A DNA stretch of 64,000 nucleotides from a virus. Both the position numbers and the translations under genes were made by a program. Location of the stretch: IMG/VR virus record IMGVR_UViG_3300044700_000345, positions 1 to 64,000 of that record. One strand, 5' to 3'. This document shows, in pieces, positions 1 through 64,000 of the stretch (within the stretch, counting starts at the first letter, position 1; every line of letters begins with the position of its first letter). The notes below the pieces were generated by a model. The model made no database searches and was not told where the DNA came from. It worked only from the letters and a program-made list of their open reading frames with translations.

Positions 1-438
1 ACGCTTTGGCACCAAATTGATATCGGCCTGTCCCAGGACTGCTGGGAAATTCAAGGCGCTACTGAACGTACACCCAAGAGAATCTGTATTCCATCCTATA
101 GATCTGATTACAGCAAACAAAAATCTGAGAATGTCAACATTCACAAGGCACTGTATCAATGTGCTTGGGGAGACGTAGGCTCTTTGCTCGTAACTAGAAT
201 GTGTGGCAATCCCAAGTGCGGCAATCCTTTGCACATGGTATCTAGTCTGAATGTTGCAGCTTCTCCACCACAATCAGTGACACCTCTTGAAATTGATTTT
301 AAAGCAGAGAAGTTAATGCTGTTTAACCGCCAGGGTGTATTAAACCAGCAACCTGAAAAAATTGTTGAGCAATCATTTAAACATGCTATTACAAATCCGT
401 TATATGCCAAAGAACCACCTGAGTACGATGAAGGTTAG
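1..438 (+). CDS. HNH/His-Me finger endonuclease-like protein, 5' truncated by window
   Basis: Frame 1 is open from base 1 (TLWHQIDIGLSQDCWE...NIHKALYQCAWG...RMCGNPKCGNPLHM); the DCW...H...CxNxxCxNPxH pattern is typical of phage HNH nucleases. Confidence 0.65.
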   Translation, partial: TLWHQIDIGLSQDCWEIQGATERTPKRICIPSYRSDYSKQKSENVNIHKALYQCAWGDVGSLLVTRMCGNPKCGNPLHMVSSLNVAASPPQSVTPLEIDFKAEKLMLFNRQGVLNQQPEKIVEQSFKHAITNPLYAKEPPEYDEG

Positions 439-480
439 ATCCCCCGCGAGTACAATAAAAAAACAAAACTATAGCTAATA

Positions 481-1236
481 ATGGCACGTAACCAATTAAC
501 TCAACGTCAGCGAACTGCCAAAAATCCGTTGTTGATTGGTTCGTTTGATCAGACATCGTTGCGCGTATTAACCGGTACCCTTGGTGCGCTAAACCAAGTA
601 GTTGGTTACAGGGATACAAATCAAAATTCTAATGGTGGTCATGGCGGTGGAACCATGAACCATTGGTTTCAAATAAACTTGCTAGCTCCTGCTTGGCTTA
701 TTGTTTGCAAAGGTGGTCCAAGACCTAACTATATTCAAGTATCTGCTTATGATTTAAATCGTAACCCAATCGAAGGAAGGATGCTTTTTCAAGATGACAG
801 CATATCAACTACTGATGAAAACGGAAACACATTTTATCCTTACTCAAAACATGTAATGTCTGCTGGTTCCAATCTATATAATTCTTCTGATCCACTAAGA
901 GTAGACAAAGGAAATAATTTGTATTTTACATTTGAGGCGGGGAGCTATTTGCTTTGTGTTTCTAGTACGCGAAATGAGCGTTTAGATTACACCCTTGGTT
1001 TAGTTGTGGAGGTTGCGTCTAACGATGTTTTTATGTTGACAGAGGATAGTGAAGGTGGCTTTTTATTACTGGAAACATCTACTGATGACAAGATTTTAAT
1101 GGATACTGGAGAAGGTTACGATGGGAACCTTTATCATGATCAATCACTTAGTGAATGGCGTGATGCTTGGCAGCGAGAACGCAACCCAGATGACCCTCTT
1201 CCTAATTTATTTATTCCACTTACCAACCGCCCTTAA
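481..1236 (+). CDS. hypothetical protein (predicted beta-rich)
   Basis: 251-aa ORF with TACAAT at 451-456 upstream. Confidence 0.7.
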   Translation: MARNQLTQRQRTAKNPLLIGSFDQTSLRVLTGTLGALNQVVGYRDTNQNSNGGHGGGTMNHWFQINLLAPAWLIVCKGGPRPNYIQVSAYDLNRNPIEGRMLFQDDSISTTDENGNTFYPYSKHVMSAGSNLYNSSDPLRVDKGNNLYFTFEAGSYLLCVSSTRNERLDYTLGLVVEVASNDVFMLTEDSEGGFLLLETSTDDKILMDTGEGYDGNLYHDQSLSEWRDAWQRERNPDDPLPNLFIPLTNRP

Positions 1237-1240
1237 ATGA

Positions 1241-1678
1241 ATGAAGCCAATCAAACGCCACAAAAAAGTATTTACAAAACAATTGCCTGGGAATTATTTG
1301 GTAGTAATGCGTTTACTTCCATGGATGCGCACTTCGCACGGATGTGTGTGGCTTGCAAGTCTTGCCGTGGGCAAAAGCAGGAGACAGATAAACGATTGGC
1401 TGAAAAGAAAAACAAAAAGAAAAAATGTTCGCCGCCTGGCTTCATGTTTGACCGGTAGGCATTTAAACCGTATTCAAGCAATCGGTATTCAACAGGTGCG
1501 GCAGTGGATGCAAGAGTTATCACCAGGGGATTCAATTACATTGCGCTGTGAGTCGGCAAAGCCTGACAAGCAATTTCGTGTATGGAAGAAATGGTTTCAA
1601 CGTTGGGAAGATTCAAGGTGGGATATCAATGAAGAGTTTAAATCTTTTTTCTATTACAAGCTAAAGCCAGTAAAATAA
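1241..1678 (+). CDS. hypothetical basic, Trp-rich protein
   Basis: 145-aa ORF filling the gap between neighbours. Confidence 0.6.
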   Translation: MKPIKRHKKVFTKQLPGNYLVVMRLLPWMRTSHGCVWLASLAVGKSRRQINDWLKRKTKRKNVRRLASCLTGRHLNRIQAIGIQQVRQWMQELSPGDSITLRCESAKPDKQFRVWKKWFQRWEDSRWDINEEFKSFFYYKLKPVK

Positions 1679-1698
1679 TAATAGTTACCTCCAAGATT

Positions 1699-1866
1699 AT
1701 GCACGGTTCTTTTTCTGATTATGTTGGCGCTTTGCTTGCTATTCACGCAGCAGCTAGCGCAGTGACTGCACTGACCAGCACTCCTAAAGACGACACATTT
1801 GTAAAGAAATTTTACAAAGTGATTGAACTTCTTGCCTTGGTTACTGCTAAGACCAAGCAACGCTAA
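1699..1866 (+). CDS. small holin-like membrane protein (55 aa, not in ORF track)
   Basis: MHGSFSDYVGALLAIHAAASAVTALTSTPKDDTFVKKFYKVIELLALVTAKTKQR; hydrophobic helix, TPKDD turn and basic tail; TAAAAT at 1671-1676; next to a peptidase gene. Confidence 0.6.
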   Translation: MHGSFSDYVGALLAIHAAASAVTALTSTPKDDTFVKKFYKVIELLALVTAKTKQR

Positions 1867-1868
1867 TC

Positions 1869-2543
1869 TTAGGCAAGAATACACCACCCCGTATTTGGTC
1901 CATCTGCCATCCAACGGGGTTCAAAATTCTTGTAGCTGTAGTGCTTCTTAGCCCCATCGGTATTTGGGTAAGTGCCTGCAAGTAGATCAATTTCCCCCCA
2001 GGGATCATTTACCCAATAGCCAGTAGCGTCATAGCCAGTAATACAAAGCCAATGTCCACCACCAGTTGGTTTACTTGGTGTTCCATGGTGCAAAAATCCT
2101 GCTGGTACTGGCTTGCCTGCGTTGATTTGTTTTTGAATTAAAGCACGATTACCGTTTGTTACAAAGATAACAGGCAACCCAAAGTCTTTTAGGGCAGCAA
2201 TCTGAGTAGAGCCTTCGGTTGTATCACCATGATTAAAGACTACTTTGATGTAGTCATCATCGGTCTTGATACTACCGGGTTTAAGGAACTTGAGTAGCAT
2301 TGCACAGCTAGAGCTAAAGCAAGTCCTGTTAGCGTCGCGGTAATTATCCCGCTGGCTCATGTACTGAACAGCTAGGGGATTATTAATTTTTGTTACAGTA
2401 TCAGTTGAGTTTCTAAACCGTTTTAAAAACTCAGTCTGTTCTTCTTTTGACAACACTCCCCAAGCAAAATTCCATGCTTTGTCCTGGTGCTCCAGGGACT
2501 TGTTTTTGTCTGTTGCCCAGGCAGCGTCAAGGAATGTGGTCAT
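1869..2543 (-). CDS. C39-like (papain-fold) peptidase, putative endolysin
   Basis: YMSQRDN...RTCFSSSCAM (catalytic Cys), GGGHWLCITGYD (His), VNDPWG (Asp). Confidence 0.8.
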   Translation of the reverse strand: MTTFLDAAWATDKNKSLEHQDKAWNFAWGVLSKEEQTEFLKRFRNSTDTVTKINNPLAVQYMSQRDNYRDANRTCFSSSCAMLLKFLKPGSIKTDDDYIKVVFNHGDTTEGSTQIAALKDFGLPVIFVTNGNRALIQKQINAGKPVPAGFLHHGTPSKPTGGGHWLCITGYDATGYWVNDPWGEIDLLAGTYPNTDGAKKHYSYKNFEPRWMADGPNTGWCILA

Positions 2544-2570
2544 GGTGGTGGTAGGTAGTGGCGTTAACTA

Positions 2571-4025
2571 CTAGCTCAGGCGATAGGAAACAAAAGTGTT
2601 AGCAGCAGTTCGCCGCGAGGCAAATTGCGCCGATGCACCTATAGCAATGGTAGCACTGCCGACAATTGTATGGGCCGTGTTTGCACCAATTGTGCAAATG
2701 CCAGAGCCAGTGTTAATGACTGACCATTGAAAAGCCATGTTGGTATAGATGCCTGCAAAGCCACCTTCCGTTAATGTGCCTGTTGGTAACGTAAGTGTTG
2801 CAGCGGCACCTGTGTATTCAATAATGCCGGTCTGCAATTCAGCTACTGTAAGCGTGGCAGCAGCACTTTTGCTAGTTGGTGTTGGCTGGTTGTAAGCAAT
2901 AGTACCACCGTTGGTAATACGTAGCTTTTCGGATATTACCGTGGTGCCAGCAGTTGTTGTACCAAATACAAGTCGTCCAGGCGAACTTGCGCTAAGTATG
3001 GCAATTTCTGAATATGCCTGAATTGATGCACATGGGCGGGTATTAGTTCCATCTGTTCCAATAAAATTAACATAACCTAGCGCATCATTTGCTGTCGTTT
3101 GACCAGTCAAATCTGTGCTTACATTGCTTTTTGTTCTGAGAAAAGTTAGCTCACACGCTGAAGCGGCAGTAGTGTTCCCATAAGACCATAACAATGGACC
3201 TGCGGGGTTGTTGCCACCTCCTCCAGCAATATAATTTGAGTCCATTGATGATAGTTGAGTACTTGCCGATACAGAATAATAACTCAACGCTGTAGTAAAT
3301 CCTGCGCCAAATAAAGTTGCCTGCGCAGAAATTGTTAATGCCGTGTTACCCTCTGTGACAACAGTAAATTTGCCGTCAGTTCCTGTATCAGTAACAGTTG
3401 CAGATGTATTGCCTACAGAAATACTTGTACCAGCTATAACGCCTGTATATGTAAGAGTTGAAAAAATACCAGTAGCAGCCGTAATCGTAGTACCGGTAAT
3501 TGTTACGCCTGTAATAGAAGTAAAATTTCCTGTGGTGGAATTTAAAGTTTCAAAGCCACCTGATGTTCCAGTAATTGTTACGCCACTAACTTTTTGTAAA
3601 AAATTTCCAGAAGTTACATTGATTGTTTGGCCTGTAAGTGTTGTAAAATTTCCCAAGACACCGTTAACATTGGTACCCTGAACGTTTGCTCCCGTAATAG
3701 TTGCACCACTAATTGTGCCACTAGCAATTATTCCACTTTGCGCAAGAAGAGATCCAACTGTAACAACACCGGTAAATGCAGCTGCTGTAAAATTTGTGCT
3801 ACCAGAAACCGTAAGATCTCCTTGCACAACTACCGCACCGCTCACTGTTCCGCCAGTGCGTGGTAAGTAATAAATATCTAAATATTGCTTAGTTCCAGAA
3901 AGGGTTAGCCTTCTGTTTTTAAGCGTAGGATCAACTTCGCCTACATGAACAACCGTAAACAGATCATCTTCTGCTAAAGAAGTTCCTGCAATTACTTGTA
4001 ACTCTGTTATGCGTCTGTTAGCCAC
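2571..4025 (-). CDS. putative tail fibre / receptor-binding protein
   Basis: N-terminal MANRRITEL...DDLF anchor-type motif; Gly/Thr-rich SGxTITG repeats; C-terminal modules. Confidence 0.7.
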   Translation of the reverse strand: MANRRITELQVIAGTSLAEDDLFTVVHVGEVDPTLKNRRLTLSGTKQYLDIYYLPRTGGTVSGAVVVQGDLTVSGSTNFTAAAFTGVVTVGSLLAQSGIIASGTISGATITGANVQGTNVNGVLGNFTTLTGQTINVTSGNFLQKVSGVTITGTSGGFETLNSTTGNFTSITGVTITGTTITAATGIFSTLTYTGVIAGTSISVGNTSATVTDTGTDGKFTVVTEGNTALTISAQATLFGAGFTTALSYYSVSASTQLSSMDSNYIAGGGGNNPAGPLLWSYGNTTAASACELTFLRTKSNVSTDLTGQTTANDALGYVNFIGTDGTNTRPCASIQAYSEIAILSASSPGRLVFGTTTAGTTVISEKLRITNGGTIAYNQPTPTSKSAAATLTVAELQTGIIEYTGAAATLTLPTGTLTEGGFAGIYTNMAFQWSVINTGSGICTIGANTAHTIVGSATIAIGASAQFASRRTAANTFVSYRLS

Positions 4026-4075
4026 TTATAAAACGTAAACCTATTCAGTTAATTATAATTGGTTGTGCCCCAGGG

Positions 4076-4429
4076 TCACTTAACCCGTACTTCAATTTGC
4101 GGTAGGTTTTTAGAAGCAAGCCCCCAAACCCCTTGGATGCCACCAACAACAGTACAAGAAATCACAGCAATAACCAAAATTTCAGCAACGGTTAGGTTGC
4201 GGCGTACATATACAATTTTAGGTTCCGGAGCTTCTGGCATGTACATGTACCCTCCAGGGAGCGCGACGGGAGCCTCAGGTGCACGAAGATATCCTTCTGG
4301 ACCAGGAGGTTGTTGTTTCATCATGCGAATTGCTTGTTCCCTAGCATAAGCCTTCATTTCTGCTAGCTGTTCAGGAGAAATCCCTTGCATTTGCTGAGGC
4401 ACTTGACTGGCGGGAATCTGTTCTTCCAT
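4076..4429 (-). CDS. hypothetical membrane protein
   Basis: Q/P-rich N-terminus and one C-terminal hydrophobic helix. Confidence 0.7.
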   Translation of the reverse strand: MEEQIPASQVPQQMQGISPEQLAEMKAYAREQAIRMMKQQPPGPEGYLRAPEAPVALPGGYMYMPEAPEPKIVYVRRNLTVAEILVIAVISCTVVGGIQGVWGLASKNLPQIEVRVK

Positions 4430-4476
4430 GGACCTAGCAGAATCTTTGCTTACACACTAGCATTAATACAAAGCAA

Positions 4477-4899
4477 ATGGTCGGAATGTCCTACGGAATT
4501 CGTAAAGGCCTGGAAGATGTGGCCCATGAACTCAAGGGTATCCGTAATATTCTTGGTTCCATATGGCAAAGCAAGTATCAAACTGAAGAAACCAGTCGTC
4601 TAAATCCGGAAGCTTTTGCAGATGAGTACATTTCAAACGAAGAGTGTGCCCGCCGCCTGAGTGTATCAGATCAAACAATCAGGAATTGGATTGCCATGGG
4701 ACGCACCAATACTGATAAAGGGTGGACAGAAGGAATTCATTACGTAAACATTTGCCCAGTACCGGGGAAGAAAGCAGTTATCCGTGTGCCTTGGAACAAT
4801 TTAATTCGTTCTTTTTCCAAAGATAGGGCTATTGTTCCAGCGGATTTACACAAATCTTCTATGCTATATAAAACGTCAACCGAAGGAAAACTAGAATAA
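4477..4899 (+). CDS. excisionase/MerR-like HTH DNA-binding protein
   Basis: YISNEECARRLSVSDQTIRNWIAMG...EGIHY; start may be 4486. Confidence 0.75.
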   Translation: MVGMSYGIRKGLEDVAHELKGIRNILGSIWQSKYQTEETSRLNPEAFADEYISNEECARRLSVSDQTIRNWIAMGRTNTDKGWTEGIHYVNICPVPGKKAVIRVPWNNLIRSFSKDRAIVPADLHKSSMLYKTSTEGKLE

Positions 4900-5357
4900 T
4901 GTCATATCGGTTTCACAATCTTGATCTAAGTTTGCTCACTTTAGAAAACTGCAAAGAATTGTTGCCTTCTTCTTTGGCTCTTCAGGTGGAAATGTTTTTA
5001 CCTCCCGAAGGTTCCTTTGACAACGAATCCTTGCAAAGATACCTAGAGAATATTAAGAATTATGAAGAAGAGGACGTCAATTCTGGGATGACGTTAGCCA
5101 ATCGCCTTCGGGTTGCATTTAAGGATATGCAGCCCGATACAATATGTGGTAAATTTCCTCTTGCTGAATTACCTTTGAAGCGACGTTTGCGATGTGTTGC
5201 AGAATACTTGATTCGTTCAGGAGAGTTTGATAAAGTGCGAGATGAAACCGGCAAGCTAGTCAAGAAACGTGGTAACTTGGGTAAACTTGTGGTGTTGTAC
5301 AAACCACTGCCCAAACTTTTAGAGTCTCTTGCCTTCCATAAATTGTTAGCCAAATGA
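4899..5357 (+). CDS. hypothetical protein, possible winged helix
   Basis: 152-aa ORF, translationally coupled on both sides. Confidence 0.7.
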   Translation: MSYRFHNLDLSLLTLENCKELLPSSLALQVEMFLPPEGSFDNESLQRYLENIKNYEEEDVNSGMTLANRLRVAFKDMQPDTICGKFPLAELPLKRRLRCVAEYLIRSGEFDKVRDETGKLVKKRGNLGKLVVLYKPLPKLLESLAFHKLLAK

Positions 5358-5740
5358 ATCGACGCGAACGCCTTCTTGCCTCAGTGATCGGCCCCGACCT
5401 GGACGACACAAAAACAAAAATGCTCGATGCCACCTTAAAGCTTATCCTTGGTGACATCGGCCAACAGTACCTAAAACACTGGGAAGCGGAAGGGCCTGGT
5501 GTTATGGTTTTTCAACCAGAAAACCAAGAGCGTTCCATGATTTTCTTGACGCTTGAAGAGCTTCACTCTGCTCAAGAAAAAGAAGAACAAAACAATAACG
5601 GAGATCTAGCTGAGACTTTCCGCCGGATCCTGGAAGCAGCACAGAAAATTAATCCACTAGAGAAAGCTGGCTACATAGTTAACGATGCAGAGGGCATTCG
5701 CTATTTGGAAATAGACTATAACAAGGTAGACAAAGCGTAA
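5354..5740 (+). CDS. hypothetical protein
   Basis: 128-aa ORF with ATGA/TAATG coupling. Confidence 0.7.
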   Translation: MNRRERLLASVIGPDLDDTKTKMLDATLKLILGDIGQQYLKHWEAEGPGVMVFQPENQERSMIFLTLEELHSAQEKEEQNNNGDLAETFRRILEAAQKINPLEKAGYIVNDAEGIRYLEIDYNKVDKA

Positions 5741-6327
5741 TGGCTATTCATGATTACAGGACGCACCGAGAAGATTTAGAACTGATCACAAATTATGATT
5801 TGATATCATCTGCGCATGCGTTGATGAATGGAATTGATTTGGATGTTGCTAGTTCAAAAGTTGCCAACGAATACGTACAAGCAGAAAAGTTTTACTCTCC
5901 CATGGACGACGGTCTTAACGTCCAAGAATGGTCAGGGAAGGTTTATCTGTTTCCTCCAGGGGGAGCATACTTCTGGCAAAAGAAAATGGATCGCTGGAAG
6001 ATGACACGATCAAGTTCTCCTTCAATGGTATCTTCTCATGCTGTCTGGTTCCGTAAGCTGTATCGTACGTGGTTTAAAAAAGATGTCAAGCAAGCGTTGT
6101 ATTTTAGTAACTGCCCAGACATGATTCGATATGAACAAAAGATATTTGATTTTCCCGTTTGCATTCTTAAGACTCCTCCCTTACTTGTGAAGAACACAAG
6201 CCAAGGTATTGCTAGTCACAAAACATGTACTTCATTAATTGTGTACCTGCCGCCATTGACGGACACGGGGCATGCCGTACAAAGATTTATAGATCTTTAC
6301 CAAGACAAAGGGCGGATCCTTACCTGA
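5740..6327 (+). CDS. phage N6-adenine DNA methyltransferase-like protein with atypical motif IV
   Basis: IDLDVASSKVAN...FYSPMDDGLNVQEWSGKVYLFPP matches phage Dam-like D-L-D-P-A-S...DGL..W...NPP(Y/F), but reads FPPG. Confidence 0.6.
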   Translation: MAIHDYRTHREDLELITNYDLISSAHALMNGIDLDVASSKVANEYVQAEKFYSPMDDGLNVQEWSGKVYLFPPGGAYFWQKKMDRWKMTRSSSPSMVSSHAVWFRKLYRTWFKKDVKQALYFSNCPDMIRYEQKIFDFPVCILKTPPLLVKNTSQGIASHKTCTSLIVYLPPLTDTGHAVQRFIDLYQDKGRILT

Positions 6328-6360
6328 CCACGGTAGACTAAGTACCGATTGGACAGCTTC

Positions 6361-6948
6361 ATGAGCATTCTTTGCGACCGCGAAATCAAAGCACTGGCAT
6401 TACAAAAAGAAATGATTAGTCCTTTTCAGGACAAGCTAATCAGCGAAGTTGATGGCCGTCGTATTTTAAGCTATGGGCTTAGCTCCTACGGATACGATAT
6501 TCGTCTATCCCCCAAGCAGTGTCTAATCTTTGGGCGGATTCAAAAAGGAGATTGTGATCCTAAAGACTTTGATGCTGATATCCTGACAAATGCAGAGTTG
6601 TTGGAAGATGAGAAGGGCCAATATTTTATTTTGCCACCATACGGATACTGCCTTGGTGTCGCTCAAGAACGCATTAAACTTCCAAGGGATGTTACTGTTG
6701 TTGCCGTAGGTAAATCAACATATGCACGATCAGGGATCTTGGTAAATATTACACCAGCCGAAGCTGAGTGGGAAGGCTACCTTACGTTAGAAATCAGTAA
6801 TTGCACTGGTTTGTTCAATCGTATTTACGCTGACGAAGGCATTACACAACTTTTGTTTTACCGTGGATACCCCTGCGAGGTATCCTACCAGGATCGAAAG
6901 GGTAAGTATCAAGATCAAAAGAAAGAAGTAGTTTTCTCCCAGGTGTAA
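6361..6948 (+). CDS. dcd: dCTP deaminase
   Basis: LSYGLSSYGYDIRL, GKSTYARSG, NITPAEAEWEGYLTLEISN, GKYQDQ. Confidence 0.95.
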   Translation: MSILCDREIKALALQKEMISPFQDKLISEVDGRRILSYGLSSYGYDIRLSPKQCLIFGRIQKGDCDPKDFDADILTNAELLEDEKGQYFILPPYGYCLGVAQERIKLPRDVTVVAVGKSTYARSGILVNITPAEAEWEGYLTLEISNCTGLFNRIYADEGITQLLFYRGYPCEVSYQDRKGKYQDQKKEVVFSQV

Positions 6949-7145
6949 TGGCTGCCGCACAAAGACTTGAAGTTGTAGAGATCTTAATGAGATCTATAAT
7001 TTACCAAGAGAACGAGGAGCTTTGCAAAAAGTTTTCCCGTTTTCGTGGTGATGACGTGCAATGGGTATTAAATGCACTTCACCCTATGTTTGAAATGCTG
7101 CAAGAGTCTTTGGAGCTTGAAGCCTACGGAAATACTACGTACTAA
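6948..7145 (+). CDS. hypothetical protein
   Basis: 65-aa ORF coupled to dcd (TAATG). Confidence 0.55.
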   Translation: MAAAQRLEVVEILMRSIIYQENEELCKKFSRFRGDDVQWVLNALHPMFEMLQESLELEAYGNTTY

Positions 7146-7480
7146 CCGTAGCTGCGACCAAAGCTAGCACCTGGTTTATTGGCGTAGTTGGTACTGCCTG
7201 CTCTACCAATGGTGTCACCCATGCTGGGTAATGATGTACCAGCAATACTTGCTTCTGCTCTAGGTGTTTTACCTCGAATAGATGGCTCATCAATACCAGC
7301 TTTTTGCCTGAATTTACCAGCGCTACGTGCAGCTGCCATGTACTTAGCTACTTTATCTTGCTTATCATTTAATACAGATACAGAGTTTCGCTCCCTTGGT
7401 TCTACTCGCCGTAAGTCTGTGTCATACGCCTGTTCTGGCCGTAGATCCGAACTCTCCGCTCCAGATGTGCCTAAACCCAT
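7142..7480 (-). CDS. hypothetical protein
   Basis: 112-aa ORF filling the gap. Confidence 0.6.
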   Translation of the reverse strand: MGLGTSGAESSDLRPEQAYDTDLRRVEPRERNSVSVLNDKQDKVAKYMAAARSAGKFRQKAGIDEPSIRGKTPRAEASIAGTSLPSMGDTIGRAGSTNYANKPGASFGRSYG

Positions 7481-7554
7481 TTTAACTACCTACTTAAGCA
7501 ACAAATCTTGTCGTGATAATATTGTAAGAGACATAATTTAGGCCTTATATTACC

Positions 7555-7905
7555 ATGCATGGAGCCGCTGGTTTCCTGGATAGTTTCATCCAAGACGAGA
7601 TTGATTGTCGTTGCCTGACCGAAGAAGACTTTGGTGCACCTTTGAGCAACGAAAAGGCTGACGTCCCCCTCCAAGATATGTATAATAGGGGTCTGGTCCT
7701 TCCCCAACAGGGGCGGGAACGCTTAAACCTTGGTGAGGATAACCACGAATGGAAGGAAATGTCACAGACGCGTCCGGGAATGACCGGGTATATTCCTTCG
7801 ATGGAGGAAGCCCTGGAGCAGTATCCAGCGTCGTCTCCTCGCCCACAGAAACTTGTCCTGGCTCTGGGCTCTCCGTCAATGAAGAGTGGCGGTTTGAGTC
7901 GGTAG
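7555..7905 (+). CDS. hypothetical protein
   Basis: 116-aa ORF; 3' part overlaps the next ORF in another frame. Confidence 0.6.
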   Translation: MHGAAGFLDSFIQDEIDCRCLTEEDFGAPLSNEKADVPLQDMYNRGLVLPQQGRERLNLGEDNHEWKEMSQTRPGMTGYIPSMEEALEQYPASSPRPQKLVLALGSPSMKSGGLSR

Positions 7906-8372
7906 GACTTAAGACAGCAACATATTGTTTGCCTGTAGCGCCCAGGGGTGGTGTTAATGAAAAATTAACCAATCCCAAAGATATAGTTGGTGTACGAAAA
8001 GCACCTATGTCCACAGTCCCAGCAAATGTTCTTGCGGAGATTGGTGTGGCAATGCTTGAAGGAAGCGTTAAGTACGGGCGCCATAATTATCGGGTTGCAG
8101 GTGTCAGAGCTTCTGTTTACTATGACGCAGTTATGCGACACTTAATGTCTTGGTGGGAAGGCGAAGATATAGATTCTGATTCAAACATGAACCACATCAC
8201 TAAAGCACTTAGCTGTTTAGTAGTGCTTCGAGATGCACAGATGCAAAAAATGTATACAGACGATAGGCCGCCTAAAGCCAAGGCTTTTTATGAGGAGCTG
8301 CACCAAAAATCTGCAATCATTCTTGATAAGTATTCCGATAGAAATCCAAAACACTACAGTGAATTAGATTAA
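7749..8372 (+). CDS. dATP/dGTP diphosphohydrolase-domain (DUF5664-like) protein
   Basis: TNPKDIVG..K...VP...GSVKYGRHNYR..GV.AS.YYDA..RHL..WW.GED.D.DS...H pattern; true start uncertain. Confidence 0.8.
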   Translation: MEGNVTDASGNDRVYSFDGGSPGAVSSVVSSPTETCPGSGLSVNEEWRFESVGLKTATYCLPVAPRGGVNEKLTNPKDIVGVRKAPMSTVPANVLAEIGVAMLEGSVKYGRHNYRVAGVRASVYYDAVMRHLMSWWEGEDIDSDSNMNHITKALSCLVVLRDAQMQKMYTDDRPPKAKAFYEELHQKSAIILDKYSDRNPKHYSELD

Positions 8373-8668
8373 AACGGAACGCAGTTTTCTTCGTCGTCTT
8401 CATCTTCGTCGTCGCTTGCGTACATGCAGGCGGCGGCAAGTTCTTCTAATTCTAAGTTTGTCGGAATCTCAAAGGTTAGATCAATATTTTCACCGGCCAA
8501 GATTTCGCGCACTGCCTGCCATTCCATCAAGCGTTGGTAGTACAGGTTAAGAAGTGCGGAGTGAAGTTGCTCCCAACACATCTCATCAGCTTGAAGCTCT
8601 GCCTTTCGCATGGCAAATTGAAACTCCAACGGAAGCTCAAATTCCCTGTGCTCAGAAGAGTTCTCCAT
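8369..8668 (-). CDS. NblA-like (phycobilisome degradation adaptor-like) protein with acidic tail
   Basis: ELPLEFQFAMRKAELQADEMCWEQLHSALLNLYYQRL resembles NblA L(S/T)LEQQF...M(S)xEQ...L..LY.Q. Confidence 0.55.
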   Translation of the reverse strand: MENSSEHREFELPLEFQFAMRKAELQADEMCWEQLHSALLNLYYQRLMEWQAVREILAGENIDLTFEIPTNLELEELAAACMYASDDEDEDDEENCVPF

Positions 8669-8702
8669 GTGAACGGATTGGCTTGGTTAATTCATTCTAA
8701 TC

Positions 8703-9371
8703 CTAGCTGTTGAAGATGTCGTCAAAGTCCTCCAGGGGATAACGCAGCCATTGGGTTGAGCCTACCTTAAATTCATTTGCAAAAACCGAAAGGATGTGCG
8801 GACTAATTTTGCGCTCCAGGTGTCGAATTGCTATTACTTCATTTTCTGCAGCACTGTATTCTCGAAAGGCAGCCAAAAGAATTTCTGTTGAAGGTGGAAG
8901 AACTGCTTCAACCTCCTTTAGGAAAAGTTGAATTTCATCGTTACGTCGTTCAATAAGGCCACCAATAACACTATGTTCTTCATCAAACACCCAGCGGCCA
9001 AGCTCTTCGGCAGCAGCGTAAAAATTATCTTCCTCCAGGGAATCAATTATGTTGCTGTAAAGAAAAGATTCCCACCCAATGGAATGAATAAAAGAAAGCA
9101 ATGCTTCTTGCATTGATTTTGGCAGTCCCAAATTCAATTTATCAAGAAGATCATCAATAATATTTAGCTCATAAAACAAATATTCAATTGCTTTCTCCTT
9201 GGAGCAACACTGCTCACCCTTAACTGAAGAACCATCAGGATAAAATTGTGTGCCGTAACCAAAGGTGTAAGGCTCTGCTCCAGTAATAGGATCTGCATAT
9301 GCCTTTTCGTTGTATCCGGCATGCTTGCAAATCAAATTCACAGCATTTGAAAAGTCAGACATTGGAGACAA
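8703..9371 (-). CDS. GH24 phage lysozyme-like protein (catalytic Glu apparently replaced by Ala)
   Basis: KAYADP...YTFGYGT, ALLSFIHSIG, GLIERRNDEIQLF. Confidence 0.8.
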   Translation of the reverse strand: MSPMSDFSNAVNLICKHAGYNEKAYADPITGAEPYTFGYGTQFYPDGSSVKGEQCCSKEKAIEYLFYELNIIDDLLDKLNLGLPKSMQEALLSFIHSIGWESFLYSNIIDSLEEDNFYAAAEELGRWVFDEEHSVIGGLIERRNDEIQLFLKEVEAVLPPSTEILLAAFREYSAAENEVIAIRHLERKISPHILSVFANEFKVGSTQWLRYPLEDFDDIFNS

Positions 9372-9398
9372 CTACTGTTATCTCCAATCATACACACT

Positions 9399-9524
9399 TT
9401 AGCTTCCTTGTCCGCGACTTAGTTTACGACCGTGGCTTGGTTTGGAGTTTTTACCATCGCCTTGCTTAGTGGTTTTAGGCTTGGATTCAATTTTGTTTGT
9501 AACGGTTGACTTGGGTTTGGCCAT
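9399..9524 (-). CDS. small basic protein (41 aa, not in ORF track)
   Basis: MAKPKSTVTNKIESKPKTTKQGDGKNSKPSHGRKLSRGQGS. Confidence 0.6.
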   Translation of the reverse strand: MAKPKSTVTNKIESKPKTTKQGDGKNSKPSHGRKLSRGQGS

Positions 9525-9542
9525 GGAGAACCTGTGGGGTGC

Positions 9543-9842
9543 TTACCATTTTACACGGTGACTCCAATAACGTGCGGACATTTTGTCAGGGCTTGAATCT
9601 TGCGCGTTGTGACGTGCGTAATAAGATTTGCGACGTGCCTTGTCTTTTTCTGAAGTTGGATTTTTACCTGCGCCTTCAACTCCTTGCTGCCCAAACCTAA
9701 TGATTTTTTCTTCGCCATCTTTGCATGCTTTTACAACATGAGACTTTGTAGCATGACCCGGAGTGCGCTGTGGTTTGTTGCAGGCCATCTTATCTTTTGC
9801 CAACTTTGCAGCACCAGCAGCTTTCCTGTGCTTTTCCGACAT
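9543..9842 (-). CDS. conserved-looking basic phage protein
   Basis: KIIRFGQQG...RRKSYYARH...SARYWS..KW pattern. Confidence 0.75.
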   Translation of the reverse strand: MSEKHRKAAGAAKLAKDKMACNKPQRTPGHATKSHVVKACKDGEEKIIRFGQQGVEGAGKNPTSEKDKARRKSYYARHNAQDSSPDKMSARYWSHRVKW

Positions 9843-9843
9843 C

Positions 9844-12597
9844 TTACTTAAAGAGAGAGGTAAATCCGCTTAGGAATTCTTGGCCAGACTTAGACTTGGT
9901 TGTCTTGGTGTCATCTGGTTTATCTAAACCTAAGTCTAAGTTAAAGTAACTTGAGCCAGTAGTTTTCTTAGTTGTTCCAGATGATGCGGTAAATGGGTTG
10001 TCCGCGTCTTCGTCCCCAAGTAAACCACCAATTGCACCAAAGGCTTCAAATGGATCCCTGGAATTAAACTCAGATGACATCTGCAGGCCAGATTTACTGT
10101 TTGCTTTAGATAAAAATGTTTGCTCTTCTTTATCTGTATCAGGGAAAACATCGGTATAAAATTCATCTTCAGTTCCTTTGTAGCCTGCTTTTTTAAATGT
10201 TTGGTACAACTGTGTGTCTGCCGGTTTAGATGTGTTTGTGTAATCGGAATCCCTCTGAATATAGGTAATACCTAAATTTTCCTGCGTAGGCCTTTCTCCT
10301 TCTTTATTAAGTTCAGTAATGCGTGTGCGAATATCTTCGGCAGAAGAGCCTTGAATTGAGCTGGCAATTTCAGCTTTTAACTCATCCAGGGTTCCCTTGA
10401 ATCCCGTTAAGCCGTTAATTTTTAACACTGCATCCCACTTGGTGCTATCACCTGGGTTTAATCCTTTTGTCATCTGATCCGCAAAAGATTCTGGTGTAAT
10501 AAATTGACCGAACACAGAACCTTGAGTGATTACTTCTTTGTTAAGCGCTGGGAGAATGTTCTTGTAAATCTCATCTGTTACTTTTCCAGCATTAAGAATA
10601 TCCTCCGCCGCATCGTAACCTTGTCCTTGGCCTTTAACTTGAAAGTGCATGCGAGCAAATGCATCTTTATCCGTTACGTCTACACCAAAACGGTAGGCCT
10701 GTGATGCCCAATATGCATCTCCTTTCTGTGCTGCTTCCCAATCAGCTTGCACATTTTTAGCTTGATCTGTATATGCTTGCTCACGACTTTTGTCTCCTGC
10801 AGGATTGAAATAAAATGTAGAGTTAAAACCACGATCATTTTCTTTTTGAATTGCATCTAGATACGTTTTTGCTTTAAGGTCAGCTACTAGCTTGGTAGCG
10901 TTTAGCAAGTCTTGCGTTTGGAAAGGGTTTTGTTCTTTGGATTGCACGTCTAGGTAATCAACAAATTCTTCCATTGATTTGGCTTGATTGAAGCGAGGGT
11001 TTAGATATGTTTCAATAAAATCTTTGGCAAATTTTCCATCAATGCTTACGTTCTCAGATGCTTGTTCTGTTGTGTAACCAAGCTCTATATCTTTGCTGTA
11101 CTTTTCTTTTAGAGATGTATCAAACCATTGTTGCCAGTTGTACGTTGTTAGATTATTTACACCAGATAAGTTTTGCAAACTTTTTTCCAAGGACTCTTGC
11201 TTAACTCCTGATTGGTCATTAAATGCAAGTACACCACCAATGCCACTATCCCCCATGATTTCAGTGCTTAGTGTTTTACCAAGATCTAATATTTCTTTCA
11301 TGTCACCCATCTGTCCCAAATAAGACATCATCGACTCCTTGGAACGCGCCTTCTTCATTTCATCTATAGTGTCTTTTAATACGTTTTGCGCTAATGCTCC
11401 AAATCTTTTTACATCTACAATTCCTTTTTCACCTACCGCAGTATTGATAGCATCTTCTAATTCCGTTACACCATAACCTGCGTTAATGTTGCGATTAAAA
11501 GCAATCGCTTTATCTTCTGGTCGCTGAGATAATCTAAATAGTGCGGCAAACTCATCTGGCTTCTTGGGATCTAAAAGATTTTTTTTACCTAGGCTTTTCC
11601 AATAAGTATCTCCCGCAAGTGCATTTTCATATTGAGTTTTAATTTCGGGAATTGCCAAAAGCCTGGCAGATTGGGTTTCAATCTCTGCACCAAGTTGCAA
11701 GTCTCTTACTGTTTGCAAATCTTTATCTGTTGGTTTTTTCTCTAAGTATTGGTTTGCTACTGCGATATCTTCTGCCTTGTTACCACGAAAGCCGGCAGGT
11801 TTACCTTGTTGTGTGTAATGCTGCAAGTAGTAGCCATTTTCTCCATAACGACTGGTAACATCTACGTCATCATTTGCTTTATATGCTTCCCATTGCGCCT
11901 TGACGGTTGGGTTTTGTTTTGCATAATAAGAAGCATCAAAGTCTCCATATGCTGGCTTTGCTCCCAGCTTTTCTCCGTCCCAAGGCTGAAGTTTTTCCGT
12001 TAGGTAAAAAGCCTTAAAATTATTTTCTAATGTTGACTTTAGCCTGTCATCAATTCCTTCAAGTGAGCGAATTATTTCCCGTTGTGTAACATAGTCTCCT
12101 CCCTTAGCAGTAGTTGCTGCTTGATATGTTTTATCATAAGCTGTATTCTTTGTTTGATTTTCTGTATTTGTTTTGAGATTTATTTTGTTTAAATCTGTGT
12201 TATATGTATTGGTTCTTTTAGTGCTTGCTTGGGCAGCTTGAAGATTGCGCTCGTTGTCCCATGGACGAGGATTTGGTATGCCAGCCGCTTCCAGGGCATG
12301 AATAACATCCCAATAACCACCATCAATATCTACGGTTGCTGTTTTATCTACGGTTTCAAATACTGGATCTGACCATCTCCAGTCATCACCACCAGCTCCA
12401 ATGTTGATGCCGGTGGCAACCGTATTCCCTTCGGAATCTGTACGCCACTTAGGCCCCCCTTCATCTATCATTACCTCTACAGGTACAGTTATGGTAGCTG
12501 TTCTGGATATTGGTAAATCAGTTTGGTTATCTGTTTTTTCATATTTAATATTCCACTTCTTAGAGGGAGGATCATATGAAATTCCCATGTCAAACAA
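9844..12597 (-). CDS. large protein with internal repeats, probably virion-associated
   Basis: 917 aa in the late arm; repeated segments such as YENALAGDTYW..DEFAALF and WEAAQKGDAYW..DAFARMH. Confidence 0.7.
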   Translation of the reverse strand: MFDMGISYDPPSKKWNIKYEKTDNQTDLPISRTATITVPVEVMIDEGGPKWRTDSEGNTVATGINIGAGGDDWRWSDPVFETVDKTATVDIDGGYWDVIHALEAAGIPNPRPWDNERNLQAAQASTKRTNTYNTDLNKINLKTNTENQTKNTAYDKTYQAATTAKGGDYVTQREIIRSLEGIDDRLKSTLENNFKAFYLTEKLQPWDGEKLGAKPAYGDFDASYYAKQNPTVKAQWEAYKANDDVDVTSRYGENGYYLQHYTQQGKPAGFRGNKAEDIAVANQYLEKKPTDKDLQTVRDLQLGAEIETQSARLLAIPEIKTQYENALAGDTYWKSLGKKNLLDPKKPDEFAALFRLSQRPEDKAIAFNRNINAGYGVTELEDAINTAVGEKGIVDVKRFGALAQNVLKDTIDEMKKARSKESMMSYLGQMGDMKEILDLGKTLSTEIMGDSGIGGVLAFNDQSGVKQESLEKSLQNLSGVNNLTTYNWQQWFDTSLKEKYSKDIELGYTTEQASENVSIDGKFAKDFIETYLNPRFNQAKSMEEFVDYLDVQSKEQNPFQTQDLLNATKLVADLKAKTYLDAIQKENDRGFNSTFYFNPAGDKSREQAYTDQAKNVQADWEAAQKGDAYWASQAYRFGVDVTDKDAFARMHFQVKGQGQGYDAAEDILNAGKVTDEIYKNILPALNKEVITQGSVFGQFITPESFADQMTKGLNPGDSTKWDAVLKINGLTGFKGTLDELKAEIASSIQGSSAEDIRTRITELNKEGERPTQENLGITYIQRDSDYTNTSKPADTQLYQTFKKAGYKGTEDEFYTDVFPDTDKEEQTFLSKANSKSGLQMSSEFNSRDPFEAFGAIGGLLGDEDADNPFTASSGTTKKTTGSSYFNLDLGLDKPDDTKTTKSKSGQEFLSGFTSLFK

Positions 12598-12952
12598 CCA
12601 ACGGTAACGAATTTACCTGGTACACAAAAAGGTCTATAGACTCTTTTGATACCCAGGTTTGTATGTTATCCATCCTAGCTTGTGTAAAGAAATCTTGCTT
12701 GTAATACCATTCTTCCATTCTTCTGCTTGCTTTAGATTCATTACAACGTCGGCAACAAGGCAGAAGATTGTTGCGATTGCTAGAGCCAGATTTGAACTTG
12801 GGGATGATGTGATCAAGACTTGTGGACTCTGCACCACAATATCCACAACGGTGGCTCCAGGCTTCGTATATAGCCTGCCTAAAGCGTTTCTTGGCCAGCT
12901 TAGGAGTTAGTTCAAGAAGCAATGCAAGCGGCTCGTATTCGCTGCAGAACAT
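12590..12952 (-). CDS. HNH endonuclease
   Basis: CGYCG...SLDHIIPK.KSG...RNNLLPCCRRCNESK. Confidence 0.9.
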   Translation of the reverse strand: MFCSEYEPLALLLELTPKLAKKRFRQAIYEAWSHRCGYCGAESTSLDHIIPKFKSGSSNRNNLLPCCRRCNESKASRRMEEWYYKQDFFTQARMDNIQTWVSKESIDLFVYQVNSLPLVV

Positions 12953-13080
12953 ACTCAAGTAGCTGTTAATTTATTCTAAGTTGTCCATGTGAAATACTTT
13001 TGTTACAAAAGCTAACAAAAAAAGGGTTGACAAAAAACTGGGTACGGGTAAATTGGTTATGCACACAGACTATACAAGTC

Positions 13081-13290
13081 ATGTCAAGCCATCCCGGCTG
13101 GGTTCCAGCGTACCGAATCGAAGAGCTTCTTGGTATCGACAAGAAAACTCTTTACAAGTTCCGTGACAATGGCACCCTCCGTCTTGGTCCACATTACGCA
13201 GCGTTCCCCGAAACACGCTCAAGAGATAGCTTCCGCTGGAACGTAAACGCAATTCGTAAAGCTCTTGCAAAACTTGAAGTAGCAGTCTAA
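13081..13290 (+). CDS. excisionase/AlpA-like HTH protein
   Basis: WVPAYRIEELLGIDKKTLYKFRDNGTL.LGPHY...RWNV; ATG at 13081 preferred. Confidence 0.7.
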   Translation: MSSHPGWVPAYRIEELLGIDKKTLYKFRDNGTLRLGPHYAAFPETRSRDSFRWNVNAIRKALAKLEVAV

Positions 13291-13311
13291 ACCGTTTCTG
13301 GTAGAAGGCTT

Positions 13312-13340
13312 AAACGACTCCGTAACAGGGGTCGTTTTTT
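13312..13340 (+). terminator. intrinsic terminator between convergent genes
   Basis: AAACGACTCC-GTAACA-GGGGTCGTTT hairpin followed by a T run. Confidence 0.75.
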
Positions 13341-13560
13341 ATGTGGGTCCCACACCACTTGCGTATGCTGCCCAAGCGTTACCCAATGCTGTCATCGAAG
13401 AAGTTTCTCCTGACACATAAGGAAGATTAACCACATCACCTGGGGAGTACACAGTGGGACTACCACTGTGATATACAGGACTAAAACCAAATTTACTAGC
13501 TTCCAACTGTTCTTTTGAAAGGACATAACGCGTTTCAATAACTTCACCAAAGTCAGCCAT
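13339..13560 (-). CDS. hypothetical protein
   Basis: 73-aa ORF in the late operon. Confidence 0.65.
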   Translation of the reverse strand: MADFGEVIETRYVLSKEQLEASKFGFSPVYHSGSPTVYSPGDVVNLPYVSGETSSMTALGNAWAAYASGVGPT

Positions 13561-13562
13561 TG

Positions 13563-15047
13563 TTATGTTGCAGGAAATTCGTAGGCGCTTGGATTATAAA
13601 AAGCGCCAGTCTTATCTTGCATTCTAAAGTTCTCTAACCTAATAAAAGATGTTGGAACGTTAAGTAATTTTTGCATCATCGGCAGCATTTGTGGTGATTG
13701 AAAGTTTTTGGGAGGTACATCCATAAGAGCAAGCGCCCGTAACGTTGTCATATATTGAGAATGTTTTTGGCTTGTTGATGTTTCTTTTACTAAATTTTGC
13801 TCCCATGCGGTCAAACTTTCTGTAGTTCCCACAGGCAAGTCTGATGGCTCGGGAGGCAATATCCCTTCTTCAAAACGAAGCGCATAGATGTGTTTGCAGT
13901 AACGCATCTCATCTAGTAAAGGCGACCAGTAATCCGAAAAAGAAATAATCTCATTATCTTTTGCTGTGTAATCAACAAAGGTAGTAGGGCCTTCTGCCTT
14001 ACCGTTCGCTGGAATGTTACGAAGGTATCGTCCGCCAAAATCGGTAAAGACTCCTGGGTTATCAATGGATGATGTTGTAAGTGTTAGGTCTCTATTTTGA
14101 TTTGCGTCTGTCATGGCACGGTTGTCTATTGTGCCGCTATTTGCATCTGTAATTAATTCATGACGACCATACTTTAGCAGGGATGGTTTTGTGTAAGGGA
14201 ACCTACGAGTTTCTTTCCCGCTAAGGTTCATCATAAAAGCATAGCTTCTACGTGAGAAGTCCTGGCAGGAACAGGCATACCTTGTACCTACAGTGAAGTA
14301 ACGACCGGAAGTAAATGCTCCAGCGGAAGGAGTTAAGTAAACATTGTCTGGGCTAGCTTGGAAAGAACCGCTTTTCTGTAGTTTTAAAATACCGTTTTCA
14401 CCGTCTACATCAATCAGTACCGCCTGAACATAACCATAGCGTTTATCTGTGGCTGGATTAATGGTATCTTTTGTAATTGGCGAGTCACCTGGAGTAATGA
14501 TCCTATCCTCCAAGGTCTCACCTAGGAGCGGCTTCAGTGGGGCGCCAGAGGGGTTGGGTACATAGAGTGGTGGTGGCAGTGGGTTGGCACTGCTCCAGGT
14601 CCCTGAGAGCTGTACGTACCAGTATTCGTCGTTCTCGGTTACAGATGCAATGCTTGCTGGTGCACCAGTACTATCAAATACGTTGTCAAAACGTAAGATT
14701 GCACCAACGCGACAACCTGCCCAATGCACGCCAAACTCTTTTCTTGCTGTAGGAAAGCCCTGGACAACACCAAGTATTAATGGTTGGTTGCCTGTTGTTG
14801 GGCTAATATCTACAGGAGATGGTACTATGTATTGAAAAGGATATGTCAAGCCGTGTTGAATGCCTACATAACAAGCAATCTCATATCCTCTACGCCAACG
14901 CGTCCACGCTGATTCCCTATCCATGCGTGCAATAGAGTTTGGTACAGAGCCACGTGAAAACTCTGTCGTAATCGGTTTGATTTTATTTATTAGTGGAGCA
15001 TCTTGTGATCCAAAGGAACCAAAAGAACTCCCGCTTTTAGATCCCAC
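13563..15047 (-). CDS. hypothetical protein with split SWIM-like zinc finger
   Basis: YACSCQDF ... RYCKHIYAL separated by a long insert. Confidence 0.65.
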   Translation of the reverse strand: MGSKSGSSFGSFGSQDAPLINKIKPITTEFSRGSVPNSIARMDRESAWTRWRRGYEIACYVGIQHGLTYPFQYIVPSPVDISPTTGNQPLILGVVQGFPTARKEFGVHWAGCRVGAILRFDNVFDSTGAPASIASVTENDEYWYVQLSGTWSSANPLPPPLYVPNPSGAPLKPLLGETLEDRIITPGDSPITKDTINPATDKRYGYVQAVLIDVDGENGILKLQKSGSFQASPDNVYLTPSAGAFTSGRYFTVGTRYACSCQDFSRRSYAFMMNLSGKETRRFPYTKPSLLKYGRHELITDANSGTIDNRAMTDANQNRDLTLTTSSIDNPGVFTDFGGRYLRNIPANGKAEGPTTFVDYTAKDNEIISFSDYWSPLLDEMRYCKHIYALRFEEGILPPEPSDLPVGTTESLTAWEQNLVKETSTSQKHSQYMTTLRALALMDVPPKNFQSPQMLPMMQKLLNVPTSFIRLENFRMQDKTGAFYNPSAYEFPAT

Positions 15048-15050
15048 AGC

Positions 15051-15830
15051 TTAGAAGAAGCCGCCTTGTGCAATTACGTGTGCACCAGGAGTATAACCAG
15101 AGATGTTAGGACCATCAGCAAAGACACCCACGTAAATGCGATCTCCGCGCTCCAGGTAGATTCCTTTGTTGCGTAGTGGTGCGGTAGTACCTAAACCAGT
15201 AGTATTACCTGCTGCAGGCATAGGATAGGCAAGTGAAGGCATTACATCAGCACAATCAACACTAGCAGTATTAGCTGCGACTGTCTTGGAGAACATTAAA
15301 CGATAGTCACCTGATGCGGGAATTGGCGTAGTGGTTCCACGAACTAGGTAGAACGCAAAGGTAACAGCAGGTTGATTACCGTAACCAACACCTTGGTATA
15401 AGAAGCCAGATGCAAGACCACCGGAGTAATTAAGTGCGCCTAGCTTGCCGGTAATCGTGGTGGCACCAGTATATGTATATGCACCCACGCCACTAGCAAC
15501 GCCAGTATTCATTGCCCCCGTGGTAGTAATAGAGACAATTTGTCCGCTTACCAGGGATACGGCATTGCCTGATGTGGTGAGATCTAGTGTGTAGTCCGCT
15601 GCGCGATACGCATCATTACGCGTAATTATGATTGCATCAACAACGCCGCCACTGTTGTTATCTTCACTTAATGTGGCATCCATGTCCACCAAGATGGAAG
15701 GCGCCTGGCCACCCTGCACAAACAGGGTATTCGAGGTGGAGCTACCGACAATTTGCGTCGTCACCCGAACCGTATCAATTAACGGACGGTCAACCAACAA
15801 GGGCTGTTTGTTACTGGATGTGCTTGACAC
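15051..15830 (-). CDS. putative virion structural protein
   Basis: 259 aa, Gly/Thr/Ser-rich, GTG start, in the structural arm. Confidence 0.65.
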   Translation of the reverse strand: MSSTSSNKQPLLVDRPLIDTVRVTTQIVGSSTSNTLFVQGGQAPSILVDMDATLSEDNNSGGVVDAIIITRNDAYRAADYTLDLTTSGNAVSLVSGQIVSITTTGAMNTGVASGVGAYTYTGATTITGKLGALNYSGGLASGFLYQGVGYGNQPAVTFAFYLVRGTTTPIPASGDYRLMFSKTVAANTASVDCADVMPSLAYPMPAAGNTTGLGTTAPLRNKGIYLERGDRIYVGVFADGPNISGYTPGAHVIAQGGFF

Positions 15831-15887
15831 TTGACTTTAAGCTCCCTGAGTGCTACCCTAAAGGGGTCCTTGATCCCCTCATTCTAA

Positions 15888-16652
15888 ATGCAGACAACTT
15901 TCCTTTGCGGATTTTGCGAGAAGACTTTTTTCCCTAATGACGCCGCCGCTGTGCGCTATCGCCTAAAACAAAAAGGTGTTGTGTACTGTTCAAAAGCTTG
16001 TGCTTTTTCAAAACACGGAGCGTTAAAACAATACCCAGGAGAATATTCTTCTTGGACCTCAATGAAGCAACGTTGCAACAATCCCAAGAACACACACTAC
16101 GCTCGATACGGAGGTCGCGGAATAAAGTGCGACGTAAGCTGGGAAAGGTTTGAAAACTTTCTTTTGGATATGGGAGAAAAACCTGACTCCAAAATGGAAA
16201 TAGAAAGAATTGACAATAATGGCAACTACTGCAAAGAAAACTGTTGTTGGGCAACACGAAAAGAACAGACACGTAACCGAGGGGGGAAACGAGCTACAAG
16301 ACTGTATACTTTTAATGACAAAACTATGTGTATTTCTGATTGGGCTAAAGAGATTGGCTTGACTCCTCAATCACTACAAAAACGATTGAACAAAGGATGG
16401 CCACTTGAGTTAGCACTTAACCCAGAAAAACGAGATGGAAACCCAAGCAAACGAGTTATCTGTAACGATCATCCAACCAAGGGCAAGAAGATACGTAGAG
16501 CAACTTCTAAATACATTACGGTAGACGGGGTTACCAAAACGTATAGTGAGTGGGAGTTGGAGAAAGGCCTAAGTAAAGGCCTAATATCCAAGCGTCTATC
16601 GCAAGGATGTACTCCCTATGAAGCCGTTATGAATATTGTTAAGAAACAATAG
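15888..16652 (+). CDS. free-standing HNH homing endonuclease-like protein
   Basis: YSSWTSMKQRC.NP...YGGRGI...W..FENFL.DMG...IERIDNNGNY.KENC.WAT..EQ.RN plus two C-terminal DNA-binding repeats; antisense to the surrounding operon. Confidence 0.9.
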   Translation: MQTTFLCGFCEKTFFPNDAAAVRYRLKQKGVVYCSKACAFSKHGALKQYPGEYSSWTSMKQRCNNPKNTHYARYGGRGIKCDVSWERFENFLLDMGEKPDSKMEIERIDNNGNYCKENCCWATRKEQTRNRGGKRATRLYTFNDKTMCISDWAKEIGLTPQSLQKRLNKGWPLELALNPEKRDGNPSKRVICNDHPTKGKKIRRATSKYITVDGVTKTYSEWELEKGLSKGLISKRLSQGCTPYEAVMNIVKKQ

Positions 16653-16657
16653 TCTTC

Positions 16658-16978
16658 TTAGCTAAACCCTTCCATCATCCCGTAAGCCTGATTAAACCCT
16701 GTAGGCACTTTCATCTTAGAGGTGGCAAGTGACTCAGGGTTTCTTTGTAAGTTTAGAAACCGTTGAAACTGGCTGGTTTTATCTTCTGTTTTTGATTCAA
16801 ACGGGCTAAGTTTATCAAATAACAAACTCATATAAGTTGTCTTGGGTGTACCAGAAAGGTCACCCAATGGACTTGGTAATGAGGCAAAGTTAGTGTAGCG
16901 AGAGCCACGAAGAAGTTCATTTACGTCTCCAGGGTTGTACTCACTTAGATATGTGGATCGATCACGTAAGCTAGCCAT
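16658..16978 (-). CDS. hypothetical protein
   Basis: 106-aa ORF coupled to the upstream gene. Confidence 0.65.
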   Translation of the reverse strand: MASLRDRSTYLSEYNPGDVNELLRGSRYTNFASLPSPLGDLSGTPKTTYMSLLFDKLSPFESKTEDKTSQFQRFLNLQRNPESLATSKMKVPTGFNQAYGMMEGFS

Positions 16979-17676
16979 TATAGGAACATGCCAAGAAAAT
17001 CGTCAGGTAAGTCTTGAGGCCGGGGAGCATCATGAGAATAAGACATTAACCCCTGGAGAAGAGGATCAATACCTTGTTGTTGTTGTTGAGCCAAACGTGA
17101 GGCAATAACTTTCTTGATAATTAAATCTGCTAAGTTATTTCCCTTATCAATTTTTTCCGCAGTGGTTGTTTCAGTAGGTGCGCCAGGGAGCTGCGGGGGT
17201 GGTGGAGTTGCCATGGAATCCAAGGGATCTCCAAGGACACGTTGAGCGTTTGCATATAAATCTCCACCAGGCTTGAATCGCTTGGCGGCAGAGTTGACGG
17301 ACGTACCAAATGAATCCTTGTCATTTAAAGATGCGTTTGGATTTCCACGAAGGACAGTTGCATATGCTCTTTCAATACCCATTCCAGGTTTAAAACCTCG
17401 GTCTTGAAAATATTGAAGAACTTTAGGTATTTGTCCGGTACGAGTTTGCGGCCCTTGGATACCGTACTTCTGTTGTTCGCTTTGTCCAAATTGAATAAGG
17501 CCTTTGTGCCTACCGCCAGCGCCGCCAACCTTATTTGGATCCATGTTGAAGCCTGATTCCAAGGAAAGGAATCCGCCAAATTGATAGGGATCAAGGCCTA
17601 AGTTTTTGGCTGCATCAAAAATTGCCTGACGATCAGTAGCAGGCAGGGTTCCAATACGAGCTTTGGGAGTAGCCAT
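16978..17676 (-). CDS. lysozyme-fold (lytic transglycosylase-like) protein, probably virion-associated
   Basis: AAKNLGLDP...LSLESGF..DP......GLIQF pattern followed by a low-complexity tail. Confidence 0.7.
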   Translation of the reverse strand: MATPKARIGTLPATDRQAIFDAAKNLGLDPYQFGGFLSLESGFNMDPNKVGGAGGRHKGLIQFGQSEQQKYGIQGPQTRTGQIPKVLQYFQDRGFKPGMGIERAYATVLRGNPNASLNDKDSFGTSVNSAAKRFKPGGDLYANAQRVLGDPLDSMATPPPPQLPGAPTETTTAEKIDKGNNLADLIIKKVIASRLAQQQQQGIDPLLQGLMSYSHDAPRPQDLPDDFLGMFL

Positions 17677-17692
17677 GATTGCTTGTTTATTA

Positions 17693-17812
17693 TTAACTTT
17701 CTCCTACCCAATTTGACGCTGCCTGGAGTGCCGGAGAGAATACGGCTTGTAGCGTTACGATAACGCTAAGTTTGGCAATAAGGCGACGTACAAAGTTTGG
17801 GCAAAGAATCAT
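17693..17812 (-). CDS. small hydrophobic / signal-peptide-like protein (39 aa, not in ORF track)
   Basis: MILCPNFVRRLIAKLSVIVTLQAVFSPALQAASNWVGES, preceded by TAGACT and a structured leader. Confidence 0.45.
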   Translation of the reverse strand: MILCPNFVRRLIAKLSVIVTLQAVFSPALQAASNWVGES

Positions 17813-17905
17813 GAGACTTTAGCGACAACATTGGCTTCCGTGCTCCAAGGAGCAATGCCAGTTGGAGCCCACAAGAACTGTAGGCTGGCTTTAGTCTACC
17901 AAAGG

Positions 17906-19351
17906 TTATTTCTTGGGGTAGGCTTGCATGAATTTGGAGAACAACCCAATATCTACCTTGTCGGGATTAAATCCCGGATAGTTGGATAGCAGATCTGTTA
18001 TAGGTGCACCAGGAACTTGGAAGCCTGATTGCAGTGCTTCTATTGGGAAAGGTGTTGGTGTAACTGAAGGAGGCGGCGTAAACGATAGTTGGGTAGGCGG
18101 TTGAAAACCAATGTTTGCTACACTGCCTGCAAGGGTATTTTGAATTGCACCAAATCCTGATTGGCCTGGCCGAACTTTACTTGCAAGATCGTTCTTGCTA
18201 CCAGGACCATACTTCTTGGCCCAAATAGCCATACCCATGTCCTGAGCAGTTTGTGCGGCACCAGGTAATGGTCCAGAAGCTGGATTGTAACCTTGTAAAG
18301 ATTGACGAGCAAGCTCTGCTTGATCCGAGTAGCTAATTGGCAGACTAGGATTTTGTTTAGCTTGTTGAGCAGCGCTAGAGCGTTCAGCTTGGTAGGCACG
18401 TTCTGCTGCTGCGCCACCAGGAGGAGGGGGAAGTGTGGGAGCAGGCGGGGCTGTACGAGGCTGAGCTTGGTTTGAAATATTTGTTTGCGGAGGAGCTCCT
18501 GGAGTAGTGGGTAAATTAGCACCAAATAATTTATTAAAACTTTCAGGTGATTGAAACCCATAATCTTTGCCTGCCCATCTCAAGCTACCGTCTCTATTTT
18601 TAATGTTGGGATCTCCGGCTTGAGATTGACGCCAATATTCCGGCCTGCCCCTGTGAGTTACTATATTTCGAGCCTCTTGTGCATCAGTAAGTCCAAGAGG
18701 GTTATACATATCATTTGCAGCAATGGCGGCTACAACTCCCAAAGGCGTGAGGCCTCCTAGGGTAAGGGCACTCTGTAGAGTCGCTTGATTTTTTGCGCCA
18801 ATAGGCAATAAGTTTACCGCCGCTCCTGCTGCAGAATTTTTTAAATTAACAGGATTTAAAGGGTTGAATGCTTTACCAATTTTGCCAAGCGCAGTACCAG
18901 GTGTCCTGGTGGCAAAAGGATTTAATGCTGTAGGCAATGCACCTTCGAGTCTTTGGAGACCGCCTTGTACGCCTTGCTGAATTGATCCAATTGAAGGACC
19001 TGCAGCTCGGCCCAGGATATTGGTTATACCACGTCCAGTATCTACTGCAGCGCCTAAGGCATTTCGTGCATTGGTTAGGCCTGTGCGGGTTGCATTGTAA
19101 ATGCGCTCATCAATGAATGGCGCTTGAGGCGGATACGGAAGATTTGCTGCTGGATTAAAACGAACAGAGAGAGGTGATGGGGAAATAGCATTTGGCAGTT
19201 GCTGACCAATACGTGCTGCACCAGGGGGAAGTTGCCTGGTGGCACTGGGTACCGACCCGAAACCACGAGAAATTGCATTAGTAATTTGCTGGGCACTGCC
19301 AGGTAGCTGCCTCAGCAAGCTGTTGATACCACCAAAGTTAAAATCAGCCAT
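17906..19351 (-). CDS. low-complexity Pro/Gly/Ala-rich protein, putative internal virion protein
   Basis: 481-aa ORF coupled to the upstream gene. Confidence 0.65.
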   Translation of the reverse strand: MADFNFGGINSLLRQLPGSAQQITNAISRGFGSVPSATRQLPPGAARIGQQLPNAISPSPLSVRFNPAANLPYPPQAPFIDERIYNATRTGLTNARNALGAAVDTGRGITNILGRAAGPSIGSIQQGVQGGLQRLEGALPTALNPFATRTPGTALGKIGKAFNPLNPVNLKNSAAGAAVNLLPIGAKNQATLQSALTLGGLTPLGVVAAIAANDMYNPLGLTDAQEARNIVTHRGRPEYWRQSQAGDPNIKNRDGSLRWAGKDYGFQSPESFNKLFGANLPTTPGAPPQTNISNQAQPRTAPPAPTLPPPPGGAAAERAYQAERSSAAQQAKQNPSLPISYSDQAELARQSLQGYNPASGPLPGAAQTAQDMGMAIWAKKYGPGSKNDLASKVRPGQSGFGAIQNTLAGSVANIGFQPPTQLSFTPPPSVTPTPFPIEALQSGFQVPGAPITDLLSNYPGFNPDKVDIGLFSKFMQAYPKK

Positions 19352-19812
19352 TACCTGTTAAATTGGCGAAGGAACATGCGGGTGCCAACACCTGCGTCGG
19401 CTGGGCCAGGGAGTGCCTGGATGAATTCTGCACCAGAACGCTCGTAACGATAACGTGCCTGATACGGATCTTTGTAGTTTGGGACGTAAAGAATGTTGGC
19501 TAGACGATTTGTCTCATAGAGATAAATCTCATCCCATACCTTAAGAGCTTCTTTTGCATTACTGGAACGAATCGTACGATCAACGTCGCCAGCAATACTT
19601 TCAAGTCTTGTGGAAGGAGATGTTGCAACCTCAGTCTTTTTCTCTGCTGTATCACAGCGTCCAATTTGAATAATGATCTTGTCGTAAAAGTAAGAATCGG
19701 GAATTGTGTTTATGGATTCTTCTAAGCGGGCGTAGTCGCCTGCTGGGACGGATACTACAAAATACCCCAGGTGATACCTGACTCTACTTTTGTCAAAATC
19801 GCTTAACTGCAC
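19351..19812 (-). CDS. putative head-tail adaptor / head completion protein
   Basis: 153 aa, helical, downstream of the capsid genes; function inferred from position. Confidence 0.5.
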   Translation of the reverse strand: MQLSDFDKSRVRYHLGYFVVSVPAGDYARLEESINTIPDSYFYDKIIIQIGRCDTAEKKTEVATSPSTRLESIAGDVDRTIRSSNAKEALKVWDEIYLYETNRLANILYVPNYKDPYQARYRYERSGAEFIQALPGPADAGVGTRMFLRQFNR

Positions 19813-19851
19813 TTATGAGATTCTTTGTTCTTTTATTATAAAAGACAACAA

Positions 19852-20565
19852 TCAACTTAAGGACAACATTGACGGATTCAATATCTTGTCTTCATATGGG
19901 TTAATACCAGAATTCATAAAGCTAGTTAAAAAGTCTTGAGGTTTTTTGGGCGTTAATTTCTGTTCAAGCATTGACCCAATAAGTTGCTCTGTTAGTGTTG
20001 GTTGCTTTTCTTGCTGACCAAAGATTGTAGCAAGAATTTTGTTAGCTGCGTTCTCAATAGCATTTTGATCAGAAGTTGAAGAAGTAGTTTGTGGTGGTGT
20101 TTTTCCAGGGAAATTTGCTTCTTTACCTAATGATTGCAAATGGGCTACCCCAATTTCGTATCGTTTATCAGGAGTAATAAAAACCCCTTGATTACCAAAG
20201 CCAGCTTGATTTGCTCTTGGAATATATTGTCCTCCTTCCGATACAAATTTTACGGGCGTTCCACGGGGGCCAGCCACGTCCCAACCTTTATGGTCACTAG
20301 ATGCGCCCCCAGTAGGTGCCGTCCTGGGGCCATAATCAGAAGTAAGGGATAGACCGGTTTCTGGATTAAACTCAAGGCTTCCTTTTTTACTTTTCCTAAT
20401 TAATGGAATTTCATTTTGGCCTACGCGATAACCAGTGAGTAGATGCTTAAATAATGCCGGGTCTTTATATTCATTTGTTTGAAGATCCCTTACGGAAAAA
20501 TGCCCATGAACACCGGTAGAAATGCCAGTGTCTCCCAGACCACCAATATAGTATTTTTGCGCCAT
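19852..20565 (-). CDS. M23-family peptidase, circularly permuted
   Basis: GDTGISTGVHGHF...DP at the N-terminus precedes TSDYGPR...HKGWD...GFGN...AHL. Confidence 0.75.
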   Translation of the reverse strand: MAQKYYIGGLGDTGISTGVHGHFSVRDLQTNEYKDPALFKHLLTGYRVGQNEIPLIRKSKKGSLEFNPETGLSLTSDYGPRTAPTGGASSDHKGWDVAGPRGTPVKFVSEGGQYIPRANQAGFGNQGVFITPDKRYEIGVAHLQSLGKEANFPGKTPPQTTSSTSDQNAIENAANKILATIFGQQEKQPTLTEQLIGSMLEQKLTPKKPQDFLTSFMNSGINPYEDKILNPSMLSLS

Positions 20566-20595
20566 TAGAAACCTGTATTGATTTATTTTAAGATG

Positions 20596-20623
20596 AAAAA
20601 ACCCCGTCGAATTTGACGGGGTT
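20596..20623 (-). terminator. intrinsic terminator of the capsid operon
   Basis: Minus strand AACCCCGTC-AAATTC-GACGGGGTT then a T run. Confidence 0.8.
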
Positions 20624-20632
20624 AGAAGTTAT

Positions 20633-21043
20633 TTAAACTCGGATTAGGTCTGCCGCCAAAACTGAATCCCAGTCAATTCGCTTGATCTGTTTGAGCTGGT
20701 CAAGACTGTTGAATTTTTCCCCCGATAAGGACATCTGGAGATCTTTAATCTCTCTGGCAGTCTTGAGACCAATACCCTTGATGTGATCAGCGATCATCTG
20801 GGCGGTTGCAGCATTGACGTTTAATCGTGTATCAGGAGGAAACTTACGAGGTTCTTCTTGAGAAGCTCGATCTTTTATCTGAAGAGTTTGCACCTTCTTG
20901 GTTGCAGTCTCATCAGGTGTAAGTTCCGTCTTGTAAGCAGTGTAAAGGCGACCGTCCTGATCTTCGACCATGAACCAATCGCCATTATCCCATTCGCTTA
21001 CAATCTTGACACGAGCACCGGTTTTACGATGTTGGTAAAGCAT
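20633..21043 (-). CDS. helix-hairpin-helix (ComEA-like) DNA-binding protein with N-terminal SH3-like part
   Basis: RLNVNAATAQMIADHIKGIGLKTAREI...FNSLDQLKQIKRI. Confidence 0.75.
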   Translation of the reverse strand: MLYQHRKTGARVKIVSEWDNGDWFMVEDQDGRLYTAYKTELTPDETATKKVQTLQIKDRASQEEPRKFPPDTRLNVNAATAQMIADHIKGIGLKTAREIKDLQMSLSGEKFNSLDQLKQIKRIDWDSVLAADLIRV

Positions 21044-21084
21044 AGGAACCAGAAGTTTTGTTATCTGGTTCCAGTGTAACCTAA

Positions 21085-21921
21085 TCAGCTAACAGTGCGG
21101 TTGTTAAGGTAAGATTCGATATCTTCGTAACTGGGAGCGTCATCCGGACGAACGTAGCACACTTCAACAACCAGGTAACCAGTGCGTCCTGCAGCAACAT
21201 CAGCATCAGAAATGTACACACCACCAGAAGTGGAAGTGTCATTAGGAGCGCCTTTAGCAAACACACCAAGAGTAGTGGAAGCAGTAACGGGATAACGAGA
21301 AATGGTACCAGAACCAACACCAGAGATAGCGGGAACGCCAGTACTGGTAATGAAAGGGTTAGTACCAAAACCTTGCGTACCGCCAGCAAAATAAATCTTG
21401 GCAGCAGCATCACCAGAGACCGTAGAGGTCATGTTGGCTTGAATCGAGCCTTCAGCAACACCGGAAAAAGCAACGCCAGTGGCGGCAGCAGTAGTACCGA
21501 TGTTACGTCCAAACGAAATGATGTTACCGGTAGCAGCATACACACCGGAAGCGGTGCGGCCATCACCCCAGCCAGAAGCCACGGAGATCGCAGTGCGATA
21601 CACATAAGCAGGCTGTGTGGCGCTACCAGAAATCACCATGCCTGTGATGTCGGTACGGGTGTCGTCCTGCCGGTAAGGCGAAGGAACAATCACGCTCATA
21701 AAAGCGCCGCTAGAGGTAGCGTTACCTGAGGCCCAGGTTACGGGTACATAGCCACGTTGCTGAAAGTAACGGTAACCAGGAACAGCCAACACGGAAGTGG
21801 GGCCACCTTTAGAAGAATCGTTGGTACCATCAGCGGGGTTAGCGTCAATGTTTTTGTACCAACCATTAAGAGCATTACTCCAGTTACCTGGATAGATCTT
21901 TTTAGCAGACAAGTAGGTCAT
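21085..21921 (-). CDS. putative capsid decoration / minor capsid protein
   Basis: Directly follows the MCP, has an AGGAG RBS and the same biased codon usage. Confidence 0.6.
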   Translation of the reverse strand: MTYLSAKKIYPGNWSNALNGWYKNIDANPADGTNDSSKGGPTSVLAVPGYRYFQQRGYVPVTWASGNATSSGAFMSVIVPSPYRQDDTRTDITGMVISGSATQPAYVYRTAISVASGWGDGRTASGVYAATGNIISFGRNIGTTAAATGVAFSGVAEGSIQANMTSTVSGDAAAKIYFAGGTQGFGTNPFITSTGVPAISGVGSGTISRYPVTASTTLGVFAKGAPNDTSTSGGVYISDADVAAGRTGYLVVEVCYVRPDDAPSYEDIESYLNNRTVS

Positions 21922-21959
21922 TTATTTCTCCTATGAGATTTGAGGTTTAGGTATAATTA

Positions 21960-23123
21960 TCAGATGTTGCCGTCATCAGAGACGTAGCTGAATGCAGTGG
22001 TAACAAAATCCTTGTTGAGGATTTCAAAACCAGCGTACAGTTGCCAGATCAAGATGATAAAGCGGCTGAAGTCATCGTTGTTATTGATGAGCACCTGAGC
22101 GTTAGGACCGCCGATACCGACGCCAATAGCTTGAGGACCAAAGAAATAACCTTGAGCAACTTCTTGGCTGGTAAAAGTGGAACCAGTGTCAAAAGATGTG
22201 CTGATATTCTTGGTCGGAAAGTTAGTCGACTCGAAGAACTTAACGCCTTCAAACTGCACACCAGTAGGCATGACAGGTTCACCAGCAAGGAAGTAACCTT
22301 GGCCGGCTTGAGGACCCTGGAAGAAGCTGGCGTTGTTAGGCATCATGGGGTTACCCATGTACATGCCTTGACCAGGATTACCAGCGTAACGAGCGATCTC
22401 GCGGAAGTCAGTATCACGACGCAGGTGCATCATGAAGGTAGGATCGCAAATGCAACGATACAGACCATCGGAATAGGTCGGTACGTTACGCTTACGCAGG
22501 TCCTTAACAATATTCAACAGGTCAGTACGCACCTGGAACTGTTGGACGTCAGCGGTGTACTCAGCAGTGGTATAAGAAACAGAGCCGTTAGAGGCTTTAG
22601 TCTTATTGCCAGGGAAGTAGTAACCACCTTGAGTGGTGTCAGCTTTACCGTTAGCTTCAGCTTTGGACAGCTCGTCAATAAAGACGCGGTCACGCCAACG
22701 ACGATAGTCATCAAGCAGCGTCAAGCTACCGATTGACTGGTGGAACATATTGAGGTTACCTGAGTCCAGCAGCATGCGCTGGGCAGTGATCAGGGTCTCA
22801 CGAGCAATCTTAAAGGTCGAAGGCTGGGTAGGATCGCCGGGGTCAGCAGGACCGGTGTATTCCTTAAGCACCACCAGGACTTTCTCCTTGGTGATGTTAC
22901 GGCTATTGGCAGTACCAATAGTTTGGTCGGCAATACGCTCGCGGGCGTCCTTAGTACCAGGGGAACCCCAGAACTTGTAGCGGTCTAGCTGAACGGTTTG
23001 ACCAGGTTGGCGAGTAAAGTCGTGGACGACCACGGGCTCTACAGCCATCTCAGCAATGTAGGCAGGGTGAGGACGGTAAAGTTCCGCACCAAGAATCTTC
23101 GGGAAATCGTTATCAAGAAACAC
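21960..23123 (-). CDS. major capsid protein
   Basis: 387 aa, GGAGGA RBS with GTG start, HK97-like features (PGQTVQLDRY, GVKFFES, GYFFGPQAIG, IWQLYAGFEILN); follows terminase-portal-scaffold. Confidence 0.85.
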   Translation of the reverse strand: MFLDNDFPKILGAELYRPHPAYIAEMAVEPVVVHDFTRQPGQTVQLDRYKFWGSPGTKDARERIADQTIGTANSRNITKEKVLVVLKEYTGPADPGDPTQPSTFKIARETLITAQRMLLDSGNLNMFHQSIGSLTLLDDYRRWRDRVFIDELSKAEANGKADTTQGGYYFPGNKTKASNGSVSYTTAEYTADVQQFQVRTDLLNIVKDLRKRNVPTYSDGLYRCICDPTFMMHLRRDTDFREIARYAGNPGQGMYMGNPMMPNNASFFQGPQAGQGYFLAGEPVMPTGVQFEGVKFFESTNFPTKNISTSFDTGSTFTSQEVAQGYFFGPQAIGVGIGGPNAQVLINNNDDFSRFIILIWQLYAGFEILNKDFVTTAFSYVSDDGNI

Positions 23124-23225
23124 TTTGCTCTATCCTCCAGGATCGCAGAAATTTATCGGGGGAAAGATTTAGACACTTACATGTCTTATCTATCACACAT
23201 TTTAGCAGTGGGTAATTTATTATGC

Positions 23226-23756
23226 TTAAACGTATTGCATAGTAGGCGTCTTATAACGAGCGCCTATTGAATTACTGGAGCCATAAGACTCAGGATCCAT
23301 AGGTGCCTGTTGTTGGAAACCAGGCATTCCCATGGCACCTGGAATAGCACCAAGGGCAACACCACCTAATCCGGCAAGCGCTGCAGACCCAGGAACTAGG
23401 CCTCCCGCCATTACCTTTCCAAGGTTACGTGGTGTAATACGATCAGCAACATTGCCTGCAGCACCAGAAAGGTCTAGCAAGGCCTCTGAAACTAGATCAT
23501 TCTTTGCTCCATAACTAGAACGAGACAGACTATCTTCTGCCCGGCCAAGTAAGTTTTGAGTTTGTTGTGCAAGCTCTGGGCCATACTTACCGGCCAAGGC
23601 AAATTTTCGAGCACCAAGTAAACCAGCGGCGCCGCCAAGGGTACCGCCAATTCCTGCAAGAGCAACAGAACCTGGATCTTCGCCTTGGGAAAGGGCGTAC
23701 CCACCAGCCGCTAAACCAGCAATACCGGGCACACCAGTATTAAGACGTAAGCGCAT
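23226..23756 (-). CDS. Gly/Ala-rich hydrophobic protein
   Basis: 176 aa with glycine-zipper-like segments. Confidence 0.6.
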   Translation of the reverse strand: MRLRLNTGVPGIAGLAAGGYALSQGEDPGSVALAGIGGTLGGAAGLLGARKFALAGKYGPELAQQTQNLLGRAEDSLSRSSYGAKNDLVSEALLDLSGAAGNVADRITPRNLGKVMAGGLVPGSAALAGLGGVALGAIPGAMGMPGFQQQAPMDPESYGSSNSIGARYKTPTMQYV

Positions 23757-23759
23757 GAC

Positions 23760-24728
23760 TTACTCCATCACAAACAGTTTGCCGGCGACAACTTGGGGAG
23801 CAGCTTGATTCAGCATGCGCCAAGCATTCTGGGGATCACGTGCCATCGTCTCGTTGAAACCGCCCCAGAAATTCTCGGGCTGTTGCATACCAGCGGCAGC
23901 AGGAGGTGCAGGGAAATTGCCGTAAGCTGCTTGCACTTGTTGCGTGGGATAACCACGGGTCTCAAGTTGAGCTTCGTTTTCATACACGGGATACGGACCT
24001 TCGGGACCGAAGAAACGCAGCGTGTAATCGCTGAGAACATCGGGGTTGGTCAGAATCTCGTTATATGCCAGGTTCTCCTGGTGCTCATTTACAGCGAAGT
24101 TGGCATAACCTTGGATGTTATTTGCGGCCCGGTTTCCCCACGCCACTGCGCTGTCCAGCATTGCCTCTAGTTGGAGGGCGTACTGGTTTAGCACCGCTGG
24201 AGCTTCCACCCCGAACGCGTCCAGCACTTGGCGGCTGTCGTTGCTCAGTTGTAGGTAGTCCGCGATCGCCTCCAAGGAGGGACCCGAGGAAGTTTGGGAA
24301 TAATTGGGCGAGTAGTCCTGGCTGAGATACGAGGTCGGCGCTACCGATTGTTGCGTAGCTTGGTAGCTGCCCTGACCGTAGTTGGCCGGGGTATACGCTG
24401 TCGGTGTCGGCGCTGACTGTTGACCCTGGAACGGGGATTGGACTGGAGCGCTCAGTAGGTTCACTACTTTGTTGAACGCCGACTCCCATGGATTCCCCGC
24501 TGTTTCCGCCTGTTGGTATTGGGGGGCGTACTGAGTAGGGGCTGATTGGTAGCTGGGGGCTGCCTGAGGTACCGCTTGGGGGTAGCTCATACCCACTTGA
24601 TACCCCACTGGAGCCACCTGGTAGCTGGCCTGGGCCGCTTGCGGTGCTGCCACCACGTAGCTGCTCGGGGCGACGGCTGCTGGTGCTTGGCTCGTCTGTG
24701 GGATCGATTGGACGATAGCGTCCTGCAT
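23760..24728 (-). CDS. putative capsid scaffolding protein
   Basis: AAGGAG RBS 7 nt before ATG; Q/A/P-rich N-terminal half and helical C-terminal half; between portal and MCP. Confidence 0.7.
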   Translation of the reverse strand: MQDAIVQSIPQTSQAPAAVAPSSYVVAAPQAAQASYQVAPVGYQVGMSYPQAVPQAAPSYQSAPTQYAPQYQQAETAGNPWESAFNKVVNLLSAPVQSPFQGQQSAPTPTAYTPANYGQGSYQATQQSVAPTSYLSQDYSPNYSQTSSGPSLEAIADYLQLSNDSRQVLDAFGVEAPAVLNQYALQLEAMLDSAVAWGNRAANNIQGYANFAVNEHQENLAYNEILTNPDVLSDYTLRFFGPEGPYPVYENEAQLETRGYPTQQVQAAYGNFPAPPAAAGMQQPENFWGGFNETMARDPQNAWRMLNQAAPQVVAGKLFVME

Positions 24729-26475
24729 AACTCATCTCCTTTTGTAGAGCTTCTAAAGTTCGATACAGATATGGAGTTAAATCCAATCTCGGATCCGCAG
24801 CCATCGGTAAATCCGGTGATTGCGGGTGAGGGGTCTGCATCATGCCCCCCACTAGGCCAGCGAACGCTTTGTATGCACTCTGCAATTCTCCAACCATCCT
24901 GAACGGGAAACCCGAAAGCATCCCGGCCCTTTCTTCATCTGTTTTAGATGGGAAAAGATATTTCAGTGCTTCAATGCTATCAACACCTAACTCCTGGAGG
25001 TTCCTAACCACAATAGAATTGTTAAGTGTATCCTGCGTGGAGTCTTCATACACAGGTCCCATCCAACGCCATAACATTGTTACGTCGCCATCAGGAATCA
25101 GTCCAAGCACACCAGGTGGAATCTGTTGTGACTTGAGACATGCCATCATTAAACTTTTAACTTGCTCTTCAAATGCACTACGTGCATCTGCATACATCTT
25201 TGCTTCTTCAGGAGTAGCAGTCTCTGGTAGCTCCAGGGGTTTTTCAATTCCTGCAGTAGCAGCAAGCGTTTCACGGAACAGGCGTTCCTCTTGGTAAATA
25301 ATTAATTCAAGACAACGACAAATACCGTACGTATAGATGGCAGTTGCTTTTTTCTTTGATGTTGCAGATACACGTCCAAACAATGATTTGTATTCTGTTG
25401 CAGTTACGCCTGCGGAAATTGATAGCTCATCTACACCACCAAGAGCAGTTCTAATTTCTTCTCGATATTGACGAGAGAATGAATTCTGGTCACCAGTGAT
25501 GGCATCTGGAACAATATAGCCAACTCTATCGTTTGGCTCTAGGTTTGCAATAACGCGTGGCACACGAATTTGGCCATCAACACCACGGCTAACTGGATCC
25601 GATTTAAATGTAGAACGGCTCAAACCATTGGGACTATTAAACCCAGAGTTTGCTGCAATAGATGGACGCTGTACAACGGAATCACCACCGGATTCCATTA
25701 GGTCAGTTTTTGGCCTGGAGGAGAGAAGAGTTGGATTACCAAAGAATTGAATATTCTTACGCATGGTGCGAACCATTTCATCATGCGTACAAATGTGATT
25801 AGCAAATGCCTCAAATTCCCCAACACCTTCGTTAGAAAATCCCTTGGGATTATTAAGGATTTCTACGCAAGGAATAAAACCAAGCGTATTTTTAAACGTT
25901 TTTGTTTTACCAGATACAGCGTAGTTAGGTTGTTCAAATGAAATCTCACCTTCTGAGTGAGTCTCTTCAATTGTCTTATGTTTGATTGAAAGTCTAATGT
26001 AACGTTTGGCACCTTGCCCCATGGTACCTTGACCAGTTAAACTGGCAGCCTGGATATCTTGATCAAAACCAAAACCACGACGCACCTTATAGCTATAGAT
26101 GATTACAACTTCATCCAGTTCTCCGTCTACGTTGTAGTATGTGCGATACTCATGTTTACGAAAGAAGTACAGCCGATAGTTGGCCTCTGTTGGTCGGATA
26201 TAAAAAAGACCCTGGCCATCAGCCAGGACGTAATCCCAGATTGAATCAAGGCGAGTATCAAGTTGATTGTATTTAACTACACGATCAATAAAATCTTTGC
26301 GTTGGTTTCCAAAGTTATCTTGCCCTGGGAAAAATTCAACACCTTGGCGGATACCAAATAGCCGCATCTGTGCCAGGTGCGATGCCACGATGCCAGTATC
26401 AATTGCAGACCCACCATCTTTTTCAAGATACGAGTCAATGATTTCCCTTAATCGTGTTTTAGCATCGACTGCCAT
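24118..26475 (-). CDS. putative portal protein with long C-terminal extension
   Basis: Position between terminase and scaffold/MCP; KNTLGFIPCVEI.N...GVGEF segment typical of portals. Confidence 0.75.
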   Translation of the reverse strand: MAVDAKTRLREIIDSYLEKDGGSAIDTGIVASHLAQMRLFGIRQGVEFFPGQDNFGNQRKDFIDRVVKYNQLDTRLDSIWDYVLADGQGLFYIRPTEANYRLYFFRKHEYRTYYNVDGELDEVVIIYSYKVRRGFGFDQDIQAASLTGQGTMGQGAKRYIRLSIKHKTIEETHSEGEISFEQPNYAVSGKTKTFKNTLGFIPCVEILNNPKGFSNEGVGEFEAFANHICTHDEMVRTMRKNIQFFGNPTLLSSRPKTDLMESGGDSVVQRPSIAANSGFNSPNGLSRSTFKSDPVSRGVDGQIRVPRVIANLEPNDRVGYIVPDAITGDQNSFSRQYREEIRTALGGVDELSISAGVTATEYKSLFGRVSATSKKKATAIYTYGICRCLELIIYQEERLFRETLAATAGIEKPLELPETATPEEAKMYADARSAFEEQVKSLMMACLKSQQIPPGVLGLIPDGDVTMLWRWMGPVYEDSTQDTLNNSIVVRNLQELGVDSIEALKYLFPSKTDEERAGMLSGFPFRMVGELQSAYKAFAGLVGGMMQTPHPQSPDLPMAADPRLDLTPYLYRTLEALQKEMSYAGRYRPIDPTDEPSTSSRRPEQLRGGSTASGPGQLPGGSSGVSSGYELPPSGTSGSPQLPISPYSVRPPIPTGGNSGESMGVGVQQSSEPTERSSPIPVPGSTVSADTDSVYPGQLRSGQLPSYATIGSADLVSQPGLLAQLFPNFLGSLLGGDRGLPTTEQRQPPSAGRVRGGSSSGAKPVRPPTRGNAGQRSGVGKPGRK

Positions 26476-26522
26476 TAACTATTGTCCCCTTTATCTTTAT
26501 TGATCTTAGCAGTTTTTAATGA

Positions 26523-26744
26523 TCAAGAGATTGTTTTATTTTGGAAACCAGTAGGCATTTGTTGTTCGTATTGAGAAGCAGCAAAGAATCCAGCGTTACC
26601 CATGGGAACCATGCCGTTTGAAGAAGCCAGAGGTACCTGGATCTCGCTAGGATTTATATGTGGATGGCGTACCATCAGCGGATTAGGATTGGCCTGTGCT
26701 TGATATCCGGTATTACCTGGGGCACCAGGGAAATTGTAATACAT
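26523..26744 (-). CDS. hypothetical protein
   Basis: 73-aa ORF. Confidence 0.55.
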   Translation of the reverse strand: MYYNFPGAPGNTGYQAQANPNPLMVRHPHINPSEIQVPLASSNGMVPMGNAGFFAASQYEQQMPTGFQNKTIS

Positions 26745-26769
26745 TTCAAATTTTGCTTGTTGTTTTATT

Positions 26770-26952
26770 TTACTCTTCTATAACCTCGTACCCAGCGCTG
26801 TCGTTGATCTTGGTCAGAAGAACACCATTTCCTTTGAGCTTCCATTCCAGAACATCACCTTCTTGCCAAGCAAGGGTTTCTATGATGTCATCCGGAAAAG
26901 TGATGAACGATTCCCCGTTTTCGTCTTCTTGTATTTCCAGGATGTAGCTCAT
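26770..26952 (-). CDS. AbrB/MazE/SpoVT-like DNA-binding protein
   Basis: ITFPDDIIETLAWQEGDVLEW....GVLLTK swapped-hairpin signature. Confidence 0.75.
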   Translation of the reverse strand: MSYILEIQEDENGESFITFPDDIIETLAWQEGDVLEWKLKGNGVLLTKINDSAGYEVIEE

Positions 26953-27242
26953 TTTGTCAAAAGCTTTTCCACAAGTTTATCAAGCTTCATGTTGATCTGT
27001 TTAAAATTGTCGTGCATTTCTGTAATTTCCCTTAAGAAGTCTACCTTCAAAACGTAGTCCAAGGGCATACGGTTCACCTTTTCTTCTAGCTTATCCAACT
27101 CTCTTTCTTGGTTTGCCAATGCGTTATCAATTTGCTTTGCTTGTACTGAAAAACGATTTAAAATTTTATTGGCGGTCCAACTCCCCCCGGAGACGCCTGA
27201 TATAACCAACGTTACAAATAACGCTAAATATTCTGGACCCAT
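26949..27242 (-). CDS. membrane-anchored coiled-coil protein (holin-like candidate)
   Basis: N-terminal TM helix then heptad repeats. Confidence 0.6.
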   Translation of the reverse strand: MGPEYLALFVTLVISGVSGGSWTANKILNRFSVQAKQIDNALANQERELDKLEEKVNRMPLDYVLKVDFLREITEMHDNFKQINMKLDKLVEKLLTK

Positions 27243-27270
27243 GACTAAAACCTTTTCTCTATTCTAGACT

Positions 27271-28797
27271 TCAGTAATCGAGATGGAGGTTTCCTTTTCT
27301 GGCCAATCCTGTTACCAACCATACCAAGGCGTCGACACAATCGTCATGGCTACTAACACCGAAATTAGTGAGTTCCTCGAAGAGATTACTGAAGTTCCTG
27401 AAACGGTTGAAGATAATCTTACGGTCTTCAAACATACCAATGATGCCACGGAATCGTGCAAGCTTATCTGCACGGAACCCTTTCACTGGGTGCCAAAGCA
27501 GATTGTAGAGTCCTTCATTATTCAGGCAAACACGTTTGAAGTCGGCCTCCAAGGAAGCCTGGTATTGTACGGCTTCTGACCAAATATCACACGTTGAGTA
27601 TGTTGGGAAGTACGAACCGTTTTCATCACAACCAAGAATAGACCAATCGTTTAAAAGCTCCTTCATGGCATCTAGTTTTTCCAGGTTTCCCATGACTCTG
27701 ATGCGTCGGTAATCAATGATGTGTATACGGTCTCCAATACGTCCTCCAAGGATCATTACGGTGTAATCGTTTTTCTCTTTGATACCAGCGGAAAGATCAA
27801 CACCAATACCAAGAGCGTCAAATTCTGTTGAGATTTCTGCCTTAACAATTAACTCTGGTGCCAAGGACAATTCATTTTGTCGTATAACTTGATTCATGTA
27901 CTGGAAAGAAAATGCAATAGGTGCTTGCCTTTTCTTTTCCTTTAGGTATTCCAAGGGCCACATCTCCGGCCAGTATGACTTCTCTTCTCCTGTTTTAACA
28001 TCATTTTGAATAGCAGATAAAACAATTTGCATCCAGTTGTTTTGTTCATTAAATGTTGTCGAGTGAATATCATCATGCCTAAACCTGGTACCAAGGCAGA
28101 TTGCCCTGGCACCTTCAAACATGGTTGGTGAAATCACTGCGTTCCAGTTATCCTGCATCATTTTTCTAATGTCAGGGTTTGAGATGTCTGCGGCTGACTT
28201 GATAGCGTCATCAATCATTACCAAGTGCGAACGCTTAGAGGTCACCGAACCTTTCAAGCCTGCAGCACAAAGAGTAAATTGTTCATCACCAATTACTTCA
28301 ATACCAGCAAATTTATGGTCAATAGACCAGTATTCATTACTGGTTACGTTCTTCAGGAGACGTACCCTAGGGAAAACTTCTTGATACCTTTTGCTTTCAA
28401 TGATGCGTTTAATAGTTGCAGACTTGGAACGAGCAATGTCTACCGTGTAAGACAAGTAAAGAATTTGGAGCGGAAGTTTGGCAGTAGTGTGAATTCCAAT
28501 TGCCCAGGCGGTAAGCAAACCTAGAACTGTGCTCTTTGCTGAACCGCGAGGAGCAAGTAGGTCAATGTTTGGACCAGCAATTTTGATCAAACAAGAGCTA
28601 TCTTGATTGGTTATAAATTGCTTATGCCATTCTTTATGGTGCTCTGCCGGTGGTTTATCTGCTACGTACTCACAAAAATAACCAAAATCTTCCTTTGCAA
28701 GATCCAGTTTATCTTGGTTTTTGTTTTCTTTAAGTTTAAAGTTTTTTGTTGCAGCACGAGCATTACGACGATGTGCCAGGTAAGTATAAGCGGGCAC
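27271..28797 (-). CDS. terL: terminase large subunit
   Basis: Walker A APRGSAKST, Walker B LVMIDD, coupling motif LGTR, nuclease motifs GVDLS and HDDCVDAL. Confidence 0.95.
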   Translation of the reverse strand: MPAYTYLAHRRNARAATKNFKLKENKNQDKLDLAKEDFGYFCEYVADKPPAEHHKEWHKQFITNQDSSCLIKIAGPNIDLLAPRGSAKSTVLGLLTAWAIGIHTTAKLPLQILYLSYTVDIARSKSATIKRIIESKRYQEVFPRVRLLKNVTSNEYWSIDHKFAGIEVIGDEQFTLCAAGLKGSVTSKRSHLVMIDDAIKSAADISNPDIRKMMQDNWNAVISPTMFEGARAICLGTRFRHDDIHSTTFNEQNNWMQIVLSAIQNDVKTGEEKSYWPEMWPLEYLKEKKRQAPIAFSFQYMNQVIRQNELSLAPELIVKAEISTEFDALGIGVDLSAGIKEKNDYTVMILGGRIGDRIHIIDYRRIRVMGNLEKLDAMKELLNDWSILGCDENGSYFPTYSTCDIWSEAVQYQASLEADFKRVCLNNEGLYNLLWHPVKGFRADKLARFRGIIGMFEDRKIIFNRFRNFSNLFEELTNFGVSSHDDCVDALVWLVTGLARKGNLHLDY

Positions 28798-28829
28798 AGC
28801 AGGTAATCAAACTATGCTTAAATACTAGC

Positions 28830-28988
28830 TTATTTTTTAGCTTTACGTTTCTGCTCTTGATATTTCCTGGCTTTATCTAGAGCTGCCTTACGTTTTTCCT
28901 TATCGTTCATCTCCGTACCATCCTCCTTCTTAGCTTCCTTCTTCTTGAGGTACTCAAGAAACTGAGGAGGCATTTTACCCTTGGCCAT
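28830..28988 (-). CDS. small Lys/Glu-rich protein (52 aa, not in ORF track)
   Basis: MAKGKMPPQFLEYLKKKEAKKEDG...; GAGG RBS. Confidence 0.65.
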   Translation of the reverse strand: MAKGKMPPQFLEYLKKKEAKKEDGTEMNDKEKRKAALDKARKYQEQKRKAKK

Positions 28989-29123
28989 GATTATTCCTCT
29001 GAGCGGAACCAGGTTGCCGCTTGGGCGTGTAGTAGGTACATCCTGTGGTCACTCTTCCTGTTTCCAGGTGAGAGGCCCCTTGGAGAGGCCCCTGGGCACT
29101 TGACACTAACATGGTGATAGTTT

Positions 29124-29429
29124 CTAATTACGCTCTTGTGCAGCTTTATCGATCTCACGCATGTAAGCTTCTCGATAAGCAGGGCCTACCTCTTTAGCTC
29201 TACGTTGATCGTATACAGGATCCGGGCCGTTGTAAGCAAACTCTCTATTTTCTGGCATCTCTAAACGCCTCATAGGAGTATTTTGATTCTGTGTGTCTTG
29301 CATGGCTTGCCCTTGCTTAGCCTGCATGTTGCGATTGTATGAAGAGAAGCCTGCGCCACTATTTCTTTCTCGCGTTCTTGGCGCGGCAAATTTGTTGCCC
29401 GCCATAGGAATTGATTTACCTGCACCCAT
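29124..29429 (-). CDS. hypothetical protein
   Basis: 101-aa ORF. Confidence 0.6.
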   Translation of the reverse strand: MGAGKSIPMAGNKFAAPRTRERNSGAGFSSYNRNMQAKQGQAMQDTQNQNTPMRRLEMPENREFAYNGPDPVYDQRRAKEVGPAYREAYMREIDKAAQERN

Positions 29430-29431
29430 GA

Positions 29432-29605
29432 TTACTTCCTCTTGGTAGGGACAGGCTTACCTTTGCCTTTAGCGGGAGGCACAGCTCCTTTCTTGGGAGG
29501 CACTGCTCCTTTTTTAGGAGGAACTGGTGCGCCCTTCTTACCCATTTCTTCCTTGCCCACTGGAACAAGGCCCTTGCCAGGAACAAACTTTTTCTCTACG
29601 GCCAT
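29432..29605 (-). CDS. small Lys/Pro-rich repeat protein (57 aa, not in ORF track)
   Basis: MAVEKKFVPGKGLVPVGKEEMGKKGAPVPPKKGAVPPKKGAVPPAKGKGKPVPTKRK. Confidence 0.65.
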   Translation of the reverse strand: MAVEKKFVPGKGLVPVGKEEMGKKGAPVPPKKGAVPPKKGAVPPAKGKGKPVPTKRK

Positions 29606-29641
29606 AGTTAGAAGATAGCTCTTGTTTAAGTATACTGTTAT

Positions 29642-30274
29642 TTATTCTTCCAGTTGCATTCTGGCCCACACACTCATAATTGCTTCTTCCAGTGGGGTTT
29701 CAATTGGGTCATCTTTAAAGATAAACGCAACTTCGCGCATTGCTCGGTCGGCACCAGCCATCAATAGGCCCTTACGATCTTTGACCGAAGTAAACTCTTC
29801 TACTTGTGCAATGGTGCCACGTAGTTCACGTTGCATACCAGCAATTCGGGCAACACCGTGATCTCGTTTTACATTACCTTCTCCCGGCATCTCCATAGAC
29901 TCCCGCAACTTGCGGATGTCTTCTTGCATCTCTTCAATTTCGTACAGAAGAGTCTTACGGTGATCCGGTTTTTTGTACTTACTTTTAACCCAAGCTTCAC
30001 ACGCAACAATACTGCCGTTGTAACCAAGGAAACGGCTATAGAGAAAAACTTCAATTATGGAGTAGTTGTCGGAGGCAAAAGCAAGGAATGATTCCTGGAC
30101 AGAACAATCTAAATTGTCTACCCAGTAATCAAATACCTCAATATCGATAAGCTCGCTGGGCCTGTCCGTAGTCACGTGACTCGTCGTCTTGCTTAAACCG
30201 CTGTCCTTGCTCCGCTGACGTACGCTGCTCTTGGGCGCCCTTGCCGATAGTTTCTCGTTCTTGGGATCCAACAT
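29642..30274 (-). CDS. helical hypothetical protein (small terminase candidate); start uncertain
   Basis: Folded-looking core from about 30150 down; N-terminus overlaps the upstream ORF; possible GTG start at 30175. Confidence 0.6.
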   Translation of the reverse strand: MLDPKNEKLSARAPKSSVRQRSKDSGLSKTTSHVTTDRPSELIDIEVFDYWVDNLDCSVQESFLAFASDNYSIIEVFLYSRFLGYNGSIVACEAWVKSKYKKPDHRKTLLYEIEEMQEDIRKLRESMEMPGEGNVKRDHGVARIAGMQRELRGTIAQVEEFTSVKDRKGLLMAGADRAMREVAFIFKDDPIETPLEEAIMSVWARMQLEE

Positions 30275-30386
30275 CTTCCGCCTTCTTCTTGGAGAATTCG
30301 TAGGCTACACCAGCAGCTTGCTTGTACTTGTCTAAATCAAACCAGTCATCAACATCTGTCTGGCCTGCGGGCACGCTACTGGTCAT
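30138..30386 (-). CDS. hypothetical protein
   Basis: 82-aa ORF. Confidence 0.65.
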   Translation of the reverse strand: MTSSVPAGQTDVDDWFDLDKYKQAAGVAYEFSKKKAEDVGSQERETIGKGAQEQRTSAEQGQRFKQDDESRDYGQAQRAYRY

Positions 30387-30409
30387 GGTAATTAACTCTC
30401 AAGAAAAGA

Positions 30410-30601
30410 TTAGAAGTTACCCATCATGCTAGCAAGGCCCTGGGAGAAGATATCCCGACGGCCTTCAACAGACTTCTGACGTTGTTGACGACCCTTTGAT
30501 GCTTCCAGGCGGGAAAGCAATTCTTCAAAACGGTTAATGTCAAAGTCCTTGGAGGTATCGGTACCGGTGTCGGTAAGTGCGTTGCCACCCGTGTAAGTCA
30601 T
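30410..30601 (-). CDS. hypothetical protein
   Basis: 63-aa ORF with TATAAT upstream. Confidence 0.65.
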   Translation of the reverse strand: MTYTGGNALTDTGTDTSKDFDINRFEELLSRLEASKGRQQRQKSVEGRRDIFSQGLASMMGNF

Positions 30602-30641
30602 TGATAGAAAATCTTACTTTACAAATTATAGCAAAGGTATA

Positions 30642-31529
30642 TTAGCTCCAGAAACCAGAGACCAGATTTGAGGCGACATTGCCAAATGATTGAATCTTTT
30701 GTTGTTCTTTCAAGCCTTCATTTTTAATCTTCTGAGTATTGGAATCAATCTCCCCTTGGAGGTTTGTCAAGCCAGCACTGTACAGATACTGCCTGGTATC
30801 TTTAACATTCTGTTGTTGGTCTTCAATTTCTGCAGGGGTACCAGTAAAGCTACTACCAAAATCAGGTGTAGTGATTTTAGTTTTACTTGCCAAGTCTCCG
30901 CCATAGCTGGGGAGAAGGCTCTTATCAAAAGTGAATGCACGCTTTCCGGTCTTCTTCCCTGCTGCGTCGGTAGTCTGCTTACCGAACATTGTGTCATAGT
31001 AGTTATCTAGGTAGCTACTATTAAACTTGTCTTGGTACTCAGAACCCTTGGTAAGTGAGTTAACAAGATCTTGGTTGGTAGTATAGAACCCTTGGTTGAA
31101 ACGTTCAGTTGCTTTACCTAGTTCCTCTTCTGTTGCTTGACGACCAAGTGTTTCTTCGTAGGCTGCTTTAATACCAGTCTTCCTGCGACCAGGGAGCAGC
31201 TCTTTGGTATAGACATCAGTTAGTGACGCAACATCCGTTTCCGGCGGTGTGAGGTCATATTTAGAGGCGTAGTCACGTAGCTGCTGAGTAGCTGATTCGT
31301 AGCCAAGGAGCCCCTGACGCATTTGTGATTCAACACCAGTTCTTAGGCCGGAGTAACCAGCGGCACCAGCAGCTTTACGTGCAGCAGCTTCTGCTTTGGT
31401 TTCTGCCCTTTCAGTTGCTGCACGCTCTTCTGCAAGGCCTTCTTTTCTCTGTTGATAAGCAAGATACTTTTCAAAGGTATCATCCTTTTGAACAGCAGGA
31501 GCATTGTAAGTAGGACCGCCGCCACCCAT
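30642..31529 (-). CDS. putative internal virion/ejection protein
   Basis: Starts MGGGGPTYNAP after an AGGAG RBS; helical. Confidence 0.65.
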   Translation of the reverse strand: MGGGGPTYNAPAVQKDDTFEKYLAYQQRKEGLAEERAATERAETKAEAAARKAAGAAGYSGLRTGVESQMRQGLLGYESATQQLRDYASKYDLTPPETDVASLTDVYTKELLPGRRKTGIKAAYEETLGRQATEEELGKATERFNQGFYTTNQDLVNSLTKGSEYQDKFNSSYLDNYYDTMFGKQTTDAAGKKTGKRAFTFDKSLLPSYGGDLASKTKITTPDFGSSFTGTPAEIEDQQQNVKDTRQYLYSAGLTNLQGEIDSNTQKIKNEGLKEQQKIQSFGNVASNLVSGFWS

Positions 31530-31539
31530 AATTTTTCTC

Positions 31540-32004
31540 CTATGCGTTTTTAGTGAATCGGCTGCTAAAACCGGTTGGACCAAACATTGCGTCTGTTGCT
31601 ACTAGTTTATCAAACCCTGTTTTACGATTTTCATTTAATAATGCTTGAAAGCCTGCTTCTCTTGCGCTGGGATCCAGACTAGCACCAATTGACCAGCGAG
31701 CATTCTCTCTGTTCATTGCATTTTCTTTTGGTGCCAAGAAATCAAATTTTTGTTTTTGTGCTGTGAATTGCCGTGCTTGGTCTAGGTCTGGTCCAAGTAC
31801 GTTAGAGAATAGATTATTACTTATGCCTTGCCCAAGAGAGGCATTTAGGCCCATCATATTGTTGGCAGCATTTTGCTGCGCAACATAGTTTTGTAGTGCC
31901 CAGTCGCCTTCTATTTGTCTATTCTTAGAGCCTTGACCAAGCAAACCACCAGCTAAGCCGCCAAGAGTTTCTATAGCTGCAGACGTTACGAGACCATATG
32001 CCAT
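31540..32004 (-). CDS. putative internal virion protein
   Basis: Gly-rich hydrophobic N-terminus then helical region. Confidence 0.6.
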   Translation of the reverse strand: MAYGLVTSAAIETLGGLAGGLLGQGSKNRQIEGDWALQNYVAQQNAANNMMGLNASLGQGISNNLFSNVLGPDLDQARQFTAQKQKFDFLAPKENAMNRENARWSIGASLDPSAREAGFQALLNENRKTGFDKLVATDAMFGPTGFSSRFTKNA

Positions 32005-32044
32005 TGTTTTGTTACTTCTTTGTTGATTTCATTTTAAACCCTCT

Positions 32045-32590
32045 TTACGAATAATAAGGTCGAGATTGGAATTGTGCTATTGACAAAGGTTGAATTGTTG
32101 AGGGATTGATGCTGTTAATGGCCGTAAGGCCACTTTGCCGATTCCTTTCAATTGTGTCCCAGGAGGGTCCCCCAAGTGCAGTGGATAAGGTTGAGCCAAG
32201 TTTTCCAATGGAGTTCATTAACAATGCCTGTCCAGAACTCTGCCTGCCTAATTCTTGACGATAGTCTGCTTGTCTTTTTTGCATTGCTTCTACATCACCT
32301 AGCTGTTCTTTGAATCCGCCTTTATCCGCGTAGCCTGGTGTCTTTGGACCTTTAATTGCATTTACTAATGCAAAGTTGCTAATAGCATTTGAATCAAGTT
32401 TGATTCCATGTTTTTTGGCAGTTTTAAAAAAATTGTCTAGACCATCAAAACTTTCATCTTGCTCTCCAAGAACAGAAGACAAGCTTTTACTTAAATCACC
32501 AGTATTTAAGTACTCACCAAAAGGAATGCTTTTAATTTTTTCAGCATTAGCCCAATCAACATTAGACCAGTCAACATTTGCCATGATCAA
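32045..32590 (-). CDS. hypothetical protein
   Basis: About 180 aa, coupled to the upstream gene. Confidence 0.6.
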   Translation of the reverse strand: MIMANVDWSNVDWANAEKIKSIPFGEYLNTGDLSKSLSSVLGEQDESFDGLDNFFKTAKKHGIKLDSNAISNFALVNAIKGPKTPGYADKGGFKEQLGDVEAMQKRQADYRQELGRQSSGQALLMNSIGKLGSTLSTALGGPSWDTIERNRQSGLTAINSINPSTIQPLSIAQFQSRPYYS

Positions 32591-33531
32591 CCAAAACTAA
32601 TGGAAGGGGCCGATAGAGTTGCACCCAGGTACGGGTTCTGTGAGATTGCTGTGCGAAGAGTAGCCCCAGTCTCAGTCCGATCGATTCCAGCAAGTTGGAA
32701 TTGTCCAGCTTGGCGTCCCAAAGCTTGGTACACGGCGCCTTCGGAAGCAATCTTGGCTTGTGCATTAACCAAGTTTGAACGACTAATTTGTTCCTGGATT
32801 GGTAACATTGCTTTCTCAAGTTGGATCTTCATTTCCAATTGATCTTGCATACCTTTACGAGTAAGTGCCCGTTCTTGTTCACCTAGAGCTTTGTTTGACC
32901 TTAAAGTATAATCAAGGTCACGGTTGCGAATATTTTCATACGCAGCTCCTTTGGTAAGCGGAATATTTGTACCAGGGAAATACATGGGCTCAGTAGTTTC
33001 TTTGGCTTTAGCGCCCAGGCCACCAGTAATTGCTTCTAACATATTGCCGCCCGCCATAGCTCCAATAATGGGAGCGCCAATCCTTGCTACCACCCCTAAT
33101 GCACCTGGTAGTTTGATGCTGTTAACCAAGGCTGAAGCTGCTGCGCCGCCACCAAGGCCACCTAAGCCTTGTGAGAGTGCCCCCATAATATCCCCTTGCA
33201 TTGCTTGACCGGTTGCCATTAGGCCTGCGGTACCAAGGGTTGACATGCGTCCCAGTGGCCTCTTCTCTAGTCCTGCAGACGCAGCCCTTGCTTTTGTTTT
33301 AAATTCCTCTCCCATTGGACCAAGTCCTTGCAACCGTGATTCTACTGAGGAACGCATGCGTTCAAGAACCCCAGGATTAACACCAGTTGTGCCTGGTTTA
33401 ATTGTTGTGGCCCCACGAGAACCTAAGGTTTCCGCAGGAATATTTCCTGCACGAGCCTGAGCGGCAAGATCAAAATCGGGGTAGTACGCTCTTGGGTCAA
33501 CCCCTGCGCGTAGCATATCTTCTGGAGTCAT
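32587..33531 (-). CDS. putative internal virion protein with glycine zipper
   Basis: 314 aa, Gly/Ala-rich hydrophobic middle and coiled-coil end. Confidence 0.65.
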   Translation of the reverse strand: MTPEDMLRAGVDPRAYYPDFDLAAQARAGNIPAETLGSRGATTIKPGTTGVNPGVLERMRSSVESRLQGLGPMGEEFKTKARAASAGLEKRPLGRMSTLGTAGLMATGQAMQGDIMGALSQGLGGLGGGAAASALVNSIKLPGALGVVARIGAPIIGAMAGGNMLEAITGGLGAKAKETTEPMYFPGTNIPLTKGAAYENIRNRDLDYTLRSNKALGEQERALTRKGMQDQLEMKIQLEKAMLPIQEQISRSNLVNAQAKIASEGAVYQALGRQAGQFQLAGIDRTETGATLRTAISQNPYLGATLSAPSISFG

Positions 33532-33581
33532 TATTAAACTGTACTTTTATTTCTGTAGTCTAATTCTACCAGTACCTTTAT

Positions 33582-34529
33582 TTAACTCATCGGTAATTGT
33601 GAGTCAAGTTGTTTTGCTGCAAGTGATTGGTTGATTAGATTACCTGCCATCACACCAAGTGCAGAACCTGCTAAGCCTCCTACTGCACCACGTACTCCAC
33701 GAGCATTAGGCTTGGATCCTGCGCTAGAAAGTGATGGATTTTCTCCAGGAAAAATGCTAGGTTGCACCACTACTTCTCTTGGTACACTACTAAGACCAAG
33801 CCTAGCGCCAGCAATACCACCTGCTAGACCAGTAGCAAATGGGATGTTTACGGGATAACCAAAGACACGCGCTTCTGGAACACCTTGAAGGTTTTCAGGT
33901 GTCGCCTTAATGGCTCCAAGGAATGCAGGTTCGTTATACAAAAACTGCATGTAGTTTGCATAACGTTGATGAGTAAGTCCAGGGATCTCCTCTCTGGCAG
34001 TTTCTTCTTTTAGTGGCCGCCCCTGGCGACCTTGAAAAAAACGTTCAAATACTTCAGTTGCTGGGTCACGACTTTTTCTAAAATCTTCAGGAGTTGGCTC
34101 ATTTTGCTTGTATCCTTTAGGCCTGCCCAGCTCACCAATATTTGTTATATCATATGCGCCCATTGACGCAACTGCTGGCTGCAAAGCACCAGCAAGAATT
34201 AAAGAAGATGTGTAGCGAGGCAGAGTTCCTTTTGGATCAATTGCTGCGGAAGCAAGTTTATCTGCAATGGCTAGGGGATGGTTAATCCTCCACCACAAGC
34301 CACGAGTTTGTTCGTCTGCAATGTCGCCCAAAAGCCTGGCACTATAAGCTCCAAGGTATGCACCAGGGGATCCCTTTAGAGATATGTCTGCATCTTTTAA
34401 CCGACTTTGAAATTCTGGATCACGTAAAGAACTGTTTGGTTTTACGCCGCCGGCAGCGGCTTGTTTCATGGCGTTAATGCCATACTTGAAACCTGCTACT
34501 GGGCCTCGTACCTCCAGGGGATTAGCCAT
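33582..34529 (-). CDS. putative virion protein with C-terminal glycine zipper
   Basis: 315-aa ORF. Confidence 0.65.
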   Translation of the reverse strand: MANPLEVRGPVAGFKYGINAMKQAAAGGVKPNSSLRDPEFQSRLKDADISLKGSPGAYLGAYSARLLGDIADEQTRGLWWRINHPLAIADKLASAAIDPKGTLPRYTSSLILAGALQPAVASMGAYDITNIGELGRPKGYKQNEPTPEDFRKSRDPATEVFERFFQGRQGRPLKEETAREEIPGLTHQRYANYMQFLYNEPAFLGAIKATPENLQGVPEARVFGYPVNIPFATGLAGGIAGARLGLSSVPREVVVQPSIFPGENPSLSSAGSKPNARGVRGAVGGLAGSALGVMAGNLINQSLAAKQLDSQLPMS

Positions 34530-35083
34530 CAGTACGCCTCGGCTAGTAGGCGTAAAGTTTCATCTGACAAGGTGATGCCCGGCACTGGAGACTGAAACCT
34601 AGGTAGTCCGACAGTTTGGTACATAGTACCAGGCGCAAGTTGTTGTGCTTGTTGCTGGCGGTTGATAGCTTGACGTTGTAGTAATTGTTGCTGCTCTTGT
34701 TCAAGTTGAGAAACTGCCTGTGGTTGAATTTGGGGGTACAAAGAACCTTGGGTTACGTAATCAACGAGAGGCATCGAGCCCAGTGAAGCGGCAAAGTTTA
34801 CTCCCTTTTCCAGACCAGACGGAACAAATTCTTTGGTTATCACTCCCGTTGCTACATCTTTTATTTCTTTTTCTACAGCAGGAGATATTGTACGCGCTAG
34901 CGCAACCAAGGGATAGTTGAGAAGAAAATCTCCCCCTGCATAGGCTAGACCTGCTTTAGGTCCTGCGCCAAGCATTCCCATTGCCAAGTTCAAGCCGGCC
35001 CCTGGAAGCGCTTGTGCAGCTGCCTCACGAGACGTCTTGCTAGCAATAGCTGCGCCTAAATGTTTTAATGCGTTACCTAACAT
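34529..35083 (-). CDS. hypothetical protein
   Basis: 184-aa ORF, coupled. Confidence 0.65.
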   Translation of the reverse strand: MLGNALKHLGAAIASKTSREAAAQALPGAGLNLAMGMLGAGPKAGLAYAGGDFLLNYPLVALARTISPAVEKEIKDVATGVITKEFVPSGLEKGVNFAASLGSMPLVDYVTQGSLYPQIQPQAVSQLEQEQQQLLQRQAINRQQQAQQLAPGTMYQTVGLPRFQSPVPGITLSDETLRLLAEAY

Positions 35084-35093
35084 GAGCTACTTC

Positions 35094-35771
35094 CTATTCC
35101 TCTATTTTACTCTCAGGTGTTTTTAAAGTTTTACCAGGGGAGATATTTTCTTCTTCTTTTGAGATCTCTTCTCCTCCACGTGTTTCTTCTGCTTTGGCTT
35201 GTTCAGAACTAATAGTTGATTTGCGTTCCAGTAACTGAGCAACAGATGGAGTATTTTCCGTTTCGCTCTTGACTTCTCCTTCTGCCTTACGCATAAGAAT
35301 ACCGTTTGGATCTGGGTTCTTAAGGCGCGGCATTGGGTTTTTAGCAGCCTTCTCTGGCCTGAGCGTTGGACTTAAGTTGTACGCCTCCATCCACTTGGGA
35401 TCGTAATCTGGTTGATCTTGTGGGCGCTGCTTGGTACGTGGGCGGCCCTCATCAAAGTCATACGACACAGGTCGTTCAAAACGCCCCAGGCCTTCAAACA
35501 TTTCGTAACTTGGAGTTGTCTTTTCGTTGTCGTCAAAAAATGGTGAGTTAGAAACAAAGTTTAAGTCTGGGTTTAATGTCTCTTTCCGAGACATGAAACG
35601 ATTAATTAAATCTTCTTCGTTAAATCTTGAGTTGTTCCAAGGGGCAGCACCTGTTTCAGGCTTGGCACGAAACAAATCGTTAAAATTTAACTTCCGAGGA
35701 ATTTGGCCTTGGCGGTTAAAAGGATTTGTTATGTAACGACCTAAGTCAAGCCTTGCGTCTTGCGCCATCAA
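35094..35771 (-). CDS. hypothetical protein
   Basis: About 225 aa. Confidence 0.65.
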   Translation of the reverse strand: MMAQDARLDLGRYITNPFNRQGQIPRKLNFNDLFRAKPETGAAPWNNSRFNEEDLINRFMSRKETLNPDLNFVSNSPFFDDNEKTTPSYEMFEGLGRFERPVSYDFDEGRPRTKQRPQDQPDYDPKWMEAYNLSPTLRPEKAAKNPMPRLKNPDPNGILMRKAEGEVKSETENTPSVAQLLERKSTISSEQAKAEETRGGEEISKEEENISPGKTLKTPESKIEE

Positions 35772-35995
35772 TCCTCAGGTGTTTTTTGTTTTTTGCGTTG
35801 ATGTAATCCTACCAAGGTCTTACGAAGGTTTGCTTGCTTAACGGTTGTGTCATTGTATTTGTCTGGATTAGACAAAACATTTTCCTGCAGTTGAGCAGTG
35901 GTAATACCTTTACGTTCTGCCTTGTTGGTGAAAGCGCCTTCCTTCATCTCGGCATCTTTAATCCACTTGGTAGGTTTTTTCTTTTTTTCAGCCAT
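35768..35995 (-). CDS. small basic protein
   Basis: MAEKKKKPTKWIKDAEMKEGAFT...KQANLRKTL. Confidence 0.65.
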   Translation of the reverse strand: MAEKKKKPTKWIKDAEMKEGAFTNKAERKGITTAQLQENVLSNPDKYNDTTVKQANLRKTLVGLHQRKKQKTPED

Positions 35996-36027
35996 TGTTT
36001 TAAGGGGTTGTTTTAACTTTACCAAAA

Positions 36028-39000
36028 TTATCCTTTGTAAGTGCGGATTGGTCCACCGCGCCTGTATGCAGATCGCATAAGGTCATTTCTCCAATCTTCA
36101 GTACCGGGATCAATGCCATACGGTGGAATATTGGTAACTTTACTACCAAGGAAGCCTTCTGCTGTAACAGGTTTATCCATACGTGGGTAAGCAATTCTTT
36201 GTCCTTGAGTAGTAGATTGAATAACCGGCATGGCACCTTGTGAACCAGCGCCCATTACTATTTGTTCTTGCCAACCACCAATACGAGATAAACCGGGCGA
36301 TTGTGTCAACGGACCAATTGCTGCTGGCTCCAAGCCGGTCACAAACCTTTCTTGAGGAGCGTTACTGTAATAACGAGCTTTTTCACCACGACGAGTTAAA
36401 TTCATGTTTTGGGAAGGGGTTCCAATGTCACGCCTAACATTAGGGTTAACACTTGTTGTTGGTTGAATAACCACGGTACCGCCGGTCATGGCACCAATAA
36501 ACGGGCTTATAGGAGTTTGTCCACTACGCCCTGGTTGATATTGCGCATAAAGAGTACGTTTGCTAGGTTCTTGCCCAGGGAGGCCAAGCGTCGACTGAAG
36601 ACTTAAAGGAGACATCCGTGATACTTGAGCTGATTCACCGGTATTAGATAAAAGTTCTAATTGATTTAATTGTGTTCTTCCTGGCGTTACAAACTTTTCT
36701 GGAGATGCAACGGCTTTTGTTGTGAGACCACCCGTCAAAGCATCTGCTAAGAAAGCCTGTGCGTTTGCTTCAACTTGAGCTGAGATTGCGCGGTTTGCTT
36801 TAGTGCCTGCAACATTGTAAACAGTACCTAAAACATCAGGATTGTTTTGGGTTGAATAACGACCTGTCGGCGTCTCAATAGAGCCAGTAATGCGCGGTTG
36901 GCGAAGGACGCTATTTGCTTTGCTTTTACCTGTAAAAATTACAGGTCCAGCAGCTTCGGCAGCGGCTCCTGTATAAACATCAGCGGCTCCCAGGATGGGG
37001 CCAAGGTCTTCGTCAGTGGCATACCCAGTTCTAAGTTGATTAACGCTTGGAAGAACTGGCTGCTGTTCGGAAGGATCAACAATCATTCCGCGTCTTAACG
37101 TTTCCATTGAGCGAGCTACGTCTTGTGCAGGCCCAGGACGAACCGTTGGGCGTAGATTACGAGCCTGCTGTAACACATTCTCCGAAGCAGCAACAGAAAC
37201 CCTGGCACGATCCAAAGCACCTAACTGTACAGGTGTAGGCGTTTCGCTTCTAGATGCCCTGGTACGCAAAACATCAGACGCCATTCGAGCAAGGCGCTCA
37301 TCAAATTCACTACCAAAAGTCTGTTCAAGATCAATAGATTGAATAGGTAAGTTTAATTGTTGCGTTGCGCCATATTTTGTAAATTTAGACGTTACAAGAT
37401 TTTTGAGATATTGATTCATCGGGGCTTGCTGACCCTTTAAAATTACTTCCGTTAAGTCTTCATCAGAAACTTTATTAAGCTCATTTAAAAGACGTGCTTT
37501 TATTTCATACTCTGGACCTTGCTTTAACCTGGTTTTTAACCCTGTATCCGCAGAGACAAACTCACCGGCTGGATCTTGATAAACAATATCGCCAGTAACA
37601 TTAGGTTTGCCGCCGCGCAAGGCATTGCCTCGCATAGTGGTTTCAATTGGAGAAGCGCCACCTGTTAACAAAAATTCAATATCTTCACCTAAGTTTGTAG
37701 CTTGTGCCCCACGTAATTCAGCGCGTTGACGAGCATTGTCAACAAGTTGTAATTGATCGTTTAATTCTTCTCTGTAGGTTTTGTTGAATTCTGCGGCAAA
37801 TTGTTCGGGTGATAATTGTTTGCGCGGTGGTTGATTTTCATTTCTGATGTCAGCAAGAATTTGTTCGGATTGTGATTGAAGACTTCTTGCCTTTTCTATG
37901 CGATCTCGAACCTGTGCCGCTTGAATTTTATTTTCTGCGGAGTAATCAAAATCCGTGTCAATTTCTTTTGCAAGCAAATATTGGCGTGCTTGCTGTACCA
38001 GAGGATCATTAGTTTGTTCTTGATTTAAAGCCCTAGGAGGACTACGAAAAGATTGTTTATTTTGAACATCAAGTGCCGTCAGTCCTTCTGCTTGATCAAC
38101 TGGCAGTCCATCAGGAAGTTGTGATGCGGCTCGATTAATTGCATCGTCTTGTTCTAGGGTTACTGGTCTGCTTGTCTGCGCAATATTCTCAAGGTTCTCA
38201 ACCTGCCCTAGGTCTAAATCTTCGTTTCGTTGGAGCTGAGACTTGATGCGTCCTGTTTGCTGGTCTTCTCCAGACTCAACAGCGTTTGCGGCTTGACGAC
38301 GAGCTTGGCTTAAAAGATTTTCTTGCAGATTAGTTAAGTCTGCAAAATTTCCAGGTTGTGAAACCGCTATTGCTTGTTGGATTCGTTCTTGCCTACGACT
38401 AAGTGGCTGGTCTTGCTCCATACCCTGAAGCCGGCTATACTCAGCCATGTCATTAAGAACACTGGCTTCATCTGCGGCTTCTTGCCGTAACTCTAAAAGA
38501 ACACGCTCACCTTTGCCTTGAATCTCCATGTCACGTTCACGAAGTCTAGCTTGGATGCGCTGATCAGCTCGCGTTTGATTTCTTGCAAGTTGTTCGTATT
38601 CTTGAATAAAACGATCGCCGGCATCTGGTTTAGCGGCAGGTAATAAAGACCCTTTGCTTTCCAGGAATGAACGAGGAAATCCTTGTGTAGGAACCGTTGG
38701 TTCCCAAAGTTCACCTAAGGGTTCCTGTGTCGCTACTTTAGATGGTGCAGGTGTTTGAACAGGTGCTTCAGATCGCACTGGAGCGGTGGTATAGCCTGCC
38801 GCACGACGCAAATCTTCAAGATTTTGGTACTTAATAACAGGATCGACTGCAGCTTCGGCTGTGCGGGCCGCAGCGGCCGCTTTCTTGGTAAGTGCACCAC
38901 GTAAGCCATACGCTCCTAGCCCCAGGCCCAGGCCCGCAGCACCGATGCCTAGGGCGTTGGTCAGATTAAAGCCTTCATCTTTCTCCTTGGCAGGTGCACG

Positions 39001-39123
39001 GAGTTGATTACGTCGGAAATTAATTACGTCACCCGCCATCTGTGCCCTTTCTTCGTCACTATCCGGTACAGGCGTACCTGTTGCACGGCTGTAAGCGTAG
39101 AAATCAGCGGGGGAAATTGCCAC
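36028..39123 (-). CDS. very large low-complexity protein, putative internal virion protein
   Basis: 1031 aa, GTG start, one hydrophobic segment near the N-terminus. Confidence 0.7.
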   Translation of the reverse strand: MAISPADFYAYSRATGTPVPDSDEERAQMAGDVINFRRNQLRAPAKEKDEGFNLTNALGIGAAGLGLGLGAYGLRGALTKKAAAAARTAEAAVDPVIKYQNLEDLRRAAGYTTAPVRSEAPVQTPAPSKVATQEPLGELWEPTVPTQGFPRSFLESKGSLLPAAKPDAGDRFIQEYEQLARNQTRADQRIQARLRERDMEIQGKGERVLLELRQEAADEASVLNDMAEYSRLQGMEQDQPLSRRQERIQQAIAVSQPGNFADLTNLQENLLSQARRQAANAVESGEDQQTGRIKSQLQRNEDLDLGQVENLENIAQTSRPVTLEQDDAINRAASQLPDGLPVDQAEGLTALDVQNKQSFRSPPRALNQEQTNDPLVQQARQYLLAKEIDTDFDYSAENKIQAAQVRDRIEKARSLQSQSEQILADIRNENQPPRKQLSPEQFAAEFNKTYREELNDQLQLVDNARQRAELRGAQATNLGEDIEFLLTGGASPIETTMRGNALRGGKPNVTGDIVYQDPAGEFVSADTGLKTRLKQGPEYEIKARLLNELNKVSDEDLTEVILKGQQAPMNQYLKNLVTSKFTKYGATQQLNLPIQSIDLEQTFGSEFDERLARMASDVLRTRASRSETPTPVQLGALDRARVSVAASENVLQQARNLRPTVRPGPAQDVARSMETLRRGMIVDPSEQQPVLPSVNQLRTGYATDEDLGPILGAADVYTGAAAEAAGPVIFTGKSKANSVLRQPRITGSIETPTGRYSTQNNPDVLGTVYNVAGTKANRAISAQVEANAQAFLADALTGGLTTKAVASPEKFVTPGRTQLNQLELLSNTGESAQVSRMSPLSLQSTLGLPGQEPSKRTLYAQYQPGRSGQTPISPFIGAMTGGTVVIQPTTSVNPNVRRDIGTPSQNMNLTRRGEKARYYSNAPQERFVTGLEPAAIGPLTQSPGLSRIGGWQEQIVMGAGSQGAMPVIQSTTQGQRIAYPRMDKPVTAEGFLGSKVTNIPPYGIDPGTEDWRNDLMRSAYRRGGPIRTYKG

Positions 39124-39224
39124 GGTTAGGTATTGTAACTATTTTTGCCTTTTTGTATTCTATGATTTACAACTCTTGGACGCACAACAGTTATACTAAG
39201 TAAATAAGTGTATTTGTTCCAGGG

Positions 39225-39437
39225 ATGGACGTTGGTGCTCGCCAAAAGAAGGTTGAAGGCCTAGAAGCCATCAAAGGTAAGGCCATGAGTATGGCAAAAG
39301 ATGGCAAGGATTCACTAGAAGTGCGTGATTTTGTTACCAATGCCAAGAAAGAGTTGGCATATGAGCTTCCAGATGAGGAAGCATTTCAAAAAGCAAAGGC
39401 TGCGACACTTGCATATAAGCGACGGTCAGGGAAATAG
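39225..39437 (+). CDS. hypothetical protein
   Basis: 70 aa with TATACT upstream and a terminator downstream. Confidence 0.7.
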   Translation: MDVGARQKKVEGLEAIKGKAMSMAKDGKDSLEVRDFVTNAKKELAYELPDEEAFQKAKAATLAYKRRSGK

Positions 39438-39461
39438 AATTTTATTTACAATTTGTAATAC

Positions 39462-39487
39462 ACCGGGGCTAATCCCCCGGTTTTTTT
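39462..39487 (+). terminator. intrinsic terminator
   Basis: ACCGGGG-CTAATC-CCCCGGT then a T run. Confidence 0.8.
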
Positions 39488-39817
39488 GTCTAAAAACTTG
39501 GGCAAAGTGGGCTATACCATGACAAAAACAGGATTTTACTTATTTTTTTAGAAACAAAATCTACATAAAGTCGAATAGGAAAACAATTTTACAAGTGCTC
39601 CTGAATATACCCGTCCGAAGTGGAATGTGGGAAGAAAAAAAGAAAGAGTGGTGTGCATGTAAAAGTTCCCCGGCTGCGCCGGTGTGAAGTTGACTCCGTT
39701 GCGAGAACGCGTCTGACTACGTTGTGAAGCAAAGTAAGAAGAAGGGAAGAGTGAGTGTAACGGGGGCTGCGCATCCGAAGAACGCAGGTTACCACAGATT
39801 CCAACGAGGACAGATTA

Positions 39818-39997
39818 ATGGATGTGTTTTTTGTTTACGCAACAAGGGAAGCTACCTACCATTTTGTGGTTAACAAGGAGGTTGGCTTAGCGCGGATCAC
39901 GAAGTTAATAAGGAAAGGACAGAAGGGTTACGACTGTTCTACCAGTATGAGTGTGGACCGCGCACGTAAGTTTGTTAGGCAGCTGCAGGTTGCCTGA
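39818..39997 (+). CDS. hypothetical protein (59 aa, not in ORF track)
   Basis: GAGGA RBS; MDVFFVYATREATYHFVVNKEVGLARITKL... Confidence 0.5.
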   Translation: MDVFFVYATREATYHFVVNKEVGLARITKLIRKGQKGYDCSTSMSVDRARKFVRQLQVA

Positions 39998-40181
39998 CTA
40001 CGGTGAAGGATTGGCTGTGTCCCCGCGAGAGCGGGGGCATGTAGCCCTTACACACATTATTAATACGATTGATACGAATTCGTATCGCTCGGTGGGGTAA
40101 TACGTTATCGTATAGCCCCTAAATTAGGGGATTTTCCACGCATCAGTATTCTCCACAAGCAACTGTGGTCCACAGGATACA

Positions 40182-40206
40182 CGTCAAGCTGGACGTTAAA
40201 CGTAGC
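40182..40206 (+). promoter_or_regulatory. pseudoknot leader motif, divergent copy 1
   Basis: CGTC-AAGCTG-GACG-TTAAAC-G-TAGC. Confidence 0.5.
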
Positions 40207-40292
40207 AGACATAGGCTGATGGTCAGCCATGGATAACCTGCTTGGCAGCTGCAATTCAGCAGCGTAAGCCCAAGTGTTCCGAGGTAACTTCC

Positions 40293-40457
40293 ATGGCTAA
40301 GATCATCTACCCCGCCGCTTACTACGTCATCAAAGTTGATGGTGTAATCGTAAAGGTAACTGAGGATGACTCAGTTGCACTTGATTACATCGTTGACTAT
40401 CCAGGGCGTGTAACGGTGGATCCCGTAGAACAAGGTAAGTTCTACGGGGAAAGCTGA
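40293..40457 (+). CDS. hypothetical protein
   Basis: GAGG RBS; MAKIIYPAAYYVIKVDG... Confidence 0.65.
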   Translation: MAKIIYPAAYYVIKVDGVIVKVTEDDSVALDYIVDYPGRVTVDPVEQGKFYGES

Positions 40458-40549
40458 TCCGTTAAAGCGGGTTGGGAGGTGCAAACCCTCCCACAGCTAT
40501 TGCCTTCCAGGGAGATAGGCACCCTACACACAGGAGTAATCCCGTGATC

Positions 40550-40753
40550 ATGTCATCAAAGCAAGTTGGATATTTAGCTGTTGCTATCTATGTAACTGCA
40601 GTGACGGGAACTACAGCAGGGATCATGACGTTCGGTGTTGCAAAGTTAGATCAAGCAACGGCACTTCAGTGTCGTACGCATGACTGGCCTGTTAACGCAC
40701 ATATGGTTCATATGGACTGGTGTAAGGCCAATAATTACACCACCACCAAGTAA
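40550..40753 (+). CDS. small membrane protein
   Basis: AGGAG upstream; TM helix then QCRTHDWP...H..WC. Confidence 0.65.
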   Translation: MSSKQVGYLAVAIYVTAVTGTTAGIMTFGVAKLDQATALQCRTHDWPVNAHMVHMDWCKANNYTTTK

Positions 40754-40823
40754 CAAGCGTGATGCCGGGGGATCAAATCCCCCTACTTGGTATTGCCACA
40801 CACTGAGTGTGGCTAACAGAACA

Positions 40824-40976
40824 ATGCTACGCAAAGCACTTGCTGCTGCACTGATCGCTACTGCAACTGCAGTAACTAAAGATCAGACTAAAGAACGCAT
40901 TAGTGAAGTTGTTAAAGATGGCAGGCGTAAGCTTGCTATCTGGATACAGCCTAAGGACACACGTCCTATTGTCTAA
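40824..40976 (+). CDS. hypothetical protein
   Basis: MLRKALAAALIATATAV..., 50 aa. Confidence 0.55.
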   Translation: MLRKALAAALIATATAVTKDQTKERISEVVKDGRRKLAIWIQPKDTRPIV

Positions 40977-41031
40977 TGTTCCAGAGGGATGCGTCTCTGT
41001 GATAACGCATACATCCCATTGTATTCAACTC

Positions 41032-41232
41032 ATGTCAGCCATCAAGAACGCCTACGTTTGTGTTGTTAACGGTGAGCCAGAGCTATTTGAGACGCAGCAA
41101 CAAGCAGAGGATTGTGCCATGGAGCTTAGCTTTGCATGGTACGATGCAAACCTTGATGTACCTGCTCCAAGGCTGGCAGTTATGTCAGTGACTAATTGGT
41201 TGCAACTGCAATCACGATTAGCGCTTGTCTGA
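41032..41232 (+). CDS. hypothetical protein
   Basis: MSAIKNAYVCVVNGEPELFETQQQAEDC... Confidence 0.6.
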   Translation: MSAIKNAYVCVVNGEPELFETQQQAEDCAMELSFAWYDANLDVPAPRLAVMSVTNWLQLQSRLALV

Positions 41233-41321
41233 TGTTTGCACTGAGGGCTTCGGCCCTCTCTGCAGACTTCATTGTCTGCCGTGGTACATATGTACTACCT
41301 ACCAACTCTATTCAAATCAAC

Positions 41322-41579
41322 ATGGAAATCTCCTACGTTGAAGAGCTACTTACTCAGCGTGCTAGGCTGCTAGCTCGTCGAGACTCTACCAGTGCACACC
41401 CGTGCATTGACAGGGAGATCGAAGAGCTTAGGCAACAAGCACTAGAGCTATTCTTTAGGTTCCAGGATGGCATGGCTCAGTTCTCTGATCTAATGCCCAT
41501 CTGTATGGTACTAGAGAAACGAGTTAATACCAATCGCGCTTTCCTTAAATGGGAACGTGACTTTGGTATACAGGAATAA
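41322..41579 (+). CDS. hypothetical protein
   Basis: MEISYVEELLTQRARLL... Confidence 0.6.
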   Translation: MEISYVEELLTQRARLLARRDSTSAHPCIDREIEELRQQALELFFRFQDGMAQFSDLMPICMVLEKRVNTNRAFLKWERDFGIQE

Positions 41580-41582
41580 GTA

Positions 41583-41726
41583 ATGGAACACACATTATGG
41601 CGCGTGTGGTACCAAGATTCTGTCATAGAGCTTTATGCTTTTACAAAGACAGAAGCTTTGGTTAGAGGCGGAGAGCTACTCAATAGATTACCTGTTGAGT
41701 TAAGCGTAATACGCATCTACGACTAA
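41583..41726 (+). CDS. hypothetical protein (47 aa)
   Basis: MEHTLWRVWYQDSVIELYAFTKTEALVRGGEL... Confidence 0.5.
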   Translation: MEHTLWRVWYQDSVIELYAFTKTEALVRGGELLNRLPVELSVIRIYD

Positions 41727-41804
41727 TAGAAGTCTGCGCTGGGCCAGCGATGGCCCTCCGCAGAACTCACAAGGTTCTGCGCACACCCTACCAATGGAGG
41801 TTCA

Positions 41805-42110
41805 ATGCTTACCAAGGTTGTTTACAATACTTGTTATGGAGGATTCAGTATTTCACCTGAAGCCTTGACAAGGATGAAAGAGTTGGGATACACAGGTGAC
41901 GCTAGTATCTACAACAGATATGCATACTTATATGAGTGTGTTCGTCACAATCCAATCTTAGTGCAAGTTGTAGAAGAACTTGGCAAGAGGGCAAATAGCC
42001 CAGGTTCTGACCTATGTATTGCACAAGTGTTTGGTCCCTATTGTATTGAAGAATACGATGGGTCAGAAACAGTTATGGAACCAGATGATTACACTTGGAT
42101 CACACCATGA
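41805..42110 (+). CDS. conserved-looking phage hypothetical protein
   Basis: GGAGG RBS; KVVYNTCYGGFS.S...RH.PILVQVVEELG...IEEYDGSE. Confidence 0.8.
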   Translation: MLTKVVYNTCYGGFSISPEALTRMKELGYTGDASIYNRYAYLYECVRHNPILVQVVEELGKRANSPGSDLCIAQVFGPYCIEEYDGSETVMEPDDYTWITP

Positions 42111-42265
42111 AAATTCAAATGCATCCCATGGATTCATTCAAGTACTACAGCAGTAGAGTCTTGGCCTATGCCATTTTAGTTGGCATTGTAACTACGGCTT
42201 TTGCTACATTGTACAAATCAGATTCTTCTGCAATGTACAAATCAACTACCCACAAAGGTCACTAA
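42107..42265 (+). CDS. small membrane protein
   Basis: 52 aa, one TM helix, coupled on both sides. Confidence 0.5.
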   Translation: MKIQMHPMDSFKYYSSRVLAYAILVGIVTTAFATLYKSDSSAMYKSTTHKGH

Positions 42266-42501
42266 TGCAAAGTTATGTTGCACTTGTTGCCGATATGACA
42301 GGGCGTTATGCCCATGTCTACGGCACTGCTATAGACTGGCCTAGCTTCGCTGAACAACTCGAAGAGGTGGGATGTGAAGTAATTGAAAACCAGACAGAAG
42401 ACTATGAGCCTCTCGACGAGCTAACACTTGACGAGTTGCACGAGTACGATGTTGTTACCGTACAAGAACTGATTACTCACACTGACGCAGTACTAGCATG
42501 A
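42265..42501 (+). CDS. acidic hypothetical protein
   Basis: 78 aa, coupled. Confidence 0.65.
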   Translation: MQSYVALVADMTGRYAHVYGTAIDWPSFAEQLEEVGCEVIENQTEDYEPLDELTLDELHEYDVVTVQELITHTDAVLA

Positions 42502-42875
42502 CCACTCAATCCAACATTGATCTCAACACCTGTGTACGAGGGCAGAAGGTTAAGCTTCGTGATGGAAAAATTGTTACATACGAAGGAGTCATAGATGAAA
42601 ACGAAATATACACACACGCAGTAAATGGCTACAGCTATACAAGGCGCGGTACTTTTTGGATGGAAGATGATCGTATTAGTCCCAAGGATGTTGTAGAAAT
42701 TCTTCCAATGGAAGAAGAACCTGCTAAGCCAACACCAGAGCTAACACATTCAATCACTGATCAGATTGATGTGGTAAACCCAGATCATGTATCGATCATT
42801 CCTCATGAGCATGGGGTAACCATATGTATTAAGAAGGGACTGACAACTATTAGCTGGAGGCATTACAACCATTAA
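42498..42875 (+). CDS. hypothetical protein, N-terminal domain paralogous to 45412..45915
   Basis: IDLNTCVRGQKVKLRDG...DVVEILP. Confidence 0.7.
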   Translation: MTTQSNIDLNTCVRGQKVKLRDGKIVTYEGVIDENEIYTHAVNGYSYTRRGTFWMEDDRISPKDVVEILPMEEEPAKPTPELTHSITDQIDVVNPDHVSIIPHEHGVTICIKKGLTTISWRHYNH

Positions 42876-42988
42876 GTATTGGTTAGCTTACTGATCTAGC
42901 CAATACCTGCCATGTATTGGATGATATGCCAATACATGGCAACCCCCCATGCCCCCATTGTTACAGCCACTACCAAGGTGGAAGGCTG

Positions 42989-43261
42989 TTATGTAGTCAT
43001 TGCATCCATACGTGCGTTGTCTAGTTGAATCATTTGCATTGCATGTTCCAAGGGTTTGGGTTGTAGTGATCGTATGTCTTGTACAGCACTAGCCCAAAAC
43101 AATCCAAAGCCTGGTCCACCATCAACCAAATGATCTCCCATTTGATATTTATTGATAACCTTTTTGTCTAATATGTTTTCACCATGGGGATGACCTTCGC
43201 TTGGATATGCAATCATTCGTTCATTGTTTAACTTTGTAAAATACTTGCCCGCTAAATCCAT
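42989..43261 (-). CDS. hypothetical protein (MDLAGKY start)
   Basis: 90 aa, antisense within the early arm. Confidence 0.6.
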   Translation of the reverse strand: MDLAGKYFTKLNNERMIAYPSEGHPHGENILDKKVINKYQMGDHLVDGGPGFGLFWASAVQDIRSLQPKPLEHAMQMIQLDNARMDAMTT

Positions 43262-43315
43262 TGTTAATTCCTTGTGTAACTCTATGTTATTACAAGTTAT
43301 TAACTGAGTGAAGCC

Positions 43316-43344
43316 CGTCCAGAACCATGACGTTAAACTGGATC
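43316..43344 (+). promoter_or_regulatory. pseudoknot leader motif copy 2
   Basis: CGTC-CAGAACCA-T-GACG-TTAAAC-TGGATC. Confidence 0.75.
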
Positions 43345-43367
43345 ATTCCACTTATTCATTCAATCAA

Positions 43368-44264
43368 ATGAACTCAAAACAACTTAGAAAAATTGAAGAA
43401 ACGTTGCCGTATAACTGCAATACTCCAAAGAACTATGTTAAATGGGCAGTGCTTGTGACACGTATTAAGAAAGGCATTAAATATGGTTCAATAATATTAG
43501 ACCGAATTAGAAGGAACATAATAAAGCGAAAAGATGTAGACAAGTTTACTGACAAAGAGTATAGCGCAATTGCTGTAGCCCTACCTATTCTTTTTAAAGT
43601 GCCTCCTATTTGTGTACACGAAAACATATTGGATTCATTGTTGCAAACAGCAGTAAAGGAAATGGATATACCAAAACGTTCACTGCCTGGATACATTTTT
43701 CTTTTGCCGTTAAATGCAAATAAGTTTTTTGAAAATTTCAAATTTAAAAATAACATCCAACTAAATATTAATTCAATTTTTGTAGATGTTTCAAACACTA
43801 AAAATTGCGATTGGTTTCATGTTACACTTTTAACTAAAGATAAAGTTCATTATCGTTATTATTTATGGAGCAAAGCTGGTGATTACAGTCACTTTTTAAA
43901 TCCCTGCATTGAAACTGAAGTATTACTTGAACGTTTGATTAAGAATTTAATTCTTATTTATACGTATGAAACCAAGCAGATAACAGAAGAACAAGTTAAG
44001 GTGACAACACCAGGCAAAGGATTTACCAAGGACAAAGAAGGTGTTAATAAAGATATGGCATCACCTATTCGTTGGTTAGGCAAAACGTTTGTCCGCCAAC
44101 AAACCAAATACTTGTACGCTGCAAACAAATCCAAAGACAATAGTAGAACTGTTGCTTCTCATTGGAGACGCGGACATTGGCATACAGTATGTTGTGGTCC
44201 CAAACGCAAACAACGTAAACAACAATGGTTTAAACCTGTATTAATTAATACCAATACAAATTAA
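43368..44264 (+). CDS. AT-rich hypothetical protein with C-terminal HWRRGHW motif
   Basis: ATG 43368 preferred over GTG 43308, which would span the RNA motif; SHWRRGHWH...W.KP ending. Confidence 0.75.
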   Translation: MNSKQLRKIEETLPYNCNTPKNYVKWAVLVTRIKKGIKYGSIILDRIRRNIIKRKDVDKFTDKEYSAIAVALPILFKVPPICVHENILDSLLQTAVKEMDIPKRSLPGYIFLLPLNANKFFENFKFKNNIQLNINSIFVDVSNTKNCDWFHVTLLTKDKVHYRYYLWSKAGDYSHFLNPCIETEVLLERLIKNLILIYTYETKQITEEQVKVTTPGKGFTKDKEGVNKDMASPIRWLGKTFVRQQTKYLYAANKSKDNSRTVASHWRRGHWHTVCCGPKRKQRKQQWFKPVLINTNTN

Positions 44265-44269
44265 CTACA

Positions 44270-44298
44270 CGTCCAGAACCATGACGTTAAACTGGATC
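44270..44298 (+). promoter_or_regulatory. pseudoknot leader motif copy 3 (identical to copy 2)
   Basis: CGTCCAGAACCATGACGTTAAACTGGATC. Confidence 0.75.
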
Positions 44299-44325
44299 AA
44301 CCCATCCACACTCGGAGGTAACTCA

Positions 44326-44517
44326 GTGCAACAACCAGTGTCAACATTTGATCAACCACATGCTGATCATTGGGAAGAACTAGCCGACATGGCGTACTAC
44401 CAACGTATGGCCATGCAAGAAGAACTAGATGAAGATGACATTCCACTTGGCTGGCTGACAACCAAGCCATCAGGATGTCAGCAAACCAACACATCATTAC
44501 AGGAGGATTGCACTTGA
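44326..44517 (+). CDS. acidic hypothetical protein
   Basis: GGAGG RBS before GTG 44326. Confidence 0.55.
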   Translation: MQQPVSTFDQPHADHWEELADMAYYQRMAMQEELDEDDIPLGWLTTKPSGCQQTNTSLQEDCT

Positions 44518-44623
44518 CCACCAAGGTCCGATCATCTGAGGCACCCGACACTCTTATTGTGTGTATCGGTGTCATCTATTGCCTCAGCATTCTATTCATC
44601 CAACTCATTACGGAGATCGCATC

Positions 44624-44983
44624 ATGGCTCTTACAACGGAACAGCAACTCATTGGCCAAGCCCTTGGCTACGAACCACTCACCGAAGAAGAAGCAACCGG
44701 ACAATACCCTGCCGATGCCGACTTCCAAGACGCGCCGAAGGGCAGCATCCCCAGCACAGGTAACGTCTATCGTACCAAGCGAGGAGTCCTGCGTTGTTTC
44801 TGGATACCAACAGGACGTAACTACACCACTGTCGAGTCCGAAGAACTCACCGGATGGTACGATGTCCCAGACCTTGAAGACATCGAAGAGTGGACCTTCG
44901 ACTCGTGCTGCCCGACCCCGGCGGGTGACGAAGTCGAACATGACCACCCCGATAGCTGGCTGAGAATCCTCAGCTTAGTTTGA
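44624..44983 (+). CDS. hypothetical protein
   Basis: GGAG RBS; MALTTEQQLIG...DSCCPTPAGDEVEHDHPDSWL. Confidence 0.7.
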   Translation: MALTTEQQLIGQALGYEPLTEEEATGQYPADADFQDAPKGSIPSTGNVYRTKRGVLRCFWIPTGRNYTTVESEELTGWYDVPDLEDIEEWTFDSCCPTPAGDEVEHDHPDSWLRILSLV

Positions 44984-45111
44984 TTAACAAACCATTTACC
45001 TTTGAAATTTTAATACCAATATGGTATGCTTTCTAGCGTGCTTCCGAAAAGAACCACGTTCTTCTCTCTGGTCAATTCTGAAATCCATCCTGTCCCATCG
45101 CATTTGACATC

Positions 45112-45372
45112 ATGAGCAACGCACTGTCTGATTTAAGTCCCGCCCAGAAAAAAGTTTTTGATGAATGGTCAGATGCTCACAAAGCTCATATTGAAACTTA
45201 TTGTTTATGGTTTGAACTAGGGCAAGCTCTTGTTGTAGCAAATAAAACTCTTGGCATAGCTCGTTTGCATTGTGAGGAGAAGAATATTCCCGATGAATGC
45301 TATGTGGCTGTACATCAAATGGCAGTTGACATCCTGTCTGATTTAACTCCTGCCCAGCAAGAAGAATCCTGA
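45112..45372 (+). CDS. hypothetical protein with terminal repeat
   Basis: 86 aa; LSDLSPAQ at the start and LSDLTPAQ at the end. Confidence 0.65.
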   Translation: MSNALSDLSPAQKKVFDEWSDAHKAHIETYCLWFELGQALVVANKTLGIARLHCEEKNIPDECYVAVHQMAVDILSDLTPAQQEES

Positions 45373-45411
45373 TCCTCGTTTTAATTATTATTCACCACCG
45401 CATTAACAATC

Positions 45412-45915
45412 ATGACTGTTGACTTGAGCACTTGTGTACCAGGGCAAAAGATGTATCTTCGCAATGGAGATATTGCTACATATATTGGAACAGCGCCATA
45501 CTCATGTCAAATTGATGATCGTACTTACACGGTAAAAGGAGAATATTGTTTATCTGGACAAGGGCCATTTGATGTTGTAGAAATTCTCCCGCTAGAAACA
45601 ATTGAACCAACTACATCTGACAAACATCCAAGCGTTGCATGGTGGGAGTCATGCCCATGGATTACAGACAGGAAACCCACTCCTTTGGATGGCGATGTGT
45701 ATGGAAGAGTATACATAAAATCTAGCAAAAACAAAGTGCTTACATCTAATTGGAGTGAGGTTGGCGCTCATGAGAATTGGATTCATCTTTGCGGTTGGCA
45801 ACCTCCTGTACTTACTGACAAAGAGAAAGCATTGGAATTGTTAAACAAACATGAAGGTGTTTGGACACCCACACTACGTGAATGGAATGTTATCCGTAAA
45901 GGATTAACAGAGTAA
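45412..45915 (+). CDS. hypothetical protein, N-terminal domain paralogous to 42498..42875
   Basis: VDLSTCVPGQKMYLRNG...DVVEILP plus a Trp-rich C-terminal part. Confidence 0.7.
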   Translation: MTVDLSTCVPGQKMYLRNGDIATYIGTAPYSCQIDDRTYTVKGEYCLSGQGPFDVVEILPLETIEPTTSDKHPSVAWWESCPWITDRKPTPLDGDVYGRVYIKSSKNKVLTSNWSEVGAHENWIHLCGWQPPVLTDKEKALELLNKHEGVWTPTLREWNVIRKGLTE

Positions 45916-46089
45916 CTAAATGATTAACTTCATGTGTGCAAGCATTGCTTGCTTAAGTCAATACCTTGGGACTGGTTTAATTATGTACCAAGGGCAGAAT
46001 CAAATTTTGTATCAACGTGCACACCAATTGTACTATTGTGAACGGCAAGATTATGTTTATCGTTGCGACACTGATGCTGCCAAAATACG

Positions 46090-46554
46090 TTACCAATAAC
46101 GAGCCTGTGGTAAACGCATAGCATTGATCTCAGCTTGTGCAGCAGCATCACGAGGGTCAACCATTTGAGGTTGGCTTAAAAACTGTTGCATGTTTACTGG
46201 CTGAATAGACTGTGGACTGTTAAGTTTTGTATCAAACTTTAGGTTGACTTGTGGTTCAGTACTCCCACCAGGAGTAGTGTAGATACCGCCTGACAAATCA
46301 AACATGCCTTTACCTATAGATGCATTTTGATTTGCAGCATCAATGCCAAATCTAAATCCATTGTTAGCATTGCCAACAATGGAACCACGAGGATCTATTG
46401 TTACAGTCCCAGTGGGATCTTCAAAATTAAATGGTTGACTAACTGCCATGTTAACTAAAGGATTGTTGATTCGTTTATTAAATTCAGTAGATGCAACACC
46501 AATTCCTTGGTTGACACTATTAAGTAAATTTTGAAATGCTTCTGGACCTGGCAT
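46090..46554 (-). CDS. hypothetical protein
   Basis: 154 aa, preceded by the 39-bp repeat containing TGATAGACT. Confidence 0.65.
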   Translation of the reverse strand: MPGPEAFQNLLNSVNQGIGVASTEFNKRINNPLVNMAVSQPFNFEDPTGTVTIDPRGSIVGNANNGFRFGIDAANQNASIGKGMFDLSGGIYTTPGGSTEPQVNLKFDTKLNSPQSIQPVNMQQFLSQPQMVDPRDAAAQAEINAMRLPQARYW

Positions 46555-46572
46555 ACATCTAATGTTTTAAGT

Positions 46573-46611
46573 AGTCTATCACCGGGTTTTGTCAGATAAC
46601 TACTGACCAAC
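46573..46611 (-). repeat. 39-bp direct repeat copy 1 (putative extended -10 promoter)
   Basis: AGTCTATCACCGGGTT(T/C)TGTCAGATAACTACTGACCAAC; one mismatch to copy 2. Confidence 0.85.
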
Positions 46612-46613
46612 TC

Positions 46614-46907
46614 TTACCAATCTGTATTGTTTATTGGCGGCAAACGATTTAATACTTCAGCTGGAAGAGATGGAATTGGTCTTGCTGACGGATAATGTTG
46701 AGAATTAAACAAGTTTAATTTATTAATTGTGTCTTGATCGTACGCAAGATCAATCATTGCTTGGTTTTGTTGTGCTTCAGTAGATCTTGGATTGCTTAAA
46801 ATCTTTAATGATTGATCTATTCCTTCTTGCATTGTTAATACAGGAATGCTTGGTGATTGATTTAGTCCTTCTTGTATTTTACGATTGTATTTGCCGGCCA
46901 GTTCCAT
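46614..46907 (-). CDS. hypothetical protein (MELAGKY start)
   Basis: 97 aa, flanked by the 39-bp repeats. Confidence 0.65.
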   Translation of the reverse strand: MELAGKYNRKIQEGLNQSPSIPVLTMQEGIDQSLKILSNPRSTEAQQNQAMIDLAYDQDTINKLNLFNSQHYPSARPIPSLPAEVLNRLPPINNTDW

Positions 46908-46930
46908 GCTAAAGTCTTAAGGCTTTAATC

Positions 46931-46969
46931 AGTCTATCACCGGGTTCTGTCAGATAACTACTGACCAAC
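46931..46969 (-). repeat. 39-bp direct repeat copy 2
   Basis: See copy 1. Confidence 0.85.
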
Positions 46970-47040
46970 CCCCCACACCCCCGTAAAGATCTACCAGGGA
47001 AACCTTTAATCTTTATAGGACTATCCCATTGAATTGACAC

Positions 47041-47367
47041 ATGATTACTTCAAGACTATTCCTTCTCACACTAACTGTTCTAAGCTGTGTACCAGCACAA
47101 GCAAGACCAGTGGTTGCTACTGTTTATCACCAATATTATGACGGTAGACCAGCATATTGCGGTGGAATTTACAGTGATAACAAGGTGAGTGCTGCACATC
47201 CTTGGTTGCCATGCGGCACACGAGTTACTGTGCAACACAAAGGTAGGTCATTGGTTGTTCCAATCACAGATCGATGTGAGTGTGACAGCATTGACCTAAG
47301 CTATCGAGCTGCCAAGATACTGGGTGTTCCAGTGGATGGCATTGCTCGTGTACACATTCATTACTAA
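47041..47367 (+). CDS. RlpA-like double-psi beta-barrel protein with signal peptide
   Basis: ATVY...SAAHPWLPCGTRVTV...VPITDR...IDLSY.AA..LG. Confidence 0.85.
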   Translation: MITSRLFLLTLTVLSCVPAQARPVVATVYHQYYDGRPAYCGGIYSDNKVSAAHPWLPCGTRVTVQHKGRSLVVPITDRCECDSIDLSYRAAKILGVPVDGIARVHIHY

Positions 47368-47374
47368 ACACATC

Positions 47375-47668
47375 ATGCATCAACTCTATTTTGTTCCACG
47401 TGTACTCATCAATCGTGATGGTACCAAGCGAGTGATCCAAGCTGACACCGAGGTTAAGCTTCAGTTGATAACAAATACTCTAAAGGATATGTTCCTAGAA
47501 CCTGGTTTAAATGTTGTACAGCGAGATTATTTAGATGCCGCAATAGAAGCGTTAGATGTTGCATTATCATGCTTTGGTGATCCAGGTGATAGCTTTGGCG
47601 AACCACCTGTCACCTTAGATGAGATGCATACTGCTGCATGGCAGCAACATCAGGAGATGCACAGCTAG
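47375..47668 (+). CDS. hypothetical protein
   Basis: MHQLYFVPR...GEPPVTLDEMHTAAWQQHQEMHS. Confidence 0.65.
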   Translation: MHQLYFVPRVLINRDGTKRVIQADTEVKLQLITNTLKDMFLEPGLNVVQRDYLDAAIEALDVALSCFGDPGDSFGEPPVTLDEMHTAAWQQHQEMHS

Positions 47669-47677
47669 TATATGCAC

Positions 47678-47822
47678 GGAGCGAAGAACAACTTCGATAG
47701 CTCCATACTTCAGGGCACTGTAGTTTTTGAAGTTTCCTACAGTGGGTAACAGATCAGCCCTGCCGGTCGCTCCGGTGGGGCTGCTCCCTGCTGCTGTGCT
47801 ACCATTGACAGTGTCGATAGCT
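47678..47822 (+). ncRNA. candidate structured RNA (multi-stem)
   Basis: Four hairpins plus a CAGGG/CCCTG closing stem; G-U pairs favour the plus strand. Confidence 0.5.
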
Positions 47823-47848
47823 TCAACACACACATTACAATTCAACAC

Positions 47849-48058
47849 ATGACCAGTCCACAGCTACCAAAGATTCCTGATTCAGTTGATCAACAACTAC
47901 TTGAAGCAATGCACTACATTGCCAAGTTAAAAGAGTCAGCTGATAAGTTTGGTATTGGATTCATTGGGGGCTTTATTGCCCCCAATGGAGAGAAGTTTGT
48001 AATGACAAACATGGATGAAGATGACCAAGAACTACTCATGCCTGAGCATCTGAAATGA
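47849..48058 (+). CDS. hypothetical protein
   Basis: 69 aa, coupled. Confidence 0.7.
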   Translation: MTSPQLPKIPDSVDQQLLEAMHYIAKLKESADKFGIGFIGGFIAPNGEKFVMTNMDEDDQELLMPEHLK

Positions 48059-48408
48059 CTGACCAACAACACCCGATCACCCCACCGCCTGAATTGGTGG
48101 AGAAGTGGGTGGAAAATTGGCACTCCACCCCAGGACTTCCTGACTGCCGCTATGAGTACATCGCCACCCGCGCCGCCCAATGGGGTGCCGACCAGGAGCT
48201 GGAGGCGTGTATCGAGTGGTTTGACAATCAGTCTCTGGTCTATCACCGTGACCTTGAAGAAGAACTCCGCGCCGCCCGCCGCCCCAAGCCAGCAACGCTG
48301 AACAGTATTGCCTTGCAAATGCTGGGCACTATTGAGCGCGACGCTCACTACCTGCCCGAGATTACTGACACTATCCGCCGTGCCCTGGAGGCCCTGCCCA
48401 ATGACTGA
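48055..48408 (+). CDS. hypothetical protein (HPITPPPEL...AAQWGADQELEAC family)
   Basis: GC-rich module; paralog at 55449. Confidence 0.75.
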   Translation: MTDQQHPITPPPELVEKWVENWHSTPGLPDCRYEYIATRAAQWGADQELEACIEWFDNQSLVYHRDLEEELRAARRPKPATLNSIALQMLGTIERDAHYLPEITDTIRRALEALPND

Positions 48409-48598
48409 CAAATCACCAATCAACTTTGACAAGACTGTCGCTGGGTTTAACATAACCGAGCGAGGTGTTAGATCATTTACCAAGTCAATTCAACTTGGTC
48501 CATTCCAGATAACACTCAATGCCCGCGACTCAGGAGTCCGGGCATCTGTATCCTTGCCGGGTACAGGACTATCAAAACGTAACATCAAATTGTTTTAA
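48401..48598 (+). CDS. DUF4236-like hypothetical protein
   Basis: KSIQLGPFQITLN...SG...SVSLPGTGLS. Confidence 0.65.
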   Translation: MTDKSPINFDKTVAGFNITERGVRSFTKSIQLGPFQITLNARDSGVRASVSLPGTGLSKRNIKLF

Positions 48599-48692
48599 GT
48601 ATTATGATTGCAACTTTCCTTATTGGTTATCTAGTTGGTTACCTAATTAGGTATCTAACTAAAATTGATCACAAAAAATAAAAATAACTATA

Positions 48693-48720
48693 CGTCCCAA
48701 GCATGACGTTAAACTGCCGT
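48693..48720 (+). promoter_or_regulatory. pseudoknot leader motif copy 4
   Basis: CGTC-CCAAGCA-T-GACG-TTAAAC-TGC. Confidence 0.7.
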
Positions 48721-48737
48721 CCACCTACTCAACTCAC

Positions 48738-48959
48738 ATGCAAACTATTCACACCGGAACACTAATGGTTGCCTGGACTGCTAGCTCCAAGATTCAGGAT
48801 GAGTACATGCGCCTTTGGCAGGATGAACTACAAACTTGGATCAAGTTGTATGACATGCACCCTGCTATTGCTAAGTGTGCATATGACCGGGCAATGAATG
48901 CCAAGGGCGGATACGAAGGTACACGCAAAGTTACCAACATACTGTGGGGTATTCACTGA
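48738..48959 (+). CDS. hypothetical protein
   Basis: 73 aa. Confidence 0.65.
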   Translation: MQTIHTGTLMVAWTASSKIQDEYMRLWQDELQTWIKLYDMHPAIAKCAYDRAMNAKGGYEGTRKVTNILWGIH

Positions 48960-49195
48960 TGGATGTTCTTGAGATTATCAAAACACAACTTGATTCAAAT
49001 GGATACACAATCTTTGCAATGGTTGATGACATGCAGTTGCTTTATCAACAGACTATGTACGAACCTGCTGAGTATTGTCCTGCAATATGCAAGGCTTATC
49101 TACTTGCAGATGACGAAGCTGATCTCCCTACTGGAGACAATGAGTTGCTTGCGTACATTAATGATTGCAATCTGAGCTGGACTCAGGTAAGCTGA
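48959..49195 (+). CDS. hypothetical protein
   Basis: TGATG coupling; QTMYEPAEYCPA.C.A motif. Confidence 0.65.
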   Translation: MDVLEIIKTQLDSNGYTIFAMVDDMQLLYQQTMYEPAEYCPAICKAYLLADDEADLPTGDNELLAYINDCNLSWTQVS

Positions 49196-49200
49196 TCATT

Positions 49201-49227
49201 CGTCCTGGTCATGACGTTAAACTGACC
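49201..49227 (+). promoter_or_regulatory. pseudoknot leader motif copy 5
   Basis: CGTC-CTGGTCA-T-GACG-TTAAAC-TGACC. Confidence 0.8.
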
Positions 49228-49260
49228 TATCAACACACACATCACCCAAGGTTTATTTCA

Positions 49261-49665
49261 ATGTCTTTTCCCACTAACGAAGTTATCAACTCCTGGTTCC
49301 AAGATGCACATACCGCTGCTGTTGCAGCAGGCGGTAGTGTATATGTCATGGAGAAACGCGCAGAGCAAGAGGTAGTTAAAGATGTTCTTCGCTGGGCTTA
49401 TCTAACTATGTTAGATGAACTAGAAGATCTCAACTATCCAACCAGCTCACGTGTTCGCATTCGTGTATATGAAATACTTAACAAACTTTACATCACGGAT
49501 GGTGTTGATGACACTGAAAATGATGAACTAGTAGATGATTACAATGATGAGGCTAGTTTGTTACCAGATGAGGATGAAGATGAGGAGCCTTCAACAGAAG
49601 TAGAACCTACACTAGCTCTTGAAATTATCAATGCTTTAATCAAAGCACTGATCGATAAGAAGTAA
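49261..49665 (+). CDS. acidic hypothetical protein
   Basis: ATG 49261 preferred. Confidence 0.65.
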   Translation: MSFPTNEVINSWFQDAHTAAVAAGGSVYVMEKRAEQEVVKDVLRWAYLTMLDELEDLNYPTSSRVRIRVYEILNKLYITDGVDDTENDELVDDYNDEASLLPDEDEDEEPSTEVEPTLALEIINALIKALIDKK

Positions 49666-49674
49666 ATGCTTGAC

Positions 49675-49704
49675 TGTCCTGAGCTAAGACATTAAACTGG
49701 CTTA
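49675..49704 (+). promoter_or_regulatory. pseudoknot leader motif copy 6
   Basis: TGTC-CTGAGCTA-A-GACA-TTAAAC-TGGCTTA; compensatory T-A in stem 1. Confidence 0.8.
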
Positions 49705-49731
49705 ACCCACACAATCACATCACACTCAACC

Positions 49732-51492
49732 ATGGAATTTAGACTCCCAGAAAATCTGCACCACCAACTGCTGGCCTATGATCCAGCATTGAAAGCATTG
49801 GCCAAGGAAAAGAAAGCTGCCGAGAAACCAGGGGGAGCACGTAAGAAAACCAAGTATCCAATTGGAAACATTAATGATTTGATCCCAGCTAATATTGTTG
49901 ATCCTGCTGTTATGCAGAGAGTAATTGATCAACTTAATTTAAGTGTTGCACCTGAAAAACATCATGTATTTTATACTCATTCTATCGGTTACGCCGCCGC
50001 CTCCAGTTACGCCAACACCTTTCCCAATGAAAGCACTGCAATCAGGCTTCCAATAGCTTCTGTTACAGATAGAAAAGTAAAAGCTATTCTCTATTACTGG
50101 GAATCAGTATGGGTAGCAGCATGGTTTCCTAATGCAGATGAAGATTATCTATATGGGTTTAGCTATGCAATATCAACTACCAAGGCAGAAAAGAAACGGT
50201 GTACGCGAATTTGTTTCAATAGAGCAAGTATGAATTTAGTATTGGCTGATATGGAAACAAGGAAGTATGGACGAGTTGATTATCATGTGCACACAGCAAC
50301 AGTTACTTTAGATACAGTATGTAGCTCAGTTAGTTATCATTGGGATCCATTTAACGTGAACGAATGGTCTGATAAAGGTAAACGTGTGAAACGAAATTGT
50401 ATTAAATTGTTTACAGAAGAAATGAGAACACGCATTCCAGTATGGAAAGATGAATGTGTATTTTCTCGTGTTGATAAGAAAATAAATAACTTGGATTATT
50501 TGTTTGGTCAAGGCCTGAATATGTTCAGTCATAAAACACCTGAAGAAGCAGATCTTAATTGGGTGCCGACTGCTGCAAATATAGGTAACAAAATATGTAA
50601 GTACTTAGATATCCCTGTTGTTATCTTTGCAAAACCATTTGTACAAAAGGAATTGCAACTTGCATGCGATGCAGCTATTGATATGTTTAATGATCCTACT
50701 GCTACTAATAGTCGCAGTGCACTAAAGCCTATCAAAAGATTCATTGAATACATGGAAGGTATCAGATGGATCCATAGTATTTGGCCAGATGCGCCTATTG
50801 ATTACTATCAAACATATAAAGAAGCATTAAGCAGCGTTGACTTTAATAGTTGGGGAATGTCTCATCTTATTAATCATTATACAAAAGCTAAGCAATGGGT
50901 ACAAGACCATATGCCTATTACTTCTATGTTTTTAATTCTTGATAAAACAGTTAGAGAAGAAAGGCTTAAGTTCCATGATATAGTTACTGGATTAACAATG
51001 TATGCTTTACGTGATACATTCACAATGATCAATACTGTATTAGATGCAGGCCAACCACTTGAACCACCTGCACGTTGGCGTCTCACTGAGTTCCATGATC
51101 ATGTGCAATCAGAAGCATGGAAGATCAAGAATATAAAACAAGATTTGCCCCAAGATTTATTCCCTAATCCAATTAAGATTACTCATCAAGAACACACGTG
51201 GACATTCTTACAACCAATGGATACACACCAGCTATCTCAATGGGGACAAGCAGTACGTAACTGTATAGGTACCGGTGGGTATGCAGAGGATGTTAAGAAA
51301 CGTTTACAGTTTATTGTGCTTTGTATGGTAGATGGTAAGCCTAAGTTTACTATTCAGTTGAAACTTAATCATGGCTTGATGTCTGTACAACAAATTGCTG
51401 GTATTGGCAATGCTCGTCTTAATGATGATGAGAAGGCTTTATATACTGACACATTCAGGCAGGCACTGGCTGTCCGCAGTGCAGTAGAGTAA
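49732..51492 (+). CDS. PcfJ-domain protein
   Basis: C-terminal EFHDHV...L.QWGQAVRNCIG..Y......I......KFTI.L......QI.G.GN. Confidence 0.8.
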   Translation: MEFRLPENLHHQLLAYDPALKALAKEKKAAEKPGGARKKTKYPIGNINDLIPANIVDPAVMQRVIDQLNLSVAPEKHHVFYTHSIGYAAASSYANTFPNESTAIRLPIASVTDRKVKAILYYWESVWVAAWFPNADEDYLYGFSYAISTTKAEKKRCTRICFNRASMNLVLADMETRKYGRVDYHVHTATVTLDTVCSSVSYHWDPFNVNEWSDKGKRVKRNCIKLFTEEMRTRIPVWKDECVFSRVDKKINNLDYLFGQGLNMFSHKTPEEADLNWVPTAANIGNKICKYLDIPVVIFAKPFVQKELQLACDAAIDMFNDPTATNSRSALKPIKRFIEYMEGIRWIHSIWPDAPIDYYQTYKEALSSVDFNSWGMSHLINHYTKAKQWVQDHMPITSMFLILDKTVREERLKFHDIVTGLTMYALRDTFTMINTVLDAGQPLEPPARWRLTEFHDHVQSEAWKIKNIKQDLPQDLFPNPIKITHQEHTWTFLQPMDTHQLSQWGQAVRNCIGTGGYAEDVKKRLQFIVLCMVDGKPKFTIQLKLNHGLMSVQQIAGIGNARLNDDEKALYTDTFRQALAVRSAVE

Positions 51493-51551
51493 GCTCGGCC
51501 CTCACAGCCGCTGGCAGTCAGGCTTCCCCTACGTAAGTCCAGCCCTCTACT

Positions 51552-51782
51552 ATGACTGAACATCGTGACATAACACCAGAAGAAGAAGCATTGCTACAAC
51601 AAGCATTGCAAAATCTTGGTGCCTACATTACAGAGCAAGGTCAACCCCAGTACATATTGTTTGAGGACAATGATCCTCGCAATGAAGATGATTTTGATAC
51701 ATGGGATTATGGTACTGAGCCATTACCTCATGACCACACTTGGCGTTCAACATCAATTGAAATCAAATTCACTGAAGTATAA
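51552..51782 (+). CDS. hypothetical protein
   Basis: 76 aa. Confidence 0.65.
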   Translation: MTEHRDITPEEEALLQQALQNLGAYITEQGQPQYILFEDNDPRNEDDFDTWDYGTEPLPHDHTWRSTSIEIKFTEV

Positions 51783-51955
51783 TGACAAAAGAACTGCTTG
51801 ATCAAGCTTATCGGTTTTGCAAAAATCTTGAGAAGCTGTGTTGGCAAATGGCAATGGATCAAAACGAACCATTGTACAACAGATACAAACAACTAGAGTA
51901 TAAATCTTGGGCTCGTTATGAACGGCGTTTTAAAAAGTATCGGTCAAATAATTAA
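51782..51955 (+). CDS. hypothetical protein (57 aa)
   Basis: TAATG coupling; MTKELLDQAYRFCKNLEKLCW... Confidence 0.5.
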   Translation: MTKELLDQAYRFCKNLEKLCWQMAMDQNEPLYNRYKQLEYKSWARYERRFKKYRSNN

Positions 51956-52892
51956 CCCTGTTCGCTCTTCTATTACAAAAGAAGAGTTGTTTAATCAATT
52001 GTTTTCTCAAACAAAACAAAAGTTTGCAATTGAACCTGGGCCTATTGTTACAAAACAAAACAACGGTGATTTAACACAAGCCTTGCAGAAGTCTCAGCAA
52101 TTTGCTCAACGCACATTGCAGCAACATGTTGATACAGGAGCCTTGGAACTTGATCGTGTTCTTGGATCTATTGGAATTTCTTCTAACTTATCTGAGACAT
52201 TAAAGTATCCTACAACTCATTATGTACTTGAGCCAGGTGTTTATTATAAACGCCAACATAAACTTCCAGTAAATCAATCAAGAGCTACAATGCAATCTCC
52301 GGGTGTTATTCAAGAGTTCATTGGATTTAAAGACACACCAATGATGGATTGGGATGTGGCTGGTCCTTACCATGCAGAACGCAATGCAACTATCAGACAT
52401 CTTGGGGATGTAGAAGATCGCATTCAAAACTATCTCCAACAAAACCCACAAGCAACCATTAAACTTTACCAATCACCAGGGGGTTATCGTGCTTTTGATT
52501 TAACTACAAGACAATCTCCTATTCAATATAATTCTTCATTTGATTTATTGGATGTTGATCCGGATTATCGTATGATTTCACAACAAAAACCAGATGCACT
52601 TAAGTATGAAGGAACAATTCCTGTAAATGATACAGAACGATTCAACTCAAGGATTAATCCAAAACTTGGACGGGTTGACTGGGTTGCTCAACCTATTGCA
52701 GAAATTGCTGGAACACAAGCTGTTGTTGATCCAGAAAGCATGCGCCGTGTACGTATGTATCATGATGAACCTATTGAGAGAAACTTTTTAAAAGGGCAAG
52801 CTCAAGCAGCTGGCCTTGAAAAAGTAACAGAAAATTTACCTACTGCTTCACAATTCTTACAAAAACAAATTCGTTCTTACCTTGGGTTGTAG
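51918..52892 (+). CDS. hypothetical protein with AEP (primase-polymerase)-like motifs
   Basis: MMDWD (hhDxD), LYQSPGGYRAF, VDPDY, FNSRINPK. Confidence 0.55.
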   Translation: MNGVLKSIGQIINPVRSSITKEELFNQLFSQTKQKFAIEPGPIVTKQNNGDLTQALQKSQQFAQRTLQQHVDTGALELDRVLGSIGISSNLSETLKYPTTHYVLEPGVYYKRQHKLPVNQSRATMQSPGVIQEFIGFKDTPMMDWDVAGPYHAERNATIRHLGDVEDRIQNYLQQNPQATIKLYQSPGGYRAFDLTTRQSPIQYNSSFDLLDVDPDYRMISQQKPDALKYEGTIPVNDTERFNSRINPKLGRVDWVAQPIAEIAGTQAVVDPESMRRVRMYHDEPIERNFLKGQAQAAGLEKVTENLPTASQFLQKQIRSYLGL

Positions 52893-52914
52893 GTTAAACT
52901 GTGTGTTTGGTAAT

Positions 52915-53001
52915 GGGGATGTGGTGGAATCGGTAGACACAACAGACTTAAAATCTGTCGGCCGTTAGGCCATGCGAGTTCAAGTCTCGCCATCCCTACC
53001 A
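52915..53001 (+). tRNA. tRNA-Leu (anticodon TAA), CCA encoded
   Basis: GGGGATG/CATCCCT acceptor stem, ACAGA-CTTAAAA-TCTGT anticodon arm, long variable arm, GCGAG-TTCAAGT-CTCGC T arm, ACCA end. Confidence 0.95.
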
Positions 53002-53017
53002 AACCTACATTCAACTC

Positions 53018-53380
53018 ATGAACATCTTTGCTTGCTTCCAACATCTCATCCCTGAAGTCCATGCATTCAGTGATGAAGACCAACGCTACAACTTTGGTGC
53101 TACCTGGACAGCAGGTGATGGTCTCAAAGATTATCACAACCTTGAGCTAAGGTATGTACACAATTCAGAACGGCTTGCCCTCCAAGGGGAACCACAGCCT
53201 GACGGAAGCTGGGTCTACAAAGAACCAAGCGGTACCCTCCATCGCATCAGTGCAGAACGTGCAGCTCACTTCATGGAGCAGACGCATCAGCATGCAACGG
53301 TCATGTGCCAAATGTTAGATAAACTTACAAAAGCTGGGGTCGCTGCTCCAATAGTTGACACGGAAGCTCAGCCTGCGTAA
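53018..53380 (+). CDS. hypothetical protein
   Basis: 120 aa. Confidence 0.7.
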   Translation: MNIFACFQHLIPEVHAFSDEDQRYNFGATWTAGDGLKDYHNLELRYVHNSERLALQGEPQPDGSWVYKEPSGTLHRISAERAAHFMEQTHQHATVMCQMLDKLTKAGVAAPIVDTEAQPA

Positions 53381-53416
53381 GCTGGCTACAGAATGGTCGT
53401 CTGCGTATGAAGCCCC

Positions 53417-53487
53417 GCAGAAGCCTTTGGTTTTCCAAGGGCTTTTGTGCTATATTGATTCAATCACCTAGGCCTCTGCTCTCGTCA
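53417..53487 (+). repeat. 71-bp direct repeat copy 1 (terminator-like hairpin plus extended -10)
   Basis: One mismatch to copy 2; AAGCCTTTGG-TTTT-CCAAGGGCTT-TT then TGCTATATT. Confidence 0.9.
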
Positions 53488-53550
53488 AGTCACGCTTAGG
53501 ATTTAAGTCCCGCTGCAGCGGGCCGGGAAATTGACCACTCCTGTCAAAGA

Positions 53551-53621
53551 GCAGAAGCCTTTGGTTTTCCAAGGGCTTTTGTGCTATATTGATTCAGTCA
53601 CCTAGGCCTCTGCTCTCGTCA
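53551..53621 (+). repeat. 71-bp direct repeat copy 2
   Basis: See copy 1. Confidence 0.9.
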
Positions 53622-53629
53622 TAGGGTTT

Positions 53630-53654
53630 GCCCCCTGCGCAAGCGGGGGTTTTT
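53630..53654 (+). terminator. intrinsic terminator
   Basis: GCCCCCTGC-GCAA-GCGGGGGT then a T run. Confidence 0.8.
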
Positions 53655-53669
53655 CTTACTTACACAACC

Positions 53670-53987
53670 ATGCCTGAACTCACTTCAGTTGATCGTGACT
53701 TAGCCAATCAAGTTGTTGCAGTAATTGCAGACGATGATTGGCCTAAGGTACGTGAACATTTCATTGACAAAATCCTTGATGCAATGCCTACTACAATCAT
53801 GCAAAGGTTGACTGGTACCAGGGATGACTTTGATCAGGCAGAAAAGTTTCTGTTTGAGTACTACGAACCAACTGAACGCAACAAGACTTTAATCTTGGAT
53901 GCATTTCAAATCCTTGGTACAACACAAACATGTTACATGTTGGATTTAATTCTGCCAAAGGGAAAGGATGAACTGCCGAGCATGTAA
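53670..53987 (+). CDS. hypothetical protein
   Basis: ATG 53670 (MPELTSVDRD). Confidence 0.7.
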   Translation: MPELTSVDRDLANQVVAVIADDDWPKVREHFIDKILDAMPTTIMQRLTGTRDDFDQAEKFLFEYYEPTERNKTLILDAFQILGTTQTCYMLDLILPKGKDELPSM

Positions 53988-54300
53988 CAGTACCAACACC
54001 CGCGTTACATGCACTGAACAAGCAGGCGATGTTACTAATCGGTGGTGTCGTTGTCTTGATTGCAAATCAAAGTTCAAAACTATTGAGCGCTATGCAGTTG
54101 CTAAACCAATCCCACTTGACCCACATGTATTGCGTGGAGATAAAAATCCAAACGCAAAACTAAATGCAATTCAAGTACAAACAGTTAGGCATCTGCATCA
54201 GCAAGGATATAGCAATGGACAGATTGCATTAAGACTTAAGATGCACCGCAGTACTATCTGCAAAATTGTCAACTACAAAACCTACAAGAACATTAAATGA
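53968..54300 (+). CDS. NrdR-like zinc ribbon fused to an HTH
   Basis: MNCRAC....TRV.......R.CRCLDC..KFKTIE followed by GDKNPNAKL...GYSNGQIA......STICKI. Confidence 0.7.
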   Translation: MNCRACNSTNTRVTCTEQAGDVTNRWCRCLDCKSKFKTIERYAVAKPIPLDPHVLRGDKNPNAKLNAIQVQTVRHLHQQGYSNGQIALRLKMHRSTICKIVNYKTYKNIK

Positions 54301-54605
54301 CTCGAAACAAAACAGTGTTTCAAGTTGGTGACCGTGTCGCTGAGCGCCCTAAGAACATGATCTTTTCTGGTCTTAGTACCAAGGCAAGGCAGACGGCAGC
54401 AGCCAACAACCAACAGCGTTATGGTATAGTGACTGGGCTTACCACCAAGGTAAGTACCAGTAAGCAAGTAACAAAGTATGTACTTGTGAAGTGGGATCAC
54501 CTGCAATCAGCAAGTGAGCACAGCCAGTCACGCATCTGTCACATAGCAGATGTGCATTCAATCGTTGCAAACTACCGCACTTCCCTTGGAGAAATCAACC
54601 CATGA
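54297..54605 (+). CDS. SH3-like hypothetical protein
   Basis: FQVGDRV...GIV...YVLVKWD. Confidence 0.7.
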   Translation: MTRNKTVFQVGDRVAERPKNMIFSGLSTKARQTAAANNQQRYGIVTGLTTKVSTSKQVTKYVLVKWDHLQSASEHSQSRICHIADVHSIVANYRTSLGEINP

Positions 54606-54832
54606 CTAATTTATTTGATCTTACAAGTAAAGAATTGTTTAGCTATTCCAAGCCTACGCCTGTGGAATCTACTAAAGAAAAACGTACTTATCACATTGAA
54701 GTTGATGACAATACTCATTGGGCACTAGTAAGTATTGCTGCTAAACAAAAATTACATCAAGAAGATTTTGTTGAGAATTTACTTGTTGGGTTTGTTGAAG
54801 AGTGGCGTGCTGTTCATGGGGCAACATCATGA
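54602..54832 (+). CDS. ribbon-helix-helix-like protein
   Basis: TYHIEVDDNTHWALVSIAAKQKL...FVENLL. Confidence 0.55.
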   Translation: MTNLFDLTSKELFSYSKPTPVESTKEKRTYHIEVDDNTHWALVSIAAKQKLHQEDFVENLLVGFVEEWRAVHGATS

Positions 54833-55452
54833 ACGTTACCTTTGTTCACTGCTCACCAGATGCTGAGAATCTTGTTGTCAGAATGGCGCGGGTATCTAAC
54901 CCAGCCAATGAAGACAACATGGCAACAGCACCAAAACTTTTGCGGTATCTAATTGATCACCAACATTGGAGCCCGTTTGAAATGTGTAGCCTTTGTGTAA
55001 AGATTGACACTGAACGTGACATCTCTGCACAGATATTACGCCATCGTTCATTTAGTTTTCAAGAGTTTAGTACTAGGTATGCCCAGGTACAGGAACTTAC
55101 TATTCCAAAATTGCGTAAACAGGATTTAAAGAATAGACAAAATAGTACAAATGATCTTGATTTAGGTACAGTGAATGTTTTAACCGAAGAAATTATGACG
55201 TTATACATGCAAGCTAGCGAACTTTATCAAGACATGCTTGACAATGGTGTAGCAAAAGAATGTGCACGTCGCATTCTTCCACTCAGTACACAAACTACTT
55301 TATATATGCACGGCACTTTGCGGTCGTGGATTCATTATGTAACTGTCCGTGCATCAAAAGAAACACAGCTAGAGCATCGGTTAATTGCAGAAGGCTGCAA
55401 GCAAATCTTCATTGAACAATTCCCTACTATTGGAGAGGCTGCTTTCAAATGA
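54829..55452 (+). CDS. thyX: flavin-dependent thymidylate synthase
   Basis: HWSPFE, RHRSFSFQEFSTRY signature, AKECARRILP, TQLEHR. Confidence 0.95.
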   Translation: MNVTFVHCSPDAENLVVRMARVSNPANEDNMATAPKLLRYLIDHQHWSPFEMCSLCVKIDTERDISAQILRHRSFSFQEFSTRYAQVQELTIPKLRKQDLKNRQNSTNDLDLGTVNVLTEEIMTLYMQASELYQDMLDNGVAKECARRILPLSTQTTLYMHGTLRSWIHYVTVRASKETQLEHRLIAEGCKQIFIEQFPTIGEAAFK

Positions 55453-55808
55453 CTAATCAAAAACACCCGATCACACCACCACTTGAGATGGTGGAGCAGT
55501 GGGCAGACATGTTAAGCTCACGTTCAAATTATGCTGTATTCAGTCTTGCTGCTCAATAGGGTGCCGACCAGCAGCTGGAGGCGTGTCGTGAGTGGGTATC
55601 CAAGTATCTTCCATACCTTGGAGACTTCCCCATGCCTGAAGACAAACTCCGCATCGCCTGCCGCCCCAAACCGCCGAGCTTGAAGGAGCAGGCTATCGCT
55701 GAACTTGAGAAGGTGGACATGCTCTGGGATACAACAGAGTTCAGCCAAGACACCCTTGACTCTCTAGACACCATCCGCCGCGCACTTGAGGCCCTGCCCA
55801 ATGACTGA
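55449..55808 (+). pseudogene. paralog of 48055..48408 interrupted by in-frame TAG (55557-55559)
   Basis: MTNQKHPITPPLE...AAQ*GADQQLEAC...DTIRRALEALPND; the paralog has TGG at this codon. Confidence 0.8.
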
Positions 55809-56109
55809 CCCCACCCCGAACGCACCAATGACTAAACTCTCACCCGTTGCTCAAAAAGCACTAGATGCCGCCTACGTTGCAGACAGTCATGTGCATCACG
55901 AGCGCGTTTCGCATGTGATTGCCGTCGATGTTATTCGTGCGGTTACGGATCTACCCAACGAGCTTGAGATCCCATTCAACGTGATTACAGATTGGGAAAC
56001 CATCCCTGGCACCTGCGCCAGTTTCTATGCCGCTGCTGAGTGGGGTTACAACCAGGCCTTAGCAGCGCAACGCGACATCGCCACCGAACTGGAGGGCCAT
56101 AGTCAATGA
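55801..56109 (+). CDS. hypothetical protein
   Basis: LSPVAQKALDA...IATELEG. Confidence 0.65.
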   Translation: MTDPTPNAPMTKLSPVAQKALDAAYVADSHVHHERVSHVIAVDVIRAVTDLPNELEIPFNVITDWETIPGTCASFYAAAEWGYNQALAAQRDIATELEGHSQ

Positions 56110-56297
56110 AAGTATCAGAGGTAAAAAAATTGATCGGGCAGAAAGTGTCTATTCGAAAATGCTATTCTGGCATTACTGACCACGTAATCATCTTAAGTGT
56201 TAAGGGTCGAAATGTTGAAGTTGATTTTTACGGTATGACAGATTGGCTTTGGCTTCCTGATTACATTATCAAACCACTCCCCGAGGTGACACCATGA
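56106..56297 (+). CDS. hypothetical protein
   Basis: 63 aa, coupled. Confidence 0.65.
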   Translation: MKVSEVKKLIGQKVSIRKCYSGITDHVIILSVKGRNVEVDFYGMTDWLWLPDYIIKPLPEVTP

Positions 56298-56590
56298 CCA
56301 CCCCAGCCCCTGACTTCCGCGAATTGTGCGCTGAGCTGCTTGACGAACTGCAATATCAAACTTCCTATGAGACTAATGCTGAATTACAAGACCGTGCCCG
56401 CGCCGCCTTAGCCACCCCAACGCCGGAGCCGCCGACGGATGAGGAGATACTAAAACTTACAGAAAATATCTCACCCGTACATTTGTATAAACATAAAAGC
56501 TTGCCTAGTGATTGGGATTTTGGCAATTACGCTTGTAGTCCTAAGGGATTAATTGACATTGCCCGCGCCGTCCTTGATAAGTGGGGTTAA
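56294..56590 (+). CDS. hypothetical protein
   Basis: DFRELCAEL...RARAALA.P.PE.PTDEE...ARAVL.KWG. Confidence 0.7.
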   Translation: MTTPAPDFRELCAELLDELQYQTSYETNAELQDRARAALATPTPEPPTDEEILKLTENISPVHLYKHKSLPSDWDFGNYACSPKGLIDIARAVLDKWG

Positions 56591-56609
56591 GTCGCCACAA
56601 TAGTCAACA

Positions 56610-56636
56610 CGTCCCAAGCATGACGTTAAACTGCTT
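56610..56636 (+). promoter_or_regulatory. pseudoknot leader motif copy 7
   Basis: CGTC-CCAAGCA-T-GACG-TTAAAC-TGCTT. Confidence 0.8.
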
Positions 56637-56671
56637 ATTAGTTTTGCTTATCATTCACTTCATTCAACACC

Positions 56672-57481
56672 ATGCAACTTCTTAAATTCTCCACAGGTAA
56701 TGCCAAGCTTGGTAAGCGTTTAATCTTTAGCTTGCCAGCAGGATACTCTTGCCCTAACGCAGGAGTATGTAAGACAATGGCTGATCGCACCACAGGTAAG
56801 ATCATGGATCTACCGCAGCAACCTATTGATCCAACTACGGACTATAGGTGCTTTGCTGCCATGGCGGAGGCTATGTATCCAAACGTACGTGATGCACGTT
56901 GGCACAACTGGGATCTGTTACGTGAGACAATGTATGGCGGTGACTATGGTAGCTACAGAGAATTACAAGGCAAGAGTTATGAACAACAGGTTGAGTTGAT
57001 TGCAGGTCTTATTGAGTTGTCACTACTGGTACAACCAGCGCTTGAAATGTGTCGTGTGCATGAGAGTGGTGACTTCTGGGCACGTGCTTACATGGAAGCA
57101 TGGGCACGTGTTGCTACCAGGTATCCAACTATAAAGTTCTATGCATATACCAAGATGCTTAATGATTGGCTGGCTATACACGAGAAGATGCCAGCAAACT
57201 TTATGTTGACCGCATCGATCGGTGGTATGCTTGACCGTATGATTCCACGCAATCCCGATGTGTTTAAGCGTGTTGCTTATGTTGTGTACACAGAAGAGGA
57301 AGCAGCAGAACTAGGGCTTGAGATTGATCATGACGACAGTCATTGCTTTGGTGACAAGCCATTTGCATTACTGGTCCATAGTCCACAACGTGCTGGTTCA
57401 GAAGCACAGGCTGCTCTTAATGCTCGGCGTAAGCAGGGTAAGTTTACTGGTTACAACAAGAACAAGAAAGTTCGTACGTAA
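56672..57481 (+). CDS. GP88-family protein
   Basis: GNAKL...FSLPAGYSCP.AG.C...CFA...RVHESGDF...FYAYTK. Confidence 0.75.
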   Translation: MQLLKFSTGNAKLGKRLIFSLPAGYSCPNAGVCKTMADRTTGKIMDLPQQPIDPTTDYRCFAAMAEAMYPNVRDARWHNWDLLRETMYGGDYGSYRELQGKSYEQQVELIAGLIELSLLVQPALEMCRVHESGDFWARAYMEAWARVATRYPTIKFYAYTKMLNDWLAIHEKMPANFMLTASIGGMLDRMIPRNPDVFKRVAYVVYTEEEAAELGLEIDHDDSHCFGDKPFALLVHSPQRAGSEAQAALNARRKQGKFTGYNKNKKVRT

Positions 57482-57563
57482 AATTGTGGCTATGTTAACA
57501 CTGTCCTAATTTTCTTACACAACTTCTAGATGTGTTAACATTAGCCAGACTTCTTTTACATCC

Positions 57564-57797
57564 ATGAGCTACATCATTGTTACACAGGAGACAGACATGC
57601 CCTACGCAGTTAGGGCTTGTTCTGACAGTAACAGTTTTAAGTTGATTCCACTAGACTCTGATGTAGCAATAAACAAGATTTATTCGCATCCGCATCGAGC
57701 GGGAGCACAACAAATCTTAACTTGGATTAATAAGAATGACCCAGCTCTCACCAGTCAAAACCTCTCAATTCAAGATGAAGCCCGATTCAGAAAATGA
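57564..57797 (+). CDS. hypothetical protein
   Basis: 77 aa. Confidence 0.65.
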   Translation: MSYIIVTQETDMPYAVRACSDSNSFKLIPLDSDVAINKIYSHPHRAGAQQILTWINKNDPALTSQNLSIQDEARFRK

Positions 57798-59601
57798 ATC
57801 TTGGCTGGTATTTGATTTGGAATCAGATGGATTGTATGACGATGTAACGGTCATCCATTGCATTGTCATACATGACATACAAACAAACCAAACACACAAG
57901 TATGGACCCACTAACATCGCTGCTGCTCTTAAGCATCTTGCTACCGCAGATGTTTTAATAGGGCAGAATATTCTGTTCTATGACATTCCAGTAATTCAAA
58001 AACTTTTCCCTGATACTGCAAAGTTTCAGGGAAGAATTATTGACACACTCATTTGTACACAACTCATTTGGCCCAAGGAGGTTCTCTATGATCTCGACAC
58101 AGAACAATATCCGGAGGTACCAAAGGGCCTCAAGGGTAGAGCCGGCCTTAAAGCGTGGGGTTACCGCCTCTCCAATTACAAGATTGAGTTCAAAGATTTT
58201 AGTGAGTACTCCGAAGAGATGCTTTTATACTGTGAGCAGGACGTTAGGGTCACTCTTCAACTTTTTCAACTCATCCAGAAACAAAACTATGCGGAGTCGG
58301 CGCTTAAGTTGGAACATGACTTTGCTCTTGCAATTAATAAGCAAGTGCGAGCAGGTTTTCCTTTTGATGTGGATGCATGTCTTGATCTGGTGGATGATCT
58401 CAGAAGAAAGAAAGATGAACTCCATGTCAAGGTGATGGAAGTATTCCCACCTATCAAACAAGAGTCAGTGTTTGTACCAAAGGTAAACAATAAAGCACGC
58501 GGGTATATTAAAGGTGAGCCATTTACCAAAGTAAGATATCAAGAATTTAATCCTGGTTCTCGCCCTCAAATTGTTAGTAGGCTCAAGGGTAAGTATGGGT
58601 GGGTACCAGAGGAGCTAACTGATAAAGGTAATCCAATTCTTGATGACGAAGTATTGAGTGCATTAGATTATCCAGAGGCTAAAGTGTTGGGTGAATATTT
58701 GACTATCAGTAAACGACTAGGACAGATTGCTGATGGTCAAAAAGCTTGGCTTAAATATGTAAACAATCAAGACTCATGTATGCATGGTGAGGTTGTAACT
58801 AATGGTTGTATTACTGGACGTTGCGCACACCGTAATCCAAACATGGGTCAGGTACCAGCATCCTATAGCCCGTATGGTAAAGAATGCAGGAGTTTGTTTC
58901 ATGCACCAGATGGCTGGGACTTATTAGGTGTAGATGCCAAGGCATTGGAGTTACGTTGTCTTGGTGGATATCTCGCCCTATGGGATGACGGTGAATATGG
59001 CAACCTTGTGACAGATGAATCAGTTGACATTCATGTATACAACCAAGAAAAGTTTGGTGTGCCTACCAGGGATATTGCCAAGCGTTTGATTTATGCAATG
59101 CTCTACGGGTGTGGTAATGAGAAAGCTGGTGGCATTGTAGATGCTGAAGAGAAAGATCCTATGCGTCTAAAAGAATTGGGACGTAATGCAATCAATGGTT
59201 TTGTAAATGGTGTGCCAGCGCTTAAACAATTGAAGAACAAGTTGGCAAGTGCTATACAAGAACGTGGATACCTGCGTGGATTAGATGGGCGTGCATTGTT
59301 TTGTAGGTCAGACTTTAGTGCATTAAATGTATTGCTCCAGGGATCAGGTGCTGCCCTCATGAAACAAGTGGTGATTAATATTCACAATAACCTTGAGGGC
59401 AAAGGGTTAGTGCATGGTCGTGACTGGATCCAGCACGCCATGATTCATGATGAGATTCAACTGTCTTGTCCCAAGAATTACACAGCCTTGGTCAAGGAGC
59501 AGGCGTTGTTAGCCTTCCCGCAAGCGCAACAATTCTTTGCATTCCAATGTGAAATAGAAGGCGATGCTAAGGTAGGCTGGTCTTGGGATCAGACTCACTA
59601 A
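57736..59601 (+). CDS. T7-like family A DNA polymerase with 3'-5' exonuclease
   Basis: ExoI FDLESDG, ExoII GQNILFYD, ExoIII YCEQD, motif A DAKALELR, motif B RDIAKRLIYAMLYG, motif C IHDE; start may be 57775. Confidence 0.95.
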   Translation: MTQLSPVKTSQFKMKPDSENESWLVFDLESDGLYDDVTVIHCIVIHDIQTNQTHKYGPTNIAAALKHLATADVLIGQNILFYDIPVIQKLFPDTAKFQGRIIDTLICTQLIWPKEVLYDLDTEQYPEVPKGLKGRAGLKAWGYRLSNYKIEFKDFSEYSEEMLLYCEQDVRVTLQLFQLIQKQNYAESALKLEHDFALAINKQVRAGFPFDVDACLDLVDDLRRKKDELHVKVMEVFPPIKQESVFVPKVNNKARGYIKGEPFTKVRYQEFNPGSRPQIVSRLKGKYGWVPEELTDKGNPILDDEVLSALDYPEAKVLGEYLTISKRLGQIADGQKAWLKYVNNQDSCMHGEVVTNGCITGRCAHRNPNMGQVPASYSPYGKECRSLFHAPDGWDLLGVDAKALELRCLGGYLALWDDGEYGNLVTDESVDIHVYNQEKFGVPTRDIAKRLIYAMLYGCGNEKAGGIVDAEEKDPMRLKELGRNAINGFVNGVPALKQLKNKLASAIQERGYLRGLDGRALFCRSDFSALNVLLQGSGAALMKQVVINIHNNLEGKGLVHGRDWIQHAMIHDEIQLSCPKNYTALVKEQALLAFPQAQQFFAFQCEIEGDAKVGWSWDQTH

Positions 59602-59603
59602 CC

Positions 59604-59885
59604 ATGGCCGACTCAATTTCACTTGAACCAGAAGAACTTCGTGACATTATTAAAGGAAACATTCCTGTCCGCAAGTGTCCTGATTGCTTAGGTGAAGGAG
59701 AAAGTTGGACACTTCACTATGTTCTTGCTAATGATCCTGATGAAGACAATGAACAGTTTAAAGATGTAAGTTCACAATTTGCTGCTGATTTTAATGAAGA
59801 TGATTTACCGCCAGAGTATTCTGACGGCGCATGTCTTTCGTATGATTGTGAAACTTGTTCCACAGTTGGTTATGTATGGAATTAA
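59604..59885 (+). CDS. acidic zinc-finger protein
   Basis: CPDC.G.G ... CETC...G. Confidence 0.65.
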   Translation: MADSISLEPEELRDIIKGNIPVRKCPDCLGEGESWTLHYVLANDPDEDNEQFKDVSSQFAADFNEDDLPPEYSDGACLSYDCETCSTVGYVWN

Positions 59886-59915
59886 TAGTCTATATCCTTT
59901 AACTAATTAAATATT

Positions 59916-59941
59916 CGTCCCAAGTAAGACGTTAAACTGCT
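59916..59941 (+). promoter_or_regulatory. pseudoknot leader motif copy 8
   Basis: CGTC-CCAAGTA-A-GACG-TTAAAC-TGCT. Confidence 0.75.
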
Positions 59942-59962
59942 CTCAACCACACTCTCGATCTC

Positions 59963-60772
59963 ATGAATTTTGTTACACTCTGCGCTCAAACTGCTGAAGC
60001 GCCACGCGAAGTTTACATCAGTGCTACCTCCACAGCAACTCGTTGCTTAGTGTTGTTGCCACCTGTTAGTAACAAAGCACCTACTGCAATTGAACTTAAT
60101 GTCTACGGCAAGAATGCTGAACGCTTTTCTCGTGTTACTAAAGGATCTCAGATCTACATCCATGGTGCAAAACTGCGGTTCGATCTGGAGACTAAAACTT
60201 ACTCTCTCCATGGAGGAATCATTGCTCAAGTTAATGATCAGTTCCCTATCCTCAACACGGTAATCCTTAGTGGACGCTGTGTTAAAGACATTGATCAGCA
60301 AGATGCACGTGCCTTCAAGACAACTACTGATGGTACTATGATTTGCAACCAGACATTAGCTGTTAACACTGGACGTAATCAGTCTGACCTGTTTAACTTC
60401 TATGCAATTAACAGTGCAGAAGACAAGGTTAAACAAGCGGAACTTCTTGTTAACTTCACACGTAAAGGTGTTGGCCTTACTATTCAAGGCCGTATTGTTA
60501 CTGACGCTTGGGTAGATAAAGATACAAAAGAACGGCGTAGTATTACCAAAATTCAATTGGCTTCTATGACGTTGGCACCTAAGGCACAGGCCGGTGCACA
60601 GGAAATTAAACCACAAACAACGGTAGCTGCATCGGATAATGTGGCTCCATTGTGGGGTGGACGCACAGCCGATGAAGGAAGTGACCCTTGGAATGTGACA
60701 TCTGGTGGTGGTCTGCCAGAATTACCTGGTCAATACGGCACTGCACCGGAGCTAAGCAATGAACCCTTCTGA
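59963..60772 (+). CDS. ssb: single-stranded DNA-binding protein with two OB-folds
   Basis: VYGKNAE....KGSQIYIHG and NTVILSGR...QAE....RKG....IQGRI....W.DK.T; tail ends in EPF. Confidence 0.8.
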   Translation: MNFVTLCAQTAEAPREVYISATSTATRCLVLLPPVSNKAPTAIELNVYGKNAERFSRVTKGSQIYIHGAKLRFDLETKTYSLHGGIIAQVNDQFPILNTVILSGRCVKDIDQQDARAFKTTTDGTMICNQTLAVNTGRNQSDLFNFYAINSAEDKVKQAELLVNFTRKGVGLTIQGRIVTDAWVDKDTKERRSITKIQLASMTLAPKAQAGAQEIKPQTTVAASDNVAPLWGGRTADEGSDPWNVTSGGGLPELPGQYGTAPELSNEPF

Positions 60773-61037
60773 AGAAGTTACAGAATTGATGCAAATGACT
60801 ATTCCTCTTGAGAATTATTGCTTTGGCTATGCAGATGAAAACAATACGGTTCAGGTTGCTACCAGGAATACTGAGCCGATTGATTTAGTTGGTGCTTTTG
60901 TTTCTTATATGAAAGCAGTAGGCTTTAGCGTTGAAGATATTGAAATTGCCTTAGCTAACCAAGCAGATCTAATGAGATCTTTTAGGTTGCCATTTCGTTG
61001 CAAAACAGAAATCAATGCTTTAGATCCTAAAGATTAA
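60759..61037 (+). CDS. hypothetical protein
   Basis: 92 aa; F..YMKAVGF. Confidence 0.6.
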   Translation: MNPSEEVTELMQMTIPLENYCFGYADENNTVQVATRNTEPIDLVGAFVSYMKAVGFSVEDIEIALANQADLMRSFRLPFRCKTEINALDPKD

Positions 61038-61043
61038 GTTGAT

Positions 61044-61071
61044 CGTCCTGAGTATGACGTAAAACTGCTCA
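61044..61071 (+). promoter_or_regulatory. pseudoknot leader motif copy 9
   Basis: CGTC-CTGAGTA-T-GACG-TAAAAC-TGCTCA. Confidence 0.8.
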
Positions 61072-61095
61072 CCAACAAACCTAATCGACCTTGAC

Positions 61096-62118
61096 ATGAC
61101 TACGAAGACTACTGCACTTGCAACACGTGGAATCAAATCATTTCAGCTTTTTCAATCTAAAGAATTTGTTTCGGGGTACCAAAACCTCGTCACCATCCAG
61201 CCCCTCAACAAGTCTAAGACAAGAGGTTGGTTCGTGCGGAAGTCAGACTTAGATACTTGCGGATGGAGCGCAACTGAAGATCAATTTGATAAAGGTTCAG
61301 TTATCTGGAACTACAAGCAGACTTTTGGTATGGCTCCCAACACTTCAATTGAAGAAGGACTCAATTTCACTGAGCCTAGAATTCAAGTGCTTCTACGTTC
61401 TCCCCTCATGGTTGAGGAAACAACTGGGATGCGTATGACCATTGGTACGTTTGACAATCCCGATGTCAAAGATCTATGGGATGCTGACAAGGCTGCCGCT
61501 GATCTTTCCAACAGCAAAGGTGAGATGTACAAACGTAAGTTCAGTGTGCGTACCAAGTATCTTGTGTATGTCCTTAACAAGGATAATGTACGTGCCCATA
61601 AGATTCCTATGGTGCTAACACTGAAGGGATTGAATGGTACTGATGCAGCTGAAAAGATCAAGCTGTATGAAAAAGAAATGTCCAAGTGTCTTAGCAAAGC
61701 ACTATCAGTTGAAGTCCCACTTTCATTCAATGAAAAGTTCTATGCAACTACCGTATTTACTCCGCTACTTGTCAACGACATGCGCGGCGCCAACAACGTT
61801 GAGATCTGTGCAATTGAATCTTTTAATATACCTGATTACAGCACAGAAGAAGCCGCCATCGAATCATTGAATCGCATGTCGATTCCTGATGAAGATCGTG
61901 AATCAACTTGGAAATTCCAAGAGTTGTTTGCTGATTACATCAATCAACATTCCAAGCAGGATGCTGACAAGCTAGGTGGTGCCTATGGAATTAAAACAGG
62001 TGTAGAAATACTTCCTGTTGCCAGGGGAACTGACCGTGCAATGTTGCAACCAGCAAGTGATGTAGAGGATGGGATGATTTCCTATGCTTCTATCACTGGA
62101 GAAGACAGCTCACTTTGA
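61096..62118 (+). CDS. DUF5895-like protein
   Basis: GWFV...L...GW...EGL....PRI.VL..SPL...YLVY.L..DN...HKIP..LTLKG pattern, recalled from cyanobacterial DUF5895. Confidence 0.55.
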   Translation: MTTKTTALATRGIKSFQLFQSKEFVSGYQNLVTIQPLNKSKTRGWFVRKSDLDTCGWSATEDQFDKGSVIWNYKQTFGMAPNTSIEEGLNFTEPRIQVLLRSPLMVEETTGMRMTIGTFDNPDVKDLWDADKAAADLSNSKGEMYKRKFSVRTKYLVYVLNKDNVRAHKIPMVLTLKGLNGTDAAEKIKLYEKEMSKCLSKALSVEVPLSFNEKFYATTVFTPLLVNDMRGANNVEICAIESFNIPDYSTEEAAIESLNRMSIPDEDRESTWKFQELFADYINQHSKQDADKLGGAYGIKTGVEILPVARGTDRAMLQPASDVEDGMISYASITGEDSSL

Positions 62119-62379
62119 TGTAACCTCTGGGTTGGTAATAGTTGTATCATCTATAACAACATTGTTAAAGATGTGTATATCTTTTACCAGCCCTCTGATT
62201 ACGCCCTGTCTTGTGGTTGCAATGGTTACCAAGAGTGTTGCAATCTCACGTAGTTCTTTGACTGATGTGGATTCTTGAATCAATCTTTTGATTTTTTCTT
62301 CCCAGAACTTATCAGTAAGAGTGGGCTCTATGTCAAACTTACTGAGGGGGACATAGGTACCAGATTCAAGCTCTTCCAT
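62110..62379 (-). CDS. small helical protein, second NblA-like candidate
   Basis: EPTLTDKFWEEKIKRLI......ELREIATLL.......QGVIRGLV; TAGACT upstream. Confidence 0.45.
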   Translation of the reverse strand: MEELESGTYVPLSKFDIEPTLTDKFWEEKIKRLIQESTSVKELREIATLLVTIATTRQGVIRGLVKDIHIFNNVVIDDTTITNPEVTSK

Positions 62380-62444
62380 GTCAGTCAGGGTTTTGTTTAG
62401 TCTACAGCCTACTCCATTTCAACTCAACCACTTAATCTGTATCA

Positions 62445-63392
62445 ATGACTACACTTTTAAATGAAACGCTCAACACTGCTCAGTCTTCAATTTATTCTCG
62501 TACTAACATATCTCGTGCTTTCCCTGGTGTTGATGACACAGGGATTAGCGACATCTCTTTACTTGACACTAATGTTGTTGTGCGTCGGGATGATAATACT
62601 ACTCAGTGTTATGATCGCGCACTAATCAAGCAAGCTTACCTTGACTACACATTCAGACTCAAAGATTTCTTTTCCTATCTCGGAGCAAACTACCGTGGCC
62701 CATCCATTTGGCACAGGAACGCCTATGTCATTTTTAAGGGGTGGAATTATGTCCATAGCTTGGGATATCTCACTGCTTCCGCTAAGCTTCAGACGACGTG
62801 GGCTGACAAATTTATTCACATCAAAGACAAGACACGCTTGGAGACGTTACTTCAATCTGACCAGACTGATCTGGGTCATCTTATTGCTCCGGACGGCTGG
62901 CGAGCTGAGTCACTACCTATTGATATGGAGTCTGAGTTTGGAGAGGAAACTAATGGCAGTGGAGTACAAACACTGGCGCCGTATTGCTCGTGTGGATCGT
63001 TTACCAGGCAGTTAAATACCTTGGCTGATTTCCAGGCTGAGATAGAGGGATACAAGCCGTGGTGCATTCACCTTACTTGGTTTAACAAGTATCGTGAGCT
63101 GCTTGCCAAGCGCACAGACGTACGTAATAGCGCACGTGGTGGAGTTAGTGAGAAATGTGTAGCGTGGTGGTACGCTCCTCCAAGTGACAGCACTAGTGAT
63201 GGACGGTTTGTATTGCTGCACACTCAGTCAGGATCCATGGCGCCGCTGACGCATTGGCGGTCGTACAAGCCACGTACTGTATTTACACAACACGATGCCT
63301 GGACTTTGTTTGACAGTATGATGGATGCGGGTTACGTCCCGTTTCCAGGTACGGCCCTTCCTCAACTAGCCTCTGCTATTAAAAAGAAATGA
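62445..63392 (+). CDS. SWIM zinc-finger-like protein
   Basis: YCSCGSF...PWCIHL. Confidence 0.65.
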   Translation: MTTLLNETLNTAQSSIYSRTNISRAFPGVDDTGISDISLLDTNVVVRRDDNTTQCYDRALIKQAYLDYTFRLKDFFSYLGANYRGPSIWHRNAYVIFKGWNYVHSLGYLTASAKLQTTWADKFIHIKDKTRLETLLQSDQTDLGHLIAPDGWRAESLPIDMESEFGEETNGSGVQTLAPYCSCGSFTRQLNTLADFQAEIEGYKPWCIHLTWFNKYRELLAKRTDVRNSARGGVSEKCVAWWYAPPSDSTSDGRFVLLHTQSGSMAPLTHWRSYKPRTVFTQHDAWTLFDSMMDAGYVPFPGTALPQLASAIKKK

Positions 63393-63610
63393 AATTCAAC
63401 ACTGGCGAATGGATTTTTCCTGTCTGGTTTGCAATGGTCTTTGCCGTTATTACGATTGGGCCAACCACTTTTATTATAAAAACAACTACCACTCAACAAG
63501 CACTTAATCAAGAGTGCAAAACTAACTACAGCTTTCTTCAAGTTGCTGTAGCAGGAGACAACCTGTCTCGCCTTTGCCAAATTAAACAACAAACCATCAC
63601 AATCAAATGA
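63389..63610 (+). CDS. small membrane protein
   Basis: TM helix plus a Cys pair; coupled. Confidence 0.65.
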   Translation: MKFNTGEWIFPVWFAMVFAVITIGPTTFIIKTTTTQQALNQECKTNYSFLQVAVAGDNLSRLCQIKQQTITIK

Positions 63611-63783
63611 CTGACTTTCTAAACTTTAAAGATTCTCAAAAACAAATTATCTGTCCTAAACACGGTACCCACAAGCACTACATCAGCAGCAGCATTAAAT
63701 ATTATGAAGGTAACTAGTGCATGTTGTGCTGGCTAAAAAGTCTTGGCCCCTCTCTTCCAACTATTGAGCAATCAGATGACTGA
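63607..63783 (+). pseudogene. small zinc-finger-like gene interrupted by in-frame TAG (63715-63717)
   Basis: MTDFL...ICPKHGTH...EGN*CMLCWLKSLGPSLP...DD; read-through restores both metal-ligand pairs and coupling to the next gene. Confidence 0.6.
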
Positions 63784-63931
63784 CACACAATTTGACCATC
63801 TCTGGGATCTGATTGATTCGCTAAGCGATCGTATTGGAGACCTTGAGACGGAAGTGCGAGGACTAAACTGCCGAGCCGATAAGGTTGAACACGAAATCAA
63901 CAGATTGGATTGGTGGATTAGCCATGACTAA
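63776..63931 (+). CDS. small coiled-coil protein
   Basis: MTDTQFDHLWDLIDSLSDRIGDLETEV... Confidence 0.55.
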   Translation: MTDTQFDHLWDLIDSLSDRIGDLETEVRGLNCRADKVEHEINRLDWWISHD

Positions 63932-63958
63932 TCAACACTTTAACAAAAAGTAAACCTA

Positions 63959-63986
63959 CGTCCTAAGCATGACGGTAAACTGCTTA
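63959..63986 (+). promoter_or_regulatory. pseudoknot leader motif copy 10
   Basis: CGTC-CTAAGCA-T-GACG-GTAAAC-TGCTTA. Confidence 0.8.
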
Positions 63987-64000
63987 ACACAACCACACAC

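Follow-up and report, generated by a model that had tools for sequence, protein, structure and literature searches.

Nine intergenic RNA folds of about 30 bases, each an H-type pseudoknot, lie among the early and replication genes of a freshwater phage, of which a stretch of 64,000 nucleotides (the window) was analyzed. Judged by its sequence, the element is a Watson-Crick-extended relative of coremin (xrRNA-C), and it is not specific to the phage studied here. We tentatively favor the view that it may act as a 5'-to-3' mechanical roadblock that stabilizes the downstream cistron.

The search covered all 80,982 bp of the record, as the window together with bases 63001-80982, and both strands were scanned for the core pattern. 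With at most one mismatch, the core GACGTTAAACTG was found nine times on the forward strand and not at all on the reverse strand of the record, and a reversed-pattern control at the same stringency gave no match on either strand. With at most two mismatches there were 12 matches in the window, compared to 4.83 +/- 2.2 in shuffled sequence, and none of 100 shuffles reached 12. A covariance model (R1), whose training set took in six of the nine window copies, was applied without filters to the window and bases 63001-80982 and returned exactly nine canonical sites, all on the plus strand from 43316 to 63986, at E values of about 1e-3 or better. Three copies with 7-nt loops, which were outside the training set, scored from 5e-5 to about 1e-3. 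The best score elsewhere in the record was E 1.8, and the late arm is therefore without copies; a previous sequence-only reading of this DNA had noticed none there. That reading had listed ten plus-strand sites; all are present, nine of them canonical and the one at 40182 a separate subtype.

The canonical form at the nine sites is YGTC-C-N6-7-W-GACR-KWAAAC followed by the complement of N6-7, giving an element of 28 to 30 nt. Stem 1 consists of 4 bp (YGUC/GACR) with an invariant C-G pair closing the loop, loop 1 is a single C, one unpaired W lies between the two stems, and loop 3 is NNAAAC. Stem 2 joins the hairpin loop to the bases directly after the spacer through 5 to 7 Watson-Crick or G-U pairs and is free in sequence.

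The first copy, at 43316..43345 (+; E 1.2e-4; outside the training set), has a 7-nt stem 2 arm with pairing at 5/7 positions and precedes an open reading frame (ORF) at 43368-44264 that encodes a 298-aa protein of PHROG 6160 (unknown-function). Five nucleotides past the TAA of that ORF is the copy at 44270..44299 (+; E 5.1e-5; outside the training set; stem 2 5/7), behind which come a leader containing GGAGG and a GTG at 44326. The two have the same sequence and are therefore not independent copies. The copy at 48693..48720 (+; E 3.7e-9), before an ORF at 48738-48959 (73 aa), is weak because stem 2 pairs at only 3/6 positions. The next, at 49201..49228 (+; E 3.1e-10; stem 2 5/6), is located 5 nt past a TGA and before an ORF at 49261-49665 (134 aa). 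The copy at 49675..49704 (+; E 1.1e-3; outside the training set), 9 nt past a TAA and before a PcfJ-like ORF (49732-51492), has a 7-bp stem 2 (7/7) and shows the compensatory TGTC/GACA change in stem 1 that had been claimed for it. Copies at 56610..56637 (+; E 4.3e-10; stem 2 5/6) and 59916..59943 (+; E 3.4e-8; stem 2 4/6; 5 nt past a TAA) precede a GP88-like ORF (56672-57481) and the single-stranded-DNA-binding protein (SSB) gene (59963-60772), respectively. The last two have fully paired second stems (6/6 each): one at 61044..61071 (+; E 6.8e-10; loop 3 TAAAAC), 6 nt past a TAA and before a DUF5895-like ORF (61096-62118), and one at 63959..63986 (+; E 1.5e-9; loop 3 GTAAAC), before a small ORF starting at 64014, outside the window. 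The PcfJ-like, GP88-like, SSB, and DUF5895-like assignments agree with those proposed earlier. At the divergent site, 40182..40206 (+), CGTC, a 6-nt loop (AAGCTG), GACG, TTAAAC, G, and TAGC follow one another (CGTC-AAGCTG-GACGTTAAAC-GTAGC), and the R1 match, at E 1.8, is confined to GACGTTAAAC. A 4-bp stem 2 (GCUG with UAGC) is possible there, and no start codon or ORF start is found downstream at the usual spacing. The variant recurs in at least four related contigs (L022, L067, L122, and L052) and is therefore a subtype rather than noise.

The assignment as an RNA pseudoknot comes from covariation in two sets of copies. For stem 2, 96 distinct copies (six from the window and 90 from IMG/VR) were used, and the three pairs left free by the search pattern showed double-sided changes in 27, 45, and 24 cells. 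Pairing was observed in 95.1% of cells, compared to 18 to 52% with slid partners, and the covariation score was reached by none of 500 shuffles. For stem 1, we used 111 unique IMG/VR copies obtained with a pattern that fixed stem 2 and loop 3 only. Pair 2 was GC in 68, CG in 22, AU in 8, UG in 8, and UA in 3 copies, and pair 3 was UA in 49, AU in 48, CG in 11, and GC in 2; these positions paired in 98% and 100% of copies, compared to 53% and 45% when shuffled. Both stems thus covary in independently sampled IMG/VR sets, and each element is an H-type RNA pseudoknot, in keeping with the earlier proposal of a covarying pseudoknot in gene leaders. The element is on the gene strand in 9/9 window copies and in 7/7 copies of phage S-EIVl.

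The core of the element, NGUC-C...GACN-NNAAAC-U, equals the coremin Xrn1-resistant motif of plant viruses, published as GUCCGAAGACGUUAAACUAC (PMC10520033, accessible text). Common to both are the hairpin NGUC/GACN', its C-G closing pair, a C at the first loop position, and the NNAAAC-U spacer; counted from the sequence given in that text, coremin and the commonest phage form are identical at 16 of 20 positions. By this comparison, the positions that vary in phages follow the mutational rules set out for coremin in the accessible part of PMC6546385. There the closing C-G pair is required, while inner pairs need only pair, and in phages the closing pair is present in 110/111 copies and the inner pairs of stem 1 covary. 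The first loop base of coremin is Y (PMC6546385), and it is C in 111/111 phage copies. Coremin tolerates replacement of U13 and U14 as well as an insertion after G12 (PMC6546385); in phages, the first two bases of loop 3 vary and extra bases occur only on its 5' side. A16, A17, and C18 are essential (PMC6546385), and AAAC is retained in 56/57 phage copies.

There are also differences. Coremin requires a second hairpin (hp2) for Xrn1 resistance, according to the portions of PMC10321173 and PMC6546385 available, whereas the element of the studied phage has no hp2 behind it. The coremin loop is 4 to 6 nt (YGAD or YGNNAD), and the 8-nt phage loop (C-N6-W) does not fit it, its second base being U, C, or A. 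Stem 2 of coremin consists of two to four mostly noncanonical contacts, in contrast to the 5 to 7 canonical pairs of the phage stem. A form of coremin with a canonical pseudoknot, xrRNA-WCC, is described (PMC10321173, in the part accessible). Coremin is found in the 3' untranslated regions (UTRs) of beny-, cucumo-, and other eukaryotic RNA viruses, whereas the phage element occurs in multiple copies between the cistrons of DNA-phage mRNAs. Lacking hp2 and the coremin loop consensus, the element is therefore classed as a variant and not a member.

The element is present in well over 100 viral contigs. Named phages that carry it infect cyanobacteria, Firmicutes, Actinobacteria, and Paracoccus or belong to crAss-like and T4-like groups; the groups include Autographiviridae, Kyanoviridae, Crassvirales, and siphoviruses of Staphylococcus, Lactobacillus, Arthrobacter, and Mycobacterium, and Vibrio phages also bear copies. 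The earlier term "phage-wide regulon" is thus too narrow, as the element is owned by no single phage. S-EIVl has a copy before its annotated ssDNA-binding protein, the same place as 59916 here, and in other phages the element stands ahead of scaffold genes, major-head genes, and tRNAs. Nostoc phage NMeng1 and Arthrobacter phage Molivia each have a tRNA gene adjoining the knot. The copy in Mycobacterium phage Labelle has no annotated ORF start close behind it; the next annotated feature there, about 180 nt downstream, is a tRNA-Gln. Searches of Rfam matched the element to no family of any kind, and literature searches found no report of it in phages.

The packing between genes is tight. The spacer to the upstream stop was at least 5 nt in 81/82 copies with a long upstream ORF and exactly 5 nt in 26. 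In 31/113 copies, the 57 nt upstream held the end of no long ORF. Downstream starts clustered at 25 to 28 nt past AAAC (41/86), with nine more at 34 nt, and for 27/113 copies no ORF of 50 codons or more began within 100 nt. In the window, an ORF start follows 17 to 34 nt past stem 2' in 9/9 canonical copies, which upholds the claimed leader position. The first 20 nt past stem 2' of the window copies contain 6% G compared to 22% in the genome, and an obvious GGAGG is present only at 44270 among the nine, consistent with the assertion that most leaders lack a Shine-Dalgarno (SD) sequence. The 30 nt past stem 2' have less structure than the background does (mean minimum free energy [MFE], -1.2 versus -3.2 kcal/mol), with an MFE of -3 kcal/mol or below in 1/9 stretches compared to 46% of background. 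A tRNA-Leu in the window holds an equivalent slot, with the same kind of leader behind it.

In the roadblock reading that we tentatively prefer, the pseudoknots would be transcribed within polycistronic early and replication messages, and a 5'-to-3' machine arriving from upstream would halt at the 5' edge of this compact, direction-dependent obstacle. Candidate machines are RNase J as an exonuclease, 5'-end-tracking RNase E, and posttermination ribosomes. What lies behind the obstacle, the G-poor, SD-less, unstructured leader with its cistron, would in this way persist as a stable and translatable piece of RNA. Packing as tight as ribosome footprints permit, at least 5 nt past the stop and about 20 nt before the start, would let the element stay folded during termination and initiation. 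Messages of Gram-positive bacteria and of phages infecting them can be stabilized at the 5' end by terminal structures or bound ribosomes that impede RNase J1; the proposed outcome is the same, segmental stabilization downstream of a 5' obstacle, but those stabilizers are simple hairpins or SD-like ribosome-binding sites and not a conserved pseudoknot family. Bacteria are not known to have Xrn1, and the host nucleases therefore differ from that faced by coremin. Flavivirus and dianthovirus/polerovirus xrRNAs do the job proposed here, a protein-free mechanical block of 5'-to-3' exonucleases, but are larger and form a ring around the 5' end (PMC10520033, accessible text), and no sequence resemblance to them was noted; a flaviviral xrRNA halted bacterial RNase J1 in vitro (PMC5760640, accessible part). 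Among the three mechanisms offered by the sequence-only reading, a nuclease-blocking 5' structure appears the best supported, since the core equals the coremin Xrn1-resistant motif. The absence of an hp2-like structure behind the element, which coremin requires, speaks against a roadblock.

RNase J was called by TIGR00649, above its cutoff or at an E value of 1e-50 or below. Among the matches listed, it was found by the cutoff in 11/12 bacterial genomes with a stem-2-paired copy and in 20/50 with chance pattern matches only (Fisher P = 0.0013), and at E of 1e-50 or below in 11/12 versus 29/50 (P = 0.026); the association is confounded by phylogeny because most of these 12 carriers are Firmicutes. 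A search with one stem-2 variant found no real copies in 5,426 Escherichia coli genomes. A control genome of Bacteroides thetaiotaomicron had no RNase J match at E of 1e-50 or below, and crAss-like phages as well as Vibrio phages bear copies; RNase J is therefore not the sole target.

The regular start-codon distance fits a translational role equally well. The knot might dock on the 30S platform or simply insulate the leader. Either way, the G-poor, SD-less leader about 20 nt before the AUG would remain unpaired and take up ribosomes independently of the upstream cistron. The start distances (41/86 at 25 to 28 nt past AAAC and nine at 34) and the window leaders (17 to 34 nt, 6% G, all but one without an obvious SD) are in line with this, and coremin acts mechanically on ribosomes, blocking scanning and promoting frameshifting (PMC10520033 and PMC10321173, accessible parts). 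We nevertheless regard such a device as rather unlikely, given the tRNAs adjoining the knot in NMeng1 and Molivia, the Labelle copy, the 27/113 copies without a nearby ORF start, and the ordinary SD sites behind some copies (44270 and ParMal1). Tight coupling to the upstream stop, for which the commonest spacer is exactly 5 nt, would instead suit a 3'-end element of the upstream cistron, guarding against 3'-to-5' exonucleases or serving as a processing (cutting) signal interchangeable with tRNA. The tRNA directly behind the knot in two named phages, where the knot would come to stand at a 3' end once RNase P had cut, the tRNA-Leu slot of the window, and the 3' UTR location of coremin (PMC10520033) point the same way; this is an improbable reading all the same, since 31/113 copies, 43316 for example, have no long ORF ending close upstream, and the known activities of the related fold in the accessible parts of PMC10520033, PMC10321173, and PMC6546385 are all against 5'-to-3' machines.

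An operator for a trans-acting RNA-binding protein, whether the phage SSB in the style of T4 gene 32 or a conserved host protein, could coregulate the marked genes. Conservation of the closing pair, loop 1, and AAAC with a free stem 2 is what a recognition surface would lead one to expect, and one copy is ahead of ssb both here and in S-EIVl. The T4/T2 gene 32 pseudoknot is likewise of the H type and lies in the leader of a phage mRNA, ahead of a gene for an ssDNA-binding protein, but it is single copy and serves gp32 autoregulation, whereas the element is multicopy and precedes many kinds of genes and tRNAs in phages without related SSBs. Its spread over T7-like, T4-like, and crAss-like phages and Firmicute and actinobacterial siphoviruses with unrelated gene sets makes a phage-encoded partner such as SSB unlikely, leaving the proposed gene 32 analogy unsupported, and the conserved positions are those coremin needs for protein-free Xrn1 stalling (PMC6546385, accessible part); an operator is thus doubtful. 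That the element is a DNA promoter, used by a phage-encoded or modified RNA polymerase that starts at or just past TAAACT, is very improbable. In favor of one, the element is compact, conserved, and on the gene strand within short intergenic gaps, TAAACT resembles a -10 element, and copy 49675 fits TTGACT-17-TAAACT, but this sigma-70-like pattern occurs in only 1/8 copies within the scanned 39000-58999 (49675), where promoter-like sites were fewer than in shuffled sequence (33 versus 42.9). Two interleaved compensating helices, a stem 2 of 4 to 9 nt, and loop 3 insertions would be meaningless for a promoter, and the element is common to phages using different polymerases. The genome gave no match to sigma-70 region 2 (PF04542) or to T7-type RNA polymerase (PF00940), the latter a weak negative because the PF00940 control also matched nowhere.

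Beyond the sequence-only reading, the analysis adds the coremin identity of the core, its wide distribution, and the rule of at least 5 nt past stop codons. A fold common to unrelated phages that carries the core of a nuclease-stopping plant-virus RNA would probably shield the message behind it.

The record whose bases 1-64000 form the window is 80,982 bp long and has direct terminal repeats; among named phages it is closest to Synechococcus phage S-EIVl, the two sharing 74% DNA identity across the family A DNA polymerase gene. Structural and packaging genes (terminase, virion protein, and an orphan ORF of 1031 amino acids) extend up to about 39.1 kb, mostly on the minus strand, and a plus-strand arm from about 40 kb carries small ORFs together with genes for PcfJ-like, GP88-like, DNA polymerase A, SSB, and DUF5895-like proteins. 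The sequence-only reading had proposed ten copies of one motif, at 40182, 43316, 44270, 48693, 49201, 49675, 56610, 59916, 61044, and 63959. All ten sites were located at these positions, and nine are indeed copies of a single motif, whereas the site at 40182 is another subtype. The nine fit YGTC-C-N6-7-W-GACR-KWAAAC followed by the complement of N6-7; stem 1 is YGUC/GACR, and loop 3 ends in AAAC followed by T, in nine of nine. Allowing at most one mismatch, the 12-mer core gave nine forward and no reverse matches in the whole genome, and with at most two mismatches it gave 12 matches in the window versus 4.8 +/- 2.2 in shuffled sequence. A covariance model (R1) built from 96 copies and searched over the whole genome with filters off recovered exactly the nine canonical copies at E <= 1e-3, with the best match elsewhere at E 1.8; its training set included six of the nine, and the three untrained copies scored E 5e-5 to 1e-3. 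The model found no copy in the late arm, in agreement with the sequence-only reading, nor in bases 64001-80982. The 40182 site has a 6-nt loop and a possible 4-bp stem 2, no start codon follows it at the usual spacing, and at least four related contigs carry a site of this subtype.

When IMG/VR was searched for exact matches to the 14-mer ATGACGTTAAACTG, at least 117 loci were obtained, nearly every one surrounded by the full motif context, and 96 distinct copies with 6-nt arms could be aligned without gaps. At the three stem 2 pairs that the search left free, GC, AU, CG, UA, and GU alternatives occurred, with double-sided changes in 27, 45, and 24 cells, respectively. Overall, 95.1% of stem 2 cells in this alignment were paired, versus 18 to 52% when the partners were slid by 1 to 3 columns, and none of 500 shuffles reached the observed covariation score. 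Stem 1 appeared invariant because this first search had fixed it. In a second scan, with one stem 2 version and loop 3 fixed and stem 1 left free, 111 unique copies were obtained. Pair 2 of stem 1 was GC in 68, CG in 22, AU in 8, UG in 8, and UA in 3, and pair 3 was UA in 49, AU in 48, CG in 11, and GC in 2, so that the two positions were paired in 98% and 100% of copies versus 53% and 45% after shuffling. The closing pair was C-G in 110 of 111 and the loop 1 base was C in every copy. A third scan, with both stems fixed and loop 3 free, yielded 57 unique copies, 56 of which kept AAAC; the two preceding bases were free, and extra bases occurred at the 5' side only. All copies in the window and in S-EIVl lie on the coding strand. 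The covariation of both stems that had been noticed among the window copies thus holds in these larger samples, as compensatory changes in stem 2 of the 96-copy alignment and in stem 1 of the 111 copies. With two interleaved covarying helices, one fixed base as loop 1, and a loop 3 rich in A, the element is a classic H-type pseudoknot, and on comparative sequence evidence the RNA pseudoknot is established.

Within the window, the copy at 48693 has only three pairs in stem 2, and after its AAAC the sequence TGC-CGTC (48712-48724) repeats the 5' arm of stem 1, so GACG could pair downstream instead; this copy may adopt an alternative fold or be decaying. The copies at 43316-43345 and 44270-44299 are identical, including the same stem 2 mismatch, and flank a single ORF (43368-44264), which looks like a recent duplication or cassette insertion. 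A degenerate candidate for an eleventh copy (TAGGTTAAACTG), located at 52890 where ORF 51918-52892 ends, was rejected, its stems being unconvincing and R1 giving no match. Likewise rejected was an inverted repeat at 35577-35599, TGTCTC-TTTCC-GAGACA followed by TGAAAC, which matched a loose motif expression on both strands and had neither a stem 2 nor an R1 match; it falls within ORF 35094-35771 on the minus strand. A tRNA-Leu gene (anticodon UAA) at 52915-53001 occupies an intercistronic slot of the plus-strand arm, and behind it stands a similar short C/A-rich leader of 16 nt, ending ...caactc, before the ATG at 53018 (53002-53020), an arrangement in which tRNA and pseudoknot look like punctuation marks that can stand in for each other.

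The position of the element relative to genes was surveyed in 113 unique copies with enough flanking sequence. In 82 of them, an ORF 60 codons long or longer ended within 57 nt upstream, and the spacer from stop codon to stem 1 in these 82 was 5 nt in 26 copies, 6 nt in 11, and 7 nt in 8, fell below 5 nt in one, and was longer in the remainder. An ORF started within 100 nt downstream in 86 of the 113, the distance from AAAC to the start peaking at 25 to 28 nt (41 copies) and at 34 nt (9 copies). Spacers in the window were 5, 5, 5, 6, 9, 19, 27, and 42 nt, the copy at 43316 having no upstream ORF, and the leaders behind the window copies were 17 to 34 nt long. The ribosome entry channel covers about 5 nt when a stop codon is in the A site, and the 30S footprint has its edge some 20 nt before the AUG. 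We infer that the knot sits as close to the flanking genes as it can while always staying outside the ribosome, as would be expected of a structure that has to remain folded and that ribosomes traverse poorly. The minimum of 5 nt after stop codons likewise points to a knot that is difficult for ribosomes to get through. In metatranscriptome contigs of related strains, junctions or breaks fall no more than a few bases from three pseudoknot starts: one contig skips 48597-48690, another skips 59600-59915, and one aligns only from 56606 on, a pattern suggesting that exchangeable gene cassettes are delimited by the knots. Among freshwater metatranscriptome contigs over 44000-63999, 30 of 40, from one run (X1), were at least 99% alike; the contigs show no starts, ends, or strand.

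The element is not confined to close relatives of this virus. A BLAST search with one 37-nt copy against GenBank phages matched 144 records, ten of which were inspected or checked with the model; R1 matched six of their loci at E 4e-11 to 4e-3, and three more of them also matched. S-EIVl has seven copies in its first 45 kb that are syntenic with window copies, for example, ahead of the gene for the ssDNA-binding protein. Other carriers were Nostoc phage NMeng1 and Paracoccus phage ParMal1 of the Autographiviridae, the T4-like Synechococcus phage S-H35, the crAss-like phage cr7_1, Arthrobacter phage Molivia, Mycobacterium phage Labelle, Lactobacillus phage phig1e, and Vibrio phage D456, in which stem 1 is CUC/GAG. 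Eighty-five matching records were from Staphylococcus phages, represented by StauST398-3, with a compensatory stem 1 of CGAC/GUCG, and the phig1e copy (locus L421, 695-731) has a compensatory UGAC/GUCA. StauST398-3 (locus L247, 2498-2534) and phig1e, both temperate siphoviruses of Firmicutes, have a single copy in the late operon. The knot of these staphylococcal and lactobacillal phages stands ahead of the scaffold and capsid genes, just before the gene that precedes the major head or capsid gene. An annotated tRNA gene begins 2 to 5 nt after the pseudoknot in NMeng1 (locus L418, 701-806) and Molivia (locus L420, 701-811), and in Labelle (locus L248, 2501-2787) a tRNA-Gln lies about 180 nt downstream; the element therefore need not stand before a protein-coding start. 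In 25 IMG/VR copies without a downstream ORF of at least 50 codons, no tRNA was detected by ARAGORN.

Bacterial genomes were scanned over 596 Gb with a pattern of 15 fixed bases, for which a rough estimate predicts thousands of chance matches. Since most matches were expected to be due to chance, only those with at least four consecutive stem 2 pairs were used. Such pairing was present in 12 of 120 pattern matches, among the matches listed, and the paired ones include Enterococcus, Lachnospiraceae, Selenomonadaceae, Erysipelotrichaceae, and Bradymonadales. One of the 12 (locus L170), with a short loop and without RNase J, may be a chance match. A BLAST-sensitivity search of 5,426 complete E. 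coli genomes with one stem 2 variant gave one marginal match, antisense within a coding sequence, which we read as chance.

The closest known structure is coremin (xrRNA-C), the Xrn1-resistant motif of eukaryotic RNA viruses. In the parts of the published accounts available to us, coremin is a 3- to 4-bp hairpin, hp1, followed by a conserved spacer, the 3' end of which forms a pseudoknot-like contact with the hairpin loop, and resistance to Xrn1 requires a second hairpin, hp2, directly downstream (PMC10321173, PMC6546385). It stalls Xrn1 one base ahead of the hairpin, and it also stalls scanning ribosomes and promotes -1 frameshifting, according to the available sections (PMC10520033, PMC10321173). 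Among the coremin mutants described there, the closing C-G pair is required and inner pairs are rescued by compensation; in the spacer, U13 and U14 are replaceable and A16, A17, C18, and U19 are essential, while a UU insertion after G12 is tolerated, insertions being accepted only beside G12 (PMC6546385). To the extent of these partial texts, the phage element has the same hairpin sequence, first loop base, spacer, and base after the spacer; its stem 1 likewise closes with C-G and has inner pairs that need only pair; and the variation of its spacer matches what coremin mutants tolerate. The contact between loop and spacer is also present, in the phages as a full canonical covarying helix of 5 to 7 bp. 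A canonical pseudoknot form of coremin, xrRNA-WCC, is described in the part available of one account (PMC10321173).

The two differ in three respects. The consensus of the hp1 loop is given, in the excerpts at hand, as YGAD (4 nt) or YGNNAD (6 nt) (PMC10520033, PMC6546385), whereas the phage loop, C-N6-7-W, has 8 to 9 nt and fits neither of these forms, the second loop base in the window copies being U, C, or A and not G. Unlike the coremin contact, stem 2 of the phage element is a full helix. Nor is there an hp2 behind the phage element: the 30 nt 3' of the second arm of stem 2 had a mean minimum free energy of -1.2 kcal/mol in the window copies versus -3.2 kcal/mol in the background, and values of -3 kcal/mol or below occurred behind one of nine window copies versus 46% of the background, and behind 24% of 112 IMG/VR copies. 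On account of the loop, stem 2, and hp2 differences, we did not file the element as a coremin member; we call it a Watson-Crick-extended variant of the coremin architecture. No family in Rfam 15, including preQ1-I, pistol, and other small pseudoknots, matched any copy tested. At the gathering threshold only tRNAs were matched, at E <= 10 nothing relevant was found over 48600-49800, a stretch with three copies, and at E <= 1 there was no match at the S. aureus phage or mycobacteriophage copies.

To our knowledge, bacteria have no Xrn1. RNase J is present in many bacteria, and in the available part of one report purified RNase J1 was halted by a flaviviral xrRNA (PMC5760640). RNase J (TIGR00649, above cut-off) was encoded in 11 of 12 carrier genomes, among the matches listed, versus 20 of 50 chance-match genomes (p 0.0013), and under a looser criterion of E <= 1e-50 in 11 of 12, again among the matches listed, versus 29 of 50 (p 0.026), a comparison that is small, confounded by phylogeny, and partly contradicted by the crAss-like and Vibrio phage copies. 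As controls at E <= 1e-50, Synechococcus elongatus matched RNase J and E. coli did not. In view of the crAss-like and Vibrio phage copies, the target may be broader than RNase J and may include, for example, 5'-end-tracking RNase E or post-termination ribosomes.

The comparisons above show the fold of the knot, how it is conserved, and its strand, packing, and spread; its function is inferred. The best-supported reading is that it would act as a mechanical roadblock and stabilizer, because it resembles coremin, whose conserved positions serve protein-free stalling of a 5'-to-3' exonuclease; we put this at somewhat less than an even chance. The absent hp2, which coremin needs, weighs against a simple transfer of function, and the long stem 2 might replace it. 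A tentative proposal, on balance doubtful, is that in many bacterial phyla DNA phages possess a true exoribonuclease- and translocase-resistant RNA with the coremin-knot fold of plant and fungal RNA viruses, punctuating long operon transcripts into separately stable messages. A role as a translation platform is unlikely. Because the phages that share the element have unrelated gene sets and use different RNA polymerases, it must act through a conserved host machine or alone, and it cannot rely on any protein or promoter system that is phage-specific.

That spread argues against a phage-specific protein as the ligand of a protein operator. A protein operator is an improbable reading, and we give equally little weight to a 3'-end or punctuation element of the upstream gene. 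As a promoter, the motif would have the fixed spacing of sigma-70-type or phage RNA polymerase promoters, but its spacing is variable and its two helices covary; one of eight copies in the scanned stretch 39000-58999 fitted a sigma-70-like pattern, and the carriers use different RNA polymerases. Variable spacing, covarying helices, and the single sigma-70-like fit rule out a promoter as the main explanation, and we regard any such role as highly improbable. At the head of the leftward arm, the 1031-amino-acid ORF at 36028-39123 on the minus strand matched no Pfam or PHROG family and had a best protein-atlas score of only 0.78, to unnamed viral clusters. Since this ORF has no Pfam, PHROG, or Atlas relatives, a cryptic phage RNA polymerase is conceivable.

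All exoribonuclease-resistant RNAs that we know of come from eukaryotic RNA viruses. Searches of open-access full texts found no relevant paper joining coremin and phage, none combining H-type pseudoknot, phage genomes, and intergenic position, and, among the papers listed, none linking an xrRNA-type fold to phages or to natural bacterial RNA decay. Titles and abstract openings of the open-access literature on xrRNA and bacteriophages contained no natural phage xrRNA among the matches listed, and in that on exoribonuclease resistance and RNase J, again among the matches listed, RNase J appeared only in work on eukaryotic-virus xrRNA or other eukaryotic RNA. The present analysis contributes unbiased samples of stem 1 and loop 3, the RNase J and E. 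coli comparisons, the hp2 test, and one carrier genome. Work on the three-dimensional structure of coremin would benefit from the hundreds of natural phage variants, in which stem 2 is fully Watson-Crick. A knot that blocks RNase J or RNase E would provide a 30-nt portable mRNA stabilizer for cyanobacteria and Gram-positive bacteria, and it would explain the differing levels of neighboring genes in long phage operons poor in Shine-Dalgarno sequences. Were it truly a resistant RNA on the coremin fold, it would be the first xrRNA to occur naturally in the prokaryotic world, and one minimal RNA roadblock would work against both Xrn1-type and RNase J-type enzymes.
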